Positions 1 to 64,000 of a stretch of 64,000 bases of DNA are shown here, one piece after another (position 1 is the stretch's first letter; each line of letters starts with the position of its first letter). The stretch spans positions 6,291,933-6,355,932 of the forward strand of contig NC_057749.1 in the NCBI RefSeq assembly GCF_004010195.1, in the 5' to 3' direction. Source of the stretch: Chiloscyllium plagiosum. Lineage: Eukaryota. The position numbers were made by a program, and so were the translations under genes. The notes beneath the pieces were generated by a model. It did no database searches and was not told the origin of the DNA. It saw only the letters and a program-made list of their open reading frames with translations.

Positions 1-134
1 ATCACATCTCCATTATCCAGGCTTCATTACTCAGCTTGTTCCTCTCTGAATGCCTTCTGATTTACCACAGAGCGACATGTGCAGTCTGACAGCAATAAAC
101 CAGGAGCTGCACCCAGGAGACAGTCATATATATA

Positions 135-460
135 CTCAAGAAGGACGTGCATTTATATAGAATCGTTCACAACCACGGCAAAGGAAAATTTCTTTCCGAC
201 TTTAGTTGCTGGTGCAGTGTAGGAAGGACAGCAGTCAATTTGCGCACAGCAAGCTTCCGCAAACCACACTCTGATGGTGATCAGATTATCTCTGCTGATG
301 ACTGAAGGTTAAATATTGGCCAGACACCACACATAAGTACTATACAACTCTGCAAAAGTTTGTCATAGGATCCATCAGAAAGCCCTCAGCATAATCTCAT
401 GTCTAGAAGATGGCTTTGCTGAGGTGTGGCAGAATCTCTCAGTACTGCAAAGAAGCATCA
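135..460 (-). mobile_element. Old Deu-domain SINE (SacSINE1/AmnSINE1-like), decayed
   Basis: Reverse complement contains GGAAGCTTGCTGTGCGCAAATTGACTGC and a CTATATAAATGCA tail, recognised as DeuSINE 3' motifs. Related fragments lie near 4540-4660, 28330-28480 and 34290-34420. Confidence 0.5.
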
Positions 461-624
461 CTGTTGATTGTTCTGGACAGATGAATTCAACTCCTGACCA
501 ATTTAAAGGATCCCATACCCACAGCCAGCAGAACAAACGTAACATACAAAAGACCCTGCAAGGACTGCAACAAACATTACATTGGACAAACCAGCAGGAA
601 TATGTAAGCACCAATTAGCCACTG

Positions 625-963
625 GTGGTCGCTGGGAATTTGTTTCCCTAGTTGAGGAGACTAGGGCCCGTGGGCACAGCCTTAGAATTAGGGGTGGTCA
701 ATTTAGAACGGAAATGAGGAGACATTTCTTCAGCCAGAGAGTGGTGGGCCTGTGGGATTCATTACCATGGAATACAGTGGAGGCCAGGACATTATATGTC
801 TTCAAGGCAGAGATTGATAAATTCTTGATCTCGCAAGGAATTAAGGGATATGGGAAGAGTGCGGGTAAGTGGCGTTGAAATGTCCATCAACCATGATTGA
901 TTGGCGGAGTGGACTCGATGGGCCGAATGGCCTCACTTCCACTCTATGTCTTATGGTCTTATG
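625..963 (+). mobile_element. CR1 LINE 3' end
   Basis: Encodes RARGHSLRI...FFSQRVVGLWDSLP...FKAEIDKFL and ends in a TATGGTCTTATG tail. Near-identical subfamily copy at 10373-10736. Confidence 0.9.
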
Positions 964-1236
964 ACCAACTATCACTAATATCCATACACACAGACGCAGA
1001 GGGACATCAGCTTGACAGGGACAACATATCCATCCTGGGATCAGCCAAACAAAGACACTCACTGGAATTCCGGCAGGCCTGGCATTCAAACTGGAACTCC
1101 ATCAATAAATACATCGATTTGGACCCCATTTGCCAATCTCTCAGATCCAGAACCAGAAATGATACCACCCACCAAAACAGACCAAGACACATAAATTGCC
1201 AGCGGTACAAAATGCTAGCGCTTCACGAGAGACTCG

Positions 1237-1270
1237 CTGATGATGTTAGCTAGTATGGTGATGCAACGTC
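1237..1270 (+). ncRNA. Degenerate hammerhead-like motif (family D, Penelope terminus)
   Basis: CTGATGA-TGTTAGC-TAGTAT-GGTGAT-GCAACGTC; the core GAAA is mutated to GCAA. Confidence 0.55.
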
Positions 1271-1469
1271 TGAAAACAAACCCATCATCAGCAAGCAGAC
1301 AACCTGCTAATCCTCTTGTCAAAAGTAAGAATGACAGCCACACAAATTCAACTCACACCCAAACAAGGGAGAGAAAAGGCCACTAAAACCAATATATCGA
1401 GTACCCTGCTTCCTGTTCACAGTCAGTGATATACATTTATTTGTATTAGCTTTTGGAGCTGGATTCATA

Positions 1470-1997
1470 TGATCAGATAGACAGGATAGTGAAGAAGGTG
1501 TTTGGTATATTTACCTTTATCAATCAATGAATTGAATATAGAGGTTGGGGGTGTCATTTGCAGTTGCAAAGGCCATTGGTTAGGTTACTTTTGGAATACT
1601 GTGAACATTCTGGTCTCCCTGCTATAGGAAAGATGTTATGAAAATTGAAAGAGTTCAGAAAAGATTTACAAGGATGTTGCCAGGGTTGGAGGGTTTGAGC
1701 TATAGGGAGAGGCTGAATAGACTGCGGCAGTTTTCCCTGGAGCATCAGAGGCTGAGGGGTGATCTTATAGAAGTTTATAAATCACGTGGGGCATGGATAG
1801 GATGAATAGTCAAGGTCTTGTCCCCAGGGTAGGGGAGCCCAAAACTAGAGGGCATGGGTTTAAGGTGAGAGGGGAAAAATGGGAAGGGTATAGGATTTGG
1901 GCTAAATGCTGGCAAATGGGACTAATTTAGAAAATCTGGTCGACATGGATAAGGTGGACTGAAGGGTCTGTTTCTGTGTTGTACATCTCTATGACTA
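1470..1997 (+). mobile_element. CR1/HER1-type LINE, 5'-truncated
   Basis: RT C-terminal region followed by the TCTCTATGACT tail shared with many copies in the window. Confidence 0.9.
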
Positions 1998-2863
1998 ATG
2001 AGAGTATACATGGCTCAGTTATTCTTGCTATAGGTTGCTCCTCCAAGTTAGAGCAATAGGAAGAGGCAATAACCTAAAGATGATTGTCACCTAACTAATA
2101 ACCCAGTGACCTCGGGTCCCAGGTTAGATATCCCACAATCACAGAAAATTGAACTTAATTTCAATGTGAAATCTGAAATTAAAACTCTAACAATAACCAT
2201 GATGTCATTGTCAGAAAAAACTCATCTGGGACTGTGATTTCCAGCATTTGTTGTTTTCCTCAGGTCTTAATTTCTTTTTGTGGTTAGTTGGTTATCTCTA
2301 TGGGTTAATGAGCACCGGGTCCAGAACTATACCTGAGCTTGTTTTGCATGAGCAGTTTTCTCTGTGCTCCAGGTCCTTCTAAGGAGCCAGCCGTTCCTTC
2401 CAACAAGGCTGCTGCTGTCTGTTTAATTGGACACCATGTGCCCTTTGCCCAATTAGGATATTTACATTGAAGAACAGCAAAGCAAGAATGGTGCCACTGA
2501 GCCTGAGGTCAGGATATGGAATTTATCTTGAGTTTAGGTTACTGAGCACACTTTGAAAATCTGGGCCCATAATAGCCCAATTTTTGTCCAATTTTGCCCT
2601 CAACATTTGAAAGAAGTCATGGTGTAGTGGTAATGTCACTTAACTTGTAACTAATAGGCGTATATTAACATCCTCACATGTGGTTCAAACTCCATCATGG
2701 TAGTCAAGGGATTCAATATTTAAACAACAAATGTGGAACATAAAGAGCTGTAATGGTAGTGTCTTTATCTCTGACCCTGGAAGCTGGATTCAATTCTCAC
2801 CTGCTCTGGAAGTATGTAATAAAACTTTAAAATCCAGAAGCTCTTACACCCAACTGAGCTAGC

Positions 2864-3190
2864 TGGCATGATAGCTCAGTTGTTAGCACTGCTACTTCAC
2901 AGTGCCAGGGACACCGGTTCGATTCTACCCTCAGGTGACAGTCTGTGTGGGGTTCGTACATTCTCCCCATGTCTGTGGAAGTTTAGTCCCACAGTCCAAA
3001 GATGTGCAGGCTAAGTGGAGTGGCCATGCTAAATTGCCCCATATTGCTCAGGGATGTGCAGGCTACATGGGTTAGCCATGGGAAATGTGGGGTTATAGGG
3101 ATGAGGTGGATCTGTGTGAGATACTCTTCAGAGGATCAGTGTGGACTCGGTGAACCAAATGGCCTGCTTCCATGTTTTAGGGATTCCACT
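2864..3190 (+). mobile_element. HE1-type tRNA-derived SINE
   Basis: A box TAGCTCAGTTG, B box GGTTCGATTC, shared body, CR1-like 3' tail. Confidence 0.85.
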
Positions 3191-3302
3191 AACTTTTCTT
3201 TCACCAAATCACACAAGGTATTTTTGCATTGATTAACCCCCACCAGTTAATCTCCTGTGTTTTCAGATTGGTTAATGAGCATGCACAGCCTGTTAAGGGA
3301 AA

Positions 3303-3520
3303 CATGATGTGGAGGTGCCAGTGTTGGACTGAGGTGGACAAGTCAGAAGTCACATGACACCAGGTTATAGTCCACCAGGTTTATTTGAAATCACAACCTT
3401 TTGGAGCCCTGATCCTTTATTAAGGTGAAGTGACCTTGGTGAAGGAGCAGTGCTCCGAAAGCTCGTGATTTCAACAACCCTGTGGGACCACAACCTGGTG
3501 TTGTGTGTGACTTCTGGCTT
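3303..3520. mobile_element. Fold-back hammerhead cassette (family B)
   Basis: Inverted arms; GAAGGAGCAGTGCTCCGAAAGCTC motif; 12-bp TSD TGTTAAGGGAAA (3291-3302/3521-3532). Confidence 0.8.
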
Positions 3521-3734
3521 TGTTAAGGGAAATGCAGACCATCAAAGGTGATGGACAGGTAGGGAGAGTGGGAAGAGACTCAATCAAAATGGAATTGAAA
3601 GGGGTTGAACATGTTGATAAGAAAATATTTGTAAATGAGGGGTAGTTGGAACACAGAGGATGTTACTTGAGAATTGTGAGACTGAGCAATTCAATTAACT
3701 ATTTTTTTTAAATGTTTGGAATATAGGAAGCTCC

Positions 3735-4070
3735 TGTGGTGCCAGAAGTAATGTCCCTATCTCTGAGCAAGGAAATTAGGTTCAAGTCCCAGTGGCTTCA
3801 GTGGTGTGAAATAACATTTTTGAAGGGGGTAATTAGAATAATCTAGAATGTAAAGCTAGCTGCAATAATGGTGAGTATGACAATTATTGTCAATTGTTGT
3901 AAAAGCCCATCTGGTTCACTGATGTCCTCAAGGAAGAAAATCTCCCATCCTCGTCTGAACTGGCCTACATGTGACTCCAGACCTGCAGCAACTCTGTAAT
4001 AGCTCAACAAGCCACTCAGCTCAAGGGTTTTTAGGTTTGGGAAACAAGTAATGAAAGAATAAAAAGAGAG
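3735..4070 (+). mobile_element. Old tRNA-derived SINE (family 2)
   Basis: Shared core CCCATCTGGTTCACTGATGTCC...TGGCCTACATGTGACTCCAGAC, also at 8470-8750, 9055-9275 and 29996-30351. Confidence 0.7.
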
Positions 4071-4174
4071 AATAGCACATTTCCAGGAATGGGAAAGGTA
4101 GTATTGTTGAGTTAACTTTACAACGACTGAGTTAAATTCCATGGCCAATATTTATCATTCAACCAAATCATCTC

Positions 4175-4530
4175 GTCATAGAATCCCTATTCTATGGAAA
4201 GAGGCCATCCGGCCCATCATGGCTGCACTGTCCCTCCCAAAGAGCACCTTACCCAAGCCCAGCAGTGTGGTGCTGGGAAAGCACAGCCAGTCGGGCAGCA
4301 TCTGAGGAGCAGGAGAATTGACACTTCAAGCATAAGCTCTTCATCAGGACCCAGCATTCCCTCACTATCATTTCCCATCTGTGCACATCTGTAGACTCTT
4401 GGAAGAAACCTGATCACTTGTTAGAAATCCACACCGACAATGTGCAAACTTCACACAGGCAGTCTTCCAAGGCTGGGATCAAACCCGGATACCTGGCACT
4501 ATGAGACAGCAGTGCTGACCACTGAGCCAC
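4175..4530 (-). mobile_element. HE1-type SINE interrupted by a family A cassette (about 4262-4348)
   Basis: SINE head at 4480-4530 and tail at 4175-4225; internal TGCTGGGAAAGCACAG...TTCATCAGG insert. Confidence 0.75.
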
Positions 4531-5219
4531 TCTTGACCACACTGCTATTTATGGGAGCTTGCTGTGAGAGGATAGGCTAGCATGTTCCCAACATTAAAAC
4601 TCATAGTGAGGTGCATTTAGATTATATCCAGAGAGATGCTATACAAATGTACACAACCTTTTTCTTTTTACCATTTGCCTGGGACATATCACTTACCAGG
4701 AACAAGGACAAATCTTTCTCAAATTTGCTCCTTCCATGACATCGAGCTTCTCTGGTGACAGGCCTGAGAGGTAGGCACGAATTTACGTTCAGAATCTGCA
4801 TCCCATTCCAATTCCTAACTGAGTATTTGGCACCAGGAAACTGCAGGGAGGGTTTACAGATCGCACTATCACAAAGACCATCACCAAACCACACCAAATG
4901 TGCCTGGAACAGGCTATTCAACCCAATTGGTCCAATAGTGGTGTTTATATACCACACAAGGTGGCTTCTGTTCCTCTTCCTCTCACCACACTGGCATATT
5001 CACTTCTCCATGGCAATGCCTCCCACAACCGGAGCCACTGCCAACCAATCTGCACTCTTGTCTCATCCAGTATAGAATGTTCTTCCTCTTTCCATTGTTC
5101 TGATGGGTGCAAGATGAACAGCTTTGAGAAAATAGGTCAGTCTTCAACATTACCCACATTCCTTTCTCCTTATGTATTTATTTAAATACACCTGAGCTAA
5201 CAGATTAAATGGTGATAGT

Positions 5220-5345
5220 GATGATGAAGGAGCTGAAACATTAACTGTGCTTCCATTCCACAGATCCTGTCAGACCTGCTAAGTTTTCCCAGCAAGTTCT
5301 GCTTTTGTTTCTGATTTCCAGCATCTGCAGTCCTTTGGGATTTTT
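5220..5345 (+). mobile_element. Decayed family C cassette
   Basis: GAAACATTAAC...CAGACCTGCTAAGTTTTCCCAGCA...TCCAGCATCTGCAGT matches 29870-29963. Confidence 0.6.
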
Positions 5346-5434
5346 AAAAAATATAAAACCATGCCTGGTTCATACTGCCCTCTAATGGCTATCAGGCCCG
5401 TCTCTTTTATAAAGTGCCAGACACTTATAGAATG

Positions 5435-5580
5435 ATGTGGAGGTGTCATGTTGGACTGGGGTGGATAAAGTCAGAAGTCACACAGCGAAGTGACCTGATG
5501 AAGGAGCAGTGCTCCGAAAGCTTGTGATTTCAAATAAACCTGTTGGACTATAACCTGGTGTCATGTGACTTCTGACTTTG
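5435..5580 (+). mobile_element. Fold-back hammerhead cassette (family B)
   Basis: Short inverted arm plus long arm; 7-bp TSD TAGAATG (5428-5434/5581-5587). Confidence 0.8.
5493..5527 (+). ncRNA. Minimal type-I hammerhead ribozyme motif, intact core (family B)
   Basis: CTGATGA-A-GGAGC-AGT-GCTCC-GAA-AGCT-T-GTGA: core bases present, perfect 5-bp stem II, palindromic AGCT in place of helix III. Confidence 0.75.
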
Positions 5581-6721
5581 TAGAATGTGGCTGGTTCCTT
5601 TTTGGCCCTCAAACATTGAGCGAGTATTTCATCAGACTCCACTTCAGGATTAATTCCCTTAGGTTAAACACTTCAGAGAGCCACATTTAGCAACTGGAAA
5701 AAGTGAACTTGCTGGGGGTCTGAGCTTTCGGCAACTCAAACAAGTTAAAAGAAGCCTCTCCACACGGAGAGTAGCGAGGATGTGGAAGTCACTGTAGCGT
5801 AGAGTGGTTTGAATTATAGAGTACAGAAGCAACTCTTTGTCCCATTAGGTCTACACCGACAAAATTACTCTAATTCTGCATTAGCCCCATTGGTGAGGTG
5901 AACAATACAACTGCATTTGACGGAAAACTGGATTAATGCCTGAGGGAGAAGGTTATGGTGTCAGAGTTCAATGAAGTGGATTGAGAGAATGTTAATGTGG
6001 AACATGGGCCATTTTTGCATAGAACTGCACTAGGAATATGAATAAATTAACTGATATTTCAACTAAGCCTTGACTTGTCGAATACATTATTGGAAACATA
6101 GGATCTGCCACCCTGCCCAATTGAATTGAACACAATTGCACTCATTGACAGCCTTGAATAGACTTCAAACATTAGGCTTTCTTTTAAGAGCGATAGATAC
6201 AGTTTAAATTCAATATACTCTTTCTTTTTAATTTACTAAGGATCTGACTGTGCATCAAAATATTTTTGTTTAGTTTTTAAAAATTGTCTTCAATTGCATT
6301 CCTCATAGGTGATGGATTGGCACTCTGATTATAACAAACTTTTACGTAATAAGAGCATTTGGAACCATGTCAATGAAATTTGACCTCCTCTTAAATACAT
6401 CAACATATAATTATTTCTTAAAAGCCAATGTTTCAAGGTTTTTGAAATGACGGCTCATGGCATGTTCAGCATCCACTAAAGTGAAACTCGTAAAAGTACT
6501 TTCCTCAGAGTTTTGCTAGGGTTTGGAAAATGCTGCCTGGGAGAGTGATGGGGGCAGATTCCACTGGAGGCTTCAAAAGAGAGCTGGATGCATATTTGAA
6601 AGTGATGAAGTTAGAGGGTTATGGAAATAGGGTTGGAGAATGAGACTAGTTGGGTAGCTCTTTTGTAGCCGGTATAGATATGATGGGTTGAATGGCCTCT
6701 GTCTGTACTGTAAATTCTCTG

Positions 6722-6940
6722 TAAAGTCACCCTAGTCTTACCAGACGATAGGAGTGCCCTCTCATTAGAGAGAGACAATTGGTGTTGGTTTAACCTAAAG
6801 GTCAGCATGCCTCAGGTGAGGGGAGAGGTTGAGCAGGAGAGCCCTTCTTGGTGATCTCAGATGATGCAGGAATTGAACCCACGCTGTTGGCATTATTCTG
6901 TATCGCAAGCCAACCATCCAGCTGACTGAGCGAATGGCCT
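6722..6940 (-). mobile_element. tRNA-derived SINE (family 3)
   Basis: Minus strand has GCTCAGT...GGTTCAATTCC boxes. Homologous copies at about 18925-19040, 48395-48612 and 55828-56035. Confidence 0.7.
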
Positions 6941-7033
6941 CATTAGAAACAGTCCTCTCCAAACAAGAATACATTATTTGAGCCTTACCTGAAGGGGTAT
7001 TTACCTTAAAGCAAATCAGAGGAATAGAGGAGG

Positions 7034-7592
7034 TCATAGAGTCCTAAAATCATGGAGATATGTGGCACGGAAACAGACCCTTCAGTCCAACTTGTCCATA
7101 CTGATCAGATATCCTAACCTAATCTAGTCCCATTTATCAGCATTTGGCTCATATCCCTCCAAACCCCCTATTCATATACCCATTCAGCTGCCTTTTAAAT
7201 GCTATAATTGTACCAAGCTCCACTACTTCCTCTGGCAGCTCATTCCATACACGCACCTCTGCCCTCCACGTGAAAAATGTTGCCTCTCACCTTCCCTTTA
7301 AATCTTTCCCCTCACCCTAAACCTATGCCGTCTAGTTCTGGACTCCCTCATCCCAGGGAAAAGACCCAATCCATGCCCCTCATCCCCTCATAATTTTATA
7401 AACCTCTATAAAGTCGCCCCTCAGCCTCCGACACTCCAGGGAAAACAGCCCCAGTTTATTCAGCCTCTCCCTATAGCTCAAACCCTCCAACATCCTTGTC
7501 AATCTTTTCCGAATCCTTTCAAGTTTAACAACATCCTTCCAATAGGAAGGAGACCAGAATTGCACGCAATATTCCAAAAGTGGCCTAACCAA
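7034..7592 (-). mobile_element. CR1/HER1-type LINE, 5'-truncated
   Basis: ORF 7380-7604 LVRPLLEYCVQFWSP...RRLRGDFIEVYKIM plus 3' tail. Confidence 0.9.
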
Positions 7593-8467
7593 AGCAGAGG
7601 TCAATCAAGGATCACTCTCTTGGGAGCACAAAGATGTCTCGACACTGTCAGAGACACTAATCAACACCAGCAACATTTGGGCATTCCCAGCAGTGAACAC
7701 TGATCGCCGCATGCTCAGAATCGCTCCTCTCCCTAATAAGGTAAAAAGCTTGTTCCTCTGACAGTGCACGGACTGCTCGGTTGAATATGACAACTGCCCT
7801 GAGGCAGAGATGGCCCATAATTACTCCACAGGAGACATTCCACTGATAAGGCCAGAATGAAACAGCACTCAGGCAGTAATCAGTTTTGAGTAGTAAAGCA
7901 ATAGCTAATTCAAAGTCATTTACAGCTTTCACACCCAGACTTGATGAAAGAACTATGCGCAGTGCAGCTCCTTATATTAGTTGGAAAGATATTCTTGCAC
8001 CTGTTTTAAGGAAATGATAGAATTTAGTTATGAAGGCAAACAAATGACATTAGAGCAGGGCTTCCCAAAGTGGGGTTCAGGACCTCAAGTGAGCTCACCA
8101 GTTGTAGATTTACAATCTCCCAGGGATCAAGGACTGGCCTCGCTTGCCCCAGGCTGGAATAGGTTTCCTCCTCCTCCCCCGTCTCTCATTGAGAGCTCGC
8201 AACAGTATTTCGGCCTTGAGATGGGGTCATGGTGGGAACATGCTCGGGAGGCGCCGCACTAGCATCTGAAGTTCTAACTCCCAGTGGGGCCCATATGGAA
8301 ATGGAAGACAGTGGAAGCTTGTGTTGTTGACAGACACATGCCATTTTCCTGACTTTATCCCACTCATGGCCATTTTCCTGAACGGTGGATAGGGAGAAGC
8401 TTTCCTTTTGTGAGTGGCAGGTAGGGTAAAGGACCTAACAAGCCATAAAGGCCAAATAGGAGATGCT

Positions 8468-9275
8468 GGCACAGTGGCAATCCAGGAGCCAAGGCTACTA
8501 CTCTGAGGTCACAGGTTCAAGTCCTGCCATAGTGGAGTTTGAAATAAATCTAGCCGATAAGGCTAGGAGGTGAACATAGCAACTACTGTTCATTGTTATC
8601 TAACAGCTTCCCTAAAGTCATTTAGGGAAGGAAATCTGCTCTTCTTACCTGATCTGGCCTCTAAGTGACTGAGATCTATAGCAATTTACTTGACTCTTAA
8701 ATAGCCTAGCCAGCCATTCACCTTTGGGGGAACTTTAAGGATAGGCTGTGGAGAAGTTCATTTAGTCCTTTGAATGTGCTATGACATTCAATGGTTGATG
8801 ATCCAACTCAGTCCTCTGTTCCTGCTTTGTCCCTTCAGCCATCTATCTTCTTCTTGAGAACATTCAATGTTTTGGCCTTGCCCATTCTCTGTAGTAGAGA
8901 ATTCCACAAGCTCACCACTCTGTGGGTGAAGACATTTCTCCTCATCTTAATCCTAAATGGCCTACCCCATTTCCTTCAACTGTGACCCCCGGTTCTTGAC
9001 TCCCATGTCATTAGGAATGTCCTTCCTGCATCTAATCTCTCTAGTCCTGCTGGAATCATCGATTGTTGGCAAAACCCATCAGGTCCACTAATGTTTTTCA
9101 GGGAAGAAAATCTGCTGTCGTTACCCAGTCTGGCCTACAAGTGACTCTAGACCAACAGAAATGTGCTTCTTAAGATGGCTCTTAACTGCCCTCTGAAATA
9201 GCCTCATACATCTTTCAGTCCACAAGCAGTTAGAGACGGCCATCATATATTGACTTTGCCAGCAACACACAGATG
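8468..9275. mobile_element. Family 2 SINE pieces flanking an old minus-strand CR1 3' end (about 8750-9055)
   Basis: SINE core at 8610-8710 and 9070-9200; CR1 segment GAATTCCACAAGCTCACCACTCTGTGGGTGAAGACATTTC between them. Confidence 0.65.
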
Positions 9276-9284
9276 CGGTGAAAA

Positions 9285-9615
9285 AGCATGGTGTGGTAGG
9301 TCAGTGGTTAGCACTGCTGCCTCACAACACCAGAGATCCAGGTTCGATTCCACCCTTGGGCGACTGTCTGTGTGGACTTTGCATGTTCTCCCCGTGTCTG
9401 CGTGGGTTTACTTCGGGTGTTCAGGTTTCTTCCCATAATCTAAAGATATGCAGGTGGATTAACCATGGGAAATTGCCTACAGTGTCCAGGGTTGTGCAGG
9501 CTAATTGGGTTAGCCATGGGACATGTTAGAGTAGGGTTGGGGGTGGAAGTGTGCGATGGTCTTTGGAGGGTTAGCGTGGATTTGGTGGGCTGAATGGCCT
9601 GCATCCACTCAGTAT
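9285..9615 (+). mobile_element. HE1-type SINE
   Basis: TCAGTGGTTAGCACTGCTGCCTCAC...GGTTCGATTCC head and shared body. Confidence 0.85.
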
Positions 9616-9658
9616 GAATAAAGAGGGAAAATAATGCACCATCTTTAGTTTAAGGTTA

Positions 9659-9735
9659 GAAAAGCACATCAGGTCAGGCAGCGTCCGAGGAGCAGGAACA
9701 TCGACGTTTTGGGCAAAAACCCTTCATCAGGAATC
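9659..9735 (-). mobile_element. Family A hammerhead cassette fragment
   Basis: Minus strand reads CCTGATGAAGGGTTTTTGCCCAAAACGTCG; core G>A change at a CpG. Confidence 0.75.
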
Positions 9736-10159
9736 GCTGCTTTTATGACCTCTCTGAAAAAAAAAGCCAAGGACAGCATAACCCTTTTAAAGGAGCAACA
9801 TCATTACAATATATACCATGAGATTGCAGGTTGCATTGCAAAGCCTATCAGAAAGATTGTGTTCAATGTCAAGCAGCAAGGAGGAGTCTAGCACAAGGCT
9901 TTGTGCATTGAGCACACTCTTTTCCCAACATGGAAATGGCAGCCACCTGCATTGTCACACTTGTAGACCCAACCATGGCCGATGTGTGACCAGATGCCTG
10001 AATCCTGCCAATCAAGCTCAAATCAAAGTCACACAAACTCAGAGAGCTACAGTCATATCTGTGAATTACAGGGTCCAAAGAGATTCTAAAGGGTATCACA
10101 GCAATGCAGTAACCTGTCCCATAGTACTGTGAGCAGTTATGATCCTCTTAATTAACAAA

Positions 10160-11430
10160 AGGTAAGATTTCATTGGGATTAGTTTGATGAAGGTTCACTA
10201 GGATGATCCCTGTTCTGCAGGGATTGCCTTATGTGTAAAAGCTAAACCGGTCAGGATTCTACTCACTGGAGTTTAGAAAAATGAGAGATGATCTCATTGA
10301 AACATATCGGATTCTAAAGGGTAAGCACTGAGAGGATGTTTCCCCTCATGGGAGAGTCTAGGACTATAGGGCTTGGAGAGGCTTACATGGCTTGGAGAGG
10401 GTGGACGCTAGGAAATTGTTTCCGTTAGGCGAGAAGACTAGGACCCATGGACACAGCTTAGAATTAGAGGGGGTAAATTCAGAACAGAAATGTGGAGACA
10501 TTTCTTCAGCCAGAGAGTGGTGGGCCTGTGGAATTCATTGCTGCAGAGTGCAGTGGAGGCTGGGACGCTAAATGTCTTCAAGGCAGAGATTGATAGATTC
10601 TTGATGTCACAAGGAATTAAGGGCTACGGGGAGAATGCGGGTAAGTGGAGTTGAAATGCCCATCAGCCATGATTGAATGACGGAGTGGACTCGATGGGCC
10701 GAATGGCCTTACTTCCGCTCCTATGTCTTATGGTCTTATAGGGCATAGCCCAGAATAAAGGGGCACCAATTTAAGACTGAGATGAGGAGGAATTTTGACT
10801 CTCAGAGAATTGTGAGTACTTGGAAGCCATTGCCACAGAGAGCTGTGCAGGCAGAGTCATAGAGTCTTAGAGTCATGGAGATATACAGACCCTTCGGTCC
10901 AACCTGTCCATACCGACCAGATACCCCAATCCAATCTAGTCCCACCTGTCAGCACCTTTCCCCTCTCACCCTATACCTATTCCCTCTAGTTCTGGACTCC
11001 ACTCCAGGGAAAAGACCTTGTCTATTTATCCTATCCATGCCCCTCATGATTTTGTAAACCTCCATGAGGTCACCCCTCAGCCTCCAACGCTCCAGGGAAA
11101 ACAACCCCAGCCTGTTCAGCCTCTCCCTATAGCTCAAATCCTCGAACCCTGGCAACAGCCTTGTAACTCTTTTCTGAACCTTTACAAGTTTCACAACATC
11201 TTTCCGATAGGAAGGAGACCAGAATTGCACGCAATATTCCAACAGTGGCCTAACCAATGCCTTGTCAATATGTAAGGCTGAGACAGATAGATTCTTGATA
11301 AGAAGAGGAACCAAGGGTGATGTGGAATGGGTGGGAAAGTGAGTGTGAGGAATGTTGGATCAGCCATGATCATATTTAATGGTGGAGCAAGTTCAAGGGG
11401 ACAAATGGCCTCCTCCTGTCCTTACTTCTT
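10160..11430 (+). mobile_element. Old CR1 hosting two younger CR1 insertions
   Basis: Host resumes after a plus-strand insert (10373-10736, TSD TATAGGGC at 10365-10372/10737-10744) and after a minus-strand insert (about 10856-11264, ORF LVRPLLEYCVQFWSPSYRKD). Confidence 0.8.
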
Positions 11431-11449
11431 AACAGATTTTTAAAACATT

Positions 11450-11915
11450 TGATTCATTATTGTGACATGTACCTAGGTACAGTGAAAAGTTTTGTTTTGC
11501 ATGCAGTACAGGCAGATCTTACCATACAAAGTGCATTAGGGTCAGAGAACAGACTAAGGAATATAATGAAGGTGCATAAAGAGATCGATCAACATTAAAT
11601 TTAAAATTTGATTGGTCCATTCAGAAGTCCACTCGCAGCAGGGAAGAAGCTGTTCTTGAATCTGTTGCCGCATGTGTTTAAGCTTTTATATCTTCTTCCC
11701 AACAGATGAGATTGGAAGAGATTATAACTGGGATGGAAGGGGTGTTTGATGATGTTAGCTGCCTTCCTGAGGCAGTGGGAAATACAGATGGACTCAATGG
11801 ATGAAAAGTTGGTTTGTGTGATGGACTGGGCTGTGTTCACAATTCTCTGCAGTATCTTAAAGCCCTGGGCAGAGCAGTTGCCATACCCAGTCACGATACA
11901 TTCAGATAGAATGCT
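11450..11915 (-). mobile_element. Rex1/Babar-like LINE 3' end
   Basis: ORF 11601-11894 LQRIVNTAQSIT...HPFHPSYNLF...GRRYKS...RFKNSFFPAASGLLN resembles the Rex1/Babar C-terminus. Confidence 0.8.
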
Positions 11916-12675
11916 TTAGATCATTAGAATTGAGGCCTTGATCTGGGAGAGTGGGAGTAACTTCATGGAACACAAAGCTGGTATCTTCTGTCAAGAACAC
12001 AGCATTCAGTCTCTGATCACTGTGACTCCCTAGCACATGCTTTCGCTTGTTAACCAGGCAGTCTAGACTACAATAATTGGATACTGTGAGAAATTGGCCC
12101 CCATGGATCCCCCTCTCCTTTGCACCAGAATTAAATGGGTTATATTCTGTTTCAAACAAGCTGCAGAAACTGCAGTCAATTCATTGTGATTTAAGTTGCA
12201 ATACAAAAGAACGATAACACGGTAGACAAGTGATTAATTGCTTATTAACATTCTGCATCAGAAACACCTGCTAAAGTCCTTGAGGTGTCCAACTCAATTT
12301 GCAACCAAAACAAAACCTTTCTTATAAAAAATTTTTTAACAAATTTCCTGATCAACAAAGCTTGCCAGGTTCATGGAAGATATTTTTTATTCCTCCCTTT
12401 TCTGTCTTAGCAGAGATGCCAACCTGCTCAGAACTTGCCTATTTTTCACAATTTTGCAAAATTGCAATGGTATCACAGGTGGCCTCTGAAAGGACAAAAC
12501 TGTGATAATTTAAACTGAAAAGGGCAAGAGGTTTGGGGTCTAACTATGAAAAAGATTAATGTCCAAATCCACCATGCTGACAATGAAAGAGAAAAACAAA
12601 CTTGTACTTATGTAGGACCTTAAACAACCACAGGATTCCCCTAAACACTTTACAGCCAAACAGGCAGAGGAATGT

Positions 12676-12788
12676 AGGATGAAGGGCTTATGTCTCCTGC
12701 TCCTCAGATGCTGCCTGACCCGCTGTGCTTTTCCAGTGCCACACTTTTTGATTCTGATCTCCAGCATCTGCAGTCCTCACTTTCTCCT
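12676..12788 (+). mobile_element. Family A cassette with internally deleted hammerhead
   Basis: GATGAAGGGCTTATG joined to TCTCCTGCTCCTCAGATGCTGCCTGACC...CACTTTCTCCT. Confidence 0.75.
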
Positions 12789-12789
12789 A

Positions 12790-13190
12790 GGAACAGGAAA
12801 AGGCCATTCAGCCCCTCTAGTCTGTTTTGCCATTCAGTGTGATCATGGCTAACCTATATACTATACCTGCCTTTGGTCTGTATCCTTTAATATCTTTGCT
12901 GAAAAAACATTTATCTGCCTCAGATATGAAAGGAGCAGCTGATGTATCACCCACAGCCATTTTCAGAAGAGAGTTCCAAACATTTCCTAACCTTTGTGTG
13001 TAGAAATACTTCCTAATATCTCTCCTAAACTGCCTGGCCTTAATTCTCTGACTATACTCTCAGTTCTGGAAACTCTAACTCGTGTTTTTTTTATTATAGT
13101 TTATTATTAGCTACCTTGTCTTTTCCTGCTAATATTTTGAAGACTTTGATCAGATCACCCTTAACCTTCGAAATCCTACAGAAAGCAAGC
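12790..13190 (-). mobile_element. Old CR1 3' region
   Basis: AGGCCATTCAGCCCC...GATCATGGCT tail on the minus strand with decayed ORF2 end. Confidence 0.65.
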
Positions 13191-13266
13191 TTGATATGTC
13201 ATTGTCAGAAACACAATCTGCAATTTGTACACACCGAGATCCCAAATTAAGAAATTAAACCAATAA

Positions 13267-13700
13267 GCCAGGGTGGATGGTTTGAGCCATAGGGAGAGGC
13301 TGGAGAGACTTATTAGGCTGGGGCTATTTTATCTGGAGCATCGGAGGCTGAGGGGTGACCTTATAGAGGTTTATAAAACCATGATGGGCATTGTTAGGGT
13401 AAATAGACAAGATCTTTTCCCTGGTGTGGGCGAGTCCACAACTAGAGGGTACAGGTTTAGGGTGAGAAGGGAAAGATATAAAAGAGATCTAAGGGGCAAC
13501 TTTTTCACACAGAGGGAGGGGTGGCAACTGGTACAATTACAACATTTAAAAGGCATCTGGATGGGTACATAAATAGGGTTTGGAGGATATGAGCCGGGTG
13601 CTGGCAGGTGGGACTAGATTGGGTTGGGATATCTTGTCTGCATGGACAAGTTGGACTGAATGGTCTGTTTCCATGCTGTACATCTCTATGACTATGATTC
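13267..13700 (+). mobile_element. CR1 3' segment (part of a rearranged copy)
   Basis: ORF RLGLFYLEHRRLRGDLIEVYK plus tail. Confidence 0.9.
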
Positions 13701-13736
13701 TGTCAGAACTTTGTCTAGCTTGGAAGACTGTGTATT

Positions 13737-13997
13737 TCCAACCCTGGCAACATCCTTGTAAATCTTTTCTGAATGCTTTCAAGTTTAACACTATCCTTCC
13801 AAAAGGAAGGAGACCAGCATTGCATGCAATATTCCAAAAGTGGCCTAACCAATGTCCTGTATAGCCACAACATGACCTCCCAACTCCTGTACTCAATGCA
13901 CTGACCAAGAAAGGAAAGCATACCAAACGCCTTCTTCACTATCCTATCTAGCTGCAACTCTACTTTCAAGGAGCTATGAACCTGCACTCCAAGGTTT
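13737..13997 (-). mobile_element. CR1 upstream segment, contiguous in consensus with 13267-13700
   Basis: ORF 13715-13987 ends RFTRMLPGLE, exactly where the plus-strand piece begins. Confidence 0.9.
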
Positions 13998-16039
13998 CCT
14001 TGTACTTATTTTACTATCAATTATTTCTGCCTTCCCCCATTTTGTGAATTGCGATCTTGAGTAGAATCTGTTATATATTAATGTATAGCAATTGTGAAAT
14101 TAAAGGCACATTCATAATTATATTTCATTAGGTTGCTGACTGCTCAGGTGTACAGTAACAGATTTTGAGAGGCTAGCTAATCTCATACATAGGTTAAGCA
14201 TTGCTAAAGCTTGATTGAAGCTTTTCATCGTTCGTCTTTCTCCTACAATAATGAAGCCAGTCAGCCAATCTTCTTATGATATACAAATTGTTGTTCCCTA
14301 TCTGAATTTGATTTCATTGTATTTCAGTCAAGGTGAATGCAAGCAGATAGATTTAGCTTCACGTCTGACTGTACATTTAACCCTGCATTAACATGGATCT
14401 TTTAAAAGTTGACGTTAATTCAATCTTCAAATGATTGTTCTTTATTGTTTGAATAACAAGCTTTATGCTTAAATCTCTCCATCTCTCCCCCTGTCTTCAT
14501 TTGAGATAATGTTGAAAGTCAGCTTTATACCCAAGTTTTTGGTTGGCTGGTCTAATATTTTCATCCGTGGTTCAGGTCCAACTTATTTTGATAATACTTC
14601 TGTAAAGCCCCTTGGGGACATTTGACGACATTAGAGATGATGAATAAATGTTGCTGTTTAAATCTTTTGTAGAAAGAAAGACTCAAAACATCACTTGCAG
14701 AAATCAGGACCTCACACTCATCGATCCTGGATTCAGCAGGGGATTGTGCACTTCAAGATTAAGCCTGAGTTATAAATAAGTCACCCCTTTGAGAGCTGAG
14801 GATTTTTGTGGGATTGCACGCTCTGGGTGTCTTTAATCAGCCAGGAAACACAGGGTCTGTCTGTCAGAGGGAGCTCACAGACACTCTGAGTATCAGCTGC
14901 TGCATTACCACCCGCGTCTGTTTGTTGGAGATTGATCTAAAACAGGAGGATTCATATTGACAGCAGAATTCAAAGTCTGAGAATTACACTAGAACACATT
15001 GATTTTCATTCTCTTATCAACTGTAAAAGAAATGTTTAACCATTAGCCTGAAGAGGAAAACAATGTCCAATTCATTTAATCATACGAGGAAGACTTGTGA
15101 TTAATTACTTTGTCCATCAGTTCTTTCATTGTTCACCATTTAATGAGAATTATTTCAGATCAAATCCAACAATTATTGCATATTCTAATCTCAAATGCTG
15201 TGAAATTAAACAGCAAAGAAGAATCTGCATTTATATAGCACCATGTACATCTAAATGTTCCAAAACAACTTGCGGCCAACGCAGCATTGAACTTGTTTTA
15301 TGGTCTCATCTAAATGACGGCACCTCCAAAAATCTGCAGCGTTCCTTCAGTACAGCGCTAGAGTGTAGTGTCAATTATAGCTCTGTTGGTAGTACACTTG
15401 CATTTAAGTTAAAAGGTTTTAAGTTTGAGTAACACTCTAGGCTTTGAGTACAACATCTAGGCTGACACTCCAGAACAGCAACAAGGGAATACTGCATTAT
15501 GAAGGTCAGGTTCCCATCATCCATGACATTTCATCAAATTCTTGGGTCAGAAACAATGGAATATGCTGCCGTGGACATTTCGAATTATAGCTGCACAAAC
15601 TGTTCAATCTGAATCCTTTATTATTTCTTCCCAATGGACGTCCGCTGCTGGAACCAGTACATATGGTAACCTCAAGTGGACAAAATGTACAAAACAATAT
15701 TCAATTCCCTACAACTTCCATTTTGGTTTTGGACACTTTTCTTCCAGGAATGTCCAACTTGAAGAGGTCAATTTCTTCATCCCAATGGGAAGATCCAGTT
15801 GAAACACAACCTCTTGAACCGCTCCCTCCTGCTGTCTGATTTGCTAAGGTTTTTTCCAGCATTTTCAGTTTGCCCACCAGCAAGCTCTTCCTCAAATGAA
15901 ATGGAAATCTTTCAAATCCATTTGAAGAAACAGGATTGGCATTGGTTTGTTATTGACGTTACAGGCAAGCCCCTTCAAAAAGGCAGTGCTCCCTCAGTAC
16001 CGGGTGAAGGGTTAGCCTCGATTCTGCATTCAAGTTCTG

Positions 16040-16880
16040 AAGTAAGTCATGTTCAGTTTTGGTCTCCTTACCTGAGGATGAATGTTCTGGCTATGGTGGG
16101 AGTGCAACAAAGGTTTACCAGACTGGTTCCTGAGATGGCCCACAAAATGAAGAGAAGTCGGATCAGTTAGGGCTATACTCATTGTAATTTAGACGAAGAT
16201 TTGGAATCTCATAGAAATCTATAAAATTCTAACGAGATCTGGAAGGATGTTCCCTATGACCAGCGAGTTCAGAGTCAGGAGTCACAGTCTAATTATGCAG
16301 TGTAGGGCATTTAGTGCTCAGAGGGACACTATGGCTCAGTGGTTAGTACTGCTGCCTCACAGCACCAGGGATCTGGGTTCGAAACCAGCCTCAAGCGACT
16401 GTCTGTGTGAAGTTTGTACGTTCTCCCTGTGTCTGTGTGAGTTTCCCCAGGTGTCTGGCTTCCTCTCACCGCTCAAAGATATGCAGGTCAAGTGGATTGG
16501 ACATGTTAAATTGCCCATAGTATCCAGCAATGTCTTGGCTAGGTGGGTTAGCCATGGAAAATGTAGAGTTATGGGGGCCTGGGTCAGGGTGAGCTTCTCT
16601 TTAGAGGGTTGGTGTGAACCTGATGGACCAATTGGCCTCTTTCCACACTAGAGGGATTCTATGAGGAAAAACATTTCTTCAGGGAATGGTGAGCCTGTGG
16701 AATTGTCTGTCACAGAAAGCAGATGAACCCAAGACATTAAACATTTTCAAGGAAGCGTTATAGCTCTGAGAATGAAAGGGATCATAGAGGTAAAGGGGGA
16801 GCAGGGTACTGAGCTGTCATGATTGTATTGGATTGAGCTCAAAGGGCCAAATGGACTACTCCTGCTGCTATTTTCCATAT
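16040..16880 (+). mobile_element. Old CR1 interrupted by an HE1-type SINE (16322-16662)
   Basis: VQFWSPYLR...VQQRFTRLVPEM; SINE head TGGCTCAGTGGTTAGTACTGCTGCCTCAC. Confidence 0.8.
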
Positions 16881-17055
16881 TTCAACATGAGATTGGTGCT
16901 TCTAAACCCAGGTGACAGTGTTTCCAATGACTTTGGCTAATGCTTAAGGGACGCATGAGGGCTGTAAAGGCACATCCCACGTGATAGTCCATCCATTATT
17001 AAATGGAAACTAAATTATTTAGATGGCAAGTTATACCCCTGCTTATAAAGACAAT

Positions 17056-17202
17056 GCTGTGGTTCTGTTCGCCGAGCTGGAAGTTTTTGTTGCAAACGTT
17101 TCGTCCCCTGTCTAGGTGACATCCTCAGTGCTTGGGAGCCTCCTGTGAAGCGCTTCTGTGAAGCAACGAGCACCCGAGCTACAAATCTTCTCACAAACTT
17201 TG
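17056..17202 (-). mobile_element. Penelope terminus fragment with hammerhead (family D variant)
   Basis: Exact 12-bp TSD TATAAAGACAAT (17044-17055/17203-17214). The last ~40 bp are the element end in the opposite orientation (compare 46840-46870). Confidence 0.8.
17091..17132 (-). ncRNA. Minimal type-I hammerhead ribozyme motif, intact core
   Basis: GCA-CTGAGGA-T-GTCACC-TAGACA-GGGGAC-GAA-ACGT-T-TGC: stem I GCA/TGC, stem II with one mismatch, palindromic ACGT. Confidence 0.75.
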
Positions 17203-17825
17203 TATAAAGACAATATAACTGTGTTTCAAAACCAGTGTGGCTATGATCTCTGTAGCACCTGCCATGCACAGGGACCTGTTCCCCTTTGTCAGATCTACAT
17301 CAGATTTGACATTCGCCTGGCACCAACTCCACAGAATGAAAACAATGTTACAGTCTTCACCCATCCAGCCAGTTTTTCCAAATTGGTACTGTCCACAGGC
17401 TTGCCTCTTCTGCCAACTGCAAGGACAGTGGACAGTGCCACAACACCCGCTGTTAAAGTTGACCCCAAGTGGCTGGAAGCAAATGCGAAAAAGACGTTCC
17501 AGACAGTGACATTGATCACATTTGCGATTTCAAAAAGCATTTTTCGCCCAAAGGCAGGAACTCTCTGCAGCTGAGCACATGAGGATCAGATGGGAAGCGT
17601 TACATGAATTAATAATAAAATAATAAACAGCAGACACCAAAACAATTAGCATAACACTCCGACTGAGACGTGATTACACAGGAGCTTTCTGCAAATTGGA
17701 ATTTTTATTCAACTAATTTAAAAAATGTTTTAAGGGCAGAGGAAATAACTTTTTAAGGTGCAGACATTGCTCTTCATAATCACGTTGTTTCTCAGTGGGG
17801 AGCATAGTTTAAGGATTTAAATTCT

Positions 17826-18485
17826 TGTAGCGATGCTGTGGTTTTAAGAGGTGTGTTTTCTTTCCTGGTTCCTTTGAGAGACGGAGAGGCAGAGAAATTG
17901 GGGAACAGGTACCAAGAAATCTATGAGAAGATAAACAACTTGTGAGGCCTTGCGGTTTTGTTTTAAAGTTGGAACAATAGAAGCAGCCTGACTGGGTGTG
18001 GTCAAGCTCTGACAGATCCAAGATTTTTGGTTAGCTTTCAGCTCTTATTACTGGAGTATCAGCAGGATTGGAAGCCAATGAATCTCTCCCAGCTGCTACA
18101 CACACTCTCTCTCTGGGGGAGCAGTTGCATGTAGCTGTTTCTTGCTGATAGGATCGCACATGAGACAATCTGTTTTTCTGAATTTGCCTTTTTGCCACAG
18201 AGATGTTTATGAGATGTTGCTATACTGAAACTGTTACTGTTTAGTAGTAAAATAATCTATTATTCTGTTAAGTTTTCCAGTAGAGTTATTCCAAGTTTCT
18301 CTCTCTTTTGTTGTATTTTAACTATAGTGTTTGAATAAATTGTGCTTTGCTTTTCATCAAGTATTTTCACCAATCAAATTACACTTGTAACACAGCATCT
18401 CACAGTTAACTTTGAATTAAGACAGCATTAGGGTCTCAGCTACCTTCTTAATATATTTTGAGGGGGTCTGGTCTGGTCCATAACA
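17826..18485 (+). mobile_element. Solo LTR (Gypsy-like)
   Basis: TG...CA termini, 4-bp TSD TTCT, AATAAA near 18335; end GGTCTGGTCCATAACA shared with three other copies. Confidence 0.85.
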
Positions 18486-18513
18486 TTCTCTGGACATCAC
18501 TATTATTTGGGTC

Positions 18514-18648
18514 GAGAATTGGTGCTGGAAAAGTACAACAGGTCAGGCAGCATCGGAGGAGCAGAAGAATCTTGCCTGACCTGTCGCGCTTTTCCAGCAC
18601 CACACTCTCCACTCTAATCTCCAGCATCTGCAGTCCTCACTTTCACCT
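18514..18648. mobile_element. Fold-back family A cassette lacking the hammerhead core
   Basis: Inverted arms; 18-bp TSD ATCA(C/T)TATTATTTGGGTC (18496-18513/18649-18666). Confidence 0.85.
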
Positions 18649-19440
18649 ATCATTATTATTTGGGTCAGGCTAGTTAGAGCAGAAGTTCTTTTGTTTCGTC
18701 CAACATTCTTCACATGCTTGAAATTTCACATGAGACTGTTAATTTCCATGTATCATTTCAGTCTAATATTTTTTTCTCATAGGTTCCACAAATCCGTCAT
18801 TGAAAGTCAGTGGAGCATTCACTGTATCATCTGATAATGCTCCTAAAGCAAATCAAAGGCTGTCAGTCTTGTAACACAGTTTATCCTCACTGTTAGAGTG
18901 AACTAAGAATAGCCTTAGGTAAAGTAGAATTCCAGAAGATCATAGGATGCTGTCTTAAGAGAGATGGATGGCTGGTGGTGCTTTTAACCTAAGGGTCACC
19001 ATGCCTCAGGCGAGAGGCGAGATTGAGAGGGTGCGACTTCCAACGTCCCAGCTCACTCCTAACTTATTTAAAACATGTTAACACACAGTGATTGGCCCAT
19101 TGGATAGCCAGGAGTCATGTTAGAGACTATAGCTTCAGTATGTGAACTACTGAGATATACTCACCCTGTGCTCACCTAAATTTCAATGTGCAGACTCTCT
19201 ATACACAACCGAACATGCATGTGCGTCTGATAAATTCTCAAACTTTGCGATTCCCACTGTTTCTTACCTTGATCAAAATGCATCAGAAATTTCATTCAGC
19301 AGCAGAATCTTTGATATGTGCTGCAGGTCAGAGACACAAAATCTCTGTGACATTAATATTTATGAATTTAAGCAGTAATGTTGTCTAATGTGAAAACACG
19401 TAAGATTGGAGAACTACAGTGAGTATAAGTTGACTTGTGC

Positions 19441-19530
19441 TGGAAATGTGTTGCTGGAAAAGCGCAGCAGGTCAGGCAGCATCCAGGGAACAGGAGAATC
19501 GACGTTTCGGGCATAAGCCCTTCTTCAGGA
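19441..19530 (-). mobile_element. Family A cassette with intact hammerhead core (19501-19528)
   Basis: Minus strand CTGAAGA-A-GGGC-TTAT-GCCC-GAA-ACGT-C; flanking GACTTGT duplication. Confidence 0.8.
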
Positions 19531-19994
19531 CTTGTCCCAAGAGACCCGCTGCCGTTGGTTTGGTTCTGGGTGTTAATGTAAAAGGGACAACAGTGATTCA
19601 TTCATCTAGTGCACATATCTTCCTATTTTGATGCCATACTTCCCAGGAAGAGCTGGCTGCTCATTTCACAGCCCATTCCAAAGCTGGGGGCAGCTATCAG
19701 AGAGATGAAAAGGAATTTAATCTCTCAGGGAGTCCATGGGTTCAGAATTCCCTCCCAGCAAGTGAGCCGTGAAAGCTGGGTCATTGAATGTATTCAAGAC
19801 TCAGGTAGCCAGATTTCTGATTCTTCAGTCAGGATTATGGGGGAGCATGCAGGAAAACAGAGTGAGGACCGCAATCTAATCAGCTGCGATCTTTCAGAAT
19901 GTGTCTCAATGGGCTGAATAGCCTCATGTCGTCCTACTTCTCACATCCTAATTATATCAGGCAAGATAGCAGGTGAGCAATGGATAAGAAATGT

Positions 19995-20245
19995 AAACTT
20001 AGAAAATAGGAGCAGGAGGAGGCTATTTGGCCCTTCAAGCCTAATCTACCTATCAATATGATCATGGCTGATCATTCAACTCAGTCTCCTGTTCCCGCTT
20101 TCCCCTCATACCTTTTGATCCCTTTAGACCTAAGAACTAAATCAAACTTCTTCTTAAAATCTTTCAATGTATTGGCCATTAACACTTTCAGTGACAGAGA
20201 TTTCTGCTGTCTCACCACTCTCTGAATAAAGAAATTCTCTTTCTC
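19995..20245 (-). mobile_element. Old CR1 3' end
   Basis: ATAGGAGCAGGAGGAGGC...GATCATGGCTGATC tail on the minus strand. Confidence 0.7.
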
Positions 20246-20456
20246 CTTTCAATCTATTTGTGATGGGACATGAAGCAGGCATCAGTCTAAAACTGCCCCT
20301 AACATTTCAAAAATGCTTCCTCTAAGTGTGAGGGTTGAAGTTGTGGACAAGAATGCAACTGAGAGACATAAGGAAATGTATAATTTGGGACCACTCCCCC
20401 AAAGATCTACCAGCATGTGATGGTTTGAAAGTTGGCTAAATGGTCCATTTCTGCTC

Positions 20457-21308
20457 TGACATAGAGTCATAGAGATGTACAGTAGGGCTATAGACCCTTC
20501 AGTCCAACTCATCCATGTTGATCAGATATCCAAAATTAATGTAGTCCCATTTGCCAGCATTTGGCCCATATCTCTCTAAACCCTTCCTATTCATATAACC
20601 ATCCAGATGCCTTTTAAATGTTGTAATTGTACCAGCCTCCACCACTTCCTCTAGTAGCTCATTCCGTACACACACTGCTCTCTCCGTGAAACAGTTGCCT
20701 CTTAGGTCCCTTTTATATCTTTCCCTCTCACCCTAAGCCCATGCCCTCTAGTTCTGGACTCCCCCACCACAGGGAAGAGACTTTGTCTATTTACCCTATC
20801 CATGCCCCTCATGATTTTATAAACCTCTATAAGGTCAACCCTCAGTCTCTGACACTCCAGGGAAAGCAGCGCCGGCCTATTCAACCTCTCCCTATAGCTC
20901 AAACCCTCCAACCCTGGCAACATCCTTGTTAATCTTTTCTGAACCTTTTCAAGTGTCAAAACATCCTATAGGAGGGAGATCACAATTGCACACAATATTC
21001 CAAAAGTAGCCTAACCTGTATAGCCACAACATGACCTCCCAACTCCTATACTCAATGCTCTGACCAATAAAGGCAAGCACACGATATGCCATCTTCACTA
21101 GGCGAAAGTGAGCTTTGCAGATGCTGGAGATTAGAGTCGAGAGTGTGATGCTGGAAAAGTTCAGCAGGTCAGGCAATATCCGAGGAGCAGGAGAATCAAC
21201 GTTTCAGGCAAAAGCCTTTGATCAGGAAATGCCTTCTTCTCTATGACTCTACTTTCAAGGAACTATGAACCTGCAATCCAAGGTCTCTTTGTTCAGTAAC
21301 ACTCCCCA
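20457..21308 (-). mobile_element. CR1/HER1-type LINE, truncated, with a family A insertion
   Basis: ORF KVQKRLTRMLPGLEGLSYRERLNR; ATGACTCT tail. Confidence 0.9.
21101..21228 (-). mobile_element. Family A hammerhead cassette
   Basis: 15-bp TSD with 2 mismatches, ATGCC(A/T)TCTTC(A/T)CTA (21086-21100/21229-21243); core mutated to CTGATCA. Confidence 0.8.
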
Positions 21309-21949
21309 TCTGATGGTTTCATTTATTGAGTACCTTTAGTGGAAGATATATGGAAATTTCTAAAGGGGAGATTAAATGATGATTGTTACCAAGAGACAAT
21401 GGAATAAGATCTATTGAGTTTGAGAAAAATCAACCCTTTACTGGTTGGTATTACAATCATGGATTACAGAAGTATAAATCCTGACACTGTCTTTCCAAAT
21501 TTTGGTGAAGTCAAATTGTAAGATGCCTGATTGTCAGAAAATGGCAGTCAATTGCCCAAAGACTTTTCCTTCTCTATGCCTTCTTTACCCAATTGTCATT
21601 CTCTTTGGTGTGAATTCTAGTTCAAAAAGTATCAAATGTTAGGCTTAAGAGCGTCTTTCAGCCAATTTCCCCAATGATGGAACAAGAGTAGGTCATTCCT
21701 TCACTGTTGTTGGGTCAAAATCCTATAACTCCCTCCCTAATGGCACAGTGACTACCCCAACACCATATGGATTCTGACAAATTCAGACATTAGACAGAGT
21801 AGTCAGGTCTGCCATTTAAAACAATTACAGTTGATCACACACCTCAGTGCCTTTTTCCCACATTATCCCCATAGCCCTTTGTGCCATTGAAATTCAGAAA
21901 TCTGGTAATCACCGATTTAAACATAATTGAACATGAGAACTCACAAATC

Positions 21950-22712
21950 AAATACCAGGTATGGAGGGATGGTCTTATGAGGAGATGTTGAGTAGGTTGG
22001 ATCTGTACTCATTGGAGTTTAGAAGAATCCTTCTCCCAGAGTCGAAATGTCTAAAACTAGGGGGCACACATTTAACATGGGAGGGGGAAAGTTCAAAGAT
22101 GTGAGGGGCAAGAGTTTTTACACAGAGAGTGGAAACAGTCTGGAATGCACTGCCAGGTGTGGTGGTGGGGACAGATACAATAAGGACGTTAATAATTCCT
22201 TATAGATATGGACATGAATATGCAAGGAATGGAGGGATATAGACCAAGGCCAGAAGGGATTAGTTTAATTTGATGTCATGTTCAGCACCACATTGTGAGC
22301 TGAAGGGCTCATTCCTGTGCTATAGTGTTCTATGTTCTAACGAGAGGTGAACTTATTGAAATATCTAACATTCTAAAGCAACTTGACAGGGTTGATGCAA
22401 AAAAGGTTGTTTCTCCTTTGGGAGAGGCTTGGACCAGAGGCCATAATCTCAGAATAAGTGATCACATACTTAACACAGAGATGAGCAGCTATTTCTTCTC
22501 TGAGGGTAGTGAGTCTGTAGAATTCTGTACCACAGAAGGCTGTTGAGGCTGGGTCTTTAAGCATAATCAAGGCTGAGATGGATAGATTTGTAATCAGTAA
22601 AAGGAGAATCAAGGATTATGGGGAAAAGGCAGGAAAGTGGAGTTGAACATTATCAGATCATTGAATAGACTTGAGGGGCTGAATAGGCTATCCTGCTCTT
22701 ATGACTTATGCT
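21950..22712 (+). mobile_element. Old CR1 3' region with a nested CR1 3' end (about 22030-22340)
   Basis: Host TTTAGAAGAAT resumes as GAGAGGTGAACTTATTGAAA after a TGTTCTATGTTCTA tail. Confidence 0.75.
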
Positions 22713-22713
22713 A

Positions 22714-23047
22714 TAGAGTCAAAAAGTGTGGCACTGGAAAAGCACAGCAGGTCAGGCAGCTATTTCAGCCACTCCCCCTCTCCCACCCTCCCCAACATTC
22801 CTGAGGAAGAGCTTATTCTCAAAATGTCAACTCTCCTGCTCCTCAGATGCTGTGTTTTTCCAGTACCACACTTTTGGACTCTGATCTCCAGCATCTGCAG
22901 TCCTCACTTTCTCTCAGTATCCAAGGAACAGGAGAGTCGACATAAGCCCTTCATCAGGGTCTCCTCGGATACTGCCTGGCTTGCTGTGTTTCTCCAGCGC
23001 CACAATTTTTGACTGACTTTCCAGCATCTGCAGACCTCATTTTCTCT
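22714..23047. mobile_element. Composite family A cassette (fold-back copy containing a second copy)
   Basis: Two CCAGCATCTGCAG...TTTCTC ends plus a split inverted arm. Confidence 0.75.
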
Positions 23048-23587
23048 GACCTATGATCTAATCAAGGAATTCTTAAACAACTCAAAGAGACATAAATAGG
23101 TGGGAATCAAGAGCATAAATACTGGCATTTTCATTCCAAGGGTAAAAGCAACCTGAAGGTGAATGATTTGTGTGTCTCATGGGAAGAAAATGGATGCACC
23201 CACCACCCTCCTCCCTTGCTTTAACTCCTGATCCCTAATGCAGTTAGCAATTAATAGCGACACATATTTTAATGAGATATTTTCCAGGTAATTAAGCATC
23301 TCTGCAGCATGATTATAATCTACCAGAACCAATTCAAAGAATGCATGATAATCATCTGTAAGTTCAGTGAGGGTTGTTGTGGGATGGGGGGGAGGAGCGT
23401 GGGGTGGGGGATTTGCTGTGGAGAGAGTGCAGTGACAACATTAAGGATTAATCAGGTGAGTTCCATCTAAGAGGGGCCTTAATGGGGTTCTTAAACTCAG
23501 AATCTAAAAGCCTTGTGACCATCACAGCCATTCACACAGAGTACAGTACATGCAGCCAGATAAATCCTATATCTCTCCCAAAAGGGG

Positions 23588-23734
23588 GGGGGCACGGTGG
23601 CTCAGTGGTTAGTGCTGCTGCCCCAGGTTGGAATCTAGACTTGAGTGACTGCCTGTCTGAAGTTTACACTTTCTCCCTGTGGCTGTGTGGGTTTCCTCTC
23701 ACTGTCCATAGGGATGTGGGTTAGCCATGGGAAA
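23588..23734 (+). mobile_element. HE1-type SINE 5' part, decayed
   Basis: GGCACGGTGGCTCAGTGGTTAG head. Confidence 0.7.
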
Positions 23735-25418
23735 TAGAACATAGAACATAGAACATAGAAAAATACAGCGCAGTACAGGCCCTTTGGCCCTCGATGTTGT
23801 GCCGATCCAAGCCCACCTAATCTACACTAGCCCACTATCCTCCTTATGCCTATCCAATACCCGTTTAAATGCCCATAAACAGGGAGAGTCCACCACTGCT
23901 ACTGGCAGGGCATTCCATGAACTCACGACTCGCTGAGTAAAAATCTAACCCTAACATCTCTCCNNNNNNNNNNNNNNNNNNNNNNNNNNNNNNNNNNNNN
24001 NNNNNNNNNNNNNNNNNNNNNNNNNNNNNNNNNNNNNNNNNNNNNNNNNNNNNNNNNNNNNNNNNNNNNNNNNNNNNNNNNNNNNNNNNNNNNNNNNNNN
24101 NNNNNNNNNNNNNNNNNNNNNNNNNNNNNNNNNNNNNNNNNNNNNNNNNNNNNNNNNNNNNNNNNNNNNNNNNNNNNNNNNNNNNNNNNNNNNNNNNNNN
24201 NNNNNNNNNNNNNNNNNNNNNNNNNNNNNNNNNNNNNNNNNNNNNNNNNNNNNNNNNNNNNNNNNNNNNNNNNNNNNNNNNNNNNNNNNNNNNNNNNNNN
24301 NNNNNNNNNNNNNNNNNNNNNNNNNNNNNNNNNNNNNNNNNNNNNNNNNNNNNNNNNNNNNNNNNNNNNNNNNNNNNNNNNNNNNNNNNNNNNNNNNNNN
24401 NNNNNNNNNNNNNNNNNNNNNNNNNNNNNNNNNNNNNNNNNNNNNNNNNNNNNNNNNNNNNNNNNNNNNNNNNNNNNNNNNNNNNNNNNNNNNNNNNNNN
24501 NNNNNNNNNNNNNNNNNNNNNNNNNNNNNNNNNNNNNNNNNNNNNNNNNNNNNNNNNNNNNNNNNNNNNNNNNNNNNNNNNNNNNNNNNNNNNNNNNNNN
24601 NNNNNNNNNNNNNNNNNNNNNNNNNNNNNNNNNNNNNNNNNNNNNNNNNNNNNNNNNNNNNNNNNNNNNNNNNNNNNNNNNNNNNNNNNNNNNNNNNNNN
24701 NNNNNNNNNNNNNNNNNNNNNNNNNNNNNNNNNNNNNNNNNNNNNNNNNNNNNNNNNNNNNNNNNNNNNNNNNNNNNNNNNNNNNNNNNNNNNNNNNNNN
24801 NNNNNNNNNNNNNNNNNNNNNNNNNNNNNNNNNNNNNNNNNNNNNNNNNNNNNNNNNNNNNNNNNTGTCTATTTTCACCCTTTCCAGAATTTTCAACACC
24901 TCTTCCCTACATACCTCAAAGCCATTCATTCTACTTAATTGTGACTCAGTATTCACATCGACAACAGTGTCCTGTTCCTGAGTGAATACTGACGAAAAGT
25001 TTTCATTCAGTGTCTCCCCAATCTCTTCCGCCTCCACACGCAACTTCCCACTACTATCCTTGACTGGACCTATTCCTACCCTAGTCATTCTTTTATTCCT
25101 GACATACCTATAGAAAGCCTTAGGGTTTTCCCTAATCCTACAAACTAAGGACTTTTCATGTCCCCTCCTTGCTGCTCTTAGCTCTCTCTTCAGATCCTTC
25201 CTGGCTACATTATAACTCTCAATCGCCCCAATTGAACCTTCACGCTTCATCTTTACATAGGCCGGCCTCTTCCATTTAACAAGGGATTCCAATTCCTTAT
25301 TAAACCACGGCTCCCTCACACGACCCTTTCCTCCTGACAGGTACATACTTATCAAGGACACTCAATAATTGCTCCTTGAACAAGCTCCACATATCAATTG
25401 TGCCCATGCCTTGAAGCT
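23735..25418 (-). mobile_element. Young CR1 LINE (ORF2 middle to 3' end) spanning an assembly gap
   Basis: Open frame EPWFNKELESLVK...RENPKAFYRYVRNKR...NENFSSVFTQE; (ATAGAAC)n tail at 23735-23760. Confidence 0.9.
23964..24865. other. Assembly gap (902 N)
   Basis: Run of N. Confidence 1.
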
Positions 25419-25451
25419 AAGCTCTGTCGCTGCTCAAGATCTGAAACAAAA

Positions 25452-25675
25452 ACAAAGTCAGAAGTTACACGACACCAGATTATAGTTCAACAGGTTTTTT
25501 TGAAGTTGCAAGATTTTGGAGCGCGGCTCCTTCATCAATAAAAGTTGCATTTCACCTGTCGAAGGATCAGCGCTGTGAAAGCTTGTGACTTTAAATAAAC
25601 TTGTTCCACTATAACCTGGTGTCATGTGACTTCTACCTTTATCCACTCCAGTCTAACACCAGCATCTCCACAATA
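25452..25675. mobile_element. Fold-back hammerhead cassette (family B)
   Basis: Inverted arms with two decayed cores; TSD TGAAACAAAA (25442-25451/25676-25685). Confidence 0.8.
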
Positions 25676-26597
25676 TGAAACAAAAGCAGAAAATGCTGGA
25701 GTGTCTCAGTAGGTCTCCCAGCATTTGTGGAGAGAGAGAAAAAGAATTTTTGGCACGGACATTACAAGGGGTGTCAATCAAAGTTTAATTTCTTTATGTT
25801 AGTGCTAAGCTCCACATTTCTCACTGGAAATTCTGACCATGACTTCTTCATAAATGCGAAGCATTACTGAAATCAATCCAGACCTCCATAGTGCAGGATG
25901 ATCAGGGGAGGTCAAACCGTCCCCACTTTAACAGCAATCAAGGGGCTGTCTTCTGAGATTTACATGTCCAGCAGCACATCTAGAGACTTTGATAGCTACT
26001 AGAACTTTCAATTTTGTGGACAATTCTCACAAAGTCTGTTGTTTCAGAGATTCCTCAGGGTCTCAAACACTTGATTCAATTTTTTTTTTGGTCCAACGGC
26101 TGTCTGACCATAAAATATCTGCACCAATGTTTCAAGCCGAACAGAACACTGCTTTACAATTCAATTCTTCTCCAGAACTGTGGATTCTTTACAAACTTAT
26201 CATGGAGAAAGCTAAGTCAGGATTTATCTTCAGGCTAACCTTCAAAGTAACATTATATATTATACTTTCGTGTAAACTACTACATTACTTAGTAAACATA
26301 TGCTAGGCTCTAACTTACAGGCACATAAGATAATGATTAATCTGTCTTCTTTGAGTATTCATGTCCATGTGCTCTCATTGTATCTTTCAAAGATCCACAC
26401 ATTTCCATGTGCTTTCTTGTGAGTTTTGTCCACCCACTCTGTGATATTTATACCCAGTGATGTGCATCTTTATAACATCATCACAAGTGTGCTTCAGAAT
26501 TCCATCTCTTATGCAACAGTGCTGGGTTTCTTTGTCATGAAGCCCTCGTTTTGGTGAGTTAACTGAGGAAGCCTACTGATTGTCCATTGGAAACATC

Positions 26598-27205
26598 GGG
26601 GAGAAGGTACGGACTGCAGATGCTGGAGATGAGAGTCAAAAAGGGTGGCGCTGGAAAAGCACAGCTAGTCAGGCAGCATCCTAGGAGCAGGAGAGTCAAC
26701 ATTTTGGGCATTAACTCTTCATCAGGAATGTTTTTAAATTAGCTTACTTACAGTGTGGAAACAGGCCCTTTGGCCCAACAAGTCCACACTGACCCTCCGA
26801 AGAGCAACCCACCCAGACCCATTCCCCTACATTTACCCCTTCACCTAACACTGCGGGCAATTTAGCATGGCCAATTCATCTAACCTACACATTTTTGGAC
26901 TGTGGGAGGAAACCGGAGCACCCGGAGGAAACCCACACAGACACGGGGAGAATGTGCAAACTCCACACAGACAGTTTCCTGAGGTGGGAATTGAACCTGG
27001 GTCTGTGGCGCTGTGAGACAGCAGTGCTAACCACTGAGCCACCATGCTGCCCCCTAATGTTGTGGGGGGAGCGAAGTGGGCTGAGAGATAAATGGGAGTT
27101 GGGGTGGAGGTGAGGTAACTGGGAAGGTAGATGCAGGTGGGGGTGATGCTGATAGGTCAGAGGGGAGGGTGGAGCAGATAGATGGGAAGGAAGATGGAAA
27201 GTCAA
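26598..27205 (-). mobile_element. Longer family A element interrupted by an HE1 SINE
   Basis: Cassette at 26598-26730; its G-rich continuation at 27062-27205; AATGTT duplicated around the SINE. Confidence 0.7.
26740..27054 (-). mobile_element. HE1-type SINE, complete
   Basis: Head, body and tail all present. Confidence 0.9.
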
Positions 27206-27414
27206 GTTCTGCACTAGAACCTGAGCACAAGCATCAAGGTTGCCACTGGACTATGATATTCATGTAGTGATGCCTTGTTGATCGTGTTCTGACAAAACTT
27301 TCAGTTAACACCTCCCTCTGCCCTTTCAACTATACTTAGAAGGTATGATCATCCCAAGGTATGATCTTCAAAGAAGAGTTTTCCCCGAAATCTTGCTCAA
27401 TATTTGTCATTGAG

Positions 27415-27992
27415 TCAAGGCATGGAAACAGACCCTTTGGTCCAACTTGTCCATGCCAACCAGATATTCTAAATTAATCTAGTTTCATTTACCAGCATTT
27501 GGCCCATATCCCTCTAATCCTTTCCAATTCAGGTACCCATCCAAATGCCTTTTAAATGTTGTAATTGTACCAGCCTCCATCACTTCCCAGTCCATACCCA
27601 TACCACCCTTTGTGAAAACGTTGCCTCTCAGGTCCCTTTTTAAATCTTTCCTCTCCCACCTCAGTATTGGAATCCTCTACCCTGAGAATAAAAACCTGGC
27701 TATTCACCCTGTCCATGCCCCTCATGACTTTATAAACCTCTATAAGGTAACCCCTCAGCCTCCAAAATCCAGGGAAAATAGCCCCAGCCTATCAGCCTCT
27801 TTTATAGCTCAAACCTTTCAACCCCAACAACATCCCTGTAAATCTTTTGTGAACCCATTCAAGTTTAACAACATCTTGCCTATAGCAGGGAAACCAGAGT
27901 TGAATGGAGTATTCCAAAAGTGGCTTCACCAATGTCCTGTACAGCTACACCATGACCTCCTAACTCCTTTACTCAATGGACTGACCAACAAA
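27415..27992 (-). mobile_element. CR1/HER1-type LINE, truncated
   Basis: Homologous to 20457-21080. Confidence 0.85.
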
Positions 27993-28021
27993 GTCTTTCA
28001 ATCTACATCATAAAGCCAAAA

Positions 28022-28320
28022 GGGCAGCACGGTGGCTCAGTGGTTAGCACCGCTACTTCACAGCGCCAGGGACCCAGGTTCAGTCCCGGCTTCAGGTGAC
28101 TGTCTGTATGGAGTTTGCACATTCTCCCAGTGTCTACGTGTGTTTCCTCCGGGTGCTCTGGTTCCTCCCACAATTCAAAGATGTGTTGGTTAGGTGTATT
28201 GACCATGCTAAATTGTCCATAGTGTTCTGGGATGTGTAGGGTAGGTGGTCTAATTAGAGGGAATGGGTCTGGTTGGGATACTCTTCGGAGAGTGTGATAT
28301 GTTGGGCCAAATGGCCTGTT
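28022..28320 (+). mobile_element. HE1-type SINE
   Basis: GGGCAGCACGGTGGCTCAGTGGTTAGCAC head and shared body. Confidence 0.9.
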
Positions 28321-29017
28321 TATAAGAAATCATCTGTGCGTTGCAATGTTACTGCTGTGGGGAAATTAGCCACTGTATTGTAATAGTATATATATTTTAA
28401 AACACATTTCTGTTGATTGTAAAGTCCTTTGAAACATGTAGTGGTCATGAAAGTTGCTATAAAAATACAAATTCCTTCTTATTCCTTCTTATTTCTCCCT
28501 CCCATCCACACTGATGGCGTATTATGCAACCACTTTTAGGGGAACCTTGTAAAATCGATTTCACATTGAATTGATCAATTTATTTAATCTAGAGATTCCT
28601 TCCAAGTTTTTATGATACAGCACGCAGTAGCAATAAACTCTCTCAATAGGGAAGCTCATTCCCGAAGCATCAGATGTACCTTGATGGGATACACTCCAGC
28701 TGTCATGAAGCAATGTGATTTCCCATTAATTAGTTTCCAAACATAGAATAATCGAAAAGCAATTCCAAACTGGTCCTCGCCAGCATTCAAGTGGAGACTT
28801 GTCACTCTTTAATGTACTTGCTGCTTTTACTCATTTGTTTTGGAGTCTTTGATTAGTTTGTGAAGGGAGGCCAGGAAATGACACAAGTCCCGTCTGTACT
28901 CAAGTGAAACCTTTTCTTCCTGTGACTCACCGATTCTCTCCAACATCTCTACTTGATTATGCTCCCTAAAGAGACTGATCATTTTAAAAAAGAAATTCAA
29001 ATTTCCAGTTATGATTC

Positions 29018-29315
29018 GATTAGATTAGATTCCCTACTGTGAGGAAACAAGCCCTTCGGCCCACACCGACCCTCCGAAGAGCAACCCACCCAGACCCATT
29101 CCCCTACATTTACCCCGGCACCTAACACTACAGGCAATTTAACATGGCCAATTCACCTGGACTGGGGGAGGAAACCGGAGCACCCGGAGGAAACCCACGC
29201 AGACACGGGGAGAATGTGCAAACTCCACACAGACAGTTGCCCGAGGCTGGAATTGAACCCAGGTCCCTGGTGCTATGAGGCAGCAGTGCTGACCGCTGAG
29301 CCACCATGCCGCACC
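29018..29315 (-). mobile_element. HE1-type SINE
   Basis: Small internal deletion; (TTAGA)n tail. Confidence 0.9.
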
Positions 29316-29397
29316 CTTTGCAAGAAGGGTGCACGAGAGTATTTGGTGTTTTAAAATACTTGCTGTGCCAAATGTAAAAGGAACACTATTGACTCAA

Positions 29398-29714
29398 GAT
29401 TAGATTCCCTACAGTATGGAAACAGGTCATTCGGCCCAACAAGTCCACACCGGTGCTCTGAAGAGTAACCCACCCCGTTCCATTCCCCTATCCTATATTT
29501 ACCCCCGACTAACACAATGGGCAATTTATCATGGCCAACTCACCTGACCTGCACATCTTTGGATTGTGGAAGGGAACTGGAGCAACCTGAGGAAACTCAC
29601 GCAGACACGGGGAGTATGTGCAAACTCCAAACAGACAGTTGCCCGAGGCTGGAATTGAACCCAGGTCCCTGGTGCTGTGAGGCAGCAGTGCTAACCACTG
29701 AGCTACTGTGCCAC
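29398..29714 (-). mobile_element. HE1-type SINE
   Basis: Complete copy about 80 bp from the previous one, same orientation. Confidence 0.9.
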
Positions 29715-29749
29715 CTCAATTACTTTCACTTCATAAGCAACTTATGCTT

Positions 29750-29963
29750 AAATGAAAACAGAAAGTGTTGGAGCAGCTCAGCAGGCCTGGCAGCAATGTG
29801 TGGAGGGAAATCAAAGTTAACATTTCGGGTCTCTCAGAACCCATAATTCTGAGGAAGGTTCGCTGGATCTGAAACGTTAACTTTGATTTCTCTCCACAGA
29901 TGCTGCCAGACCTGCTGAGCTTTTACAGCAATTTTCTGGTTTCAGTTTATGGCATCCACAGTT
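29750..29963. mobile_element. Fold-back hammerhead cassette (family C)
   Basis: Inverted arms; CTGAGGA-AGGTTCGCTGGATCT-GAA-ACGT-T at 29849-29878; TSD CTTATGCTT (29741-29749/29964-29972). Confidence 0.8.
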
Positions 29964-29995
29964 CTTATGCTTTAAACTGGCTGAACGTAATTTTC

Positions 29996-30351
29996 TTTTT
30001 TTCTATTCATTCATGGGATGTGATCATTGCTGGCTAGGCCAGGATTTATTGCCCATCCCTAATTGCCCAGAGGGCAGTTAAGAGTCAACCACATTGCTGT
30101 GGGTCTGGAGTCATATGTAGGCCAGACCAGGTAAGGATGGCGGTTTCCTTACCTCAAGGACATTAGTGAACCAGATGGGCTTTTCCCCAATAATCGACAA
30201 TGGATTTTTGGTCATCATTTCATTCTTAATTCCAGAGTTTTATTTAATTCAAATTCCACCATGGCAGTATTTGAACCCAGGTTCCCAGGCCATTACCTGG
30301 GCCTCTGAATTAACAGCCCACCAATAATACCATTAGGCCAGCATCTCCCCC
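29996..30351 (-). mobile_element. tRNA-derived SINE (family 2), best-preserved copy
   Basis: B box GGTTCAAATAC, shared core, ATGAATGAATAGAAAAA tail. Confidence 0.8.
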
Positions 30352-31316
30352 TTGGGAGTGCATTGGACTCCACTATTCAAGAAAGAAGGGAGACAGAAAG
30401 CAGGAAAGTACAGGTGGTTAGTGAAACATCTAACATCGGAAAATATGTAAGAATATATTGTTAACCACTTAGAAAATCATAAACACAGTCAGGCAGAGAG
30501 AGTCAGCATGGATTTGTAAAAGGAAAACCATGTTTGAGAAGTAGTTAGATTTCTTTGAGGACAAGTAAAGGAGATAAAAAGGGACCAGCAGACACATTAT
30601 ACTTAGATTTCCAGAAGGCATTTCACAAGGTGTCAGATCAACTTGTGTTATGCAAAATAAGAGCTCATAGTGTAGGGAGCAACATAGTGGCACGGTTGGA
30701 CGATTGGCTTGCTAAGTGGAAGCAGACACTGAGCATAAATGGGTCATCTTTGAGTTGACAGGATATAACAAGCAGTGTATCACAGGGATCAGTGTTAGCA
30801 GCTTCAATTTTTTTTGCAGTCTATATACAGCAACTTTTGTTTGAACCTTATGAACTGGCACTCTCAACCTCAATACCATGAAGTTCACTGTATTCTTCAG
30901 TCCAATTATTGCTGTTGTTCAAATTTATGTAGCTCGATGTAAATATACTTGTTGCTCATCCAAATGGCTCCATGAAATATGGGTGATTCAATTTCTCTTC
31001 AAACACTGTGATGTTTGAGTGGCCAGTTCAGAGTGCAAGTGAGAAGGCTCTCTGCCAGTAAGTTTTATTTAAGGTATAATTGCATTATTATTGAAATGAT
31101 TTGTGGTGTAAATAAAATATAATAGTAATGTGTATAACCCCTGCATTATGTTTCTATTACTTAGCGTGTGTTTTTACATTGATTATGTGGATCTCTTATG
31201 ACAATGCCCCTCCTTCAACAAGACTATTCTGTCTTTGGACATTTTTACAGAGGTGTTGTAAAAGCAGAGGTTCTGATATGACTGGGAATAACTACCTGGA
31301 AAAGTTTTTAAGTGTG

Positions 31317-32078
31317 CAAGGTTTGTGAAGGTTGGTAGCTCAGATTGAGGTTTAGGGTGTAGGTTTGCTCGCTGAGCTGTAGGTTTAATATCCAGACGTT
31401 TCATTATCTGGCTAGGTAACATCATCAGGGGAGACCTCCAAGTGAAGCGAAGCTGTTGTCTCCTACTTTCTATTTATATCTTTCTTCTGGATGAGGTTCC
31501 TGGGGTTTGTGGTGATGTTATTTCCTGTTCGTTTTCTGAGGGGTTGATAGATGGTATCTAGATCTATGTGTTTGTTTATGGCGTTGTGGTTGGAGTGATA
31601 GGCCTCTGGGAATTCTCTGCTTAGCCTGCCCCAGGATAGATGTGTTGTCCCAGTCGATGTGTTGGTTTTTTTCCTCCGTGTGTAGGGCTACGAGGGAGAG
31701 AGGGTAGTGTCTTTTTGTGGCTAGCTGGTGTTCGTGTATCCTGGTGGCTAACATTCTTCCTGTTTGTCCTATGTAGTGTTTGTGGCAGTCCTTGCATGGA
31801 TTTTTGCAGATGACGTTGATGTTGCCCATGGGATGTACTGGGTCTTTTAAGTTTGTTTGTTTTTGTTTGAGAATGTTGGTGGGTTTGTGTGCTACCACGA
31901 TTCCGAGGGATCTTAGTAGTCTGGCTGTCATTGCTGAAACTTCTTTGATATATGGTAAGGTGGTTAGGGTTTCTGGCTGTGTTTGGTCTGCTTGTCGTGG
32001 TTTGTTCCTGAGGAATCTGTGCACTGTATTTTTTGAGCATCCGTTCTTCTTGAATACGTTGTATAGGTGGTTCTCCTC
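31317..32078 (-). mobile_element. Penelope-like element, 5'-truncated (RT C-terminus, GIY-YIG, terminus)
   Basis: ORF 31518-32024 TLPYIKEVS...NVICKNPCKDCHKHYIGQTGRMLATRIHEH...DWDNTSILGQAKQR; exact 14-bp TSD AGTTTTTAAGTGTG (31303-31316/32079-32092). Confidence 0.92.
31393..31430 (-). ncRNA. Hammerhead motif at the Penelope terminus (family D), core intact
   Basis: CTGATGA-T-GTTACC-TAGCCA-GATAAT-GAA-ACGT-C, about 90 nt downstream of the GIY-YIG ORF. Confidence 0.7.
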
Positions 32079-32212
32079 AGTTTTTAAGTGTGTTTTTTTT
32101 TAAAGAAACACTTGTACAATGAAAGGGGAATGGTCAGTTCTCTCAGTCCTAGTTGGTTTGGTTTGGTTTGGTTTTAGCAAGATGTTTGGATTGCAGCTGC
32201 TGGTTATGTTTT

Positions 32213-32310
32213 AGCTGGGGACCCAGAGAAGCTGCTGGGAGACCAGAGAAGCTGCTGGGAGACCAGAGAAGCTGCTGGGAACCCAGAGAGGTTGCTGGGA
32301 ACCCAGAAAA
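32213..32310. repeat. 20-21 bp minisatellite inside the LTR
   Basis: GAAGCTGCTGGGAGACCAGA repeated about 4.5 times. Confidence 0.9.
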
Positions 32311-32843
32311 GCAGTTTCCATGCTGATTCTCTCTTCTTTGTGACATCTCTCCCCTCAGAAACTGGGTTTGATTTTATTTTTTTGCCAAGAGGATGTTTGT
32401 GGGGATATTGCAGATATTTGGAACATCATCATCAAATTGCAATAGAGTCAATTGGTTTACAGATAAGTTAATTTATCTTAAGTTTGGTTCTGTTTTGCTT
32501 GTGTTTCATTCAATAGTCTGTGAATAAATTCTGATTTGTTTAAAACTAAGTGGTTTAATCAGCTGCATCGCTCCTGGGATATCCACTTTACACCTGCTTA
32601 AAACAACTAGAAAAGTTAGGGTCTGGGCTACCTTCTTGAAATGTTTTAGGGGGTCTGGCCTGGTCCATAATACTCTTGATTATTTGGAATATTTGATCAA
32701 CCCAACACACTCCTAGTCCCATAGGTTCTGGATAATAAAACATTTGCTGAAATTAACTTGGATAAAAGGATCAAATGCATGTTGATAAATTTGCTGGTGA
32801 TACAATGACAGTCAGCGAAATAAGTTGTGATGTGGCTATAAGG

Positions 32844-33217
32844 AATCTTAAAGTGTGGCACTGGAAAAGCACAGCAGCTCAGGCAGCATCTGAGGAGCAG
32901 GACAGTCAACATTTCAGGCATAATCCCTTCTTCAGGAATGTCCAAGTGATTTGGCTTATGGCCAAAACATTGACTCTCCTGCTCCTCAGCGCCACACCTG
33001 CAGCGCCACACTTTCAGACTCCGATAGCCACATCACAACTTATTTCCAGGGCCACACCTTTCGACTCTGATCTCCAACGTCTGCAGTCAGATGCTGCCTG
33101 ACCTGCTGCGCTTTTCCATCGCCACACTTTCAGACTCCGATAGCCACATCACAACTTATTTCCAGGGCCACACCTTTCGACTCTGATCTCCAACGTCTGC
33201 AGTCCCCACTTTCTCCC
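32844..33217. mobile_element. Complex fold-back family A cassette with internal duplication
   Basis: ATAAGG TSD (32838-32843/33218-33223); 85-bp exact duplication at 33004-33088/33120-33204. Confidence 0.8.
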
Positions 33218-33361
33218 ATAAGGTGTCTGCAAAGGTTAGGTTGGGCGGTGGGCAAATGTTTGGCAGGTAAAGTATAAAGTTGGGAAATGTGAACTTGGTA
33301 CATTTTGGCAGAAGAAAAAAAAAGCAACATATGTTGGTCCATATCATATATCCAATTTGTT

Positions 33362-33676
33362 GGGACGGCATGGTGGCTCAGTGGTTAGCACTGCTGCCTC
33401 ACAGCGCCAGGGACCCAGGTTCGATTCCCACCTCGGGTGACTGTCTGTGTAGAGCTGGAACATTCTTCCTGTGTCTGCATGGGTTTCCTCCGTGTGCTCT
33501 AGTTTCCTCCCATAGTCCAAAGGTGTGCAGGTTAGGTGAATTGGTCATGCTAAACTGCCCATAGTCAGGGGTAAATATAGGAAAGGGGAATGGGTTTGAG
33601 TGGGTTACTCTTCAGAGGGTCAGTGTGGACTTGTTGGGCTGAAGGGCCTGTTTCCATACTGTAGGGAATCTAATCT
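33362..33676 (+). mobile_element. HE1-type SINE with intact Pol III boxes
   Basis: A box TGGCTCAGTGG at 33374-33384; B box GGTTCGATTCC at 33418-33428. Confidence 0.9.
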
Positions 33677-34439
33677 CATATGATCTAAATGGCGAGAGAC
33701 TGCAGAACTGGATTATAGAACGATCTCGATATCCTGGCTTATAAATGACTAATGTTAGCATTCGGGTGCAGCGAGAGGTCTGGAAAGCATGTGGAATGTT
33801 GCTTGTTGCACGGGGAATGGAATATAAAGGTAGGGATGGACATTGATGCGGCCACATCTGGAGTACTGCGCGCAATTTTGATTTTCTTGTTTAAGAAAGG
33901 ACGTAAATAGGTTCAAAGCAGCTCAGAGAAGGTTCACTTGCCTGCTGTCTTGGATGGGCGTGTATGAGGAAGTGTCGAATTGGCTAGGCCTGTATCCACT
34001 GGAGAAGAATGGGAGAAGATCTTACTGGAATGTGTAGGATCCTGGGGGGACGTGAGAGGACACTGAGGGGGAGGTGGAAATGTGGAATTGACTCCACAAT
34101 CAGATCAGCCATGATGCTAAAGAATGATGGGGTGGACTAGAGGGCCCGAATGGCCTGCACCTACTCAAGCTTCTTATTTATGTTTGTATGTTCACATGGT
34201 TTCCATGCACCTCACCAGGATCACCAAGGCAAGTATTACAATGGAAAGAGCTTTTCCAGTGAAATTATCTGGAGATTAACACGTTTGCCATTGGTGGAAG
34301 CATGCTGTATGCAAATTGGCTGCTGTGTTTCCAGCTTAACCACAATGATTAGCCTGCAAGAAATCATCCCTCGTCTAAAAAGGAGTTGCCTCATAAGGCG
34401 CTAGGGAATGGCTAGAATGTTTCTCTACTCATTCTACGT

Positions 34440-34570
34440 GATTCAACCACCTGACGAAGGAGCAGCGCATCCAAAGCTAGTGCCTCCAAATAAACCTGTT
34501 GGACTATAACCTGGAGTTGTGTGATTTTTAACTTTATCCACCCTCGTCCAACGCCGACTCCTCCAAATCA
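34440..34570 (+). mobile_element. Family B hammerhead cassette, single arm
   Basis: CACCTGACGAAGGAGCAGCGCATCCAAAGCTAGTG...AAACCTGTTGGACTATAACCTGG. Confidence 0.75.
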
Positions 34571-35279
34571 TTCCACACAGGGTTGAGTAGTGGCAAAGTG
34601 CCCCACCTGGTGGTCATGCCTGGAACTGCCAAAGTGGTAACAATTTGAATATTCGTTTCAGCCAGGATTTTTACCTGGCTTCCGGATGCAAAATCCAAGA
34701 AGGAAATTCAGCTTCTTTTCCATAAGCCGTCCTGGGAATTTGTTGTGTTCCTTGATGCATTCCGGCTGGATGGATGAGAGAGTTAAAGTGACCCCAATTT
34801 AGGTGACTCGGTGGACACCAAATAAATTTTGTAGGTCAGTGGATTCTGGAAGGCAGCCACAGTCAGTCCCTGATTGTAATTGCTTCTATCAAAGTGCAGG
34901 TAAGTGGTGTGCAGTGATCCATTATCCGAAAATGGTCCTTTTAATTATTAAGATAGGGCAGCTTCTCACTTTCCGCAGTTATTTCACTGTTAAGAAATGC
35001 ATGCAGCATTCTGTTAGCTACTCCACCTGCTGTGCCCACAGTATTTTCAGCTCAGTGGGTAGAAAAAGCTGTGCTGATTGTTCTTATACTATGAGTGCCA
35101 GAAGAGACAGAGAGAGGGGAGATTAGAAAGAGGGGGCGGGGGAGAAAAAGCAACCTGCTGGGAATGTGAGGAGAGAACACAGACACTCTGGAAGTGCACA
35201 ACAGATGCACAAACTGGTGTGAAGTGGAAAGGCAGATTGATACTCCAAGTAGAGATCTTAGCTGACTTGAAAAGCGAAG

Positions 35280-35565
35280 TTAAAAATCACACAACACCAA
35301 GTTATAGTCCAACAAGTTTAATTGGAAGCACTAGCTTTCGGAGCAGTTAGATTCCCTACGATGTGGAAACAGGCCCTTCGGCCCAACCAGTCCACACCGA
35401 CCCTCCGAAGAGTAACCCACCCAGACCCATTTCCCTCTGACTAATGCACCTAGCACCATGGCCAATTTAGCATGGCCAATTCACCTGACCTAGTGCTTCC
35501 AATTAAACCTGTTGGACTATAACCTGGTGTTGTGTGATTTTTAACATTGTACACACCCCAGTCCA
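35280..35565. mobile_element. Fold-back family B cassette enclosing an HE1 SINE 3' fragment (35347-35490)
   Basis: 15-bp TSD ACTTGAAAAG(C/T)GAAG (35265-35279/35566-35580). Confidence 0.85.
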
Positions 35566-35649
35566 ACTTGAAAAGTGAAGGCAAACAAACTATGGGTCAG
35601 GCTGAGCAAAAGGTGGCAGACAAAGTTTACATGAGGAGAGAAACTTCTG

Positions 35650-36310
35650 GAACATTTGAATCAGGTGCAGAATGAAGCCATTCGGTCTTTCAAGCCTGCT
35701 CCACCACTCAAATAGGTGGCTCTGTTAGTGTTTCAAATTCAGCACACCCACCCAACCCCAACACTCCCACTCAGTGGCTTCCCCCTGTGTCAAGAATCTA
35801 TCTACCTCAAATCCTAGAAATAATCAATGACCTTCTGAGGTACAGAATTCTAAAGACATGTAACCCTTTGAGAGAGAAAAAAAATTACCCTCATCTCTGT
35901 GAGTATGAGCCAAGTGCAGGCAGGTGGGAATAATTTAGTTTGGGATTGTAGTTGGCATGGACTGGTTGGAGATAGGTCCATGTTTCCATGCTTTATGACT
36001 TTATGACTCTATCCTGAAAAGACACTTTTAAAAGCATCCCCCAGATCTGGATTTACTTACAACAGGAAAGAGCCTTTCCTGTGAGCACTTCGTCAAGACA
36101 ATTCACGGTCTTATACACTTCAGTCAACTTTATCAGATCAAGGTTGAAGTCCAATCTTCTAAACTCCAGTGAAAGCAAGACCAACCTGTCCAATGTATCT
36201 TCCTAAGACAATCTGTGAATTCCAGCTATAAATCTATGAAATAATCTCTGAACCAACTTCATTGCATTTATATCCTTCCTTACGTAAGGAGACTAAAACT
36301 CTAATAAAGT
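35650..36310 (-). mobile_element. Old CR1 3' region with a plus-strand CR1 tail inserted (about 35900-36012)
   Basis: Decayed CR1 motifs; ATGACTTTATGACTCT tail. Confidence 0.6.
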
Positions 36311-37133
36311 CCCTGGGGACCCCACATGCAGCACCAATAGCATCCACCGCTGAGTTTATGACATTACTGGTATCACTGCAGCTGCTACATTAGTCCGCCC
36401 TTGCCCCAACTGATGCCTCGAAATGACAAATTATCAGGGATAGGGCAAGAATGTGGTAGGCATGGCAGGGACAGTGGTTAGAGGGGGGAAAAAAGAGATT
36501 GACAAACCAACATGTCAGTCTTGCAGGGCAAAGGGGAATTCTTTAAGCAACCTTAAGGATCAGCACCTCATCTTTTGACTTGACACTTCACGGACCTCCA
36601 GACCAAATGCTGAGTTTAACAACTGCAGACTGACCCCTATTTTGGTTCCTTTTTCTTTGCCTGTTTCAGGGTCTCCCTTACTTTCAGTTTCTGACAGTAA
36701 CAAATAGCATATTTTTAGGCATATCTTTGATTTCTTTTCTTGCTTCATTGCCATTCCCTTTAGCCCTGAAAGTGTAAGTCTCCCATCATTCATCTCTCCC
36801 GTCTTCCACCAGTAGAACTGGCAGCTAATAGTTGGGCCACACTGTGTTCACCAATCCCCTTTCTAGATATTTCAAAAGTAACCTGTTCAGAATTATAACA
36901 CATCCCTGGAACAGATAGGAATTGAACCCCTGCCTCCTGCTCCAGGGATAGGGGCACTATGATGCACCATAAGAGCTCCCAAATTCTCCTTCTAAATATT
37001 CTTAATTAACCTATTTAGGAATGTTACTATACACTGCTGGACTTGAACTCCTGGTTCAGAGGTAGTGACACTGCCACTCCACCTGCCTATACTAAGTCTC
37101 AGGATCTGTTTGATCAACAATGTAAAGGACAAG

Positions 37134-37361
37134 AGAGTGGTGCTGGAAAGGCACAGCAGGTCAGGCAGCATCCAATGGAGCAGGAGAATCGACGTTTCGG
37201 TCAAAAGCCCTTCATCAGGAATGCTGATCACATTCCTGATGAAGGGCTTTTGCCTGAAACATCAACTTCCCTGCTTCTTGGATGCTGCCTGACCTGCTGC
37301 GCTTTTCCAGCACCACACTCTCACCTCTGATCTCCAGCATCTGCAGTCCTCACTTTCTCCT
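37134..37361. mobile_element. Fold-back family A cassette with two divergent hammerhead motifs
   Basis: Cores at 37191-37218 (-) and 37236-37263 (+); exact 15-bp TSD AATGTAAAGGACAAG (37119-37133/37362-37376). Confidence 0.9.
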
Positions 37362-38104
37362 AATGTAAAGGACAAGGCATTCATGAGTCTTAGAAAGGAT
37401 AGGCATTTGCCTCTTTTCTCACTGAAGTCTGCATTTCTAACATTGCCCAGTTTCTGGACGGAAGGTCACCAGCCTGAAACCTTGACTTTGTTTGTTGACC
37501 CCTGCAAATGTGGCCCGTTGCCTGGAGAGTAGTTCCGGCAATTTTGGGTTTTATTTCATATTCCCAGCTGTTCCCCAGAATGCTGCTTTATAATTAGTGA
37601 AGACATCCTGAGGGTCATTTTCCACTCAGACTTTCAGGTGAACTCTGATTGATTTAGCTTATCATTCCCATTAAAATGTATGGGACATCCAATTCTGTCT
37701 CCAGTCTCCTAGTTTTGAAGAGAACAGGGTGATTTAATAACATAGAATTTGAGTATTGCTGGAAAAAAAACATATTGAGGAAAAGTTTTTTTCTTTCTTT
37801 ACTTTTGTTCTTTGATTTTTTTTCTCTTGTGTGCTCTAGAGCCAGATCTGTTACCACATAGGGCTCTGAACCTTGCTGAAAGAGAAACACATAAAATGCA
37901 CTTATTTCAACACAACAGATTAGAGACTGCCATTCTCCACTTCATTTCTCAAGGTAATGCCCTAAATCAACCTGCCAGGTATAAATTTAAACAAACCTCG
38001 ACAGTTACTTGTCAATCATCATTGAACTGGCACATCATCTATGGCAAGTCCTCTACCACTCACCAACCAATCAGCACTCTCTCATACAGGATAATTTGTT
38101 GTTC

Positions 38105-38637
38105 ACAGAATCCCTACAGTGTGGAAACAGGCCCTTCAGCCCAACAAGTCCACACTGACCCTCCGAAGAGTAACCCACCCAGACCCATTCCCCTACCCTA
38201 CTATCGTATATTTACTCCTAACTATTGAATTGAATTTATTGTCACGTGTACCAAGGCACAGTGAAAAGTTTTGTCTTGCGAGCAATACAGGCAGATCACA
38301 AAGTTAAGTAGCATAGATAGTAAATAATAGGTGAACGGCAGAAAAAACAAAATCACAGGTACAGGTACATTTTAAGAATTTGTGAGTCTATTCAGCATTC
38401 TAACAACTAACGCACCTAATCTACACATCCCTGAACACTGTGGGTAATTTAGCATGGCCAATTCACCTGACCTCCACATCATTGAATTATGGGAGGAAAG
38501 CAGAGCACCCAGAGGAAACCCACACAGACACGGGGAGAATGTGCAAACTCCACATAGACAGTTACCCAAGGCTAGAATTGAATCCAGGTCCCTGGGATTG
38601 TGAGGTGGCAGTGCTAACCACTGAGCCACCATTACAC
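38105..38637 (-). mobile_element. HE1-type SINE interrupted by a Rex1/Babar-like 3' end (about 38225-38405)
   Basis: SINE is contiguous across an insert that matches 11450-11520 (TTATTGTCAC...CAGTGAAAAGTTTTG). Confidence 0.8.
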
Positions 38638-38898
38638 CCCTGGGTGGCATTATCCAGGGGTCTCTGGATTAACAGTCCAGCAATAATGCCACTAGACCAT
38701 CAGCTACCCACCATGCCATTCATCTTTACATTGATACCCTTGGTAAGTGTCCTGCTGAGTGTGAGACAAAACAGGTTCTAACAAGATGTGTTTTTTTTTC
38801 AGTCACGGCTACAGTGCACTGCATAAGCTATTAAGACTCCATGTATTCTGCTTTGTTAAGTCACTCTCATTGGTGCAAAAGACACCTGTTGGACTAAT

Positions 38899-39036
38899 TA
38901 GAGTCATAGAGTCATAGAGATGTACAGCACGGAAACAGACCCTTTGGTCCAACTCGTCCATGCTAACCAGATATCCCTAGTCTTCAGCACCCGGCCCATG
39001 TTCCTCCAAACCCTTCTTATACATACACCCATCCAG
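38899..39036 (-). mobile_element. CR1 3' tail fragment
   Basis: (AGAGTCAT)n tail. Confidence 0.8.
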
Positions 39037-39424
39037 ATTGGTCAGAGCATTGAGTATAAGAGTTGGGACATCTTGTTGCAGCTGTACATGACATTGGTGA
39101 GGCTACATCCAGAGTATTGTATGCAGTTCTGGTCACCCAACAAGGATCTTATTAGACTAGAAAGAGTTAAGAACAGATTTTCTTGTATGCTACCTAGGAA
39201 CAGAGTTGCAAGGAGAGATAATGGAGAGAAGCAAGGGCTGTCGGGAAGTTTTTCAATGGGTGAGATCTAAACCCGAGATCCTACACCGTAGGGCCTCCCT
39301 CCCACCCACCTCTTCTAACCTAACTAAGAATCTGTCAACTCGGTAAGTTTTCAGGTTTTCTCTTTTTTTTCTTTTCTTCTCCTCCTTTGTTTAGCCCCTG
39401 TGTGGGCTTTCAGATTAGTGGGGT

Positions 39425-40365
39425 ATGGCTGTTAGGGCAATTGCATGTATCTCCTGCAGAATGTCTCTGCCGGCCACATCTGTGGGAAATGGACCCAACT
39501 CCAACTCCTCGAAAACCGAGTTAGGGAACAGGAGCTGGAGCTGGATGAACTGTGGATCATCCGGGAGGCTGAGGGGAAAATTGAGAGGATGTACAGGGAG
39601 GTGGTCACTCCTCAGGCAGAGGATAAGGACAGCTGGGTTACAATCAAGGGGAGGAAAGGGAACCGACAAACAGAGTAGGGATCCGCTGTGGCCGCTCCCC
39701 TCAGCAATAAGTACACTGATGGGAATGGCCTACCAAGGGAAAGCCATAGTTGGCAGGTCTCTGGCACTGAGCCTGGCACTATGGCTCAGAAGAAAAGGGG
39801 GAGAATAGAAAAGCACTCATGGCAGCGGACTCAATAGACAGATTGACAGGAGATTTTGTGGTCAGGAACAGGACACCAGGAAGATATGTTGTCTCCCCGA
39901 TTCCAGGATCCAGAATGTCGCCGATCAGGTTTACAAGATTCTGAAGGGGGAGGGTGAGCAGCCAGAAATTGTGAAACATATTGGCACCAGTGACGTAACC
40001 AAGAAAGGATTGAGGATCTGAAAAGTGACTACAGAGAGCTAGGTTCGAAGCTGAAGAGCAGGACGAGTAGAGTAGTGATCTCAGATTTACTACCGGTGTC
40101 ACAGGATAGTGAGGTGAGGAACAGTCAGCGAGTGCAGCTTAACATGTGGCTGCGAGGCTGGTGCAGGAGGGAGGGCTTCAGATACTTAGACCATTGGGAT
40201 ACCTTCAGGGAAGGTGGCACCCTGTACATGAAAGATGGGTTGCACCTGAACTGGAGAGACACAAATGTTCTGGGTAGGAGATTTGCCCGTGTGGTTCGGG
40301 AGGGTTTAAACTGGTTTGGCAGTGGAGTGGGAACCAGAGCTATACATCTGAGAGAGGGGTAGTTG
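39425..40365 (+). pseudogene. CR1 ORF1 remnant (Cys motif, coiled coil, SGNH esterase-like domain)
   Basis: MAVRAIACISCRM; ENRVREQELELDELWIIREAE; WLRGWCRREGFRYLDHW...KDGLHLN; frameshifted. Confidence 0.8.
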
Positions 40366-40429
40366 TAGATGAGGCAGTGACAGGATGTAGTGAATCTATC
40401 AGGGTGATTGTTCATGTGATGAAAGAAGG

Positions 40430-43400
40430 AATTGGTTAAAGTGTGTCTGTTTTAACACAAGGAGTGTCAGAGATAAGAGTGATGAACTTAGAGTATGGAT
40501 CAGTACTTGGGACAGTGATGTTGTGGCCATAATGGAGATGCGTGTTTCACAGGGCCAGGAATGGATGCTAGATGTTCCAGGGCTTAGAATATTTAAAAAG
40601 AAAGAAAAGGAAGGTGGAAAGAAAGGAGGGGGTGTAGCACTGCTAATTAGAGAGTGCGTCACAGCTACAGAAATGAAGGTTTTCGAGGAAGGTTTGTCAG
40701 TATGGGTGGAAGTTCGGAACAGCAAAGGAGCAGCCACCTCACTGGGGGCTTTCTACAGACCCCGCAACAGCAGCAGGGAGATCGAAGAGCTCATAGGTCA
40801 GCAGATTTTGGAAAAAATACAGATGTAGCAGGGTTGTTGTTATGGGTGACTTCAAATTGACTGGAACCTCTTAAGTCCAGATGGTTTTGATGGAGTCGTT
40901 TTTGTCAGGTGTGTTCAAAGGGTTTCCTTACTCAGTATGTAGACACGCTGATGAGGGGAGAGGCCATTTTGGATTTGGTGCTCAGCAATGAGCCAGGACA
41001 GGTGTCGGATCTTGCAGTGGAAGAACACTTTGGTGAGAGTGGCCACAACTGCCTTACATTTACCATAGCCCTCGGGAGGGAAAGGAGCAGTTACCATGGC
41101 AAGATATTTAATTAAGGAAAAGGAAATTATGAAGCTATCAGAAAGGAGTTGGAAAGAACAGATTGGGAGCAATTGTTCCACAAAATGGGCACAACAGACA
41201 TGTGGAGACTGTTTAAGGAGCAGTTGTTGCGAGTGATGCACAAATTTGTTCCTCTGAGACAGGCGTGAAGGGGTAAGATTAAGGAACCTTGGATGACGAG
41301 AACAGAGGAGCTTCTTGTCAAAAGGAAGAAGGCAGCTTACATAAGGTGGAGGAAGCAACGGTCTAGCACAGCTGTAGAAGGTTACAGGCTTGCTAGAAAG
41401 GAGCTCAGAAATGGACTGAGGGGGCACAAAAAAGGCTTGGCGGGAAGGATTAAGGAGAACCCAAAGGCATTTTACTCATGTGAGGAATAAGAGAATGATC
41501 AGAGATAAAATAGGGCCAGTCAGGGGTAACATAGGGAACTTGCGCATGGAGTCTGAGCAGATAGGGGAAGCCCTAATTGAGTTTTTTCTCGGTTTTCACT
41601 AAGGAAAGGGGCCTTGTTGTGAATGAGAACTTTGAGGAGCTGGGAAATAGGCTTGAACAGATCATGATTGATGGAGGTGATGTGCTGGAAATTGAGATAA
41701 AGATTGATAAGTCCCCAGGGCCAGACCAGATTTATCCTCGGCTGCTCCAGGAAGTGAGAAAGAAGGTTGCTAAGCCACTGGCGAAGATCTTTGCTTCCTC
41801 ACTGTCCACGGGAGTGGTACCAGAGGATCGGAGGGAGGCAAATATTGTTCCTCTTTTCAAAGTGGGAAATGGGGAAATCCCTGGCAATTACAGGCAAGTC
41901 AGTCTTACATCTGTGGTCAGCAAGGTTTTGGAAAGAATTCTGAGGGATGGGATTTGTGACTATTTGGAAGAGCACGGTGTGATTAAAGGCAGTCAGCATG
42001 TTTGTGAGGGGCAGGTCATGCCTCACAAATCTTATTGAGTTCTCTGAGGAGGTGGCGAGACAGGTTGATGAAGGTCGGGCAGTGGATGTGGTGTACATGT
42101 ACATCAACAAGGCATTTGATAAGTTTCCCCATAGTAGGCTCATTCATAACGTCAGGAAGTATGAGATACAGAGAGATTTGGCTCTCTGGAATCAGAATTG
42201 TTTGGCTGACAGAAGGCAGGGAGTGTTTGTAGGTGGAAAGTATTCTGCCTGGAGGTCAATGGTGAGTGGTGTCCTGCAGGGCTCTGTTCTTGAGCCTCTG
42301 CTCTTTGTAGTTTTGATAAATGACTTGGATGAGGAGGTTGCGGGGTGGGTTAGTAAATTTGCCAAAGATACAAAAGTTGAGGGTGCTGTTGATAGTATCG
42401 AGGGCTGTTGCAGGCTGCAGTGTGACATAGACAGGATGCAGAGCTGGGCTGAGAAATAGCAGATGGAGTTCAACCTGGATAAATGCGAAGTGATGCATTT
42501 TGGAAGGTCAAACTTGAATGCTGAATATAGGATCAAAGACAGGATTCTTGGCAGTGTGGAGGAACAGAGGGATCTTGGTGTTCAAGTGCATAGATCCCTC
42601 AAAGTTGCCACCCAAGTCATAGAGTCATAGAGATATACAGCATGGAAACAGACCCTTCGGTCAACCCGTCCATGCCGACCAGATGATATCCCAACCCAAT
42701 CTAGTTCCACCTGCTAGCACCCGGCCCATATCCCTCCAAACCCCTCCTACTCATATACCCATCCAAATGCCTCTTAAATGTTGCAATTGTACCAGCCTCC
42801 ACCACTTCCTCTGGCAGCTTATCCCATACACATACCACCCTCTGTATGAAAAGGTTGCCCCTTAGGTCTCTTTTATATCTTTTCCCTCTCACCCTAAACG
42901 TAACCCCTCTAGTTCTGGACTCCCACACCCCAAAGAAAAGACTTTGTCTATTTATCCTATCCATGCCCCCTATGATTTTGTAAACCTCTGTAATGTCATC
43001 TCTCAACCTCCAACGCTCCAGGGAAAACAGCCCCAGCCTGTTCAGTCTCAACCTATAGCTCAAATCCTCCAACCCTGGCAACATCCTTGTAAATCTTTTC
43101 TGAACCCTTTCAAGTTTCACAACATCTTTCCGATAGGAAGGAGACCAGAATTGCACGCAATATTCCAACAGTGGCCTAACCAATGTCACGCAGAGCCGCA
43201 ACATGATCTCCCAACTCCTGTACTCAATACTCTCACCAATAAAAGTAAGCATACCCAAACGCCTTCCTCACTATCCTAACTACCTGCAACTCCACTTTCA
43301 AGGAGCTATGAACCTGCACTCCAAGGTCTCTTTGTTCAGCAACACTGCATAGGACCTTACTATTAAGTGTCTAAGTCCTGCTAAGATTTGCTTTCCCAAA

Positions 43401-44362
43401 ATGCAGCACCTCGCATTTATCTGAATTAAACTCCATCTGCCACTTCTCTGCCAATTGGCCTATCTGGTCCAGATCCTGTTGTAATCTGAGGTAACCTTCT
43501 TCACTGTCCACTACACCTCCAATTTTTGTGTCATCTGCAAACTTACTAACTGTACCCCTTATGTCCACATCCAAATCATTTATATAAATGACGAAAAGCA
43601 GTAGACCTAGCACTGATCTTTGTGCCACACCACTGGTCACAGGCCTCCAGTCTGAAAAACAACCCTCCACCACCACCCTCTGTCTTCTACCTTTGAGCCA
43701 GTTCTGTATCCAAATGGCTAGTTCTCCCTGTATTTCGTGAGATCTAACCTTGCTAACCAGTCTCCCATGGGGAACCTTGTCGAATGCCTTACTGAAGTCC
43801 ATATAGTGGATAGGATTGTTAAGAAACCATATGGTGTTTAGGCTTTCATGAATAGGGGGATTGGGTTTAAGAGCCGTGAGGTATTACTGCAGCTCTACAA
43901 AACCCTGTGAGACCACACTTGGAATATTGTATCCAAATCTGGTCGCCCTATTATAGGAAGGATAAGGAGGCTTCGGAGAGGGTGCAAAGAAGGTTTACCA
44001 GGATGCTGCCTGGACTGGAGAGTTTGACTTACGAAGACAGGTTGACTAAGCTCGGGCTTTTCTTTCTGGAGAGAAGGAGGAAGAGAGGTGACCTGATCAA
44101 GATATACAAGGTAATAAGAAACATGGATAGAATCAATAGCCAGAAACGTTTCCCCAGGGCAGGATTGATTGGCACGAGGGGTCATAGTTTTAAGGTGTTA
44201 GGAGGAAGGTATAGAGGAGATGTCAGAGGTAGGTTCTTTACACAGAGAGTTGTGAATGCACAGAATGCATTACCAGTGGTGGTGGTGGAAACAGAGTCAT
44301 TAGGGACATTTAAGCGACTGTTGGACATGCACATGGACAGCAGTGAATGGAGGGGTGCGTAA
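40430..44362 (+). pseudogene. CR1 ORF2 remnant (AP endonuclease plus reverse transcriptase)
   Basis: GGGVALLI, FYRP, AILDLVLSNE, KSPGPDQIYPR, NYRQVSLTS, KAFDKFPH, GVLQGSVL, FAKDTK; several frameshifts and stops. Confidence 0.9.
42618..43804 (-). mobile_element. Younger CR1/HER1-type LINE nested in the full-length CR1
   Basis: ORFs MDFSKAFDKVPHGRL...FADDTKIGG and LVRPLLEYCVQFWSP; host ...GCCACCCAAGT resumes as GGATAGG. Confidence 0.92.
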
Positions 44363-44887
44363 GTTAGGTTATTTTATTTTAGATTAGGAATAATCCTCGG
44401 CACAACATTTGGGCCAAAAGGCCTATTCTGTGCTGTACTTTTCTATGTTCTATATTCTACCTAGATTGGAAGTTTGAGTTATAAGGAGAGGCTGGATAGG
44501 TTGGGATAGGTTTTTCCCTTGAGGATAGGAGACTGAGGGATCATTTTATTGTGGTCTATAAAATGATGAGGGGTTAGATAGCCAACAGCTTTTCCCCAGG
44601 ATAGGTGAGTCTAAAACTAGAGGGCATAGGTTTAAAGTGAGAGGGGAGAGATACAAAAGGGCCCAGAGGAGCTTTTTTCACACAGAGGGTGGTGAGTGTC
44701 TGGAATGGTTTACCAAAGATAGTGGTGAAAGTGAATACAATTTTTTTATGGAAGAAATGTTTAGGCAGGTTCATGTGGGGTGGCAAATGGGATTAGATTA
44801 ATTGTGAAATCTGGCCAGTTTGGGCACGTTGGGCTGAAGGGCCTGCTTCCATGATGTCAACCTCCATGACTAAGTGGAAGCCCATGG

Positions 44888-44975
44888 TCTCTGATGAAGA
44901 GTAATCTTGACTCAAAACATTAGCTTCCATGGATGCTGCCTGACCTGCTGTAATCTCCAGCATTTTTTGTTTTCA
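44888..44975 (+). mobile_element. Decayed family C hammerhead cassette
   Basis: CTGATGA-A-GAGT-AATCTTG-ACTC-AAAACATT...GATGCTGCCTGACCTGCTG. Confidence 0.6.
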
Positions 44976-46832
44976 ATCACCAATATCCCTTTGGGGCATG
45001 GTGCCTGAAGAGAGACAGGCATCAATTTCTGCCTATCTCCATCACAAATATGGTAGGATACAGAAGGAGGCGACTGAGCCCACTGTGTCTGTACTGGTGC
45101 TGGAAGATAACATAACTCCGGAGAAAGACAAAAGTTGATTCACACGCTGTCCCACAATCCTCTCTCAATCATGTTTCCTCTCAGATTAGTTTCTTGCAAT
45201 ATTATTTTCTGTAAGTGATAAGTAACATGGTTTGTTACAAATGCACTTCAGGGCTTGAATGTTTCACGAAAACTGAAATTCTTTAAACCCCAGTATAGGG
45301 GGCATGAGTAGAACGTGATCCGTTGAAGTGCATTAATCCTTACACTTTGGACTCAATGATCATTTATGAGTGTTTCTGAGTATACAATCTTTGACCTAAG
45401 CTGCAGGATGAACGATTAAATCTTCAGAAGATACTCCAGTTCGAAAGGTAAGGCATGTTCAGAGATAAGAACAGGAACCTCCACGAGGTTTATTAAGTTA
45501 GGGAAATCATCCCAGTGAGTGATAGCTGACCACCTGTCCTGTGTTAAAAGGCAGCTGCATGAAGGTTTCTGAGTGACAATGATTGCAACCACTCCTGAAA
45601 GAATGACTCATAAAAGGACATGGGCAACATTTTTTTTAAAAGTGCATCAGTTTGGCACTCTTACATTATTTGACTTTAATTAAATAAAAATCAAGGTAAG
45701 TAGTCTAAATAGCAGCAAATGCAGGATAAATAATGATAATAATGCAGTAGTATTCAAGTTGAAATGTTGCTTTCAAATCTTTGCTCAATATTCTATGAAT
45801 GCATTGGATTTAGAGAATTGCATTTCAGAAAGGTAGTGGACAATGAGTGAAAGATATTTTCCAGGATCAATGTGAAATGTATCAATCAGCCTCAGTTACA
45901 TTCCAGGCCTTTTGAAGCAATGGGTAACTTGGGTGACTGTCAGTTATTCACTCCCCACCCCCACCCCCCCATTTGAAATACAAGGGGAAGAATATCAACT
46001 GGTGTATACTGTTATTGGAGCATTTAGTAATCCAATCAGCTACAGTTTTTGACATCCTGATTTCCTATGAATACGTTAAGTGCTAAGAATAATTTTGATT
46101 AGCTTGTTTGCTGGGGAATGCTTAACACAGGAGAAATTGTGAAAGGATATCCCAATTATTTTTAAAATTGTACTTCTAAGAGTCAGAATAAACATGTGAA
46201 AGAAAAATAGCTACATCTTAACCTTCTGATTGTTCAAGATAATAAATGAATTACTGCAAAGTTTGGATTCATCAACATATATATATGTATATGTTATGCT
46301 GGATTAATCTATTTGTCACGACTGAATGTCACAATAGCAATGCTTGGACAGTACCACACCAGTGGCATAATATTTACCTCACTACATAATCTATAGAAAT
46401 ATTACTTTCCAGAAACTGATTATTATTGTATAAGACTGCGGCCTGAAAGGGTTAGCTTGAAAGTATTAAGAATAGTTTCACCCACTTACATATAAATGAA
46501 ACTTGATTGAGATTTTTGAGGAAATTTTTTTATCAAAAACGATTGAGGACAGAGGGGTAGATATTACTTACTTGGACTTCAGTAAAGTCTTTGACAAGGT
46601 TCCAAATGGTAGATTAATTAGTAAACTGAGATCATGTGGGATTCAGGTTGAGCTTGACAATTGAATAAAAAATTGGCTTTACAGTAGGAGAAAAAGGGTC
46701 ATGGTGGAGGGTTGTTTATTTGGACTGGAGACCTGTGACCAGCGGTGTTCCACAGGGATTGATGCTGGGTCTACTTTTGTTTGTCATTTATATAAGTAAT
46801 TTGGAGGGCAATATAGAAGACATGGTTAGTAC

Positions 46833-47312
46833 TAGCCAGTTTTGAGAAGATTTGTAGCTCAGGTTGAGGTTCTGGATATAGGTTTGCGCGCTGTGCTGGA
46901 AGGTTCGTTTTCACACGTTTCATTGCCATATTAGGTAACATCATCAGTGAGCCTCCAGATGAAGCACTGGTGTCTTGGGCCGCTTTCTATTTATGTGTTT
47001 AGATTTTCTTGGGTTGTTGATGTCATTTCCTGTGATGATGTCATTTCCTGTGTGAGACTTCATAGAAGTATGGCATTCCAACAGGAACTCTATCAATAAA
47101 CACATTGACTTGGATCCCATTTACCACTTGCAAGTACAGGAAATGACATCACCACTGGAAATGACATCACCAACCCAAGGAAACCTAAACGCATAAATAG
47201 AAATTCGGCCATGCCACCAGTGCTTCATCTGGAGGCTCACTGATGATGTTACCTAGTATGGTGATGAAATTTCTGAAATGAACCTTCCAGCTCAGCGAGC
47301 AAATCTACATCC
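46833..47312. mobile_element. Penelope-derived fold-back insertion with two family D hammerheads
   Basis: Inverted arms about 46866-47051/47137-47315 around the GIY-YIG C-terminus (WHSNRNSINKHIDLDPIY); exact 15-bp TSD AGACATGGTTAGTAC (46818-46832/47313-47327). Confidence 0.9.
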
Positions 47313-47617
47313 AGACATGGTTAGTACATTTGCAAATGTCACTGAAATTGCTGTACAGTGGACAGTGAAGATGGCTATCTAAGATTACAAAGACATCTTG
47401 ACCAATTGGGACAATGGGCTGAGGAATGGCAGAGGGAGTTTAATTTGGATAAATGTGAGCTATTGCATTTTGGTAAAACAACCAAGGACAGGGCTTATAC
47501 AATTAATGGTAGGGCATTGGGTGGCATTATAAAAAAGAGAGACCTCGGGGTTCAGGTACATAGTTCTTTGAAATTTGCATCACATATAGTGAGGTAAGAT
47601 GGCATTTAGCATGCTTG

Positions 47618-47741
47618 GAGACAGTGAGGACTGCAGATGCTGGAGATTAGAGTTGAGTGTGTTGCTGGAAAAGCACAGCAGATCAGGCAGTGTCCGAGAA
47701 GCAGGAGAATTGACGTTTCGGGCATAAGCCCTTCATTAGGA
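47618..47741 (-). mobile_element. Family A hammerhead cassette
   Basis: 14-bp TSD ATTTA(G/T)CATGCTTG (47604-47617/47742-47755); CTAATGAAGGGCTTATGCCCGAAACGTC. Confidence 0.85.
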
Positions 47742-48394
47742 ATTTATCATGCTTGCCTTCATTGTTCAGACCTTTTGAGTATAGGAGTTGGAATGTCACG
47801 TTGAGGTTGTACAGGATGTTGGTGAGGCCTCTTCTGCAGTACTGTGTGCCGTTCTGGTCATCCTACTATAGGAAGGATGTTATTAAACTGGAGAGGGTTC
47901 AGAAAAGGCTTATCAGGATGTTGCCAGGAATGGAGGGTTTGAGATATAAAAATAAGCTGGATGTTCTAGGACATTTTACATTGGACTATAGGAGGTTGAA
48001 AAGTGACCATATAGAAGGTTATAAAATCATGAGGGGCACAGATAAGGTGATGGGGGAGTTCAAAACCAGGGGGTGTATTTTTAAAGTGAGAGGAGAAAGA
48101 TTTAAAAAGGGAATGAGGGGTTGCTTTTTTACACAGAGCAGCTAGTGTATGGAATGAACTGCCTGAGGAAGTGCTGGTTGTTGGTAAAGTTACAATGTTT
48201 AAGAAACATTTGAATAGGTACATCAATAGGAACGATTTGGAGGGATATGGGCCAAATGCAGGCAGATGGGTCTGGTCTAATTTGGAAACATGGTCAATAT
48301 GGACTATTTGAACCAAAGGGTCTGTTTCTATGCTGTATGACTCTATGACCATCTGTAGGAGGAGCTAGTTAATTTGTTATTAGCTGTTAGCTAT

Positions 48395-48612
48395 CAGATT
48401 AGTTAGCTCAGTTGGCTGAACAACCAATTTGTAATACAGTTACACTACCAAGGTGGATTCATGTCTGGCACTGTTTGAAGTTACTATGAGGGCTCTCTTT
48501 CTACCCCTCTTCCTTTGCTTGAATATGTAGTAACTCTCAGGTTAAACCCCCACCAGTCATCTCTCTCTGATGAGAGAGCAGCTCTATGGACAGGTAGAAT
48601 TATGGTGACTTT
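48395..48612 (+). mobile_element. tRNA-derived SINE (family 3)
   Basis: TAGCTCAGTTGG head; homologous to 6722-6940. Confidence 0.7.
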
Positions 48613-48799
48613 TAATTGTTAGTCCGTTCTACAGTCTACAATCATGCTTTATTGCGGTTGTTGCCATCTCTTTATGTAAGCTATTATATTGTTATGTCAT
48701 AAATTATTGCTTGTTAATCAATTATGGGCCTCTCCACTGTTAGTGGTTAATCCATCTCCACTTCATACTGGTGGGCCTCAAAGACTAGAATTAGAACAA

Positions 48800-49085
48800 A
48801 GATTAGATTCCCTACAGTGTGGAAACAGGCCCTTCGGCCCAACAAGTTCACACCAACCCTCCGAAGAGTAACCTATCCCCCTCTGACTAATGCACCTAAC
48901 AACTATGAACAATTTAGCGTAAACAATTCATCTGACCTGCACATCTTTGGCATGTGGGAGGAAACCCACACAGACACGTGGTGAATGTGCAAATGCCACA
49001 CAGACAGTCACCCGAGGCTGGAATCAAACCTGGGACCCTGGTGCTGTGAGGCAGCAGTGCTAACCACTGAGCCACTATGCTGCCC
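48800..49085 (-). mobile_element. HE1-type SINE
   Basis: Head and tail present. Confidence 0.9.
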
Positions 49086-49453
49086 AAGATTGGTGGCTAA
49101 AAATCTACCCAAAGAAACTTCTAACGGAACCACCAATCAGCTGAAGACATCTCCTATAAGTGTGTTCTCTTAAGAAAAATCTGATGCAATTGTAGTGGAT
49201 GTTAATTATTTGCAACAGTTTTGGACTTCCATCTGTCTCTCCTGCATTTGTTCATTTTGTACCAGCTCCAAGTTAAGTGATGCTTCAATTTTAAAACTTG
49301 CATTTGTATTTTCAAATCCCTCCGCGGCCTTACACTTCCCAATCTCTGTAAAATCCTCCTCCAATGCAATAGACGAGGATATCTATCCTTGAATTCTGGT
49401 ATCTTGCATATCCCCAGTGTGAGCCATCCTACCCCACTGTCATCGTACCTTCA

Positions 49454-49712
49454 TGATGTGGAGCTGCTGGTTTTGGACTGGGTAGACAAATTTAACACAG
49501 CACTAGGCTGCATCCCCTTTCTAAGTGATTAAAGGTTTAACAGCCATCTAAGTTTGTCTAATATATCACATCAGTTGTTTGATCTTTGATCTATAAATTC
49601 TGTGTACTACATATCCTGCTCCACTAGCTACCTGACAAAGGAACAGCATTCCAAAAGCTTGTACTTTCACATCAACCTGTTGGACTATAACCCAGTGTTG
49701 TGAAATTTTTAA
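49454..49712. mobile_element. Fold-back family B cassette, variant subfamily
   Basis: Exact 13-bp TSD CATCGTACCTTCA (49441-49453/49713-49725). Confidence 0.85.
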
Positions 49713-50214
49713 CATCGTACCTTCAGCTAGATGGACCCTGAGCTTCCTACCCAAAACCTCTCCACATCATGTTCCTCCTTTCAGACACTCCTTAACATTT
49801 TCTTTGACCATGCTTTGACCCAATGTCTCCTTAACTAGATCTCTGTTAAATTCATGTGAATAGCTTTGAGATGTTTAATGTTGTTAAAGATGTGGTATGT
49901 AGCTTTTTTGATCTTGCTGTTTGCTGAAACACACCTATTGGTAAATGAGATGGCTGAGCAGATGGTTTTGTTAAATTTATGTGGCTACATTTCATCACAG
50001 AACTTGGTCCAGACTGAGAAGTCAGAACAGATATGCATTGATTAAAATGTAAAATAGGTATCCCTCCTTCCTGTAGCTCTTATTGCTTAGGAAAGCCAAG
50101 TGAGTGAGTTTGTGTTGATGCTGAGTTCCTTTTACACAATTTTACTGAATTTTACACCAAGTGTACTTTAGCATATTGATAGACAATTAAAGGCAAAAAG
50201 CTGAATTTTATTCT

Positions 50215-50620
50215 TATAGAATCATAGGGATGTACAGCACGGAAAAAAACTCTTAAGTCCAACTTGTCCATGCTGACCAGATATCTTAAATTAATCTAAT
50301 CCCATTTGCCAGCACTTGGCCCATATCCCTCTAAACCCTTCCTATTCATGTACTTATCCTGATGCCTTTTAAATGTTTAAATGCCTCCACCACCTCCTCT
50401 GGCAGCTCATTCCATACACTCTCTGTGTGAAAATGTTGCCCCTCAGCTCCCTTTTAAATCTTGCCCCTCTCCCCTACCCTGGGGAAAAGACTTTGTCTAC
50501 TTATCCTATCCATGCTCCTCTTGATTTTATAAACTTCTACAAAGTCACCCCTCAGCCTCCAATGCTCCAGGGAAAATAGCCCCAGCCTATTCAGCCTCTC
50601 CCTGTAGCTCAAACCCTCCA
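50215..50620 (-). mobile_element. CR1/HER1-type 3' end
   Basis: Homologous to the other truncated copies. Confidence 0.85.
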
Positions 50621-50984
50621 GCAGCAGATGACATTTTCTGCATTAAAGATTCATGAACGTTTAGTCCCTATGTGTATGTGAATGGATATTTTTAATATCA
50701 CGCATCACTTCTGCTGGGAAATAAGCCACTGGTGACTGCGTTTTCAGCTAATGGGGTGCGAAGTTCTAGAATTCCCTTCTTAAACCTCTAGGCCTCTCGC
50801 CCTTTCTTTCCTTTCAGATCTGGCTAACATCCAAGCACTTGGATTGAGCGTTTGGCCACCCATCCTAATACCCCTTTGTACAGCTGCATGTCAGGCTTTG
50901 TTAGCTCACAGTCATGCAATGTATATTTTACTGTGTTAGAGGCACTATATAAATGCAAGTTGCTATTGGTGCTGTGCAAAACTT

Positions 50985-51880
50985 GTTGACAAAGGAGGCA
51001 TGCTGTCAACGCTTTTCAACTTGCACTCATCAGGACAAGTGCAAGAATGCCAAATTTCAAAGGGGATAATAATTTGTACTGCATGAGACTGTTATGGACC
51101 AGCTCAGACCCCTCAGAATATTTTAAGAAGATAGCCCAGATCCTAATTTTTTCTTATTTTAAAGACAAGTGTCTGTTCTTGATGCAACGCAACTGGTAGA
51201 ACCACTCTATGTTAAGCAAACCACAATTCATAAACACTGTAGTTAAAATGCAGCCAAAAAAAGAGGAATTTAGAATAACTTAACTCTATTGGAAAACTTA
51301 ACAGAATAATAGATACAGTACCTATTACAATTTAACTGTTCTAATATAATAAGATCCCATAAATACACCCCTTGGCCAAAAAAGTAAATTCAGACACAGA
51401 TTATCACATGCAGTTCTCCAATTCAGGAGGAGAAAGAAACATCAAGAGAAAATTTAAAGAAAAAGCAGCGAGGAAACATTCACTGAAGCTTCTGACTCTT
51501 TTTAGACCCCCAAAGGCTTCTGCTTAAAGTTAAACCTAAAAACTAAAAAAAAACAAGAAAGCCTGGCCTGTGAGAGCTGGCCGCACCCAGATTGCTTTCA
51601 TTGTTCCAACTTTAAAAACAAAATCCCAAAGCCTCCAAACTTGTTAACTCAAGTTTGCAGCATGCAACTTGGAGGGTATGTTTACAACCTCTCTTCAAAT
51701 AGTAACCCAGGACAAAATAACCACAGCATCATCACAAGACAAAATCAACATGCCAACCAATCGGCACACATTTTCTCAAGCCGTATAAATTGCTGCCCCT
51801 TTTGAAATTTCACATTCTTGCTTCTGTCTTAAGGATTGCAAGATAAAAAGCTTCAACAACATGCTTTTGTTCCCAACTAT
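50985..51880. mobile_element. Old palindromic element with hammerhead-like core (family E), split by an LTR
   Basis: Arms 50990-51085 and 51780-51880 are imperfect inverted repeats; minus strand reads GTC-CTGATGA-GTGCAAGTT-GAAAAGCGTT-GAC. Confidence 0.55.
51090..51736 (-). mobile_element. Solo LTR (Gypsy-like)
   Basis: TG...CA termini, 4-bp TSD AGAC (51086-51089/51737-51740); both ends homologous to 17826-18485. Confidence 0.88.
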
Positions 51881-51894
51881 CGAGTGACTAAATG

Positions 51895-53395
51895 CATAAA
51901 GTCCACCGTCTACAAGATATCAATCAGGAATGCGATGGAATACTTCCTGCTTGCCTGGCTGGGTGCAGCTCCAACACCACTCGAGGAACAGACACCATTC
52001 AGGGCAAAGTTGTACTCTTGATTGGCACCACATCCAGAGAAAGAGACCACTTTCGCCACCACTGATGCACCATTGCGGTAATGTGCACCACTGACAAGAT
52101 GCACTGCAGTAACTCACCAAGGTTTCTTTGATAGTACCTTCCAAAACCAAGACTTCTACTAGCTAGAAGGAAAATGGCAGTAGATGCATGGAACATTAGC
52201 ATCTATAAATCCTCCTCCAAACCACTCATCATATAAAAGATTTGGATGTGAGCATAAGAGGTATAGATAGTAAGTTTGCAGATGACACCATAATTGGACG
52301 TGTCAAGGGTAGTGAAGATTACCGCAGATTGCAACAGGATCTTGATCAGATGGACCAATGGGCTGAGAAGTGGTAGATCGAGTTTAATTTAGATAAATGT
52401 TCTAAAAGGAAAGCAAATTTTAAGCATGACTTATACACTTAATGGTAAGGTCCTAGGGAGTGTTGCTGAACAAAGAGACCTTGGAGTGCAGATTCATAGC
52501 TCCTTGAAAGTGGAGTCGCAGGTAGATAGGATAGTGAAGAAGGCATTTGGTATGCTTTCCTTTATTGGTCAGAGTACTGAGTACAGGAGTTGGGAGGTCA
52601 TGTTGTGGCTCTACAGAACATTGGTTAGGCCACTTTTGGAATATTGCATGCAATTCTGGTCTCCTTCCTATCGGAAGGATGTTGTAAAACCTGAAAAGGT
52701 TCAGAAAAGATTTACAAGGATGTTGTCAGGGTTGCAGAATTTGAGCTATAGGGTGGGGTTGAATAGGCTAGGGTGGTTTTCCCTGGAGCGTCGGAGGCTG
52801 AGGGGTGACCTTACAGAGGTTTATAAAATCATGAGACATGGATAGGATAAATAGGCAAAGTTTCTTCCCTGGGGTGGAGGAGTCCAGAACTAGAGGGCAT
52901 AGGTTTAGGGTGAGGGGGGAAAGATATAAAAGAGACCTAAGGGGCAACTTTTTCATGCAGAGGGTGGTACGTGTATGGAATGAGCTGCCAGAGGAAGTGG
53001 TGGAGGCTGGTACAATTGCAACATTTAAAAGGCATCTGGATGGGTATATGAATAGGAAGGTTTTGGAGGGATATGGGCCGGGTGCTGACAGGTGGGACTA
53101 GATTGGGTTGGGATATCTGGTCGACATTAACGAGTTGATCCAAAAGTTCTGTTTCTGTGCTGTACATCTCTATGACTCTATGACTCAGTCTGACTATGTC
53201 ACTGTTCCTTCAATATTGCTCAGCCAAAATCCTGGAACCTCCTTCATAAAAATTTTTTGGGTGCTCCCATCCCCTCAGGATTGCAGTGGTTCAGGAAGGC
53301 AGCTCACCACAGCCTTCTCCAGGGCAACTAGGGACAGGTAATAAATGCTGCCATAGCCAACAACACCCACATCCTATGAATGATTTTTTAAAAAG
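51895..53395 (+). mobile_element. Old non-LTR retrotransposon 3' region (clade uncertain), split by CR1
   Basis: STVYKISIRNAMEYFLLAWLGAAPT; homologous to 63165-63765; resumes at 53186. Confidence 0.7.
52232..53185 (+). mobile_element. CR1/HER1-type LINE, truncated
   Basis: KFADDT through RPLLEYCMQFWSP to the ATGACTCT tail. Confidence 0.92.
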
Positions 53396-54299
53396 ATTTG
53401 ACAGAGGCAGGAAGAATAAGCCATTGTTACATTGTTCACTCCACTCGACAAATTAGTTCCCAAAAAAATCTGTGCCAGTGATATGAAGGGACAACTAACC
53501 CCAAGAGTTTGTTGCTCAGTTGTAATACACTTTCTGAAGAAGCGCCATTGAATAATGAAGTGGTGGCAGGTAGCTAACCTCATTAAATTACAGAATTCTG
53601 CTAATCAGTGGTTGCAATAAGCCAACCATTAATCAGGAACTCTCTGCCACTGACCTTCGGAGTCAGAACAAATGAGCGAAACTGGGTTTTTACACCTTCC
53701 TTGAATGAATCAATTTGTCAGGTCTGAATATGTGATAATAAGGTGCCTTATGGCCATCTGAAATTAGTGAAGTTCTCTGCTGGATCAATGGCTGAATTCA
53801 AATGCTGTTCCCAGCAGACTACAAAATAATGGCCCTGTCATAAACAAATGGTGGAAGATTAATGGTGCTCACTTGGGTCTGTCATATTAGAGAAATCTAT
53901 TAGACCACGTGCCTAAAACTGAACTCAATCATTCTCAGGCAGCCTCCAGCAACTAATATGAAGACCTTGAGGACTTTTTGAGCTATGACCTTGAGAAAAA
54001 GTTGGGAAGTTCCTTTTTTTCCCAACCAGCTGACCAATACTTTTGTCATGATCCTTTTAAGAGTTTGTTCAAACTCTTGAACTCTAATTCGTTATAATCA
54101 ATTTAATGAATGTCAAAGCCATAATTGAACCATATGTCAGTCTTGTGACTGGCTCCAACTGGAAATGAGTGTGTAATAATAACCAGCGCACAGGGAGCAT
54201 AAATATTTCAATTCCACCATAGCTCTGGGTTACTGCTAACTGTGTGGATGTAGCAGGTAACAGGTGTTAATATGGAGTATGAATGTTTTTAACACTATA

Positions 54300-54425
54300 G
54301 GGGGCGGCACGGTGGCTCAGTGCTAAACACTGCTGCTTCACAGCACCAGGGACCTGGGTTCAATTCTGTCCGCAAACAGGTGATTGTTTTCCCTGTGTCT
54401 GCATGGGTCTCCTTTCACAGTCCAC
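54300..54425 (+). mobile_element. HE1-type SINE 5' fragment
   Basis: GGGGCGGCACGGTGGCTCAGTG head. Confidence 0.7.
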
Positions 54426-54574
54426 ACATGGATTTCAACACCAAGTCCTCAGAATATTACCTAGATCTGTGGACTACAAGGTCAGTGCATTCCCACTGCA
54501 CTGTTACCTCCCCACATTAAAGCCATAAGTCTCTGCCAATTGGTGCCTGGCTTCTTCAGTAATTTCTGAACATC

Positions 54575-54850
54575 TGTGTGCATGTCTCTGTACGCGTGTC
54601 TGTGTCTATGTGTCTGTGTTTATGTGTGTGTCCCTATGCATGCGTGTGTCTCTGCAGCTGTGTGAATGTGAGACTGTGGGTCTCTGCATGTGTGTGTGTG
54701 TGTCTGTGTGAGAAAATGTGTAAGTGTGTGCGTGAGAGAGAGTGTCTGTGTATGCATGTCTATATCTGTGTGTCTGAGAGAGTGTATGTGAGAGTGTGTG
54801 TATGTGAGAGTGTGTGTATTAGAGAGAGAGAGTGGAACAGTGTGTGTTTG
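54575..54850. repeat. Imperfect (TG)n/(GA)n microsatellite
   Basis: Seen directly. Confidence 0.95.
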
Positions 54851-55170
54851 TGTAGCAGGAAAGAAGATTCAGTGAATTACTATAAGTGACATCTTCATCC
54901 TTTGATGTCTTTTTAATAATGTTGGATTACCATCAAATTAAATCAAATCCTCCAGATAAGCAATTGTTTCAGATTGGCTTGCCTGGAATTTGTCAGTAAA
55001 ACATTGCCTTGCCCATATGCATTTTGCATTTATGATAAACATTTTAACACAAACTTTTATAATTAATACTCTATAATTTACTATCTAGATAATGTGTGTG
55101 GCATTACTGTATTCATTTGATTGTGACTTTAAAACCTCACTGATACTATATGCTTAGTGTAAAATAAGTA

Positions 55171-55298
55171 AAATATAAATTCTGTGTCCTACAATCTTAT
55201 ACTCCACAACCACCTGATGAAGGAGCAGTGCTGTGAAAGCTAGTGCTTCCAATTAAACCTGTTGGACTATAACCTGGTGATGTGTGATTTTTAACTTT
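55171..55298 (+). mobile_element. Family B hammerhead cassette
   Basis: CAC-CTGATGA-AGGAGCAGTGCTGT-GAA-AGCT-A-GTG; 12-bp TSD with 2 mismatches (55159-55170/55299-55310). Confidence 0.8.
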
Positions 55299-55827
55299 GT
55301 GAAATAAGCAGTATTACAAATGTGCAGGCAGTGTTATTGTTACAACTAGAGGATAAACTTAGAAAATAAATGTTGTGAATTTAGAAATTGACAAATTTTG
55401 ATCTGACGAATTTACTCAATATATTTGAGCATGTTGCTGATTTAGTTATTTTTCTTCCATGACCACTGATGGGGAGTAAGAGCATAAGAAATAAGAATGG
55501 GAGTAGGCTATTCAGCCCCTCAAGCCTATTCTGCAACTCAATGACCGAACGTTTGTGCCTACAACATCTTTCTCTTCTGTCCCTATGAGCCTTGATTCCT
55601 TACATGGTTAATCTTTTTATTAAATAAATAGTTACTGGATATTCTCCAAAAATGATTATTTCAATGCTACTTAAGTAGGAGAGTTAACTTAGAATAATTA
55701 TTTGGTTAAACAGAACGTGAGCATTGCTGATAAAGGAAATATCCCATTGGAGCATTTTGTCTCGCACTTATCAGGATGAGTGCAAGAATTCCAAATTTTC
55801 AACGGGAGAAACAATTTAGACTGCACG

Positions 55828-56035
55828 TAAACCCACTGTCCTCTGACCAGACAATAGGGCTGCTCTCTCATTAGAGAGAGATTCAGGTGGTTTATCCTGA
55901 GGATCATTCGTGCCTCAGGTGAGGGAAGAGGTTGAGAAGGCGAGCCCTTCTTCATGGTGGCCATAGCTGGTGCAGGAATTGAACCCATGTTACTTAGGAT
56001 CATTCTGAATTGCAAACCAACTAAACCAACGTCCC
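55828..56035 (-). mobile_element. tRNA-derived SINE (family 3)
   Basis: Homologous to 6722-6940. Confidence 0.7.
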
Positions 56036-56177
56036 ATAGCTTGTAAAAGGAGCTGATTGATTAATTGTTGAGTAGAGGCTAACTGCCGGTTGGCATTCTC
56101 GTGACAAATGTGCCAAGGAACTGTGTTGAAATACTGAAATTACAACCTGATATTTTTGCAAAGAAGAGTGGCTGGTA

Positions 56178-56470
56178 GTAAGTCCATAAGACATAGGAGC
56201 AGAAATTAGACCATTCAGCCCATCGAGTCTGCTTCGCCATTTAATCATGGCTGATATGTTTCTCAACCCCATTTTCCCGCTTTCTCCCTGTAACCCTTGA
56301 TCCCCAAGAACTTGTCTACCTCAGGCTTAAATATATTCAATGATTCACCATTCTCTGGCTGAAGAAGTTTCTCTCTTTATCTCCATTCTAAAAGGTCTTC
56401 CTTTTACTCAAAGGCTATGCCCTTGAGTCTTCGTCCAATGGAAACATTTTCCCAACATCCACTCTGTCCT
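56178..56470 (-). mobile_element. CR1 3' end
   Basis: CCATAAGACATAGGAGC tail on the minus strand. Confidence 0.8.
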
Positions 56471-56691
56471 GGACAGATGGTGATAATATTGCACAAGCAA
56501 AGGGTAACAGAATAAATAAATAACTTAGCTAATTTTAGTAGAAATTGTTGAGGAGAACACATTGCTTAGGATTTTCGGAGATCCGTCTCCACGCTCTTAA
56601 ATAGGCTCATGGTATCTTTAACATTCACTTGACTCGGTGGAACATTCAGGCTGCATCTCAGTTTAAACATCACAGATGAGGGCTAATGATG

Positions 56692-57040
56692 GGGGTGGCA
56701 CGGTGGCTCAGTGGTTAGCACTGCTATCTCAAGCGCTAAGGATCTGGGTTTGCTTCCCTGTCTCAGTTGACTGTGTGTGAGGAGTTTGTACTTCCTCCCC
56801 GTGTGCGTGTGTGTTTTCGCCAGGTGCTACCCAGTTTCCTCCCACAGTTCAAAAATGTGCAAGTTAGATGGATAGGCCGTGGGAAATTGCCTATAGTGTC
56901 CAGGGATGTGCAGGTTAGGTGGGTTAGTCATGGGAAATGCAGGGTTACAGGGGTAGGGTTGGGGGTGGGTCAGAATGGAGTGCTCCTCAGAGGATAGGTG
57001 TGGGCTGAATGGCCTGCTTCCACACTGTAGGGATTCTCTG
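56692..57040 (+). mobile_element. HE1-type SINE
   Basis: Head, body and tail present. Confidence 0.88.
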
Positions 57041-57731
57041 ATCAGTGCCTTAATTTAACAATGGACTATTACCTTGTTATTGCCTGCATTGGAGATTAGA
57101 GCTAAATTCTGAAACAAACATTCTACGATCTGAGGTGATACACAAGGTCATGATTTAGCATTATTATAGCTAAAAACACACGATAGTTGCCAACACTACC
57201 CAGTTGTAAGATTTTAGCATCTGTTTCACTTCCACTCCCATCAATAGCCAAGCAAATTACAAATGGCAAACTATCAGTGACCTTTGCCTGAACTGTAGAA
57301 TAATCACAATTGGTAATTAGTTCCCACTACGATAAATGGAAGTGCGATGGAATAGAGGACCAATATGAGTAATGGCTGTCATCTTTAAGAACCTAAAGGT
57401 TTACTCAAGAGTGGAATATTATTGGTTTTCTATCTCTGTTGTCTTTTAGGGTTGATTGGTTTAAAATGATCAGATTTATTCGAACATATCAGCTAAATAA
57501 GCTGTTAAGGGAGTCCAAAGAAACTAGCGCTAAGATGTGAAACATTCCTTTTTCTCTGCAAACATTGCCGGATTTATTGAATGACTTCAGCGTTCCCTCA
57601 CTTTTTAATGGAAGAGTAAACATTTCAGTCTCAATTGTTCACTTCAGTATGCTAACACGAGCTGGAAAAATTCACTTCCCAAGCCACAGAAAAGATCATA
57701 ACCAGGAGTGAGGGATTTTCCTCATAGCATC

Positions 57732-58545
57732 TGTTCTGGATCAGGTCAGACCCCCTCAAAATATTTTAAGAAGGTAGCCTAGGCCTGAAATTTTTCATTA
57801 TTTCAAAGGCAAATGTAAACTGTCTGTCCCAGATGCAATGTGACTGGTCAATTTACTTGACATTAAGCAAAACACAATTTACTTAAGCACTGTAGTTAAA
57901 CTACAACCAAAGAAAGAGGAATTTATAATAACTTAACTCTATTGGAAAACAATAATACAGTAACTATTACTAATTAACTGTTCTAGTATAGCAACATCCC
58001 TTGGCATAAAAGCAAAATTCAGACTCAGATTCTTGCATGCAGCTTTTAGATTAGATTCCTACAGTATGGAAACAGGCCATTTGGCCCAACAAGTTTACAC
58101 CGACCCTCTGAAGAGTAACCCACCCAGACCCATTTCCCTACGTTTACCCCTGACTAATGCACCTAACACTATGGGCAATTTAGCATGGCCAATTCGTTTG
58201 ACCTGCACATCTTTGGACTGTGGGAGGAATCCAGAGCACCCGGAGGAAATCCCTACCAACACTGGGAGAATGTGCAAACTCCACACAGACAGTCACCCAA
58301 GGCAGGAATCAAACCCAGCTCGCTAGCACTGTGAGGCAGCAGTGCTAACCACTGAGCCACTGTGCCCCTCCCTGAACCACTGTGCCGCCCCTATTTCTCA
58401 GATCCAGGAGGACAAAAACATAGAGAAAATTTAGAGAAAGTAACAGCGAGGAAAGATTCACTGAAGCTTATGACTCTTTTGCATTAAGAGAAAATTCAGA
58501 GTATAGAAGCCACAAGATATTCACTTAAGCTTTGGACTCTGTCTC
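57732..58545 (-). mobile_element. Partial solo LTR interrupted by an HE1 SINE (58046-58392)
   Basis: Collinear with 51090-51500 on both sides of the SINE. Confidence 0.8.
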
Positions 58546-59139
58546 ATAAGTCAGACAGATGAGTGATTTTTATTTGAGAATTTGAGGAGAAGCCCAATCT
58601 CACAAATGATCACACAGCATTTACGCTGTCAATTTATATAGTTACAGCTGCCTTGTTTAATTAGATTTTCATCAGACTCTCAGCCTTACAAGATATTATA
58701 CAAAGGCAAGCTTTCTGGAACTATTAACCGCTTTAGTTTTACACCATGATTTTCAACAGCATCTCCTTATAGTCAGCAAGTGAACTTTGAGTGGTAGAAG
58801 TGATGGAGAATGTACAGGTTGATGATGACTGATAGGTAACTGCCAAATTTGACAAAGTTTAAACCAGATGAGGTTTTAACCAGAGGAATGGACCAGAGAA
58901 TGGTTATCACCTCTTTTGTAAAGTTGAAACCAATTTAATGTGTGTACATGTTCTTTTGTCTGCAAAAACAGAGCCGAGTGAACTTATGGATGTAACTTCC
59001 AGTACACAAAAGTGCACCACACTGCATGCCTGGCTGACAATCTTAAATTGGTTGTCAGAGAAATTTTTAATTTATTTGGGATTATTAAGTAAATGTCCAA
59101 TAATGGAATCGCATCTGAAAATTCAAAACATGATGTCAA

Positions 59140-59478
59140 CATTAGAGTCAGAGAGTCTTACAGCACAGAAACAGACTCTTTGGTCCAACCAGTCCATGCT
59201 GACCATATTCCCAAACTAAACCAATCCCACCTGCCTGCTCCTGGCACATATCACAGACCTTACATATTTTATCTAAGTGTCTTTTAAATATTGTAATTGT
59301 TCCTCAGGAAGTTCATTCCACAAACAAACCACCCTCTGTGTAAAAGATTTGCCCCTCATGTCTTTTTTTTTTAATTTCTCTCCTCTCACCTTAAAAATGT
59401 GCCCCCTACACTTGAAGTCCCCCCTTCCAGGAACAAGACACTTACAATTAACTCTATCTATATCCCTCATGTCTTATA
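59140..59478 (-). mobile_element. CR1 3' end
   Basis: RGHIFKVRGEK...FTQRVVCLWNELPEE. Confidence 0.85.
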
Positions 59479-59911
59479 AAGGGAATCAATTCCTGCATGC
59501 TTGTTTGACTGTAACCTGGGTTCCACTGTGTGTGATTCTAACATTGAGATCAATGTCAGTTTCCAATAGAGATTAGTGAAAAACAATGAGTGGCAAGAAT
59601 CTATCCTCAGTCGTGGGGTAAGACAGAAAGGGAAGTGTGCGTTTCACGCATTTCTACACTATGGCTTTCTCACACCTAGTCAAATGTCTGCTGGCAAATT
59701 CATGTGGCGCAGGGAGTTGGCTCCAGGGCAAATCAAGCGCACAAGGCAGGACACCCGGTAAGCAGGCAGTTAATCTGTGGACCAGATATCGGTCTCAGCC
59801 ACAAGTCTAAAGGGCCTTGGCCTCTCACACAATTTCAGGTCAACTGAGAATCAACAGAATGGTATTAAATTACCAAACTAAAGACATTATGCAATATTCT
59901 CTATAGGCATA

Positions 59912-60129
59912 CAGGTTATTGTGCTGTAACGCATATTTCATCAACGTAAATTGGCTATAACACAATTGACGAATAGGGGATGCTGTTTCTGAATCGTGAA
60001 TTCTAAAATGTGTGTTGGCTATAACGCAGTTGCATCGCCAACACTTTACATGCTAGTTTTATTGTGAGATTTTTATATAGCATGGGATCGCACAAGAACG
60101 CAACCATTGTGTTAAAGAAGCAATACCTG
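59912..60129. mobile_element. pogo/Tigger-like MITE
   Basis: TA|CAGGTTATTG...CAATACCTG|TA: imperfect TIRs with TA on both sides. Confidence 0.7.
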
Positions 60130-61020
60130 TAATAATTTTCTTGACGTTGTTGGACAGCTAAGGACTATAAGTATAATCCTGCCGAGATTAGGTAAACATG
60201 AACAGTATTTAAGAAGCATCTTACTACCGGCTTCATTTTGCTACATCACTGGCCTTTTGATTTCCTGAATAGTTTTGGCATGTTGTCCATCAACATCTTG
60301 AGATACATTTTGCAAAATGTAGCTTTAAATTGGCACAAATTTGCTGTGCAATGCTCACTCTCCTGTATGTTTCAAATGCTTCTACTCTATGTTCATAGAA
60401 TCAATGAGGCTTGTTTGTCATTACCAGCCAGCATTATTTAGTGAGATCATGTAAATCTTTTGCAGCTTTAGAAATGAATAATGATTTATTGAGCTATCAG
60501 AATATATTGTCCATTATGACTTTAGCAATTAGTATAGTCAATATATGCAATGTATTAACTGAAATGTGCTTGTCTTATTGGTAAAACTGGTGACACTGTG
60601 TATGAAGAAGGGAAATGTGTACAGATCCTCAATATATTTGCATGTGAATCAAAAGCTGTATTAGCAGTGAACAAATATGGATTTAGTTAGCTGGTGCATG
60701 AATTCAAAATAAGTATTTCATATTCAGACCAAGAAATGGAATACAGTATGCAATTGTGTTCCTCCTCCAATCTCATATACGTTTTGAAGTAGATTCATGA
60801 CTTCAGCCGTGGTTGTGGACAGTTCTGCATCCTGAATCAGTTAGGTCTGTCCCTGCACAGTCACCCCAATAGGACGTATGGGGACTGTTTGCCATTAAAC
60901 CTCCCACATAATCCTTTTCTTTCCCATCCCCAATTATTTTCCTGTTTTATATATTGAGTTCCGTCCCAACCTCACTTCAAGTATTGTCATTCTTCCTGCA
61001 TCCAGGCATTCTGCCCCCAT

Positions 61021-61575
61021 TCATAGAACATAGAACAATACAGTGCAGAACAGGCCCTTCGGCCCTCAATGTTGCGCCGACCTGTGGACTATTCTCAGCT
61101 CGTCCCCCTACACTATCCCAAAATCATCCATGAGCTTATCTAAGGATTGTTTAAATCTCCCTAATGTGGCTGAGTTCACTACATTAGCAGGTAGGGCACT
61201 TCATGCCCTTACCATTCTCTGCATAAAGAACCTGCCTCTGACATCTATCTTAAATCCATCACCCCTCAATTTGTAGTTGTGACCTCTCGTACAAGCTGAC
61301 ATCACCATCCTAGGAAAAGGTCTTTCACTGTCTATCCTATCTAACCCTCTGCTCATCTTGTATGTCTCTATCAAATCCCCCCTGAGCCGCCTTCTTTCCA
61401 ATGAGAACAGACCCAAGTCTCTCAGCCTTTCCTCATAAGACCTTCCCTCCAGACCAGGCAACATCCTGGTAAATCTCCTCTGCACCTTTTCCAATGCTTC
61501 CATATCCTTCCTGTAATGGGGCGACCAGAACAGTACACAGTATTCCAAGTGTGGCCGCAGCAGCGTTTTGTATAG
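61021..61575 (-). mobile_element. CR1 LINE, truncated, relatively young
   Basis: Open frame LYKTLLRPHLEYCVLFWSPHYRKD...RGRFFMQRMVRA; CCCCAT on both flanks. Confidence 0.92.
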
Positions 61576-61682
61576 TTCCCCATCATTAATCCCCAGTATC
61601 CATTCTGCAGCACTGGACAATGATAACGCCTCTTTCACGATGCCCCCAGATGGACTGAGCCACCGTTTTGAGCAATTTTGAG

Positions 61683-62020
61683 TGGCACGGTGGCTCAGGG
61701 CCGAGCACTACTTGCCTCACTGCACCAGGGACCCAGGTTCAATTCCACTCTCAGGCAGCTGTCTGCGTGGAGTTTGCACATTCTCCATGTGCCTGTGTGG
61801 GTTTCCTCCGGGTGCTCCGGTTCCTCCCACAGTCCACAGATGTGCAGGTTAGAGGGATTGGCCATGCTAAATTGCCCCATAGTGTGCAGGCTGGGTGGAT
61901 TGGCTATGAGAAACTCAAGGATCGGTGAGGGGTCATGGGTCTAGGTGGGATGCTCTTAGGAAGGTCAGTGTGGACTCAATGGGTTGAATGGCCTGCTTCC
62001 ACACAGAAGAGATTCTATGA
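61683..62020 (+). mobile_element. HE1-type SINE
   Basis: Head, body and tail present. Confidence 0.88.
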
Positions 62021-63164
62021 ATTTAGCCAGACAGCCTTGAATAATGAGTGACCAGACTGGTATGTGTACAACTCCCCAAATGTGTTCCTGTGAACGCGCT
62101 GACTGGCAGCATTGTGCCCACAGTCTGTAGAGGTACAGACCCTCCAGCATGGCAGTCCCAACTGAACACCAAACCATGCTCATGTCCCTGAACTGAATTT
62201 GGAAGCTGCCCTTGACTTATAGCATCAGGACACCCTGACTGAAGGTTGTCACCGTGAACTTGGCTGGGGAATACTACCCTTGGACTTTGATGCCATGGCT
62301 GTGGGATTGCTGCATAATCTGTCAGCACATGGCGCAAGAGTGGTGTTGACATAGCCATACGGCAGCATGTCCTCCCCCTTGCCTGATCACTGTTGACCAC
62401 CATGACAAGCTGTCTGGCATTGTGTCTTGACAAGGTGGAGGAATTGCTCTGGCTGAGGGAGCAAAGGGCAAAAATTCAAGGCATGGTTGAGCATCTAGGT
62501 AGGTGCTAAGGGAATGCGCACTAAGGGAGCACATGAGCAGCCCTGGTCCAATCTATGAGATAGGTGCAAAGCATCCTTTCAAAGAGAGGTGTTAGTGTGC
62601 TCCAAACAAGGGCAGCCTCAGAATGTAAGTGCATCGGTCATGTCCTGTGGTTGTATGGAGAGGCCAGTACATGTCATATGCCAGTATGCATGACATGAGA
62701 TGCATGCGGCCTCTTCCAATGGAGTGTATCCTGAGATGCCAAGTATTCAAGATGGAGGCTGGGATGAAAGTTGGGTACCACTTTGACTTTAATATTGGGA
62801 ATTCTTGGCATCTTGTTTCTATCTGGGAGGTTATAGAATTGGAACCAGTGTATTAATGAGGCAAGGTTAGGTAGTATAGGGCAGTGATATTGATCTGGGT
62901 GGAATACTCTTTGGAAGGTCAGTGTGGACACAATGGTGCAGGCCATTGAGCCATTTGGCCCATCATTAGGCCCCTGACTATTCATGAGTGAGAATCTCCT
63001 TCTGCCATCCAGAACTTTGTTGGAAGATGTGACTTCTTTGCTCCCAGTGTTGAGAAAGGCCTCACTCAACTTCTTACATGATTCTGCCAAATCTCTCATC
63101 ATAGCCTACATCATTCAGGGCCCAGGAAAGTTTTGTCCCATGAATCTGCAGCTTATGATTCTGA

Positions 63165-63765
63165 AAAAGTCTGTCTACCATCTACAAGGCACAAGTCAAG
63201 AGTGTAATGGAATACTGCCCACTTGCCTGGATGGGTGCAGCTCCAACAACACTCAGGAAGCTCAACACCATCCAGCACAAAACAGCCTGCTCAATTGAGA
63301 CCACATCGAGAAACATTCATTCTCTCCACCATTGATGCTCAGTAGCAGAGGTATGCACCATTTACAAGATGCACTGCAGAAAGTAGCCAAAAATTGTTAG
63401 GCAGCACCTTCCAAACCCACAACCACACCACCTATCTGTATCTTCAAGATATAGCTGACTATAATTAATCAATTATTGAATCATTTGTTCATTCATTCAT
63501 TCATCTCTCCTGGTAAAGGTAGCTGATAAATGGAAACACCACCCACTGCATGTTCCCCTCCAAGCTACTCACAATCTCGACTTGAAAACTTATCTCCATT
63601 CTCTGTGTTGCTGGGTCAAAACCCCTGAACTCCCTCCCTCATGGCTTTGTGGGTGTACCTACACTGAATGGAGTGCAGTGTTTCAAGAAGCAATTCACTA
63701 CCACTTTCTGAAGGGCAACCCGGGACATATCATCCAGTAATGCCTTCATCCAATGACTCAATTCT
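63165..63765 (+). mobile_element. Old non-LTR retrotransposon 3' region
   Basis: IYKAQVKSVMEYCPLAWMGAAPTTLRKLNTIQHKTACSI; second copy of 51895-53395. Confidence 0.75.
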
Positions 63766-63884
63766 TAACAAAGCTAAGGCCAATCAACGTTCTGGATAGA
63801 CTGAGGATAATATCCTGTCAGAAGTTTGAAGTCAGATCCTAACTACCAATCAGCTGTGCAACAGCGACAGGGCGTGATAATATG

Positions 63885-63970
63885 GAACAAAACCAGGGAG
63901 TGCTGGAGAAACTCAGTCGATCTGGTAGCATCTGCAGAGAGAGAAAAACAGAGTTAACATTTTGAGTCCT
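63885..63970 (-). mobile_element. Family C cassette arm, decayed
   Basis: TGCTGGAGAAACTCAG...AGCATCTG...AGAGTTAACATTT matches 29760-29826. Confidence 0.6.
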
Positions 63971-64000
63971 TTGATGTGGAGTGAAAATAGCTGGGAAATT

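Follow-up and report, generated by a model that had tools for sequence, protein, structure and literature searches.

The occurrence of minimal hammerhead ribozymes (HHRs) in Penelope-like elements (PLEs), massive and in several families in metazoan genomes, was published in 2014 by Cervera and de la Pena (PMC4209133). The repeats treated here are of the kind already described in that study, which reports thousands of copies per vertebrate genome, grouped in several consensus families. Cleavage of minimal HHRs as dimers was reported by Lunse, Weinberg and Breaker in 2017, according to the citation in PMC6765202. A similar system is PAc, the Poseidon-clade PLE of the lizard Anolis carolinensis (Frangieh et al. 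2024, PMC11167929). Hammerheads also occur in animal retrozymes, for which the sources are Cervera and de la Pena 2020 (PMC7229834) and a 2026 preprint by Li, Clavereau and Pollet (10.64898/2026.07.22.740005).

The window, i.e. the whole stretch of 64,000 nucleotides of Chiloscyllium plagiosum DNA that was analysed, very probably harbors minimal type-I HHRs derived from PLE terminal modules, which, to judge from their sequences, are dead insertions of at least four families. A covariance model trained on 13 sites from families A to D and run on the whole window with filters off gave 23 matches at E≤0.011 in 63.1 kb, consisting of the 13 training sites and 10 new ones. Two further sites at E 0.1-0.26 bring the number to 25, and 15 weak matches at E 0.6-9.6 were taken as chance. 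The pattern CTGANGA-N8-30-GAAASSTH occurs 7 times in the window, whereas 100 dinucleotide-preserving shuffles contain it 0.28 times on average and at most twice. A stricter descriptor, for which helix II must also reach 3 bp or more, helix III must be self-complementary and H17 must be present, gave 5 matches versus a mean of 0.06 in 200 second-order Markov simulations, and 0 matches on the reversed sequence. The Rfam hammerhead models matched neither the whole window, at gathering score or at E≤10, nor two intact copies searched alone, which is expected since the motifs have no helix III hairpin. Membership of the sites in the hammerhead class is thus a prediction that depends on our own descriptor and model, not on Rfam. 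In a DNA run of the same organism these repeats are present at very high depth.

A sequence-only reading of this DNA had proposed more than 20 HHR-like motifs in about five families. The count stands (23 plus 2 model sites) and all 28 coordinates it named bear the motif or a mutated form of it, including the copies called intact (19501-19528 and 5495), which are so by descriptor and core check; the sites sort, however, into four families, A to D. The motif of the proposed family E, at 51005 and 55750, is no hammerhead: CUGAUGA and GAAA do not enclose a hairpin. Its would-be helix II partner strand lies upstream of CUGAUGA, which gives the wrong topology, and the covariance model has no match at 51005 or 55750 even at E≤10. 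Families A and C, listed as separate, share a common downstream module.

Family D connects the motif to a protein, and its features are as follows.

488..1250, plus strand: another PLE ORF remnant, broken, that leads into the family D HHR at 1237
1231..1276, plus strand: family D HHR, A13>C, with the ORF remnant 488-1250 upstream
17089..17134, minus strand: family D HHR, core intact, helix II of 3+2 bp with one mismatch; the final 21 PLE ORF codons align just upstream and into the motif
31389..31434, minus strand: family D HHR, core intact, PLE ORF stop codon in loop II
31518..32099, minus strand: open PLE ORF remnant, linker and GIY-YIG-type endonuclease with YIGQTGR motif; the homology changes frame and goes on through the HHR as far as 31415
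46794..47394: family D inverted pair, with ca. 90-190 bp of ORF end upstream of the HHR per arm
46908..46953, minus strand: family D HHR, position 17 = G, one arm of this pair
47234..47279, plus strand: family D HHR, helix III CG>TT, 6-bp helix II, other arm of this pair

The family D HHR lies at the 3′ end of a decayed PLE ORF encoding a GIY-YIG endonuclease. The ORF's final codons and its stop fall within CUGANGA, helix II and loop II, and ca. 100 nt of terminal sequence lie downstream of the predicted ribozyme. In 5/5 family D copies, and also in proteins P0006 and P0007, the frame stops at the loop II stop codon. The translation P0001 (31518-32099, minus strand) shows 57-70% identity to five RT-bearing shark proteins. 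It aligns to residues 624-773 of P0010 (33% identity, 150 aa, E = 9e-25), an RVT_1 plus GIY-YIG protein in which the Pfam GIY-YIG match at 711-793 overlaps the aligned region. By tblastn, the P0007 C-terminus runs through the HHR at 31627-31415, 960-1250 and 17177-17115, and reaches 47175, immediately upstream of the HHR at 47240. Sequence upstream of the HHR is kept in all 5 copies, from ca. 50 to at least 750 bp. Family D is, as read from these homologies, the 3′ end of an autonomous PLE of which the predicted RT-endonuclease ORF runs into the ribozyme motif.

Families A, B and C are built differently, as units of ca. 95-135 nt made up solely of the HHR motif and, after it, a terminal module. 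Their HHR sites are:

4314..4352, minus strand: family A, decayed (A15.1>G, CG>TG)
9697..9736, minus strand: family A, G12>A (CpG transition)
19495..19534, minus strand: family A minimal HHR with intact core, 4-bp helix II, ACGU as the helix III palindrome and C at H17
21192..21231, minus strand: family A, G8>C, in single insertion 21096-21229 with 11-bp target duplication
22795..22834, plus strand: family A, decayed (G12>A, CG>TG), part of the compound cluster 22714-23048, which is made up of partial copies
26692..26731, minus strand: family A, decayed (G12>A, CG>TG)
32902..32941, minus strand: family A, helix III CG>TG
37185..37224, minus strand: family A, core intact, one helix II mismatch, short arm of inverted pair 37128..37365
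37230..37269, plus strand: family A, helix III CG>CA, long arm of 37128..37365
47706..47745, minus strand: family A, G5>A, in single insertion 47612-47743
3389..3430, minus strand: family B, heavily decayed, tailed arm of inverted pair 3307..3523
3429..3470, plus strand: family B, A6>G and 1-nt insertion, arm of 3307..3523 that has no tail
5489..5529, plus strand: family B minimal HHR with intact core, 5-bp helix II, AGCU as the palindrome and U at H17
25510..25537, minus strand: family B remnant, short arm of an inverted pair
25550..25590, plus strand: family B, A6>T, tailed arm of inverted pair 25451..25674
34445..34485, plus strand: family B, G12>C, single tailed copy
49626..49666, plus strand: family B, decayed (G8>A, G12>A)
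55208..55248, plus strand: family B, core intact, mutated helix II 3′ strand
29843..29884, plus strand: family C, core intact, helix II 6 bp in bulge-free register
44886..44927, plus strand: family C, decayed (G12>A, CG>CA)

These copies are found as singles or as head-to-head inverted pairs with the HHRs on opposite strands, and a tail of ca. 40 nt is present on one arm only (3/3 clean A pairs and 3/3 B pairs). Target duplications of 10-18 bp flank the insertions; duplications of at least 10 bp were found for 8/23 units versus 15/297 random controls. The partners at 3389-3430 and 25510-25537 were absent from the earlier reading. Composite and deleted copies are:

3307..3523: family B, head-to-head inverted pair, tail on left arm only, 13-bp target duplication
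5437..5573: family B, inverted tail-only fragment and direct untailed copy, 10-bp target duplication
12678..12792, plus strand: family A copy, internal deletion of the HHR 3′ half, tailed
18506..18649: family A without HHR, inverted short arm and direct 5′-truncated tailed arm, 18-bp target duplication
25451..25674: family B, inverted pair, tail on right arm only, 13-bp target duplication
29763..29930: family C, head-to-head inverted pair, left-arm HHR with a deletion
35263..35559: family B, inverted pair split by another repeat, both arms truncated within or after the HHR, 12-bp target duplication
37128..37365: family A, inverted pair, short left arm and tailed right arm, 16-bp target duplication

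This architecture is the published PLE insertion signature (PMC8557442, PMC11167929). The window contains no autonomous partner of A, B or C, and the terminal modules of these three bear no resemblance to the family D one. Most likely, the units of A, B and C are SINE-like passengers, non-autonomous and copied by a PLE reverse transcriptase; we infer both their RNA sense and their dependence on the PLE enzyme.

It is also possible, although rather unlikely, that A, B and C are ordinary 5′-truncated fragments of autonomous PLEs, produced when reverse transcription halts at a folded or protein-bound ribozyme. Most dispersed minimal HHRs are probably related to truncated PLEs in the published view (PMC4209133), strong 5′ truncation is described as typical of PLEs in PMC8557442, and truncated autonomous copies, those of family D, are present in the window. 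Against this, the 5′ ends of A to C units lie typically 2-10 nt before the HHR. Among 24 A/C profile matches, 16 begin no more than 10 nt from the HHR edge and 8 downstream of it; for the 12 family B matches these numbers are 8 (at the edge) and 4. Common sequence upstream of the edge is found in 0/36 A/B/C profile matches, whereas 5/5 D copies extend beyond it. Many contigs and reads of other copies end abruptly at 19530. Target duplications directly adjoin the HHR edge in 47612-47743 (a 14-bp duplication at the 5′ edge) and in 21096-21229. Furthermore, PAc reverse transcription in vitro passes the HHR region, and a 5′-shortened template gives a shorter product (PMC11167929).

Less probable still is that the units are of the retrozyme type, i.e. 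hammerhead repeats in tandem whose transcripts cleave themselves, circularise and spread as small circular RNAs. PMC7229834 places animal type-I hammerheads frequently in such repeats, and the 2026 preprint derives vertebrate retrozymes from PLE pLTRs, covers one cartilaginous fish and reports largely monomeric families. The window, however, has no same-family HHRs in tandem on one strand, so no cis dimer is possible from these copies. They are not circularly permuted: one end is fixed at the HHR edge and the other at either of two 3′ sites. Only 1/12 of the 5′-truncated fragments, at 18571, begins at the predicted cleavage site.

The preferred reading, PLE-derived HHRs, is further supported by conservation of the core and its helices. 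An unpaired nucleotide between A9 and 10.1 is found in 25/25 sites, pair 10.1-11.1 is G-C or G-U in 13/13 aligned sites, and positions 15.2/16.2 are self-complementary and loop-less (CG or GC) in all four family types. The families, with unrelated flanks and different helix II, have in common 11 core positions, the bulge, the loop-less palindrome and a compensating helix I. Across families, covariation is seen in helix I and at the base of helix II: pairing amounts to 86.7% of 75 cells versus 55.6 ± 4.7 in shuffles, of which 0/500 reach the observed value, and to at most 51% with the partners slid, a signal that stems from only ca. 4-6 independent lineages. At pair 2.2-1.2, for example, 6 sequences have CG, 4 have UA and 3 have AU, and none is unpaired. 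The proposal of a constant core with differing stem II is borne out across families. Within family A, covariation cannot be told apart from shuffles, of which 54/500 reach the observed score. Helix I is just 2-3 bp, and in family A the second-to-third pair is mostly mismatched, with 8/10 copies unpaired at one position. MFE folding of intact copies returned the hammerhead fold for family B, not for A, C and D. Taken with the ORF link, the insertion architecture and the read depth, the covariation supports the earlier claim of PLE-type minimal type-I hammerheads on multi-family retroposed repeats.

Inverted pairs between target duplications could also be foldback or MITE-type DNA transposons with an incidental hammerhead-like motif, and several units are indeed near-palindromic between direct duplications. 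This is very improbable, since the duplications vary from 10 to 18 bp and also flank single-arm copies, the arms are unequal with a tail on only one and truncation on the inner side only, family D has the same motif at a PLE ORF end, and core and covarying helices are maintained across unrelated families. Chance matches or by-products of repeat amplification, with no ribozyme ancestry, are hardly credible: amplifying one repeat inflates any pattern count and family A's internal covariation is not significant, but four families with unrelated flanks share core, bulge, palindrome and compensating helix I, and the expected chance count is 0.06-0.28.

Most motifs are decayed, with intact cores in 7/25 sites and mutated ones in 18/25. 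CpG transitions at two core CpGs account for 13 of ca. 30 core changes; G12>A occurs at 7 sites and helix III CG>TG/CA at 6, and the CpG o/e in the window is 0.24. With two CpGs within core and helix III, the ribozyme is lost early to methyl-CpG decay. The best explanation is that copies degenerate neutrally after insertion and are preserved here as dead insertions.

By analogy with PAc, the PLE protein would nick both strands of the target and reverse transcription would begin at either of two internal sites ca. 40 nt apart, giving arms with or without the tail. The two cDNAs would then join head to head, so that insertions flanked by 10-18 bp target duplications arise either as singles or as inverted pairs. 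In source elements the ribozyme would be maintained by selection on the RNA, as indicated by the invariant core and by the covariation of the helices between families. Any self-cleavage would probably occur only as a dimer via the 4-nt palindrome, or with help from the element's protein.

Compared with the Rfam type-I models, the motifs have the same catalytic core and differ by the absence of the helix III hairpin. The schistosome Sm-alpha and Sj-alpha SINE-like elements are likewise described, in PMC6765202 and PMC6155905, as short dispersed non-autonomous hammerhead-bearing retroposons, but in them a canonical hammerhead comes after an internal promoter (PMC6765202), whereas in the units found here the HHR is at the extreme 5′ end and no promoter was identified. 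Similar to our units, the animal non-LTR retrozymes (PMC7229834, 10.64898/2026.07.22.740005) are short non-coding, non-autonomous type-I hammerhead repeats thought to depend on PLEs, with monomeric derivatives reported. Their tandem arrays, circular RNAs and mostly canonical hammerheads with loop-loop contacts differ from the window's minimal motifs with fixed rather than permuted ends.

PAc resembles the shark elements, known here from sequence alone, in several respects. Its hammerhead overlaps an ORF boundary, with the start codon at the start of stem II, whereas the shark family D has the ORF stop codon in loop II; for the peptide that would start at the family D ATG at A9-U-G10.1 no homologue was found. 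PAc also has two alternative 3′ ends ca. 40 nt apart (compare the tail), ca. 100 nt downstream of the hammerhead. It uses both target strands, which corresponds to the inverted arms, and uncleaved RNA as template, a likeness suggested by most copies here retaining the whole ribozyme.

The closest agreement is with the minimal HHRs of PMC4209133. These have CUGANGA and GAAA cores, an extra unpaired base before helix II, a 10.1-11.1 G-C pair, self-complementary 15.2/16.2 in place of a helix III hairpin and a short helix I; they too form several consensus families per genome and occur mostly as dispersed singles or as opposite-strand pairs 100-700 bp apart. Some pairs in the window lie head to head just 10-20 bp apart, and the main text of that study names no sharks. 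Coelacanth and Xenopus have 4,000-9,000 copies per genome (PMC4209133); the density in the window is ca. 0.4 sites per kb, which, if genome-wide, would correspond to a far higher number.

The conserved hammerhead core was tested as C3-U4-G5-A6-N7-G8-A9 ... G12-A13-A14-A15.1 ... U16.1-H17. The simple pattern CTGANGA-N8-30-GAAASSTH has seven matches in the window against 0.28 expected, the maximum in 100 shuffles being two. A stricter descriptor, in which helix II must also have at least 3 bp, helix III be self-complementary and H17 be present, retains five sites (5495+, 17095-, 19501-, 29849+ and 31395-), as compared to a mean of 0.06 in 200 Markov simulations and none in the reversed sequence. 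From 13 aligned better copies of four repeat families with minimal type-I hammerheads, which we call A to D, a covariance model was built and run over the window with filters off. It gave 23 matches at E<=0.011, 10 of them outside the training set, and a further two at E 0.1-0.26; these are the 25 sites referred to here, and 15 additional weak matches were taken as chance. The four families thus reach a density of about one site per 2.5 kb. The Rfam hammerhead models gave no match in the window at gathering score or at E<=10, which fits motifs that have no helix III hairpin; weak miRNA-like Rfam matches turned out to be the inverted repeat pairs themselves. All positions named in the sequence-only reading carry the motif, either intact or mutated.

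The core is intact at 7 of the 25 sites, including the least-decayed copy of each of the families A to D, and the remaining 18 sites have one to five core changes each. The core-intact sites are:

5489-5529 (plus strand): helix II in the bulged register, unbroken and 3 bp or longer
17089-17134 (minus strand): helix II in the bulged register, unbroken and 3 bp or longer
19495-19534 (minus strand): helix II in the bulged register, unbroken and 3 bp or longer
31389-31434 (minus strand): helix II in the bulged register, unbroken and 3 bp or longer
29843-29884 (plus strand): helix II of 6 bp in another register
37185-37224: helix II damaged
55208-55248: helix II damaged

An unpaired bulge base follows A9, directly before helix II, at all 25 sites. 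Among 13 sequences the 10.1-11.1 pair is GC in seven and GU in six, and the length of helix II is 4 bp in family A, 5 bp in B and 6 bp in both C and D. The helix III hairpin is absent, its place being taken by a 4-nt palindrome at 15.1-16.1 (ACGU in A, C and D, AGCU in B). Helix I is short, with just 2-3 bp formed and weak pairing within family A; over the 13 sequences its three pairs have 82% pairing, and each of them has changes in both partners. Within family A alone the pairing of helix II (90%) is indistinguishable from that of shuffles, as expected if the copies are neutral. Across families the sequence of helix II differs from one family to the next and the core stays unchanged. When the three pairs of helix I are taken together with the three at the base of helix II, 86.7% of 75 cells are paired, as compared to 55.6 +/- 4.7 in shuffles, none of 500 of which equalled the observed value, and to at most 51% when the partners were slid. 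Changes on both sides occur in five of the six tested pairs. The constant core with a different stem II in each family, as proposed from sequence alone, is thereby confirmed, and judged by these pairing statistics the motif is an RNA structure selected across families, with only about four to six independent lineages contributing. Thermodynamic folding was of no help for A, C and D, whether monomers or dimers were folded. For the copies in the window, site-specific self-cleavage after H17 is putative; it may occur in a dimer or assisted by protein.

The state of the copies agrees with mutational decay. The motifs contain two CpG dinucleotides, C11.1-G12 and C15.2-G16.2. The palindrome is lost at 10 of the 25 sites, six of these losses being CG>TG or CA, and G12>A is found at seven sites; the two kinds sum to 13 of about 30 core changes. 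CpG observed/expected is 0.24 in the window (64,000 bases with a single gap at 23964-24865, 43% G+C), and pairwise identity between copies is 72-85% in family A and 61-85% in family B, so the inserted copies are old and have been decaying without constraint. The two CpGs inside the core also account for most vertebrate copies being dead. Other repeats in the window include a CR1-like LINE at 39994-42459 (plus strand), with GDSL-esterase-like, AP-endonuclease and reverse transcriptase pieces in separate frames, and a second LINE-type reverse transcriptase fragment on the opposite strand at 43371-43883. Weak U6-like matches below the Rfam threshold (E 0.22-8.4) at 13724-13811 (minus), 7452-7551 (minus) and 52662-52719 (plus) may be U6-derived repeat fragments or chance.

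The observation that opened this work is thus correct for families A to D, but not for its fifth family, E. Here no helix II hairpin is present between CUGANGA and GAAA, and the covariance model gives no match. Only 9 nt separate the two boxes, and their complement upstream of CUGAUGA puts this box into the loop of a hairpin. Family E forms a short repeat of its own (50995-51060 and 55740-55805, also 51774-51864), the hairpin of which has 7-9 bp with CUGAUGA in the loop.

Family D is connected to a coding sequence. An open reading frame on the minus strand at 31518-32099 contains a GIY-YIG type endonuclease motif, and its closest relatives are annotated proteins of the sharks Stegostoma tigrinum, Hemiscyllium ocellatum and Chiloscyllium punctatum with 57-70% identity, which makes a shark in or close to this group the probable source of the window. 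The reading frame aligns to residues 624-773 of the protein P0010 (E = 9e-25), which has 813 amino acids and the Pfam domains RVT_1 and GIY-YIG; a Pfam search with the fragment 31518-32099 itself gave no match. Searches with shark proteins (tblastn) showed that the end of the reading frame enters the hammerhead at 31627-31415, 960-1250 and 17177-17115, and that homology reaches 47175, a short distance upstream of the hammerhead at 47240. The hammerhead of each of the five family D copies lies in the terminal (pLTR) region in the sense of the reading frame, and in each the frame ends with a short acidic-Val-Thr/Ser peptide, the stop codon after it forming the first triplet of loop II. The loop II stop codons are found within these hammerheads:

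31395-31428 (minus strand): family D
17095-17128 (minus strand): family D
1237-1270: family D
46913-46947: family D
47240-47273: family D

Two of the annotated shark proteins terminate at this loop II position and two others run past the lost stop. The reading frame and these protein ends indicate that the conserved loop II TAG, which the sequence-only reading had recorded as part of stem-loop II, is a stop codon. The length of upstream reading frame kept in the copies varies widely, from roughly 50 bp to 750 bp or more, a variation expected from 5' truncation of an autonomous retroelement, and the same truncation accounts for the missing reverse transcriptase part. Judged from its coding and terminal sequence, family D is very probably a Penelope-like element. 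A start codon inside the ribozyme, similar to that of PAc, the Poseidon-clade Penelope-like element of Anolis carolinensis (PMC11167929), was considered as well: A9, the bulged U and G10.1 form an ATG in another frame that stays open for at least 24 codons in four of the five copies. The 40-aa query from this frame had no protein match, nor could it be aligned with the N-terminus of the protein P0004, and these searches give the start no support.

Families A, B and C are organized differently. Profiles made from trimmed copies gave 24 matches for A/C and 12 for B. The 5' end lies within 10 nt of the hammerhead edge in 16 of the 24 A/C and 8 of the 12 B matches, the other 12 starting further downstream, and upstream of this edge the copies in the window have no sequence in common. 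Their 3' ends are of two classes, separated by about 40 nt. Head-to-head inverted pairs, in which the ribozyme or truncated ends are central, make up many of the units; the 40-nt extension is present on exactly one arm in all three clean A pairs and all three B pairs, and all arm truncations are on the inner side. Given these inner truncations, and with the outer ends of the pairs as the priming ends, the hammerhead strand would be the RNA sense in A to C. Of 23 units, 8 lie between direct duplications of 10-18 bp, as compared to 15 of 297 random controls with 10 bp or more; a 13-bp match at 22915-23048 was left out because it is an internal repeat. The duplication of the single insertions 47612-47743 and 21096-21229 meets the element 2-3 nt before C3. 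The A/C module (for example 19436-19500, minus strand) has a conserved 4-bp hairpin directly before an AC-rich stretch, and the short class of 3' ends falls at this stretch. A search for conserved structure in the terminal module found only this hairpin, with no compensating change.

Several insertions are more complex. At 35346-35489 an unrelated repeat of about 145 bp lies between the arms of a family B inverted pair, and 32848-33219 and 22714-23048 are compound clusters with partial family A arms and internal duplications of the tail region. At 18506-18571 (minus strand) the inverted arm of an A insertion without hammerhead starts exactly one nucleotide past the predicted cleavage site; this start resembles the cDNA of a self-cleaved template and may be one, although as one among 12 truncated fragments it is within chance.

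The short units of families A to C could be remnants of longer autonomous copies, as in family D, or elements in their own right. The constant 5' end in A to C as compared to the variable 5' end in D suggests separate short non-autonomous elements. In its strong form, namely that A, B and C are distinct ultra-short (~95-135 nt) retroposons with the hammerhead first and not truncated autonomous copies, this reading is held tentatively, at slightly below an even chance. The class could then be the Penelope-like counterpart of a SINE, consisting of the ribozyme and a reverse-transcription start module only, a proposal that we regard as plausible but somewhat doubtful. That the 5' end of its RNA is fixed 2-5 nt before C3 is an equally tentative part of the same reading. 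Such elements may be present at very high copy number in shark genomes. In a DNA run from the same organism, compared over 1201-21200, the match of many contigs ends at 19530 or 12788, beyond which they diverge, and repeat bins have a summed depth of 10^5-10^6 against 10-18 for single-copy contigs, this depth not being a copy number.

RNA data covered 1201-21200 and consisted of one contig set guessed to be RNA and of two runs of poly(A) single-cell raw reads, one of which had no match there. The reads of the other run cover the repeats on both strands and mostly run into unrelated sequence, which means that they stem from other copies inside longer transcripts. The read-end piles listed (1966, 20887 and 20890) are not at the three intact cleavage sites, in a library that cannot capture 5'-OH or cyclic-phosphate ends. 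About 115 nt of an abundant repeat at 10625-10739 are matched by tens of thousands of poly(A) single-cell reads on one strand; these carry the same constant differences and are flanked by identical letters, which points to a single transcript, highly expressed from elsewhere, with a related copy in it.

Minimal hammerheads of the Penelope-like type in retroposed repeats are an already described phenomenon, and the known picture of what such ribozymes are is unchanged by the present analysis, which extends it to a shark. The minimal hammerheads of PMC4209133 have the same extra base before helix II, the same G10.1-C/U11.1 pair and the loop-less palindrome; they form massive, multi-family populations in fishes, coelacanth (~4,000) and Xenopus (~9,000), mostly as single motifs or close opposite-strand pairs. 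Vertebrate retrozymes are traced to the pLTRs of Penelope-like elements in a 2026 preprint (10.64898/2026.07.22.740005), in which one cartilaginous fish is included. A literature search for hammerhead ribozymes and sharks returned nothing on shark repeats among the matches listed, which is no proof that the families are undescribed, and three window motifs used as search words gave no match. The assignment to this type made from sequence alone was right, as can now be said from the core, the covarying helices, the link to the reading frame of a Penelope-like element and the architecture of the insertions; such a reading can spot ribozyme-bearing repeats that Rfam does not flag.

Unlike animal non-LTR retrozymes, which occur as head-to-tail tandems with one hammerhead in each unit and have circular RNA products, the copies in the window include no direct tandem pairs of one family (pLTR-type) and show no circular permutation; the window thus offers no example of a dimer in cis. 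The insertions have the signature of EN+ Penelope-like elements: passages of PMC8557442 describe highly 5'-truncated insertions that often adjoin an inverted 5'-truncated copy and carry a tail of 30-40 bp at one end, and 5' truncation, inverted partner, one-ended tail and variable duplication are all seen here. For PAc it was shown that the protein nicks and extends both target strands, that reverse transcription starts internally about 111-118 nt past the start of the reading frame, itself located in the hammerhead, that the tail corresponds to the sequence separating two start sites, and that the hammerhead cleaves only with protein, uncleaved RNA being the main template (PMC11167929). The hairpin and AC-rich stretch of the A/C module recall the AC-rich stem-loop start site of PAc. 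The stop codon in loop II of the autonomous element could be of use to work on the transposition of Penelope-like elements, as could the insertion features of A to C and the two core CpGs, and if the tentative reading of families A to C is true, the shark Penelope-like element would offer a natural system with stop codon, ribozyme and reverse-transcription start module within ~150 nt. The geometry of PAc is matched in the window by a ribozyme followed by ~85-95 nt and an optional 40-nt tail, by dual priming and by templates that keep the ribozyme; the starts of A to C at the ribozyme edge, their one-tailed inverted pairs and their duplications provide natural evidence for the PAc model of two strands and two start sites.

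Follow-up and report, generated by a model that had tools for sequence, protein, structure and literature searches.

Introduction

Insertions of Penelope-like elements (PLEs) are described as containing an inverted copy that is truncated on its 5' side, together with a tail of 30-40 bp that is often confined to one end (PMC8557442), and inverted pseudo-LTRs (pLTRs, the PLE terminal repeats) and short 3' extensions are listed as PLE traits in curation guidance (PMC8969392). In vitro, the PLE protein of the anole nicks and extends both target strands, two internal RNA start sites delimit the tail, RNA beyond the start sites is required (the first 172 nt of the ORF), and uncleaved RNA is used as template; the accessible part of that study gives no strand difference in start-site use, does not demonstrate coupling, and places the beginning of the ORF at helix II (PMC11167929). 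In Schistosoma, opposite-strand hammerhead pairs 100-700 bp apart have been attributed to truncated PLEs (PMC4209133). Non-LTR retrozymes, by contrast, are defined as tandem arrays, and a proposal of PLE-derived retrozymes in vertebrates includes one chondrichthyan (bioRxiv 10.64898/2026.07.22.740005). The PLE literature accessible to us leaves the origin of the inverted repeats and of the one-sided tail open, and the geometry of the ends bears on that question.

Here we describe 12 fold-back cassettes of four families (A-D) in the window, that is, the whole 64-kb stretch of Chiloscyllium plagiosum DNA that was analysed. The best explanation is that each cassette is one dead-end insertion of a PLE pLTR (probability about 0.8); that the cassettes are PLE insertion products of one kind or another is very likely. 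The basis is a single target-site duplication (TSD), two fixed outer ends that lie a tail length apart, inner junctions that are unlike one another, a hammerhead motif, and the link of family D to an ORF.

Results

The Cassette at 37119-37376

The first-pass annotation had reported a 228-bp insert, with two copies joined head-to-head in an exact 15-bp TSD, and this reading holds: the TSD lies at 37119-37133 and 37362-37376, and the last 2 bases of its left copy also fit the end of the adjoining arm. The tail-less family A arm (37132-37223, minus strand, 92 nt) runs from the hammerhead 5' edge to the inner fixed end at reference position 89-91, and the tailed arm (37231-37361, plus strand, 131 nt) runs from the hammerhead 5' edge to the outer fixed end. 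Between them lies a 7-nt junction or loop (37224-37230) that is found only in this cassette, and the two arms are about 87% identical. The 40-nt PLE tail (37322-37361, plus strand) is present in a single arm and appears as an unaligned outer overhang of 40 nt. In both arms the CUGAUGA core lies five bases downstream of the start. The minimal type I hammerhead motif of the tail-less arm (37191-37218, minus strand) has an intact core and an intact palindromic helix III with one G.A mismatch in helix II, while in the motif of the tailed arm (37236-37263, plus strand) a substitution disrupts the helix III palindrome. The insert is predicted to fold as a single RNA hairpin (-151.5 kcal/mol, z -17, 0/200 shuffles).

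Hammerhead Motifs

A motif search gave nine hammerhead hits with the features of the minimal type I ribozyme, namely the CUGANGA and GAAA cores, a bulge before helix II, the G10.1-C11.1 pair, and a palindromic helix III. Rfam at gathering scores gave no matches, so the hammerheads are recognised by motif only. Across 10 family A copies helix II shows two-sided changes in two of four pairs, and unconstrained cofolding predicted a helix-III-type dimer only in the 19530 copy of the six tried. The shark motifs resemble the minimal PLE hammerheads (PMC4209133) in the unpaired base before helix II, the G-C first pair and the loopless palindromic helix III; they differ in that most shark copies are mutated, and in that the sense ribozyme of a cassette transcript would pair with the antisense arm. 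Two divergent hammerheads had been claimed as part of the design. Two motifs are indeed present at 37119, each with a helix mismatch, but the arrangement is not general: in alignments read by eye, cores are absent from the cassettes at 18514 and 35277, and a single core is found in those at 5432, 49452, and 17056.

Twelve Cassettes in the Window

All seven other sites that had been listed are inverted cassettes, with TSDs of 10-18 bp and 0-1 mismatch. Four more were found, at 17056-17202, 22715-23046, 32842-33216, and 46833-47312; the recurrent design in several families stands, with four families in place of three.

Family A forms three further cassettes. The one at 18514-18648 has no hammerhead cores, a 39-nt tail and an 18-bp TSD with 1 mismatch. 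The one at 22715-23046 is split by a solo copy of family A nested within it (about 22761-22914), and its TSD is weak and decayed. The third, at 32842-33216, is compound and has a weak TSD. It contains its own left flank in inverted form: 23-25 nt of the flank occur at 32817-32839, 33024-33046, and 33140-33162, the inverted copy having later been duplicated in tandem. The inverted copy may stem from a snap-back that overshot into target DNA, or from a quasi-palindrome template switch at a later time.

Five cassettes belong to family B. At 3303-3523 the left arm is tailed (37 nt), the hammerhead edge ends both arms, and the TSD is 12 bp. At 5432-5581 the tailed arm is only about 51 nt, the hammerhead is in the tail-less arm, and the 10-bp TSD has 1 mismatch. 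The cassette at 25452-25675 (35-nt tail, 13-bp TSD with 1 mismatch) lies where a family C copy ends, having inserted at that copy's inner end (25439-25451 and 25673-25735). At 49452-49712 the tailed arm is about 55 nt, the tail-less arm runs upstream of the hammerhead, and the 13-bp TSD is exact. The cassette at 35277-35567 has half a tail and a 15-bp TSD with 1 mismatch, and a 143-nt 3' piece of a high-copy SINE-like repeat (35347-35489) lies exactly at its junction with no duplication of its own; the piece may be a template jump or a later insertion. The SINE label of the window repeats is our assumption. The tail of this cassette (35546-35567) is short by about 20 nt, and in a contig of organism B 27 unaligned letters precede 35565, perhaps the remainder of the tail.

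The single family C cassette (29753-29963) has an outer overhang of only 19 nt and a 12-bp TSD with 1 mismatch. Family D forms two. At 17056-17202 a tail-less arm (minus strand) faces an arm that is the tail alone (about 17164-17202, plus strand) within an exact 12-bp TSD. At 46833-47312 the left arm has a 38-nt tail, the tail-less arm starts in GIY-YIG C-terminal coding sequence, and the 15-bp TSD is exact.

The surrounding sequence is rich in repeats, and about 25.8 kb of the window consists of self-matching repeats. SINE-like repeats and fragments of decayed LINE-like RT and endonuclease sequence occupy 40000-44400 and many shorter pieces, an assembly gap (a run of N) lies at about 23960-24870 beside a LINE-like ORF remnant, and a 20-bp minisatellite of about 5 copies (32214-32312) is located just upstream of a solo family D copy. 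ARAGORN reported no genes. Pattern scans found no loci in metagenome contigs, genome contigs, or viral contigs.

Outer Ends, Tails, and Inner Junctions

TSD length varies from 8 to 18 bp among the cassettes. The TSD score is at least 9 in 9 of the 12, compared with 0/400 random boundary pairs; scores in the remaining three are 8, 7, and 6, values that the null reaches in 1, 5, and 25 of 400. A MITE or another TIR DNA transposon would also place inverted arms within a TSD, but the ends are asymmetric, the TSD ranges over 8-18 bp, solo arms have their own TSDs, copies are 5'-truncated, and there is a link to an RT ORF, so that we regard this origin as practically negligible; a DNA transposon is excluded by the asymmetric ends together with the variable TSD length. 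The earlier exclusion of MITEs is upheld on both counts, since neither symmetric fixed termini nor a constant TSD length was found.

The cassettes could also have arisen by two independent insertions at one spot, or by later DNA rearrangement of a solo copy. Nesting does occur (22761 in 22715, and 25452 where a family C copy ends), rearrangement has affected the 32842 cassette, and the search for an empty site, which had been suggested as a check, gave no skip joint among the best 15 of 1945 joints. Against this, one TSD spans both arms and is above the null in 9/12, and a later fold-back of DNA cannot supply a tail or upstream sequence that is missing from the other arm. We consider such an origin very improbable.

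Tabulation of arm breakpoints and TSD lengths within the window bore out the variable TSD length, and it reversed the expectation for the breakpoints, in that the outer ones are fixed and the inner junctions are the variable part. It had been proposed that one arm reaches a shared end while the other breaks variably. The outer end of the tail-less arm is instead a second fixed site, at reference position 89-98 in family A and 89-94 in family B. With end positions placed by hand from alignments, 6 of 7 non-terminal ends fall within one 11-nt window in each of families A and B (P about 0.003 against uniform ends), and 15/16 arm ends of family A and 11/12 of family B lie inside either of two 11-nt windows; two family A pieces were excluded from this count, 22915-22958, which continues an interrupted arm on its inner side, and 33087-33138, which is a duplicate. 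The arm ends have no poly(A), as had been stated. The outer overhang measures 35-40 nt in 8 of the 9 cassettes in the table (about 39 nt at 17056), which omits 22715, 32842, and 35277. A tail of the 30-40-bp class at one end only was therefore found in the cassettes measured, the exception being the 19-nt overhang of the family C cassette at 29753.

Every one of the 12 cassettes pairs a tailed end with a tail-less end (0.5^12 = 2.4e-4), while tailed and tail-less ends occur at about 8:8 among solo copies, the solo ends of family C being loosely placed. A very short tail-less arm could escape detection; this is not so in the tailed solos at 21100, 47617, and 31316, because their TSD abuts. Solo copies occur with the one end as well as with the other, so double priming is not a requirement. 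The arms also differ in their 5' reach. The tail-less arm extends further 5' in 8 of the 12 (5432, 17056, 18514, 22715, 32842, 35277, 46833, and 49452), both arms reach equally far in four (3303, 25452, 29753, and 37119), and the tail-less arm is the shorter in none, so all eight unequal cassettes show the same polarity (two-sided P 0.008). Both rules are post hoc and come from 12 cassettes of one window, and their counts include irregular cases: 22715 after removal of the nested copy, the compound 32842, the half-tailed 35277, and 29753 with its 19-nt overhang.

These two regularities bear on how the second arm is made. If the nicks primed on two separate RNAs, each at its own start site, and the cDNAs were then end-joined, fully overlapping arms would need no strand displacement; the PLE protein is a predicted dimer (PMC11167929), and a comparable course has been proposed for L1 (PMC2837659). 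Such dual priming alone predicts neither the mixed ends in 12/12 nor the one-way polarity of 5' reach, and we think it unlikely. Arm identity is little help here: it is 0.88 within and 0.84 between cassettes in family A, and 0.85 and 0.82 in family B, barely above background, so a single RNA template is not proven.

Alternatively, the cDNA may prime itself on an antisense template or a single cDNA may snap back, after which the endonuclease would resolve the inverted repeat and leave a one-sided tail. Self-priming has been proposed from junction palindromes (Arkhipova et al., 2013, PMC3846280), and the symmetric junctions with 6-7-nt loops at 3303, 29753, and 37119 and the inverted copy of its own flank at 32842 speak for it. 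The flank copy could, however, be a later replication template switch, and the cassettes with tail-only or nearly tail-only arms and little overlap (17056, 49452, and 5432) require a second priming. Snap-back from a tail-primed cDNA was rejected, since it predicts a tailed arm that reaches further 5', which was observed in 0/12. Self-priming or snap-back as the general route is accordingly, in our estimate, quite unlikely.

Family A arms that reach the hammerhead mostly stop there, 10/12 of them at reference positions 1-8, and the TSD abuts this end in four solo copies; no such stop at the hammerhead 5' edge is seen in the family D arms. Only one of 17 family A arms (18514-18571, minus strand) begins exactly at the cleavage site predicted for the hammerhead. 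The idea that hammerhead cleavage sets the 5' ends was rejected, a cleavage-site start being found only in that arm.

Coding Link of Family D and Upstream Sequence

The cassettes had been described as having no ORF. This does not apply to family D, whose cassette at 46833-47312 holds the C-terminus of a GIY-YIG ORF. Both of its arms align to a shark RT/GIY-YIG protein (P0002 against 47056-47304, E 1e-11; against 46883-47066, E 1e-12). Family D gave a Pfam RVT_1 match and weak GIY-YIG matches, the latter below the curated cut-off; the Penelope/Poseidon label is one that we assign from the motif. Its reading frame is open from the hammerhead ATG through the tail. The solo 5'-truncated family D copy at 31316-32082 (minus strand) contains a GIY-YIG coding remnant, a hammerhead, a tail and a 10-bp TSD, and on sequence grounds ties the end sequence to the RT and GIY-YIG ORF; for the GIY-YIG-type ORF remnant at 31521-32099 (minus strand), carpet-shark proteins are six of the seven best matches, at 57-70% identity. 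Another family D GIY-YIG remnant (488-1300, plus strand) is interrupted by a later insertion of a different repeat (about 605-955).

The upstream search for RT/GIY-YIG parents thus succeeded for family D, and for families A, B, and C no parent ORF adjoins within the window. A protein search with the translated cassette gave 15 candidates and none at E<=0.01, which is weak evidence; a Pfam scan of two window ORF remnants returned no families, and no full master copy (a pLTR-ORF-pLTR partial tandem) is present in the window. Families A-C have the hammerhead, the two ends and the tail in common and no conserved frame through the tail. From this shared anatomy they very probably originate from PLEs.

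Copies that continue upstream of the hammerhead exist in families A, B, and D. In family A the extension is about 35 nt at 22761, and at 26730 there is about 150 nt of C/T-rich upstream sequence past a later insertion; the two extensions align over only about 25 nt. In family B two or three copies extend upstream, among them 49592 and 55174. A fixed 131-nt unit for family A is ruled out by its two extended copies. The SINE-like repeat upstream of 26730 was considered as a template jump; this was rejected, as the repeat carries a 6-bp duplication of its own and is followed on the far side by further family A sequence.

DNA and RNA Reads

In contigs of three public DNA runs, loose ends with unrelated flanks (agreement 0.32-0.37) were found at 37360-37362, the tail end of family A, and at 35545, the inner end of family B, so that the same ends recur elsewhere. 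As the tail at 35545 is short, some of the copies in that pile may be tailed ones. No loose-end pile was found at the family A inner end among the matches listed. Contigs of organisms B and C cover 37340-37800, which suggests that they share the 37119 insertion, only 22 letters lying inside the element against a 31-letter bridging rule. End-to-end joints of copies (37322-37361 and 35545-37362) were seen in 3-19 contigs per run, and together with the position of the 25452 cassette they possibly reflect a preference for insertion at PLE ends.

Families A-C could instead be short non-autonomous hammerhead RNAs, retrozyme- or SINE-like and mobilised in trans by PLE proteins, with the cassette as their own replicating unit; the first-pass annotation had put the cassettes forward as a candidate non-autonomous ribozyme retroposon class. 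The tight family A 5' ends, the TSD that abuts them in solo copies, and the parent ORF not found for these families are in keeping with this, as are apparent head-to-tail joints of about one unit length, which the three DNA runs show in 3, 21, and 10 contigs. PLE-derived non-autonomous retrozymes have also been proposed in vertebrates in the accessible part of the preprint (bioRxiv 10.64898/2026.07.22.740005). A replicating cassette is, however, at odds with an inner junction that differs in every cassette and with inner joints at other loci in only 1-6 contigs per run each, among the matches listed. The window has no tandem hammerhead array (0/10 TRF rows), the 5' ends lie upstream of the ribozyme rather than at its cleavage site, and the sequence goes on upstream in two copies of family A and in two or three of family B. 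The ORF-bearing family D forms the same cassettes, and the cassettes do not include the downstream RNA that is required in vitro. Nothing indicates that they replicate as units. With the pattern already known for PLEs, the class claim was given up; the tight family A 5' ends and the few unit-length tandem joints leave it a residual chance, and we hold it to be improbable.

The RNA sample was about 2% of one poly(A) single-cell run, with 8623 reads on the window. Poly(T) loose ends at 35302 (432 reads) and 35305 (347 reads) mark poly(A) sites of family B (35302-35322, minus strand), located 15 and 12 nt past an ATTAAA hexamer (35322-35317) and before a G/T-rich tract, and 616 reads pass through an intact hammerhead core into upstream sequence. 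These reads come from copies genome-wide, possibly from host transcripts that use the signal, and are no proof of transcription at the 35277 locus. The family B signal is functional and present in very many copies, and it may terminate host transcripts. No pile of RNA ends was seen at the hammerhead in this poly(A) library, a type ill-suited to the cleavage question. The family B poly(A) RNA ends about 25 and 60 nt upstream of the two outer ends, so the arms are not templated from the 3' end of that RNA. The upstream poly(A) site and the stops of 10/12 family A arms suggest, speculatively, initiation near the transcript 5' end and run-off.

Discussion

The architecture of the cassettes is already described for PLEs (PMC8557442, PMC3846280, PMC4209133), and the Penelope link that had been proposed is supported both by this pattern and by the RT/GIY-YIG ORF of family D. 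Like canonical EN+ PLE insertions (PMC8557442, PMC3846280), the shark cassettes have a head-to-head inverted copy, a tail at one end, a TSD of about 8-10 bp or more, solo pLTRs, and heavy 5' truncation; they differ in being very short (135-480 bp) and dense (12 per 64 kb). The strict pairing of tailed and tail-less ends and the polarity of 5' reach are not among the features given for PLEs in the accessible text of these two papers. We found no published statement of the pairing and polarity rules or of a twin-priming model for PLEs, including in the literature on shark PLE hammerheads, in a search that covered work outside subscription.

The scheme proposed below would match PAc (Poseidon of Anolis), in which two start sites bound the tail, both strands are nicked and extended, and the template hammerhead is uncleaved; family D also shares the ORF start at the hammerhead, whereas families A-C have no conserved frame through the tail (PMC11167929). 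Inverted insertions and coupling of the two sites are left unaddressed in the accessible part of the PAc work. L1 twin priming likewise leaves two inverted pieces of a single element within one TSD, with second priming at the top-strand nick (PMC2837659). L1 primes on poly(A) and at a variable internal site, and the fragments have an internal deletion, whereas the shark cassettes have two fixed start points and arms that usually overlap in sequence. Non-LTR retrozymes, as presented in the available portion of the preprint (bioRxiv 10.64898/2026.07.22.740005), are also short, non-coding, equipped with a type I hammerhead, and related to PLE ends; they form head-to-tail arrays with a ribozyme per unit, while the shark cassettes are head-to-head and are single events bounded by a TSD.

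The earlier suggestion of extreme truncations made by snap-back or second-strand priming is supported, and for the formation of the cassettes we infer, at somewhat better than even odds, coupled twin priming. The PLE protein would nick both target strands about 8-18 nt apart, and a single RNA would serve both nick 3' ends, one of which would use the inner start site and the other the tail-end start site. Of the two cDNAs, the one begun at the inner site would lead; in families A and B it would usually halt at the hammerhead 5' edge, which may be a strong stop or the 5' end of the RNA itself. The cDNAs could be joined directly to give a tail-only arm, as at 17056, where the tailed arm is the tail alone and the geometry is that of L1 twin priming (PMC2837659); alternatively, they could be joined once an overlap has arisen, either through strand displacement or because the leading cDNA snaps back. 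Snap-back is consistent with the symmetric loops of 6-7 nt and with the inverted copy of the flank at 32842, although the flank copy may be a later template switch. Host repair would then fill in an inverted repeat with a tail on one side. The finished cassette would itself be no template, with its hammerhead locked in a hairpin.

Going beyond this, we tentatively consider, as a possibility we would sooner doubt than accept, an undescribed step of PLE mobilization in which a protein dimer primes both strands on one RNA, one per start site with the inner one leading, and in which the default product is a short run-off cDNA. Because the poly(A) site is upstream of both start sites, initiation would fall at the junction of the 5' pLTR and the ORF, and the run-off cDNA would resemble retroviral strong-stop DNA. 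A jump to the RNA 3' end would be needed for ORF copying, and solo and fold-back pLTRs would be failed jumps.

As a claim for a new class the cassettes carry little weight: they are shark examples of a described PLE pattern, their families are new members at most, and repeat databases or the supplements of the retrozyme preprint may already contain them. For annotation, they caution that such hairpins are neither MITEs nor structured-RNA genes. The very many short shark cassettes are genome-wide material for testing twin priming against antisense self-priming, and their geometry yields predictions for the existing in vitro PLE system. If the proposed step is true, failed jumps would account for the large surplus of lone hammerheads that animal genomes contain.
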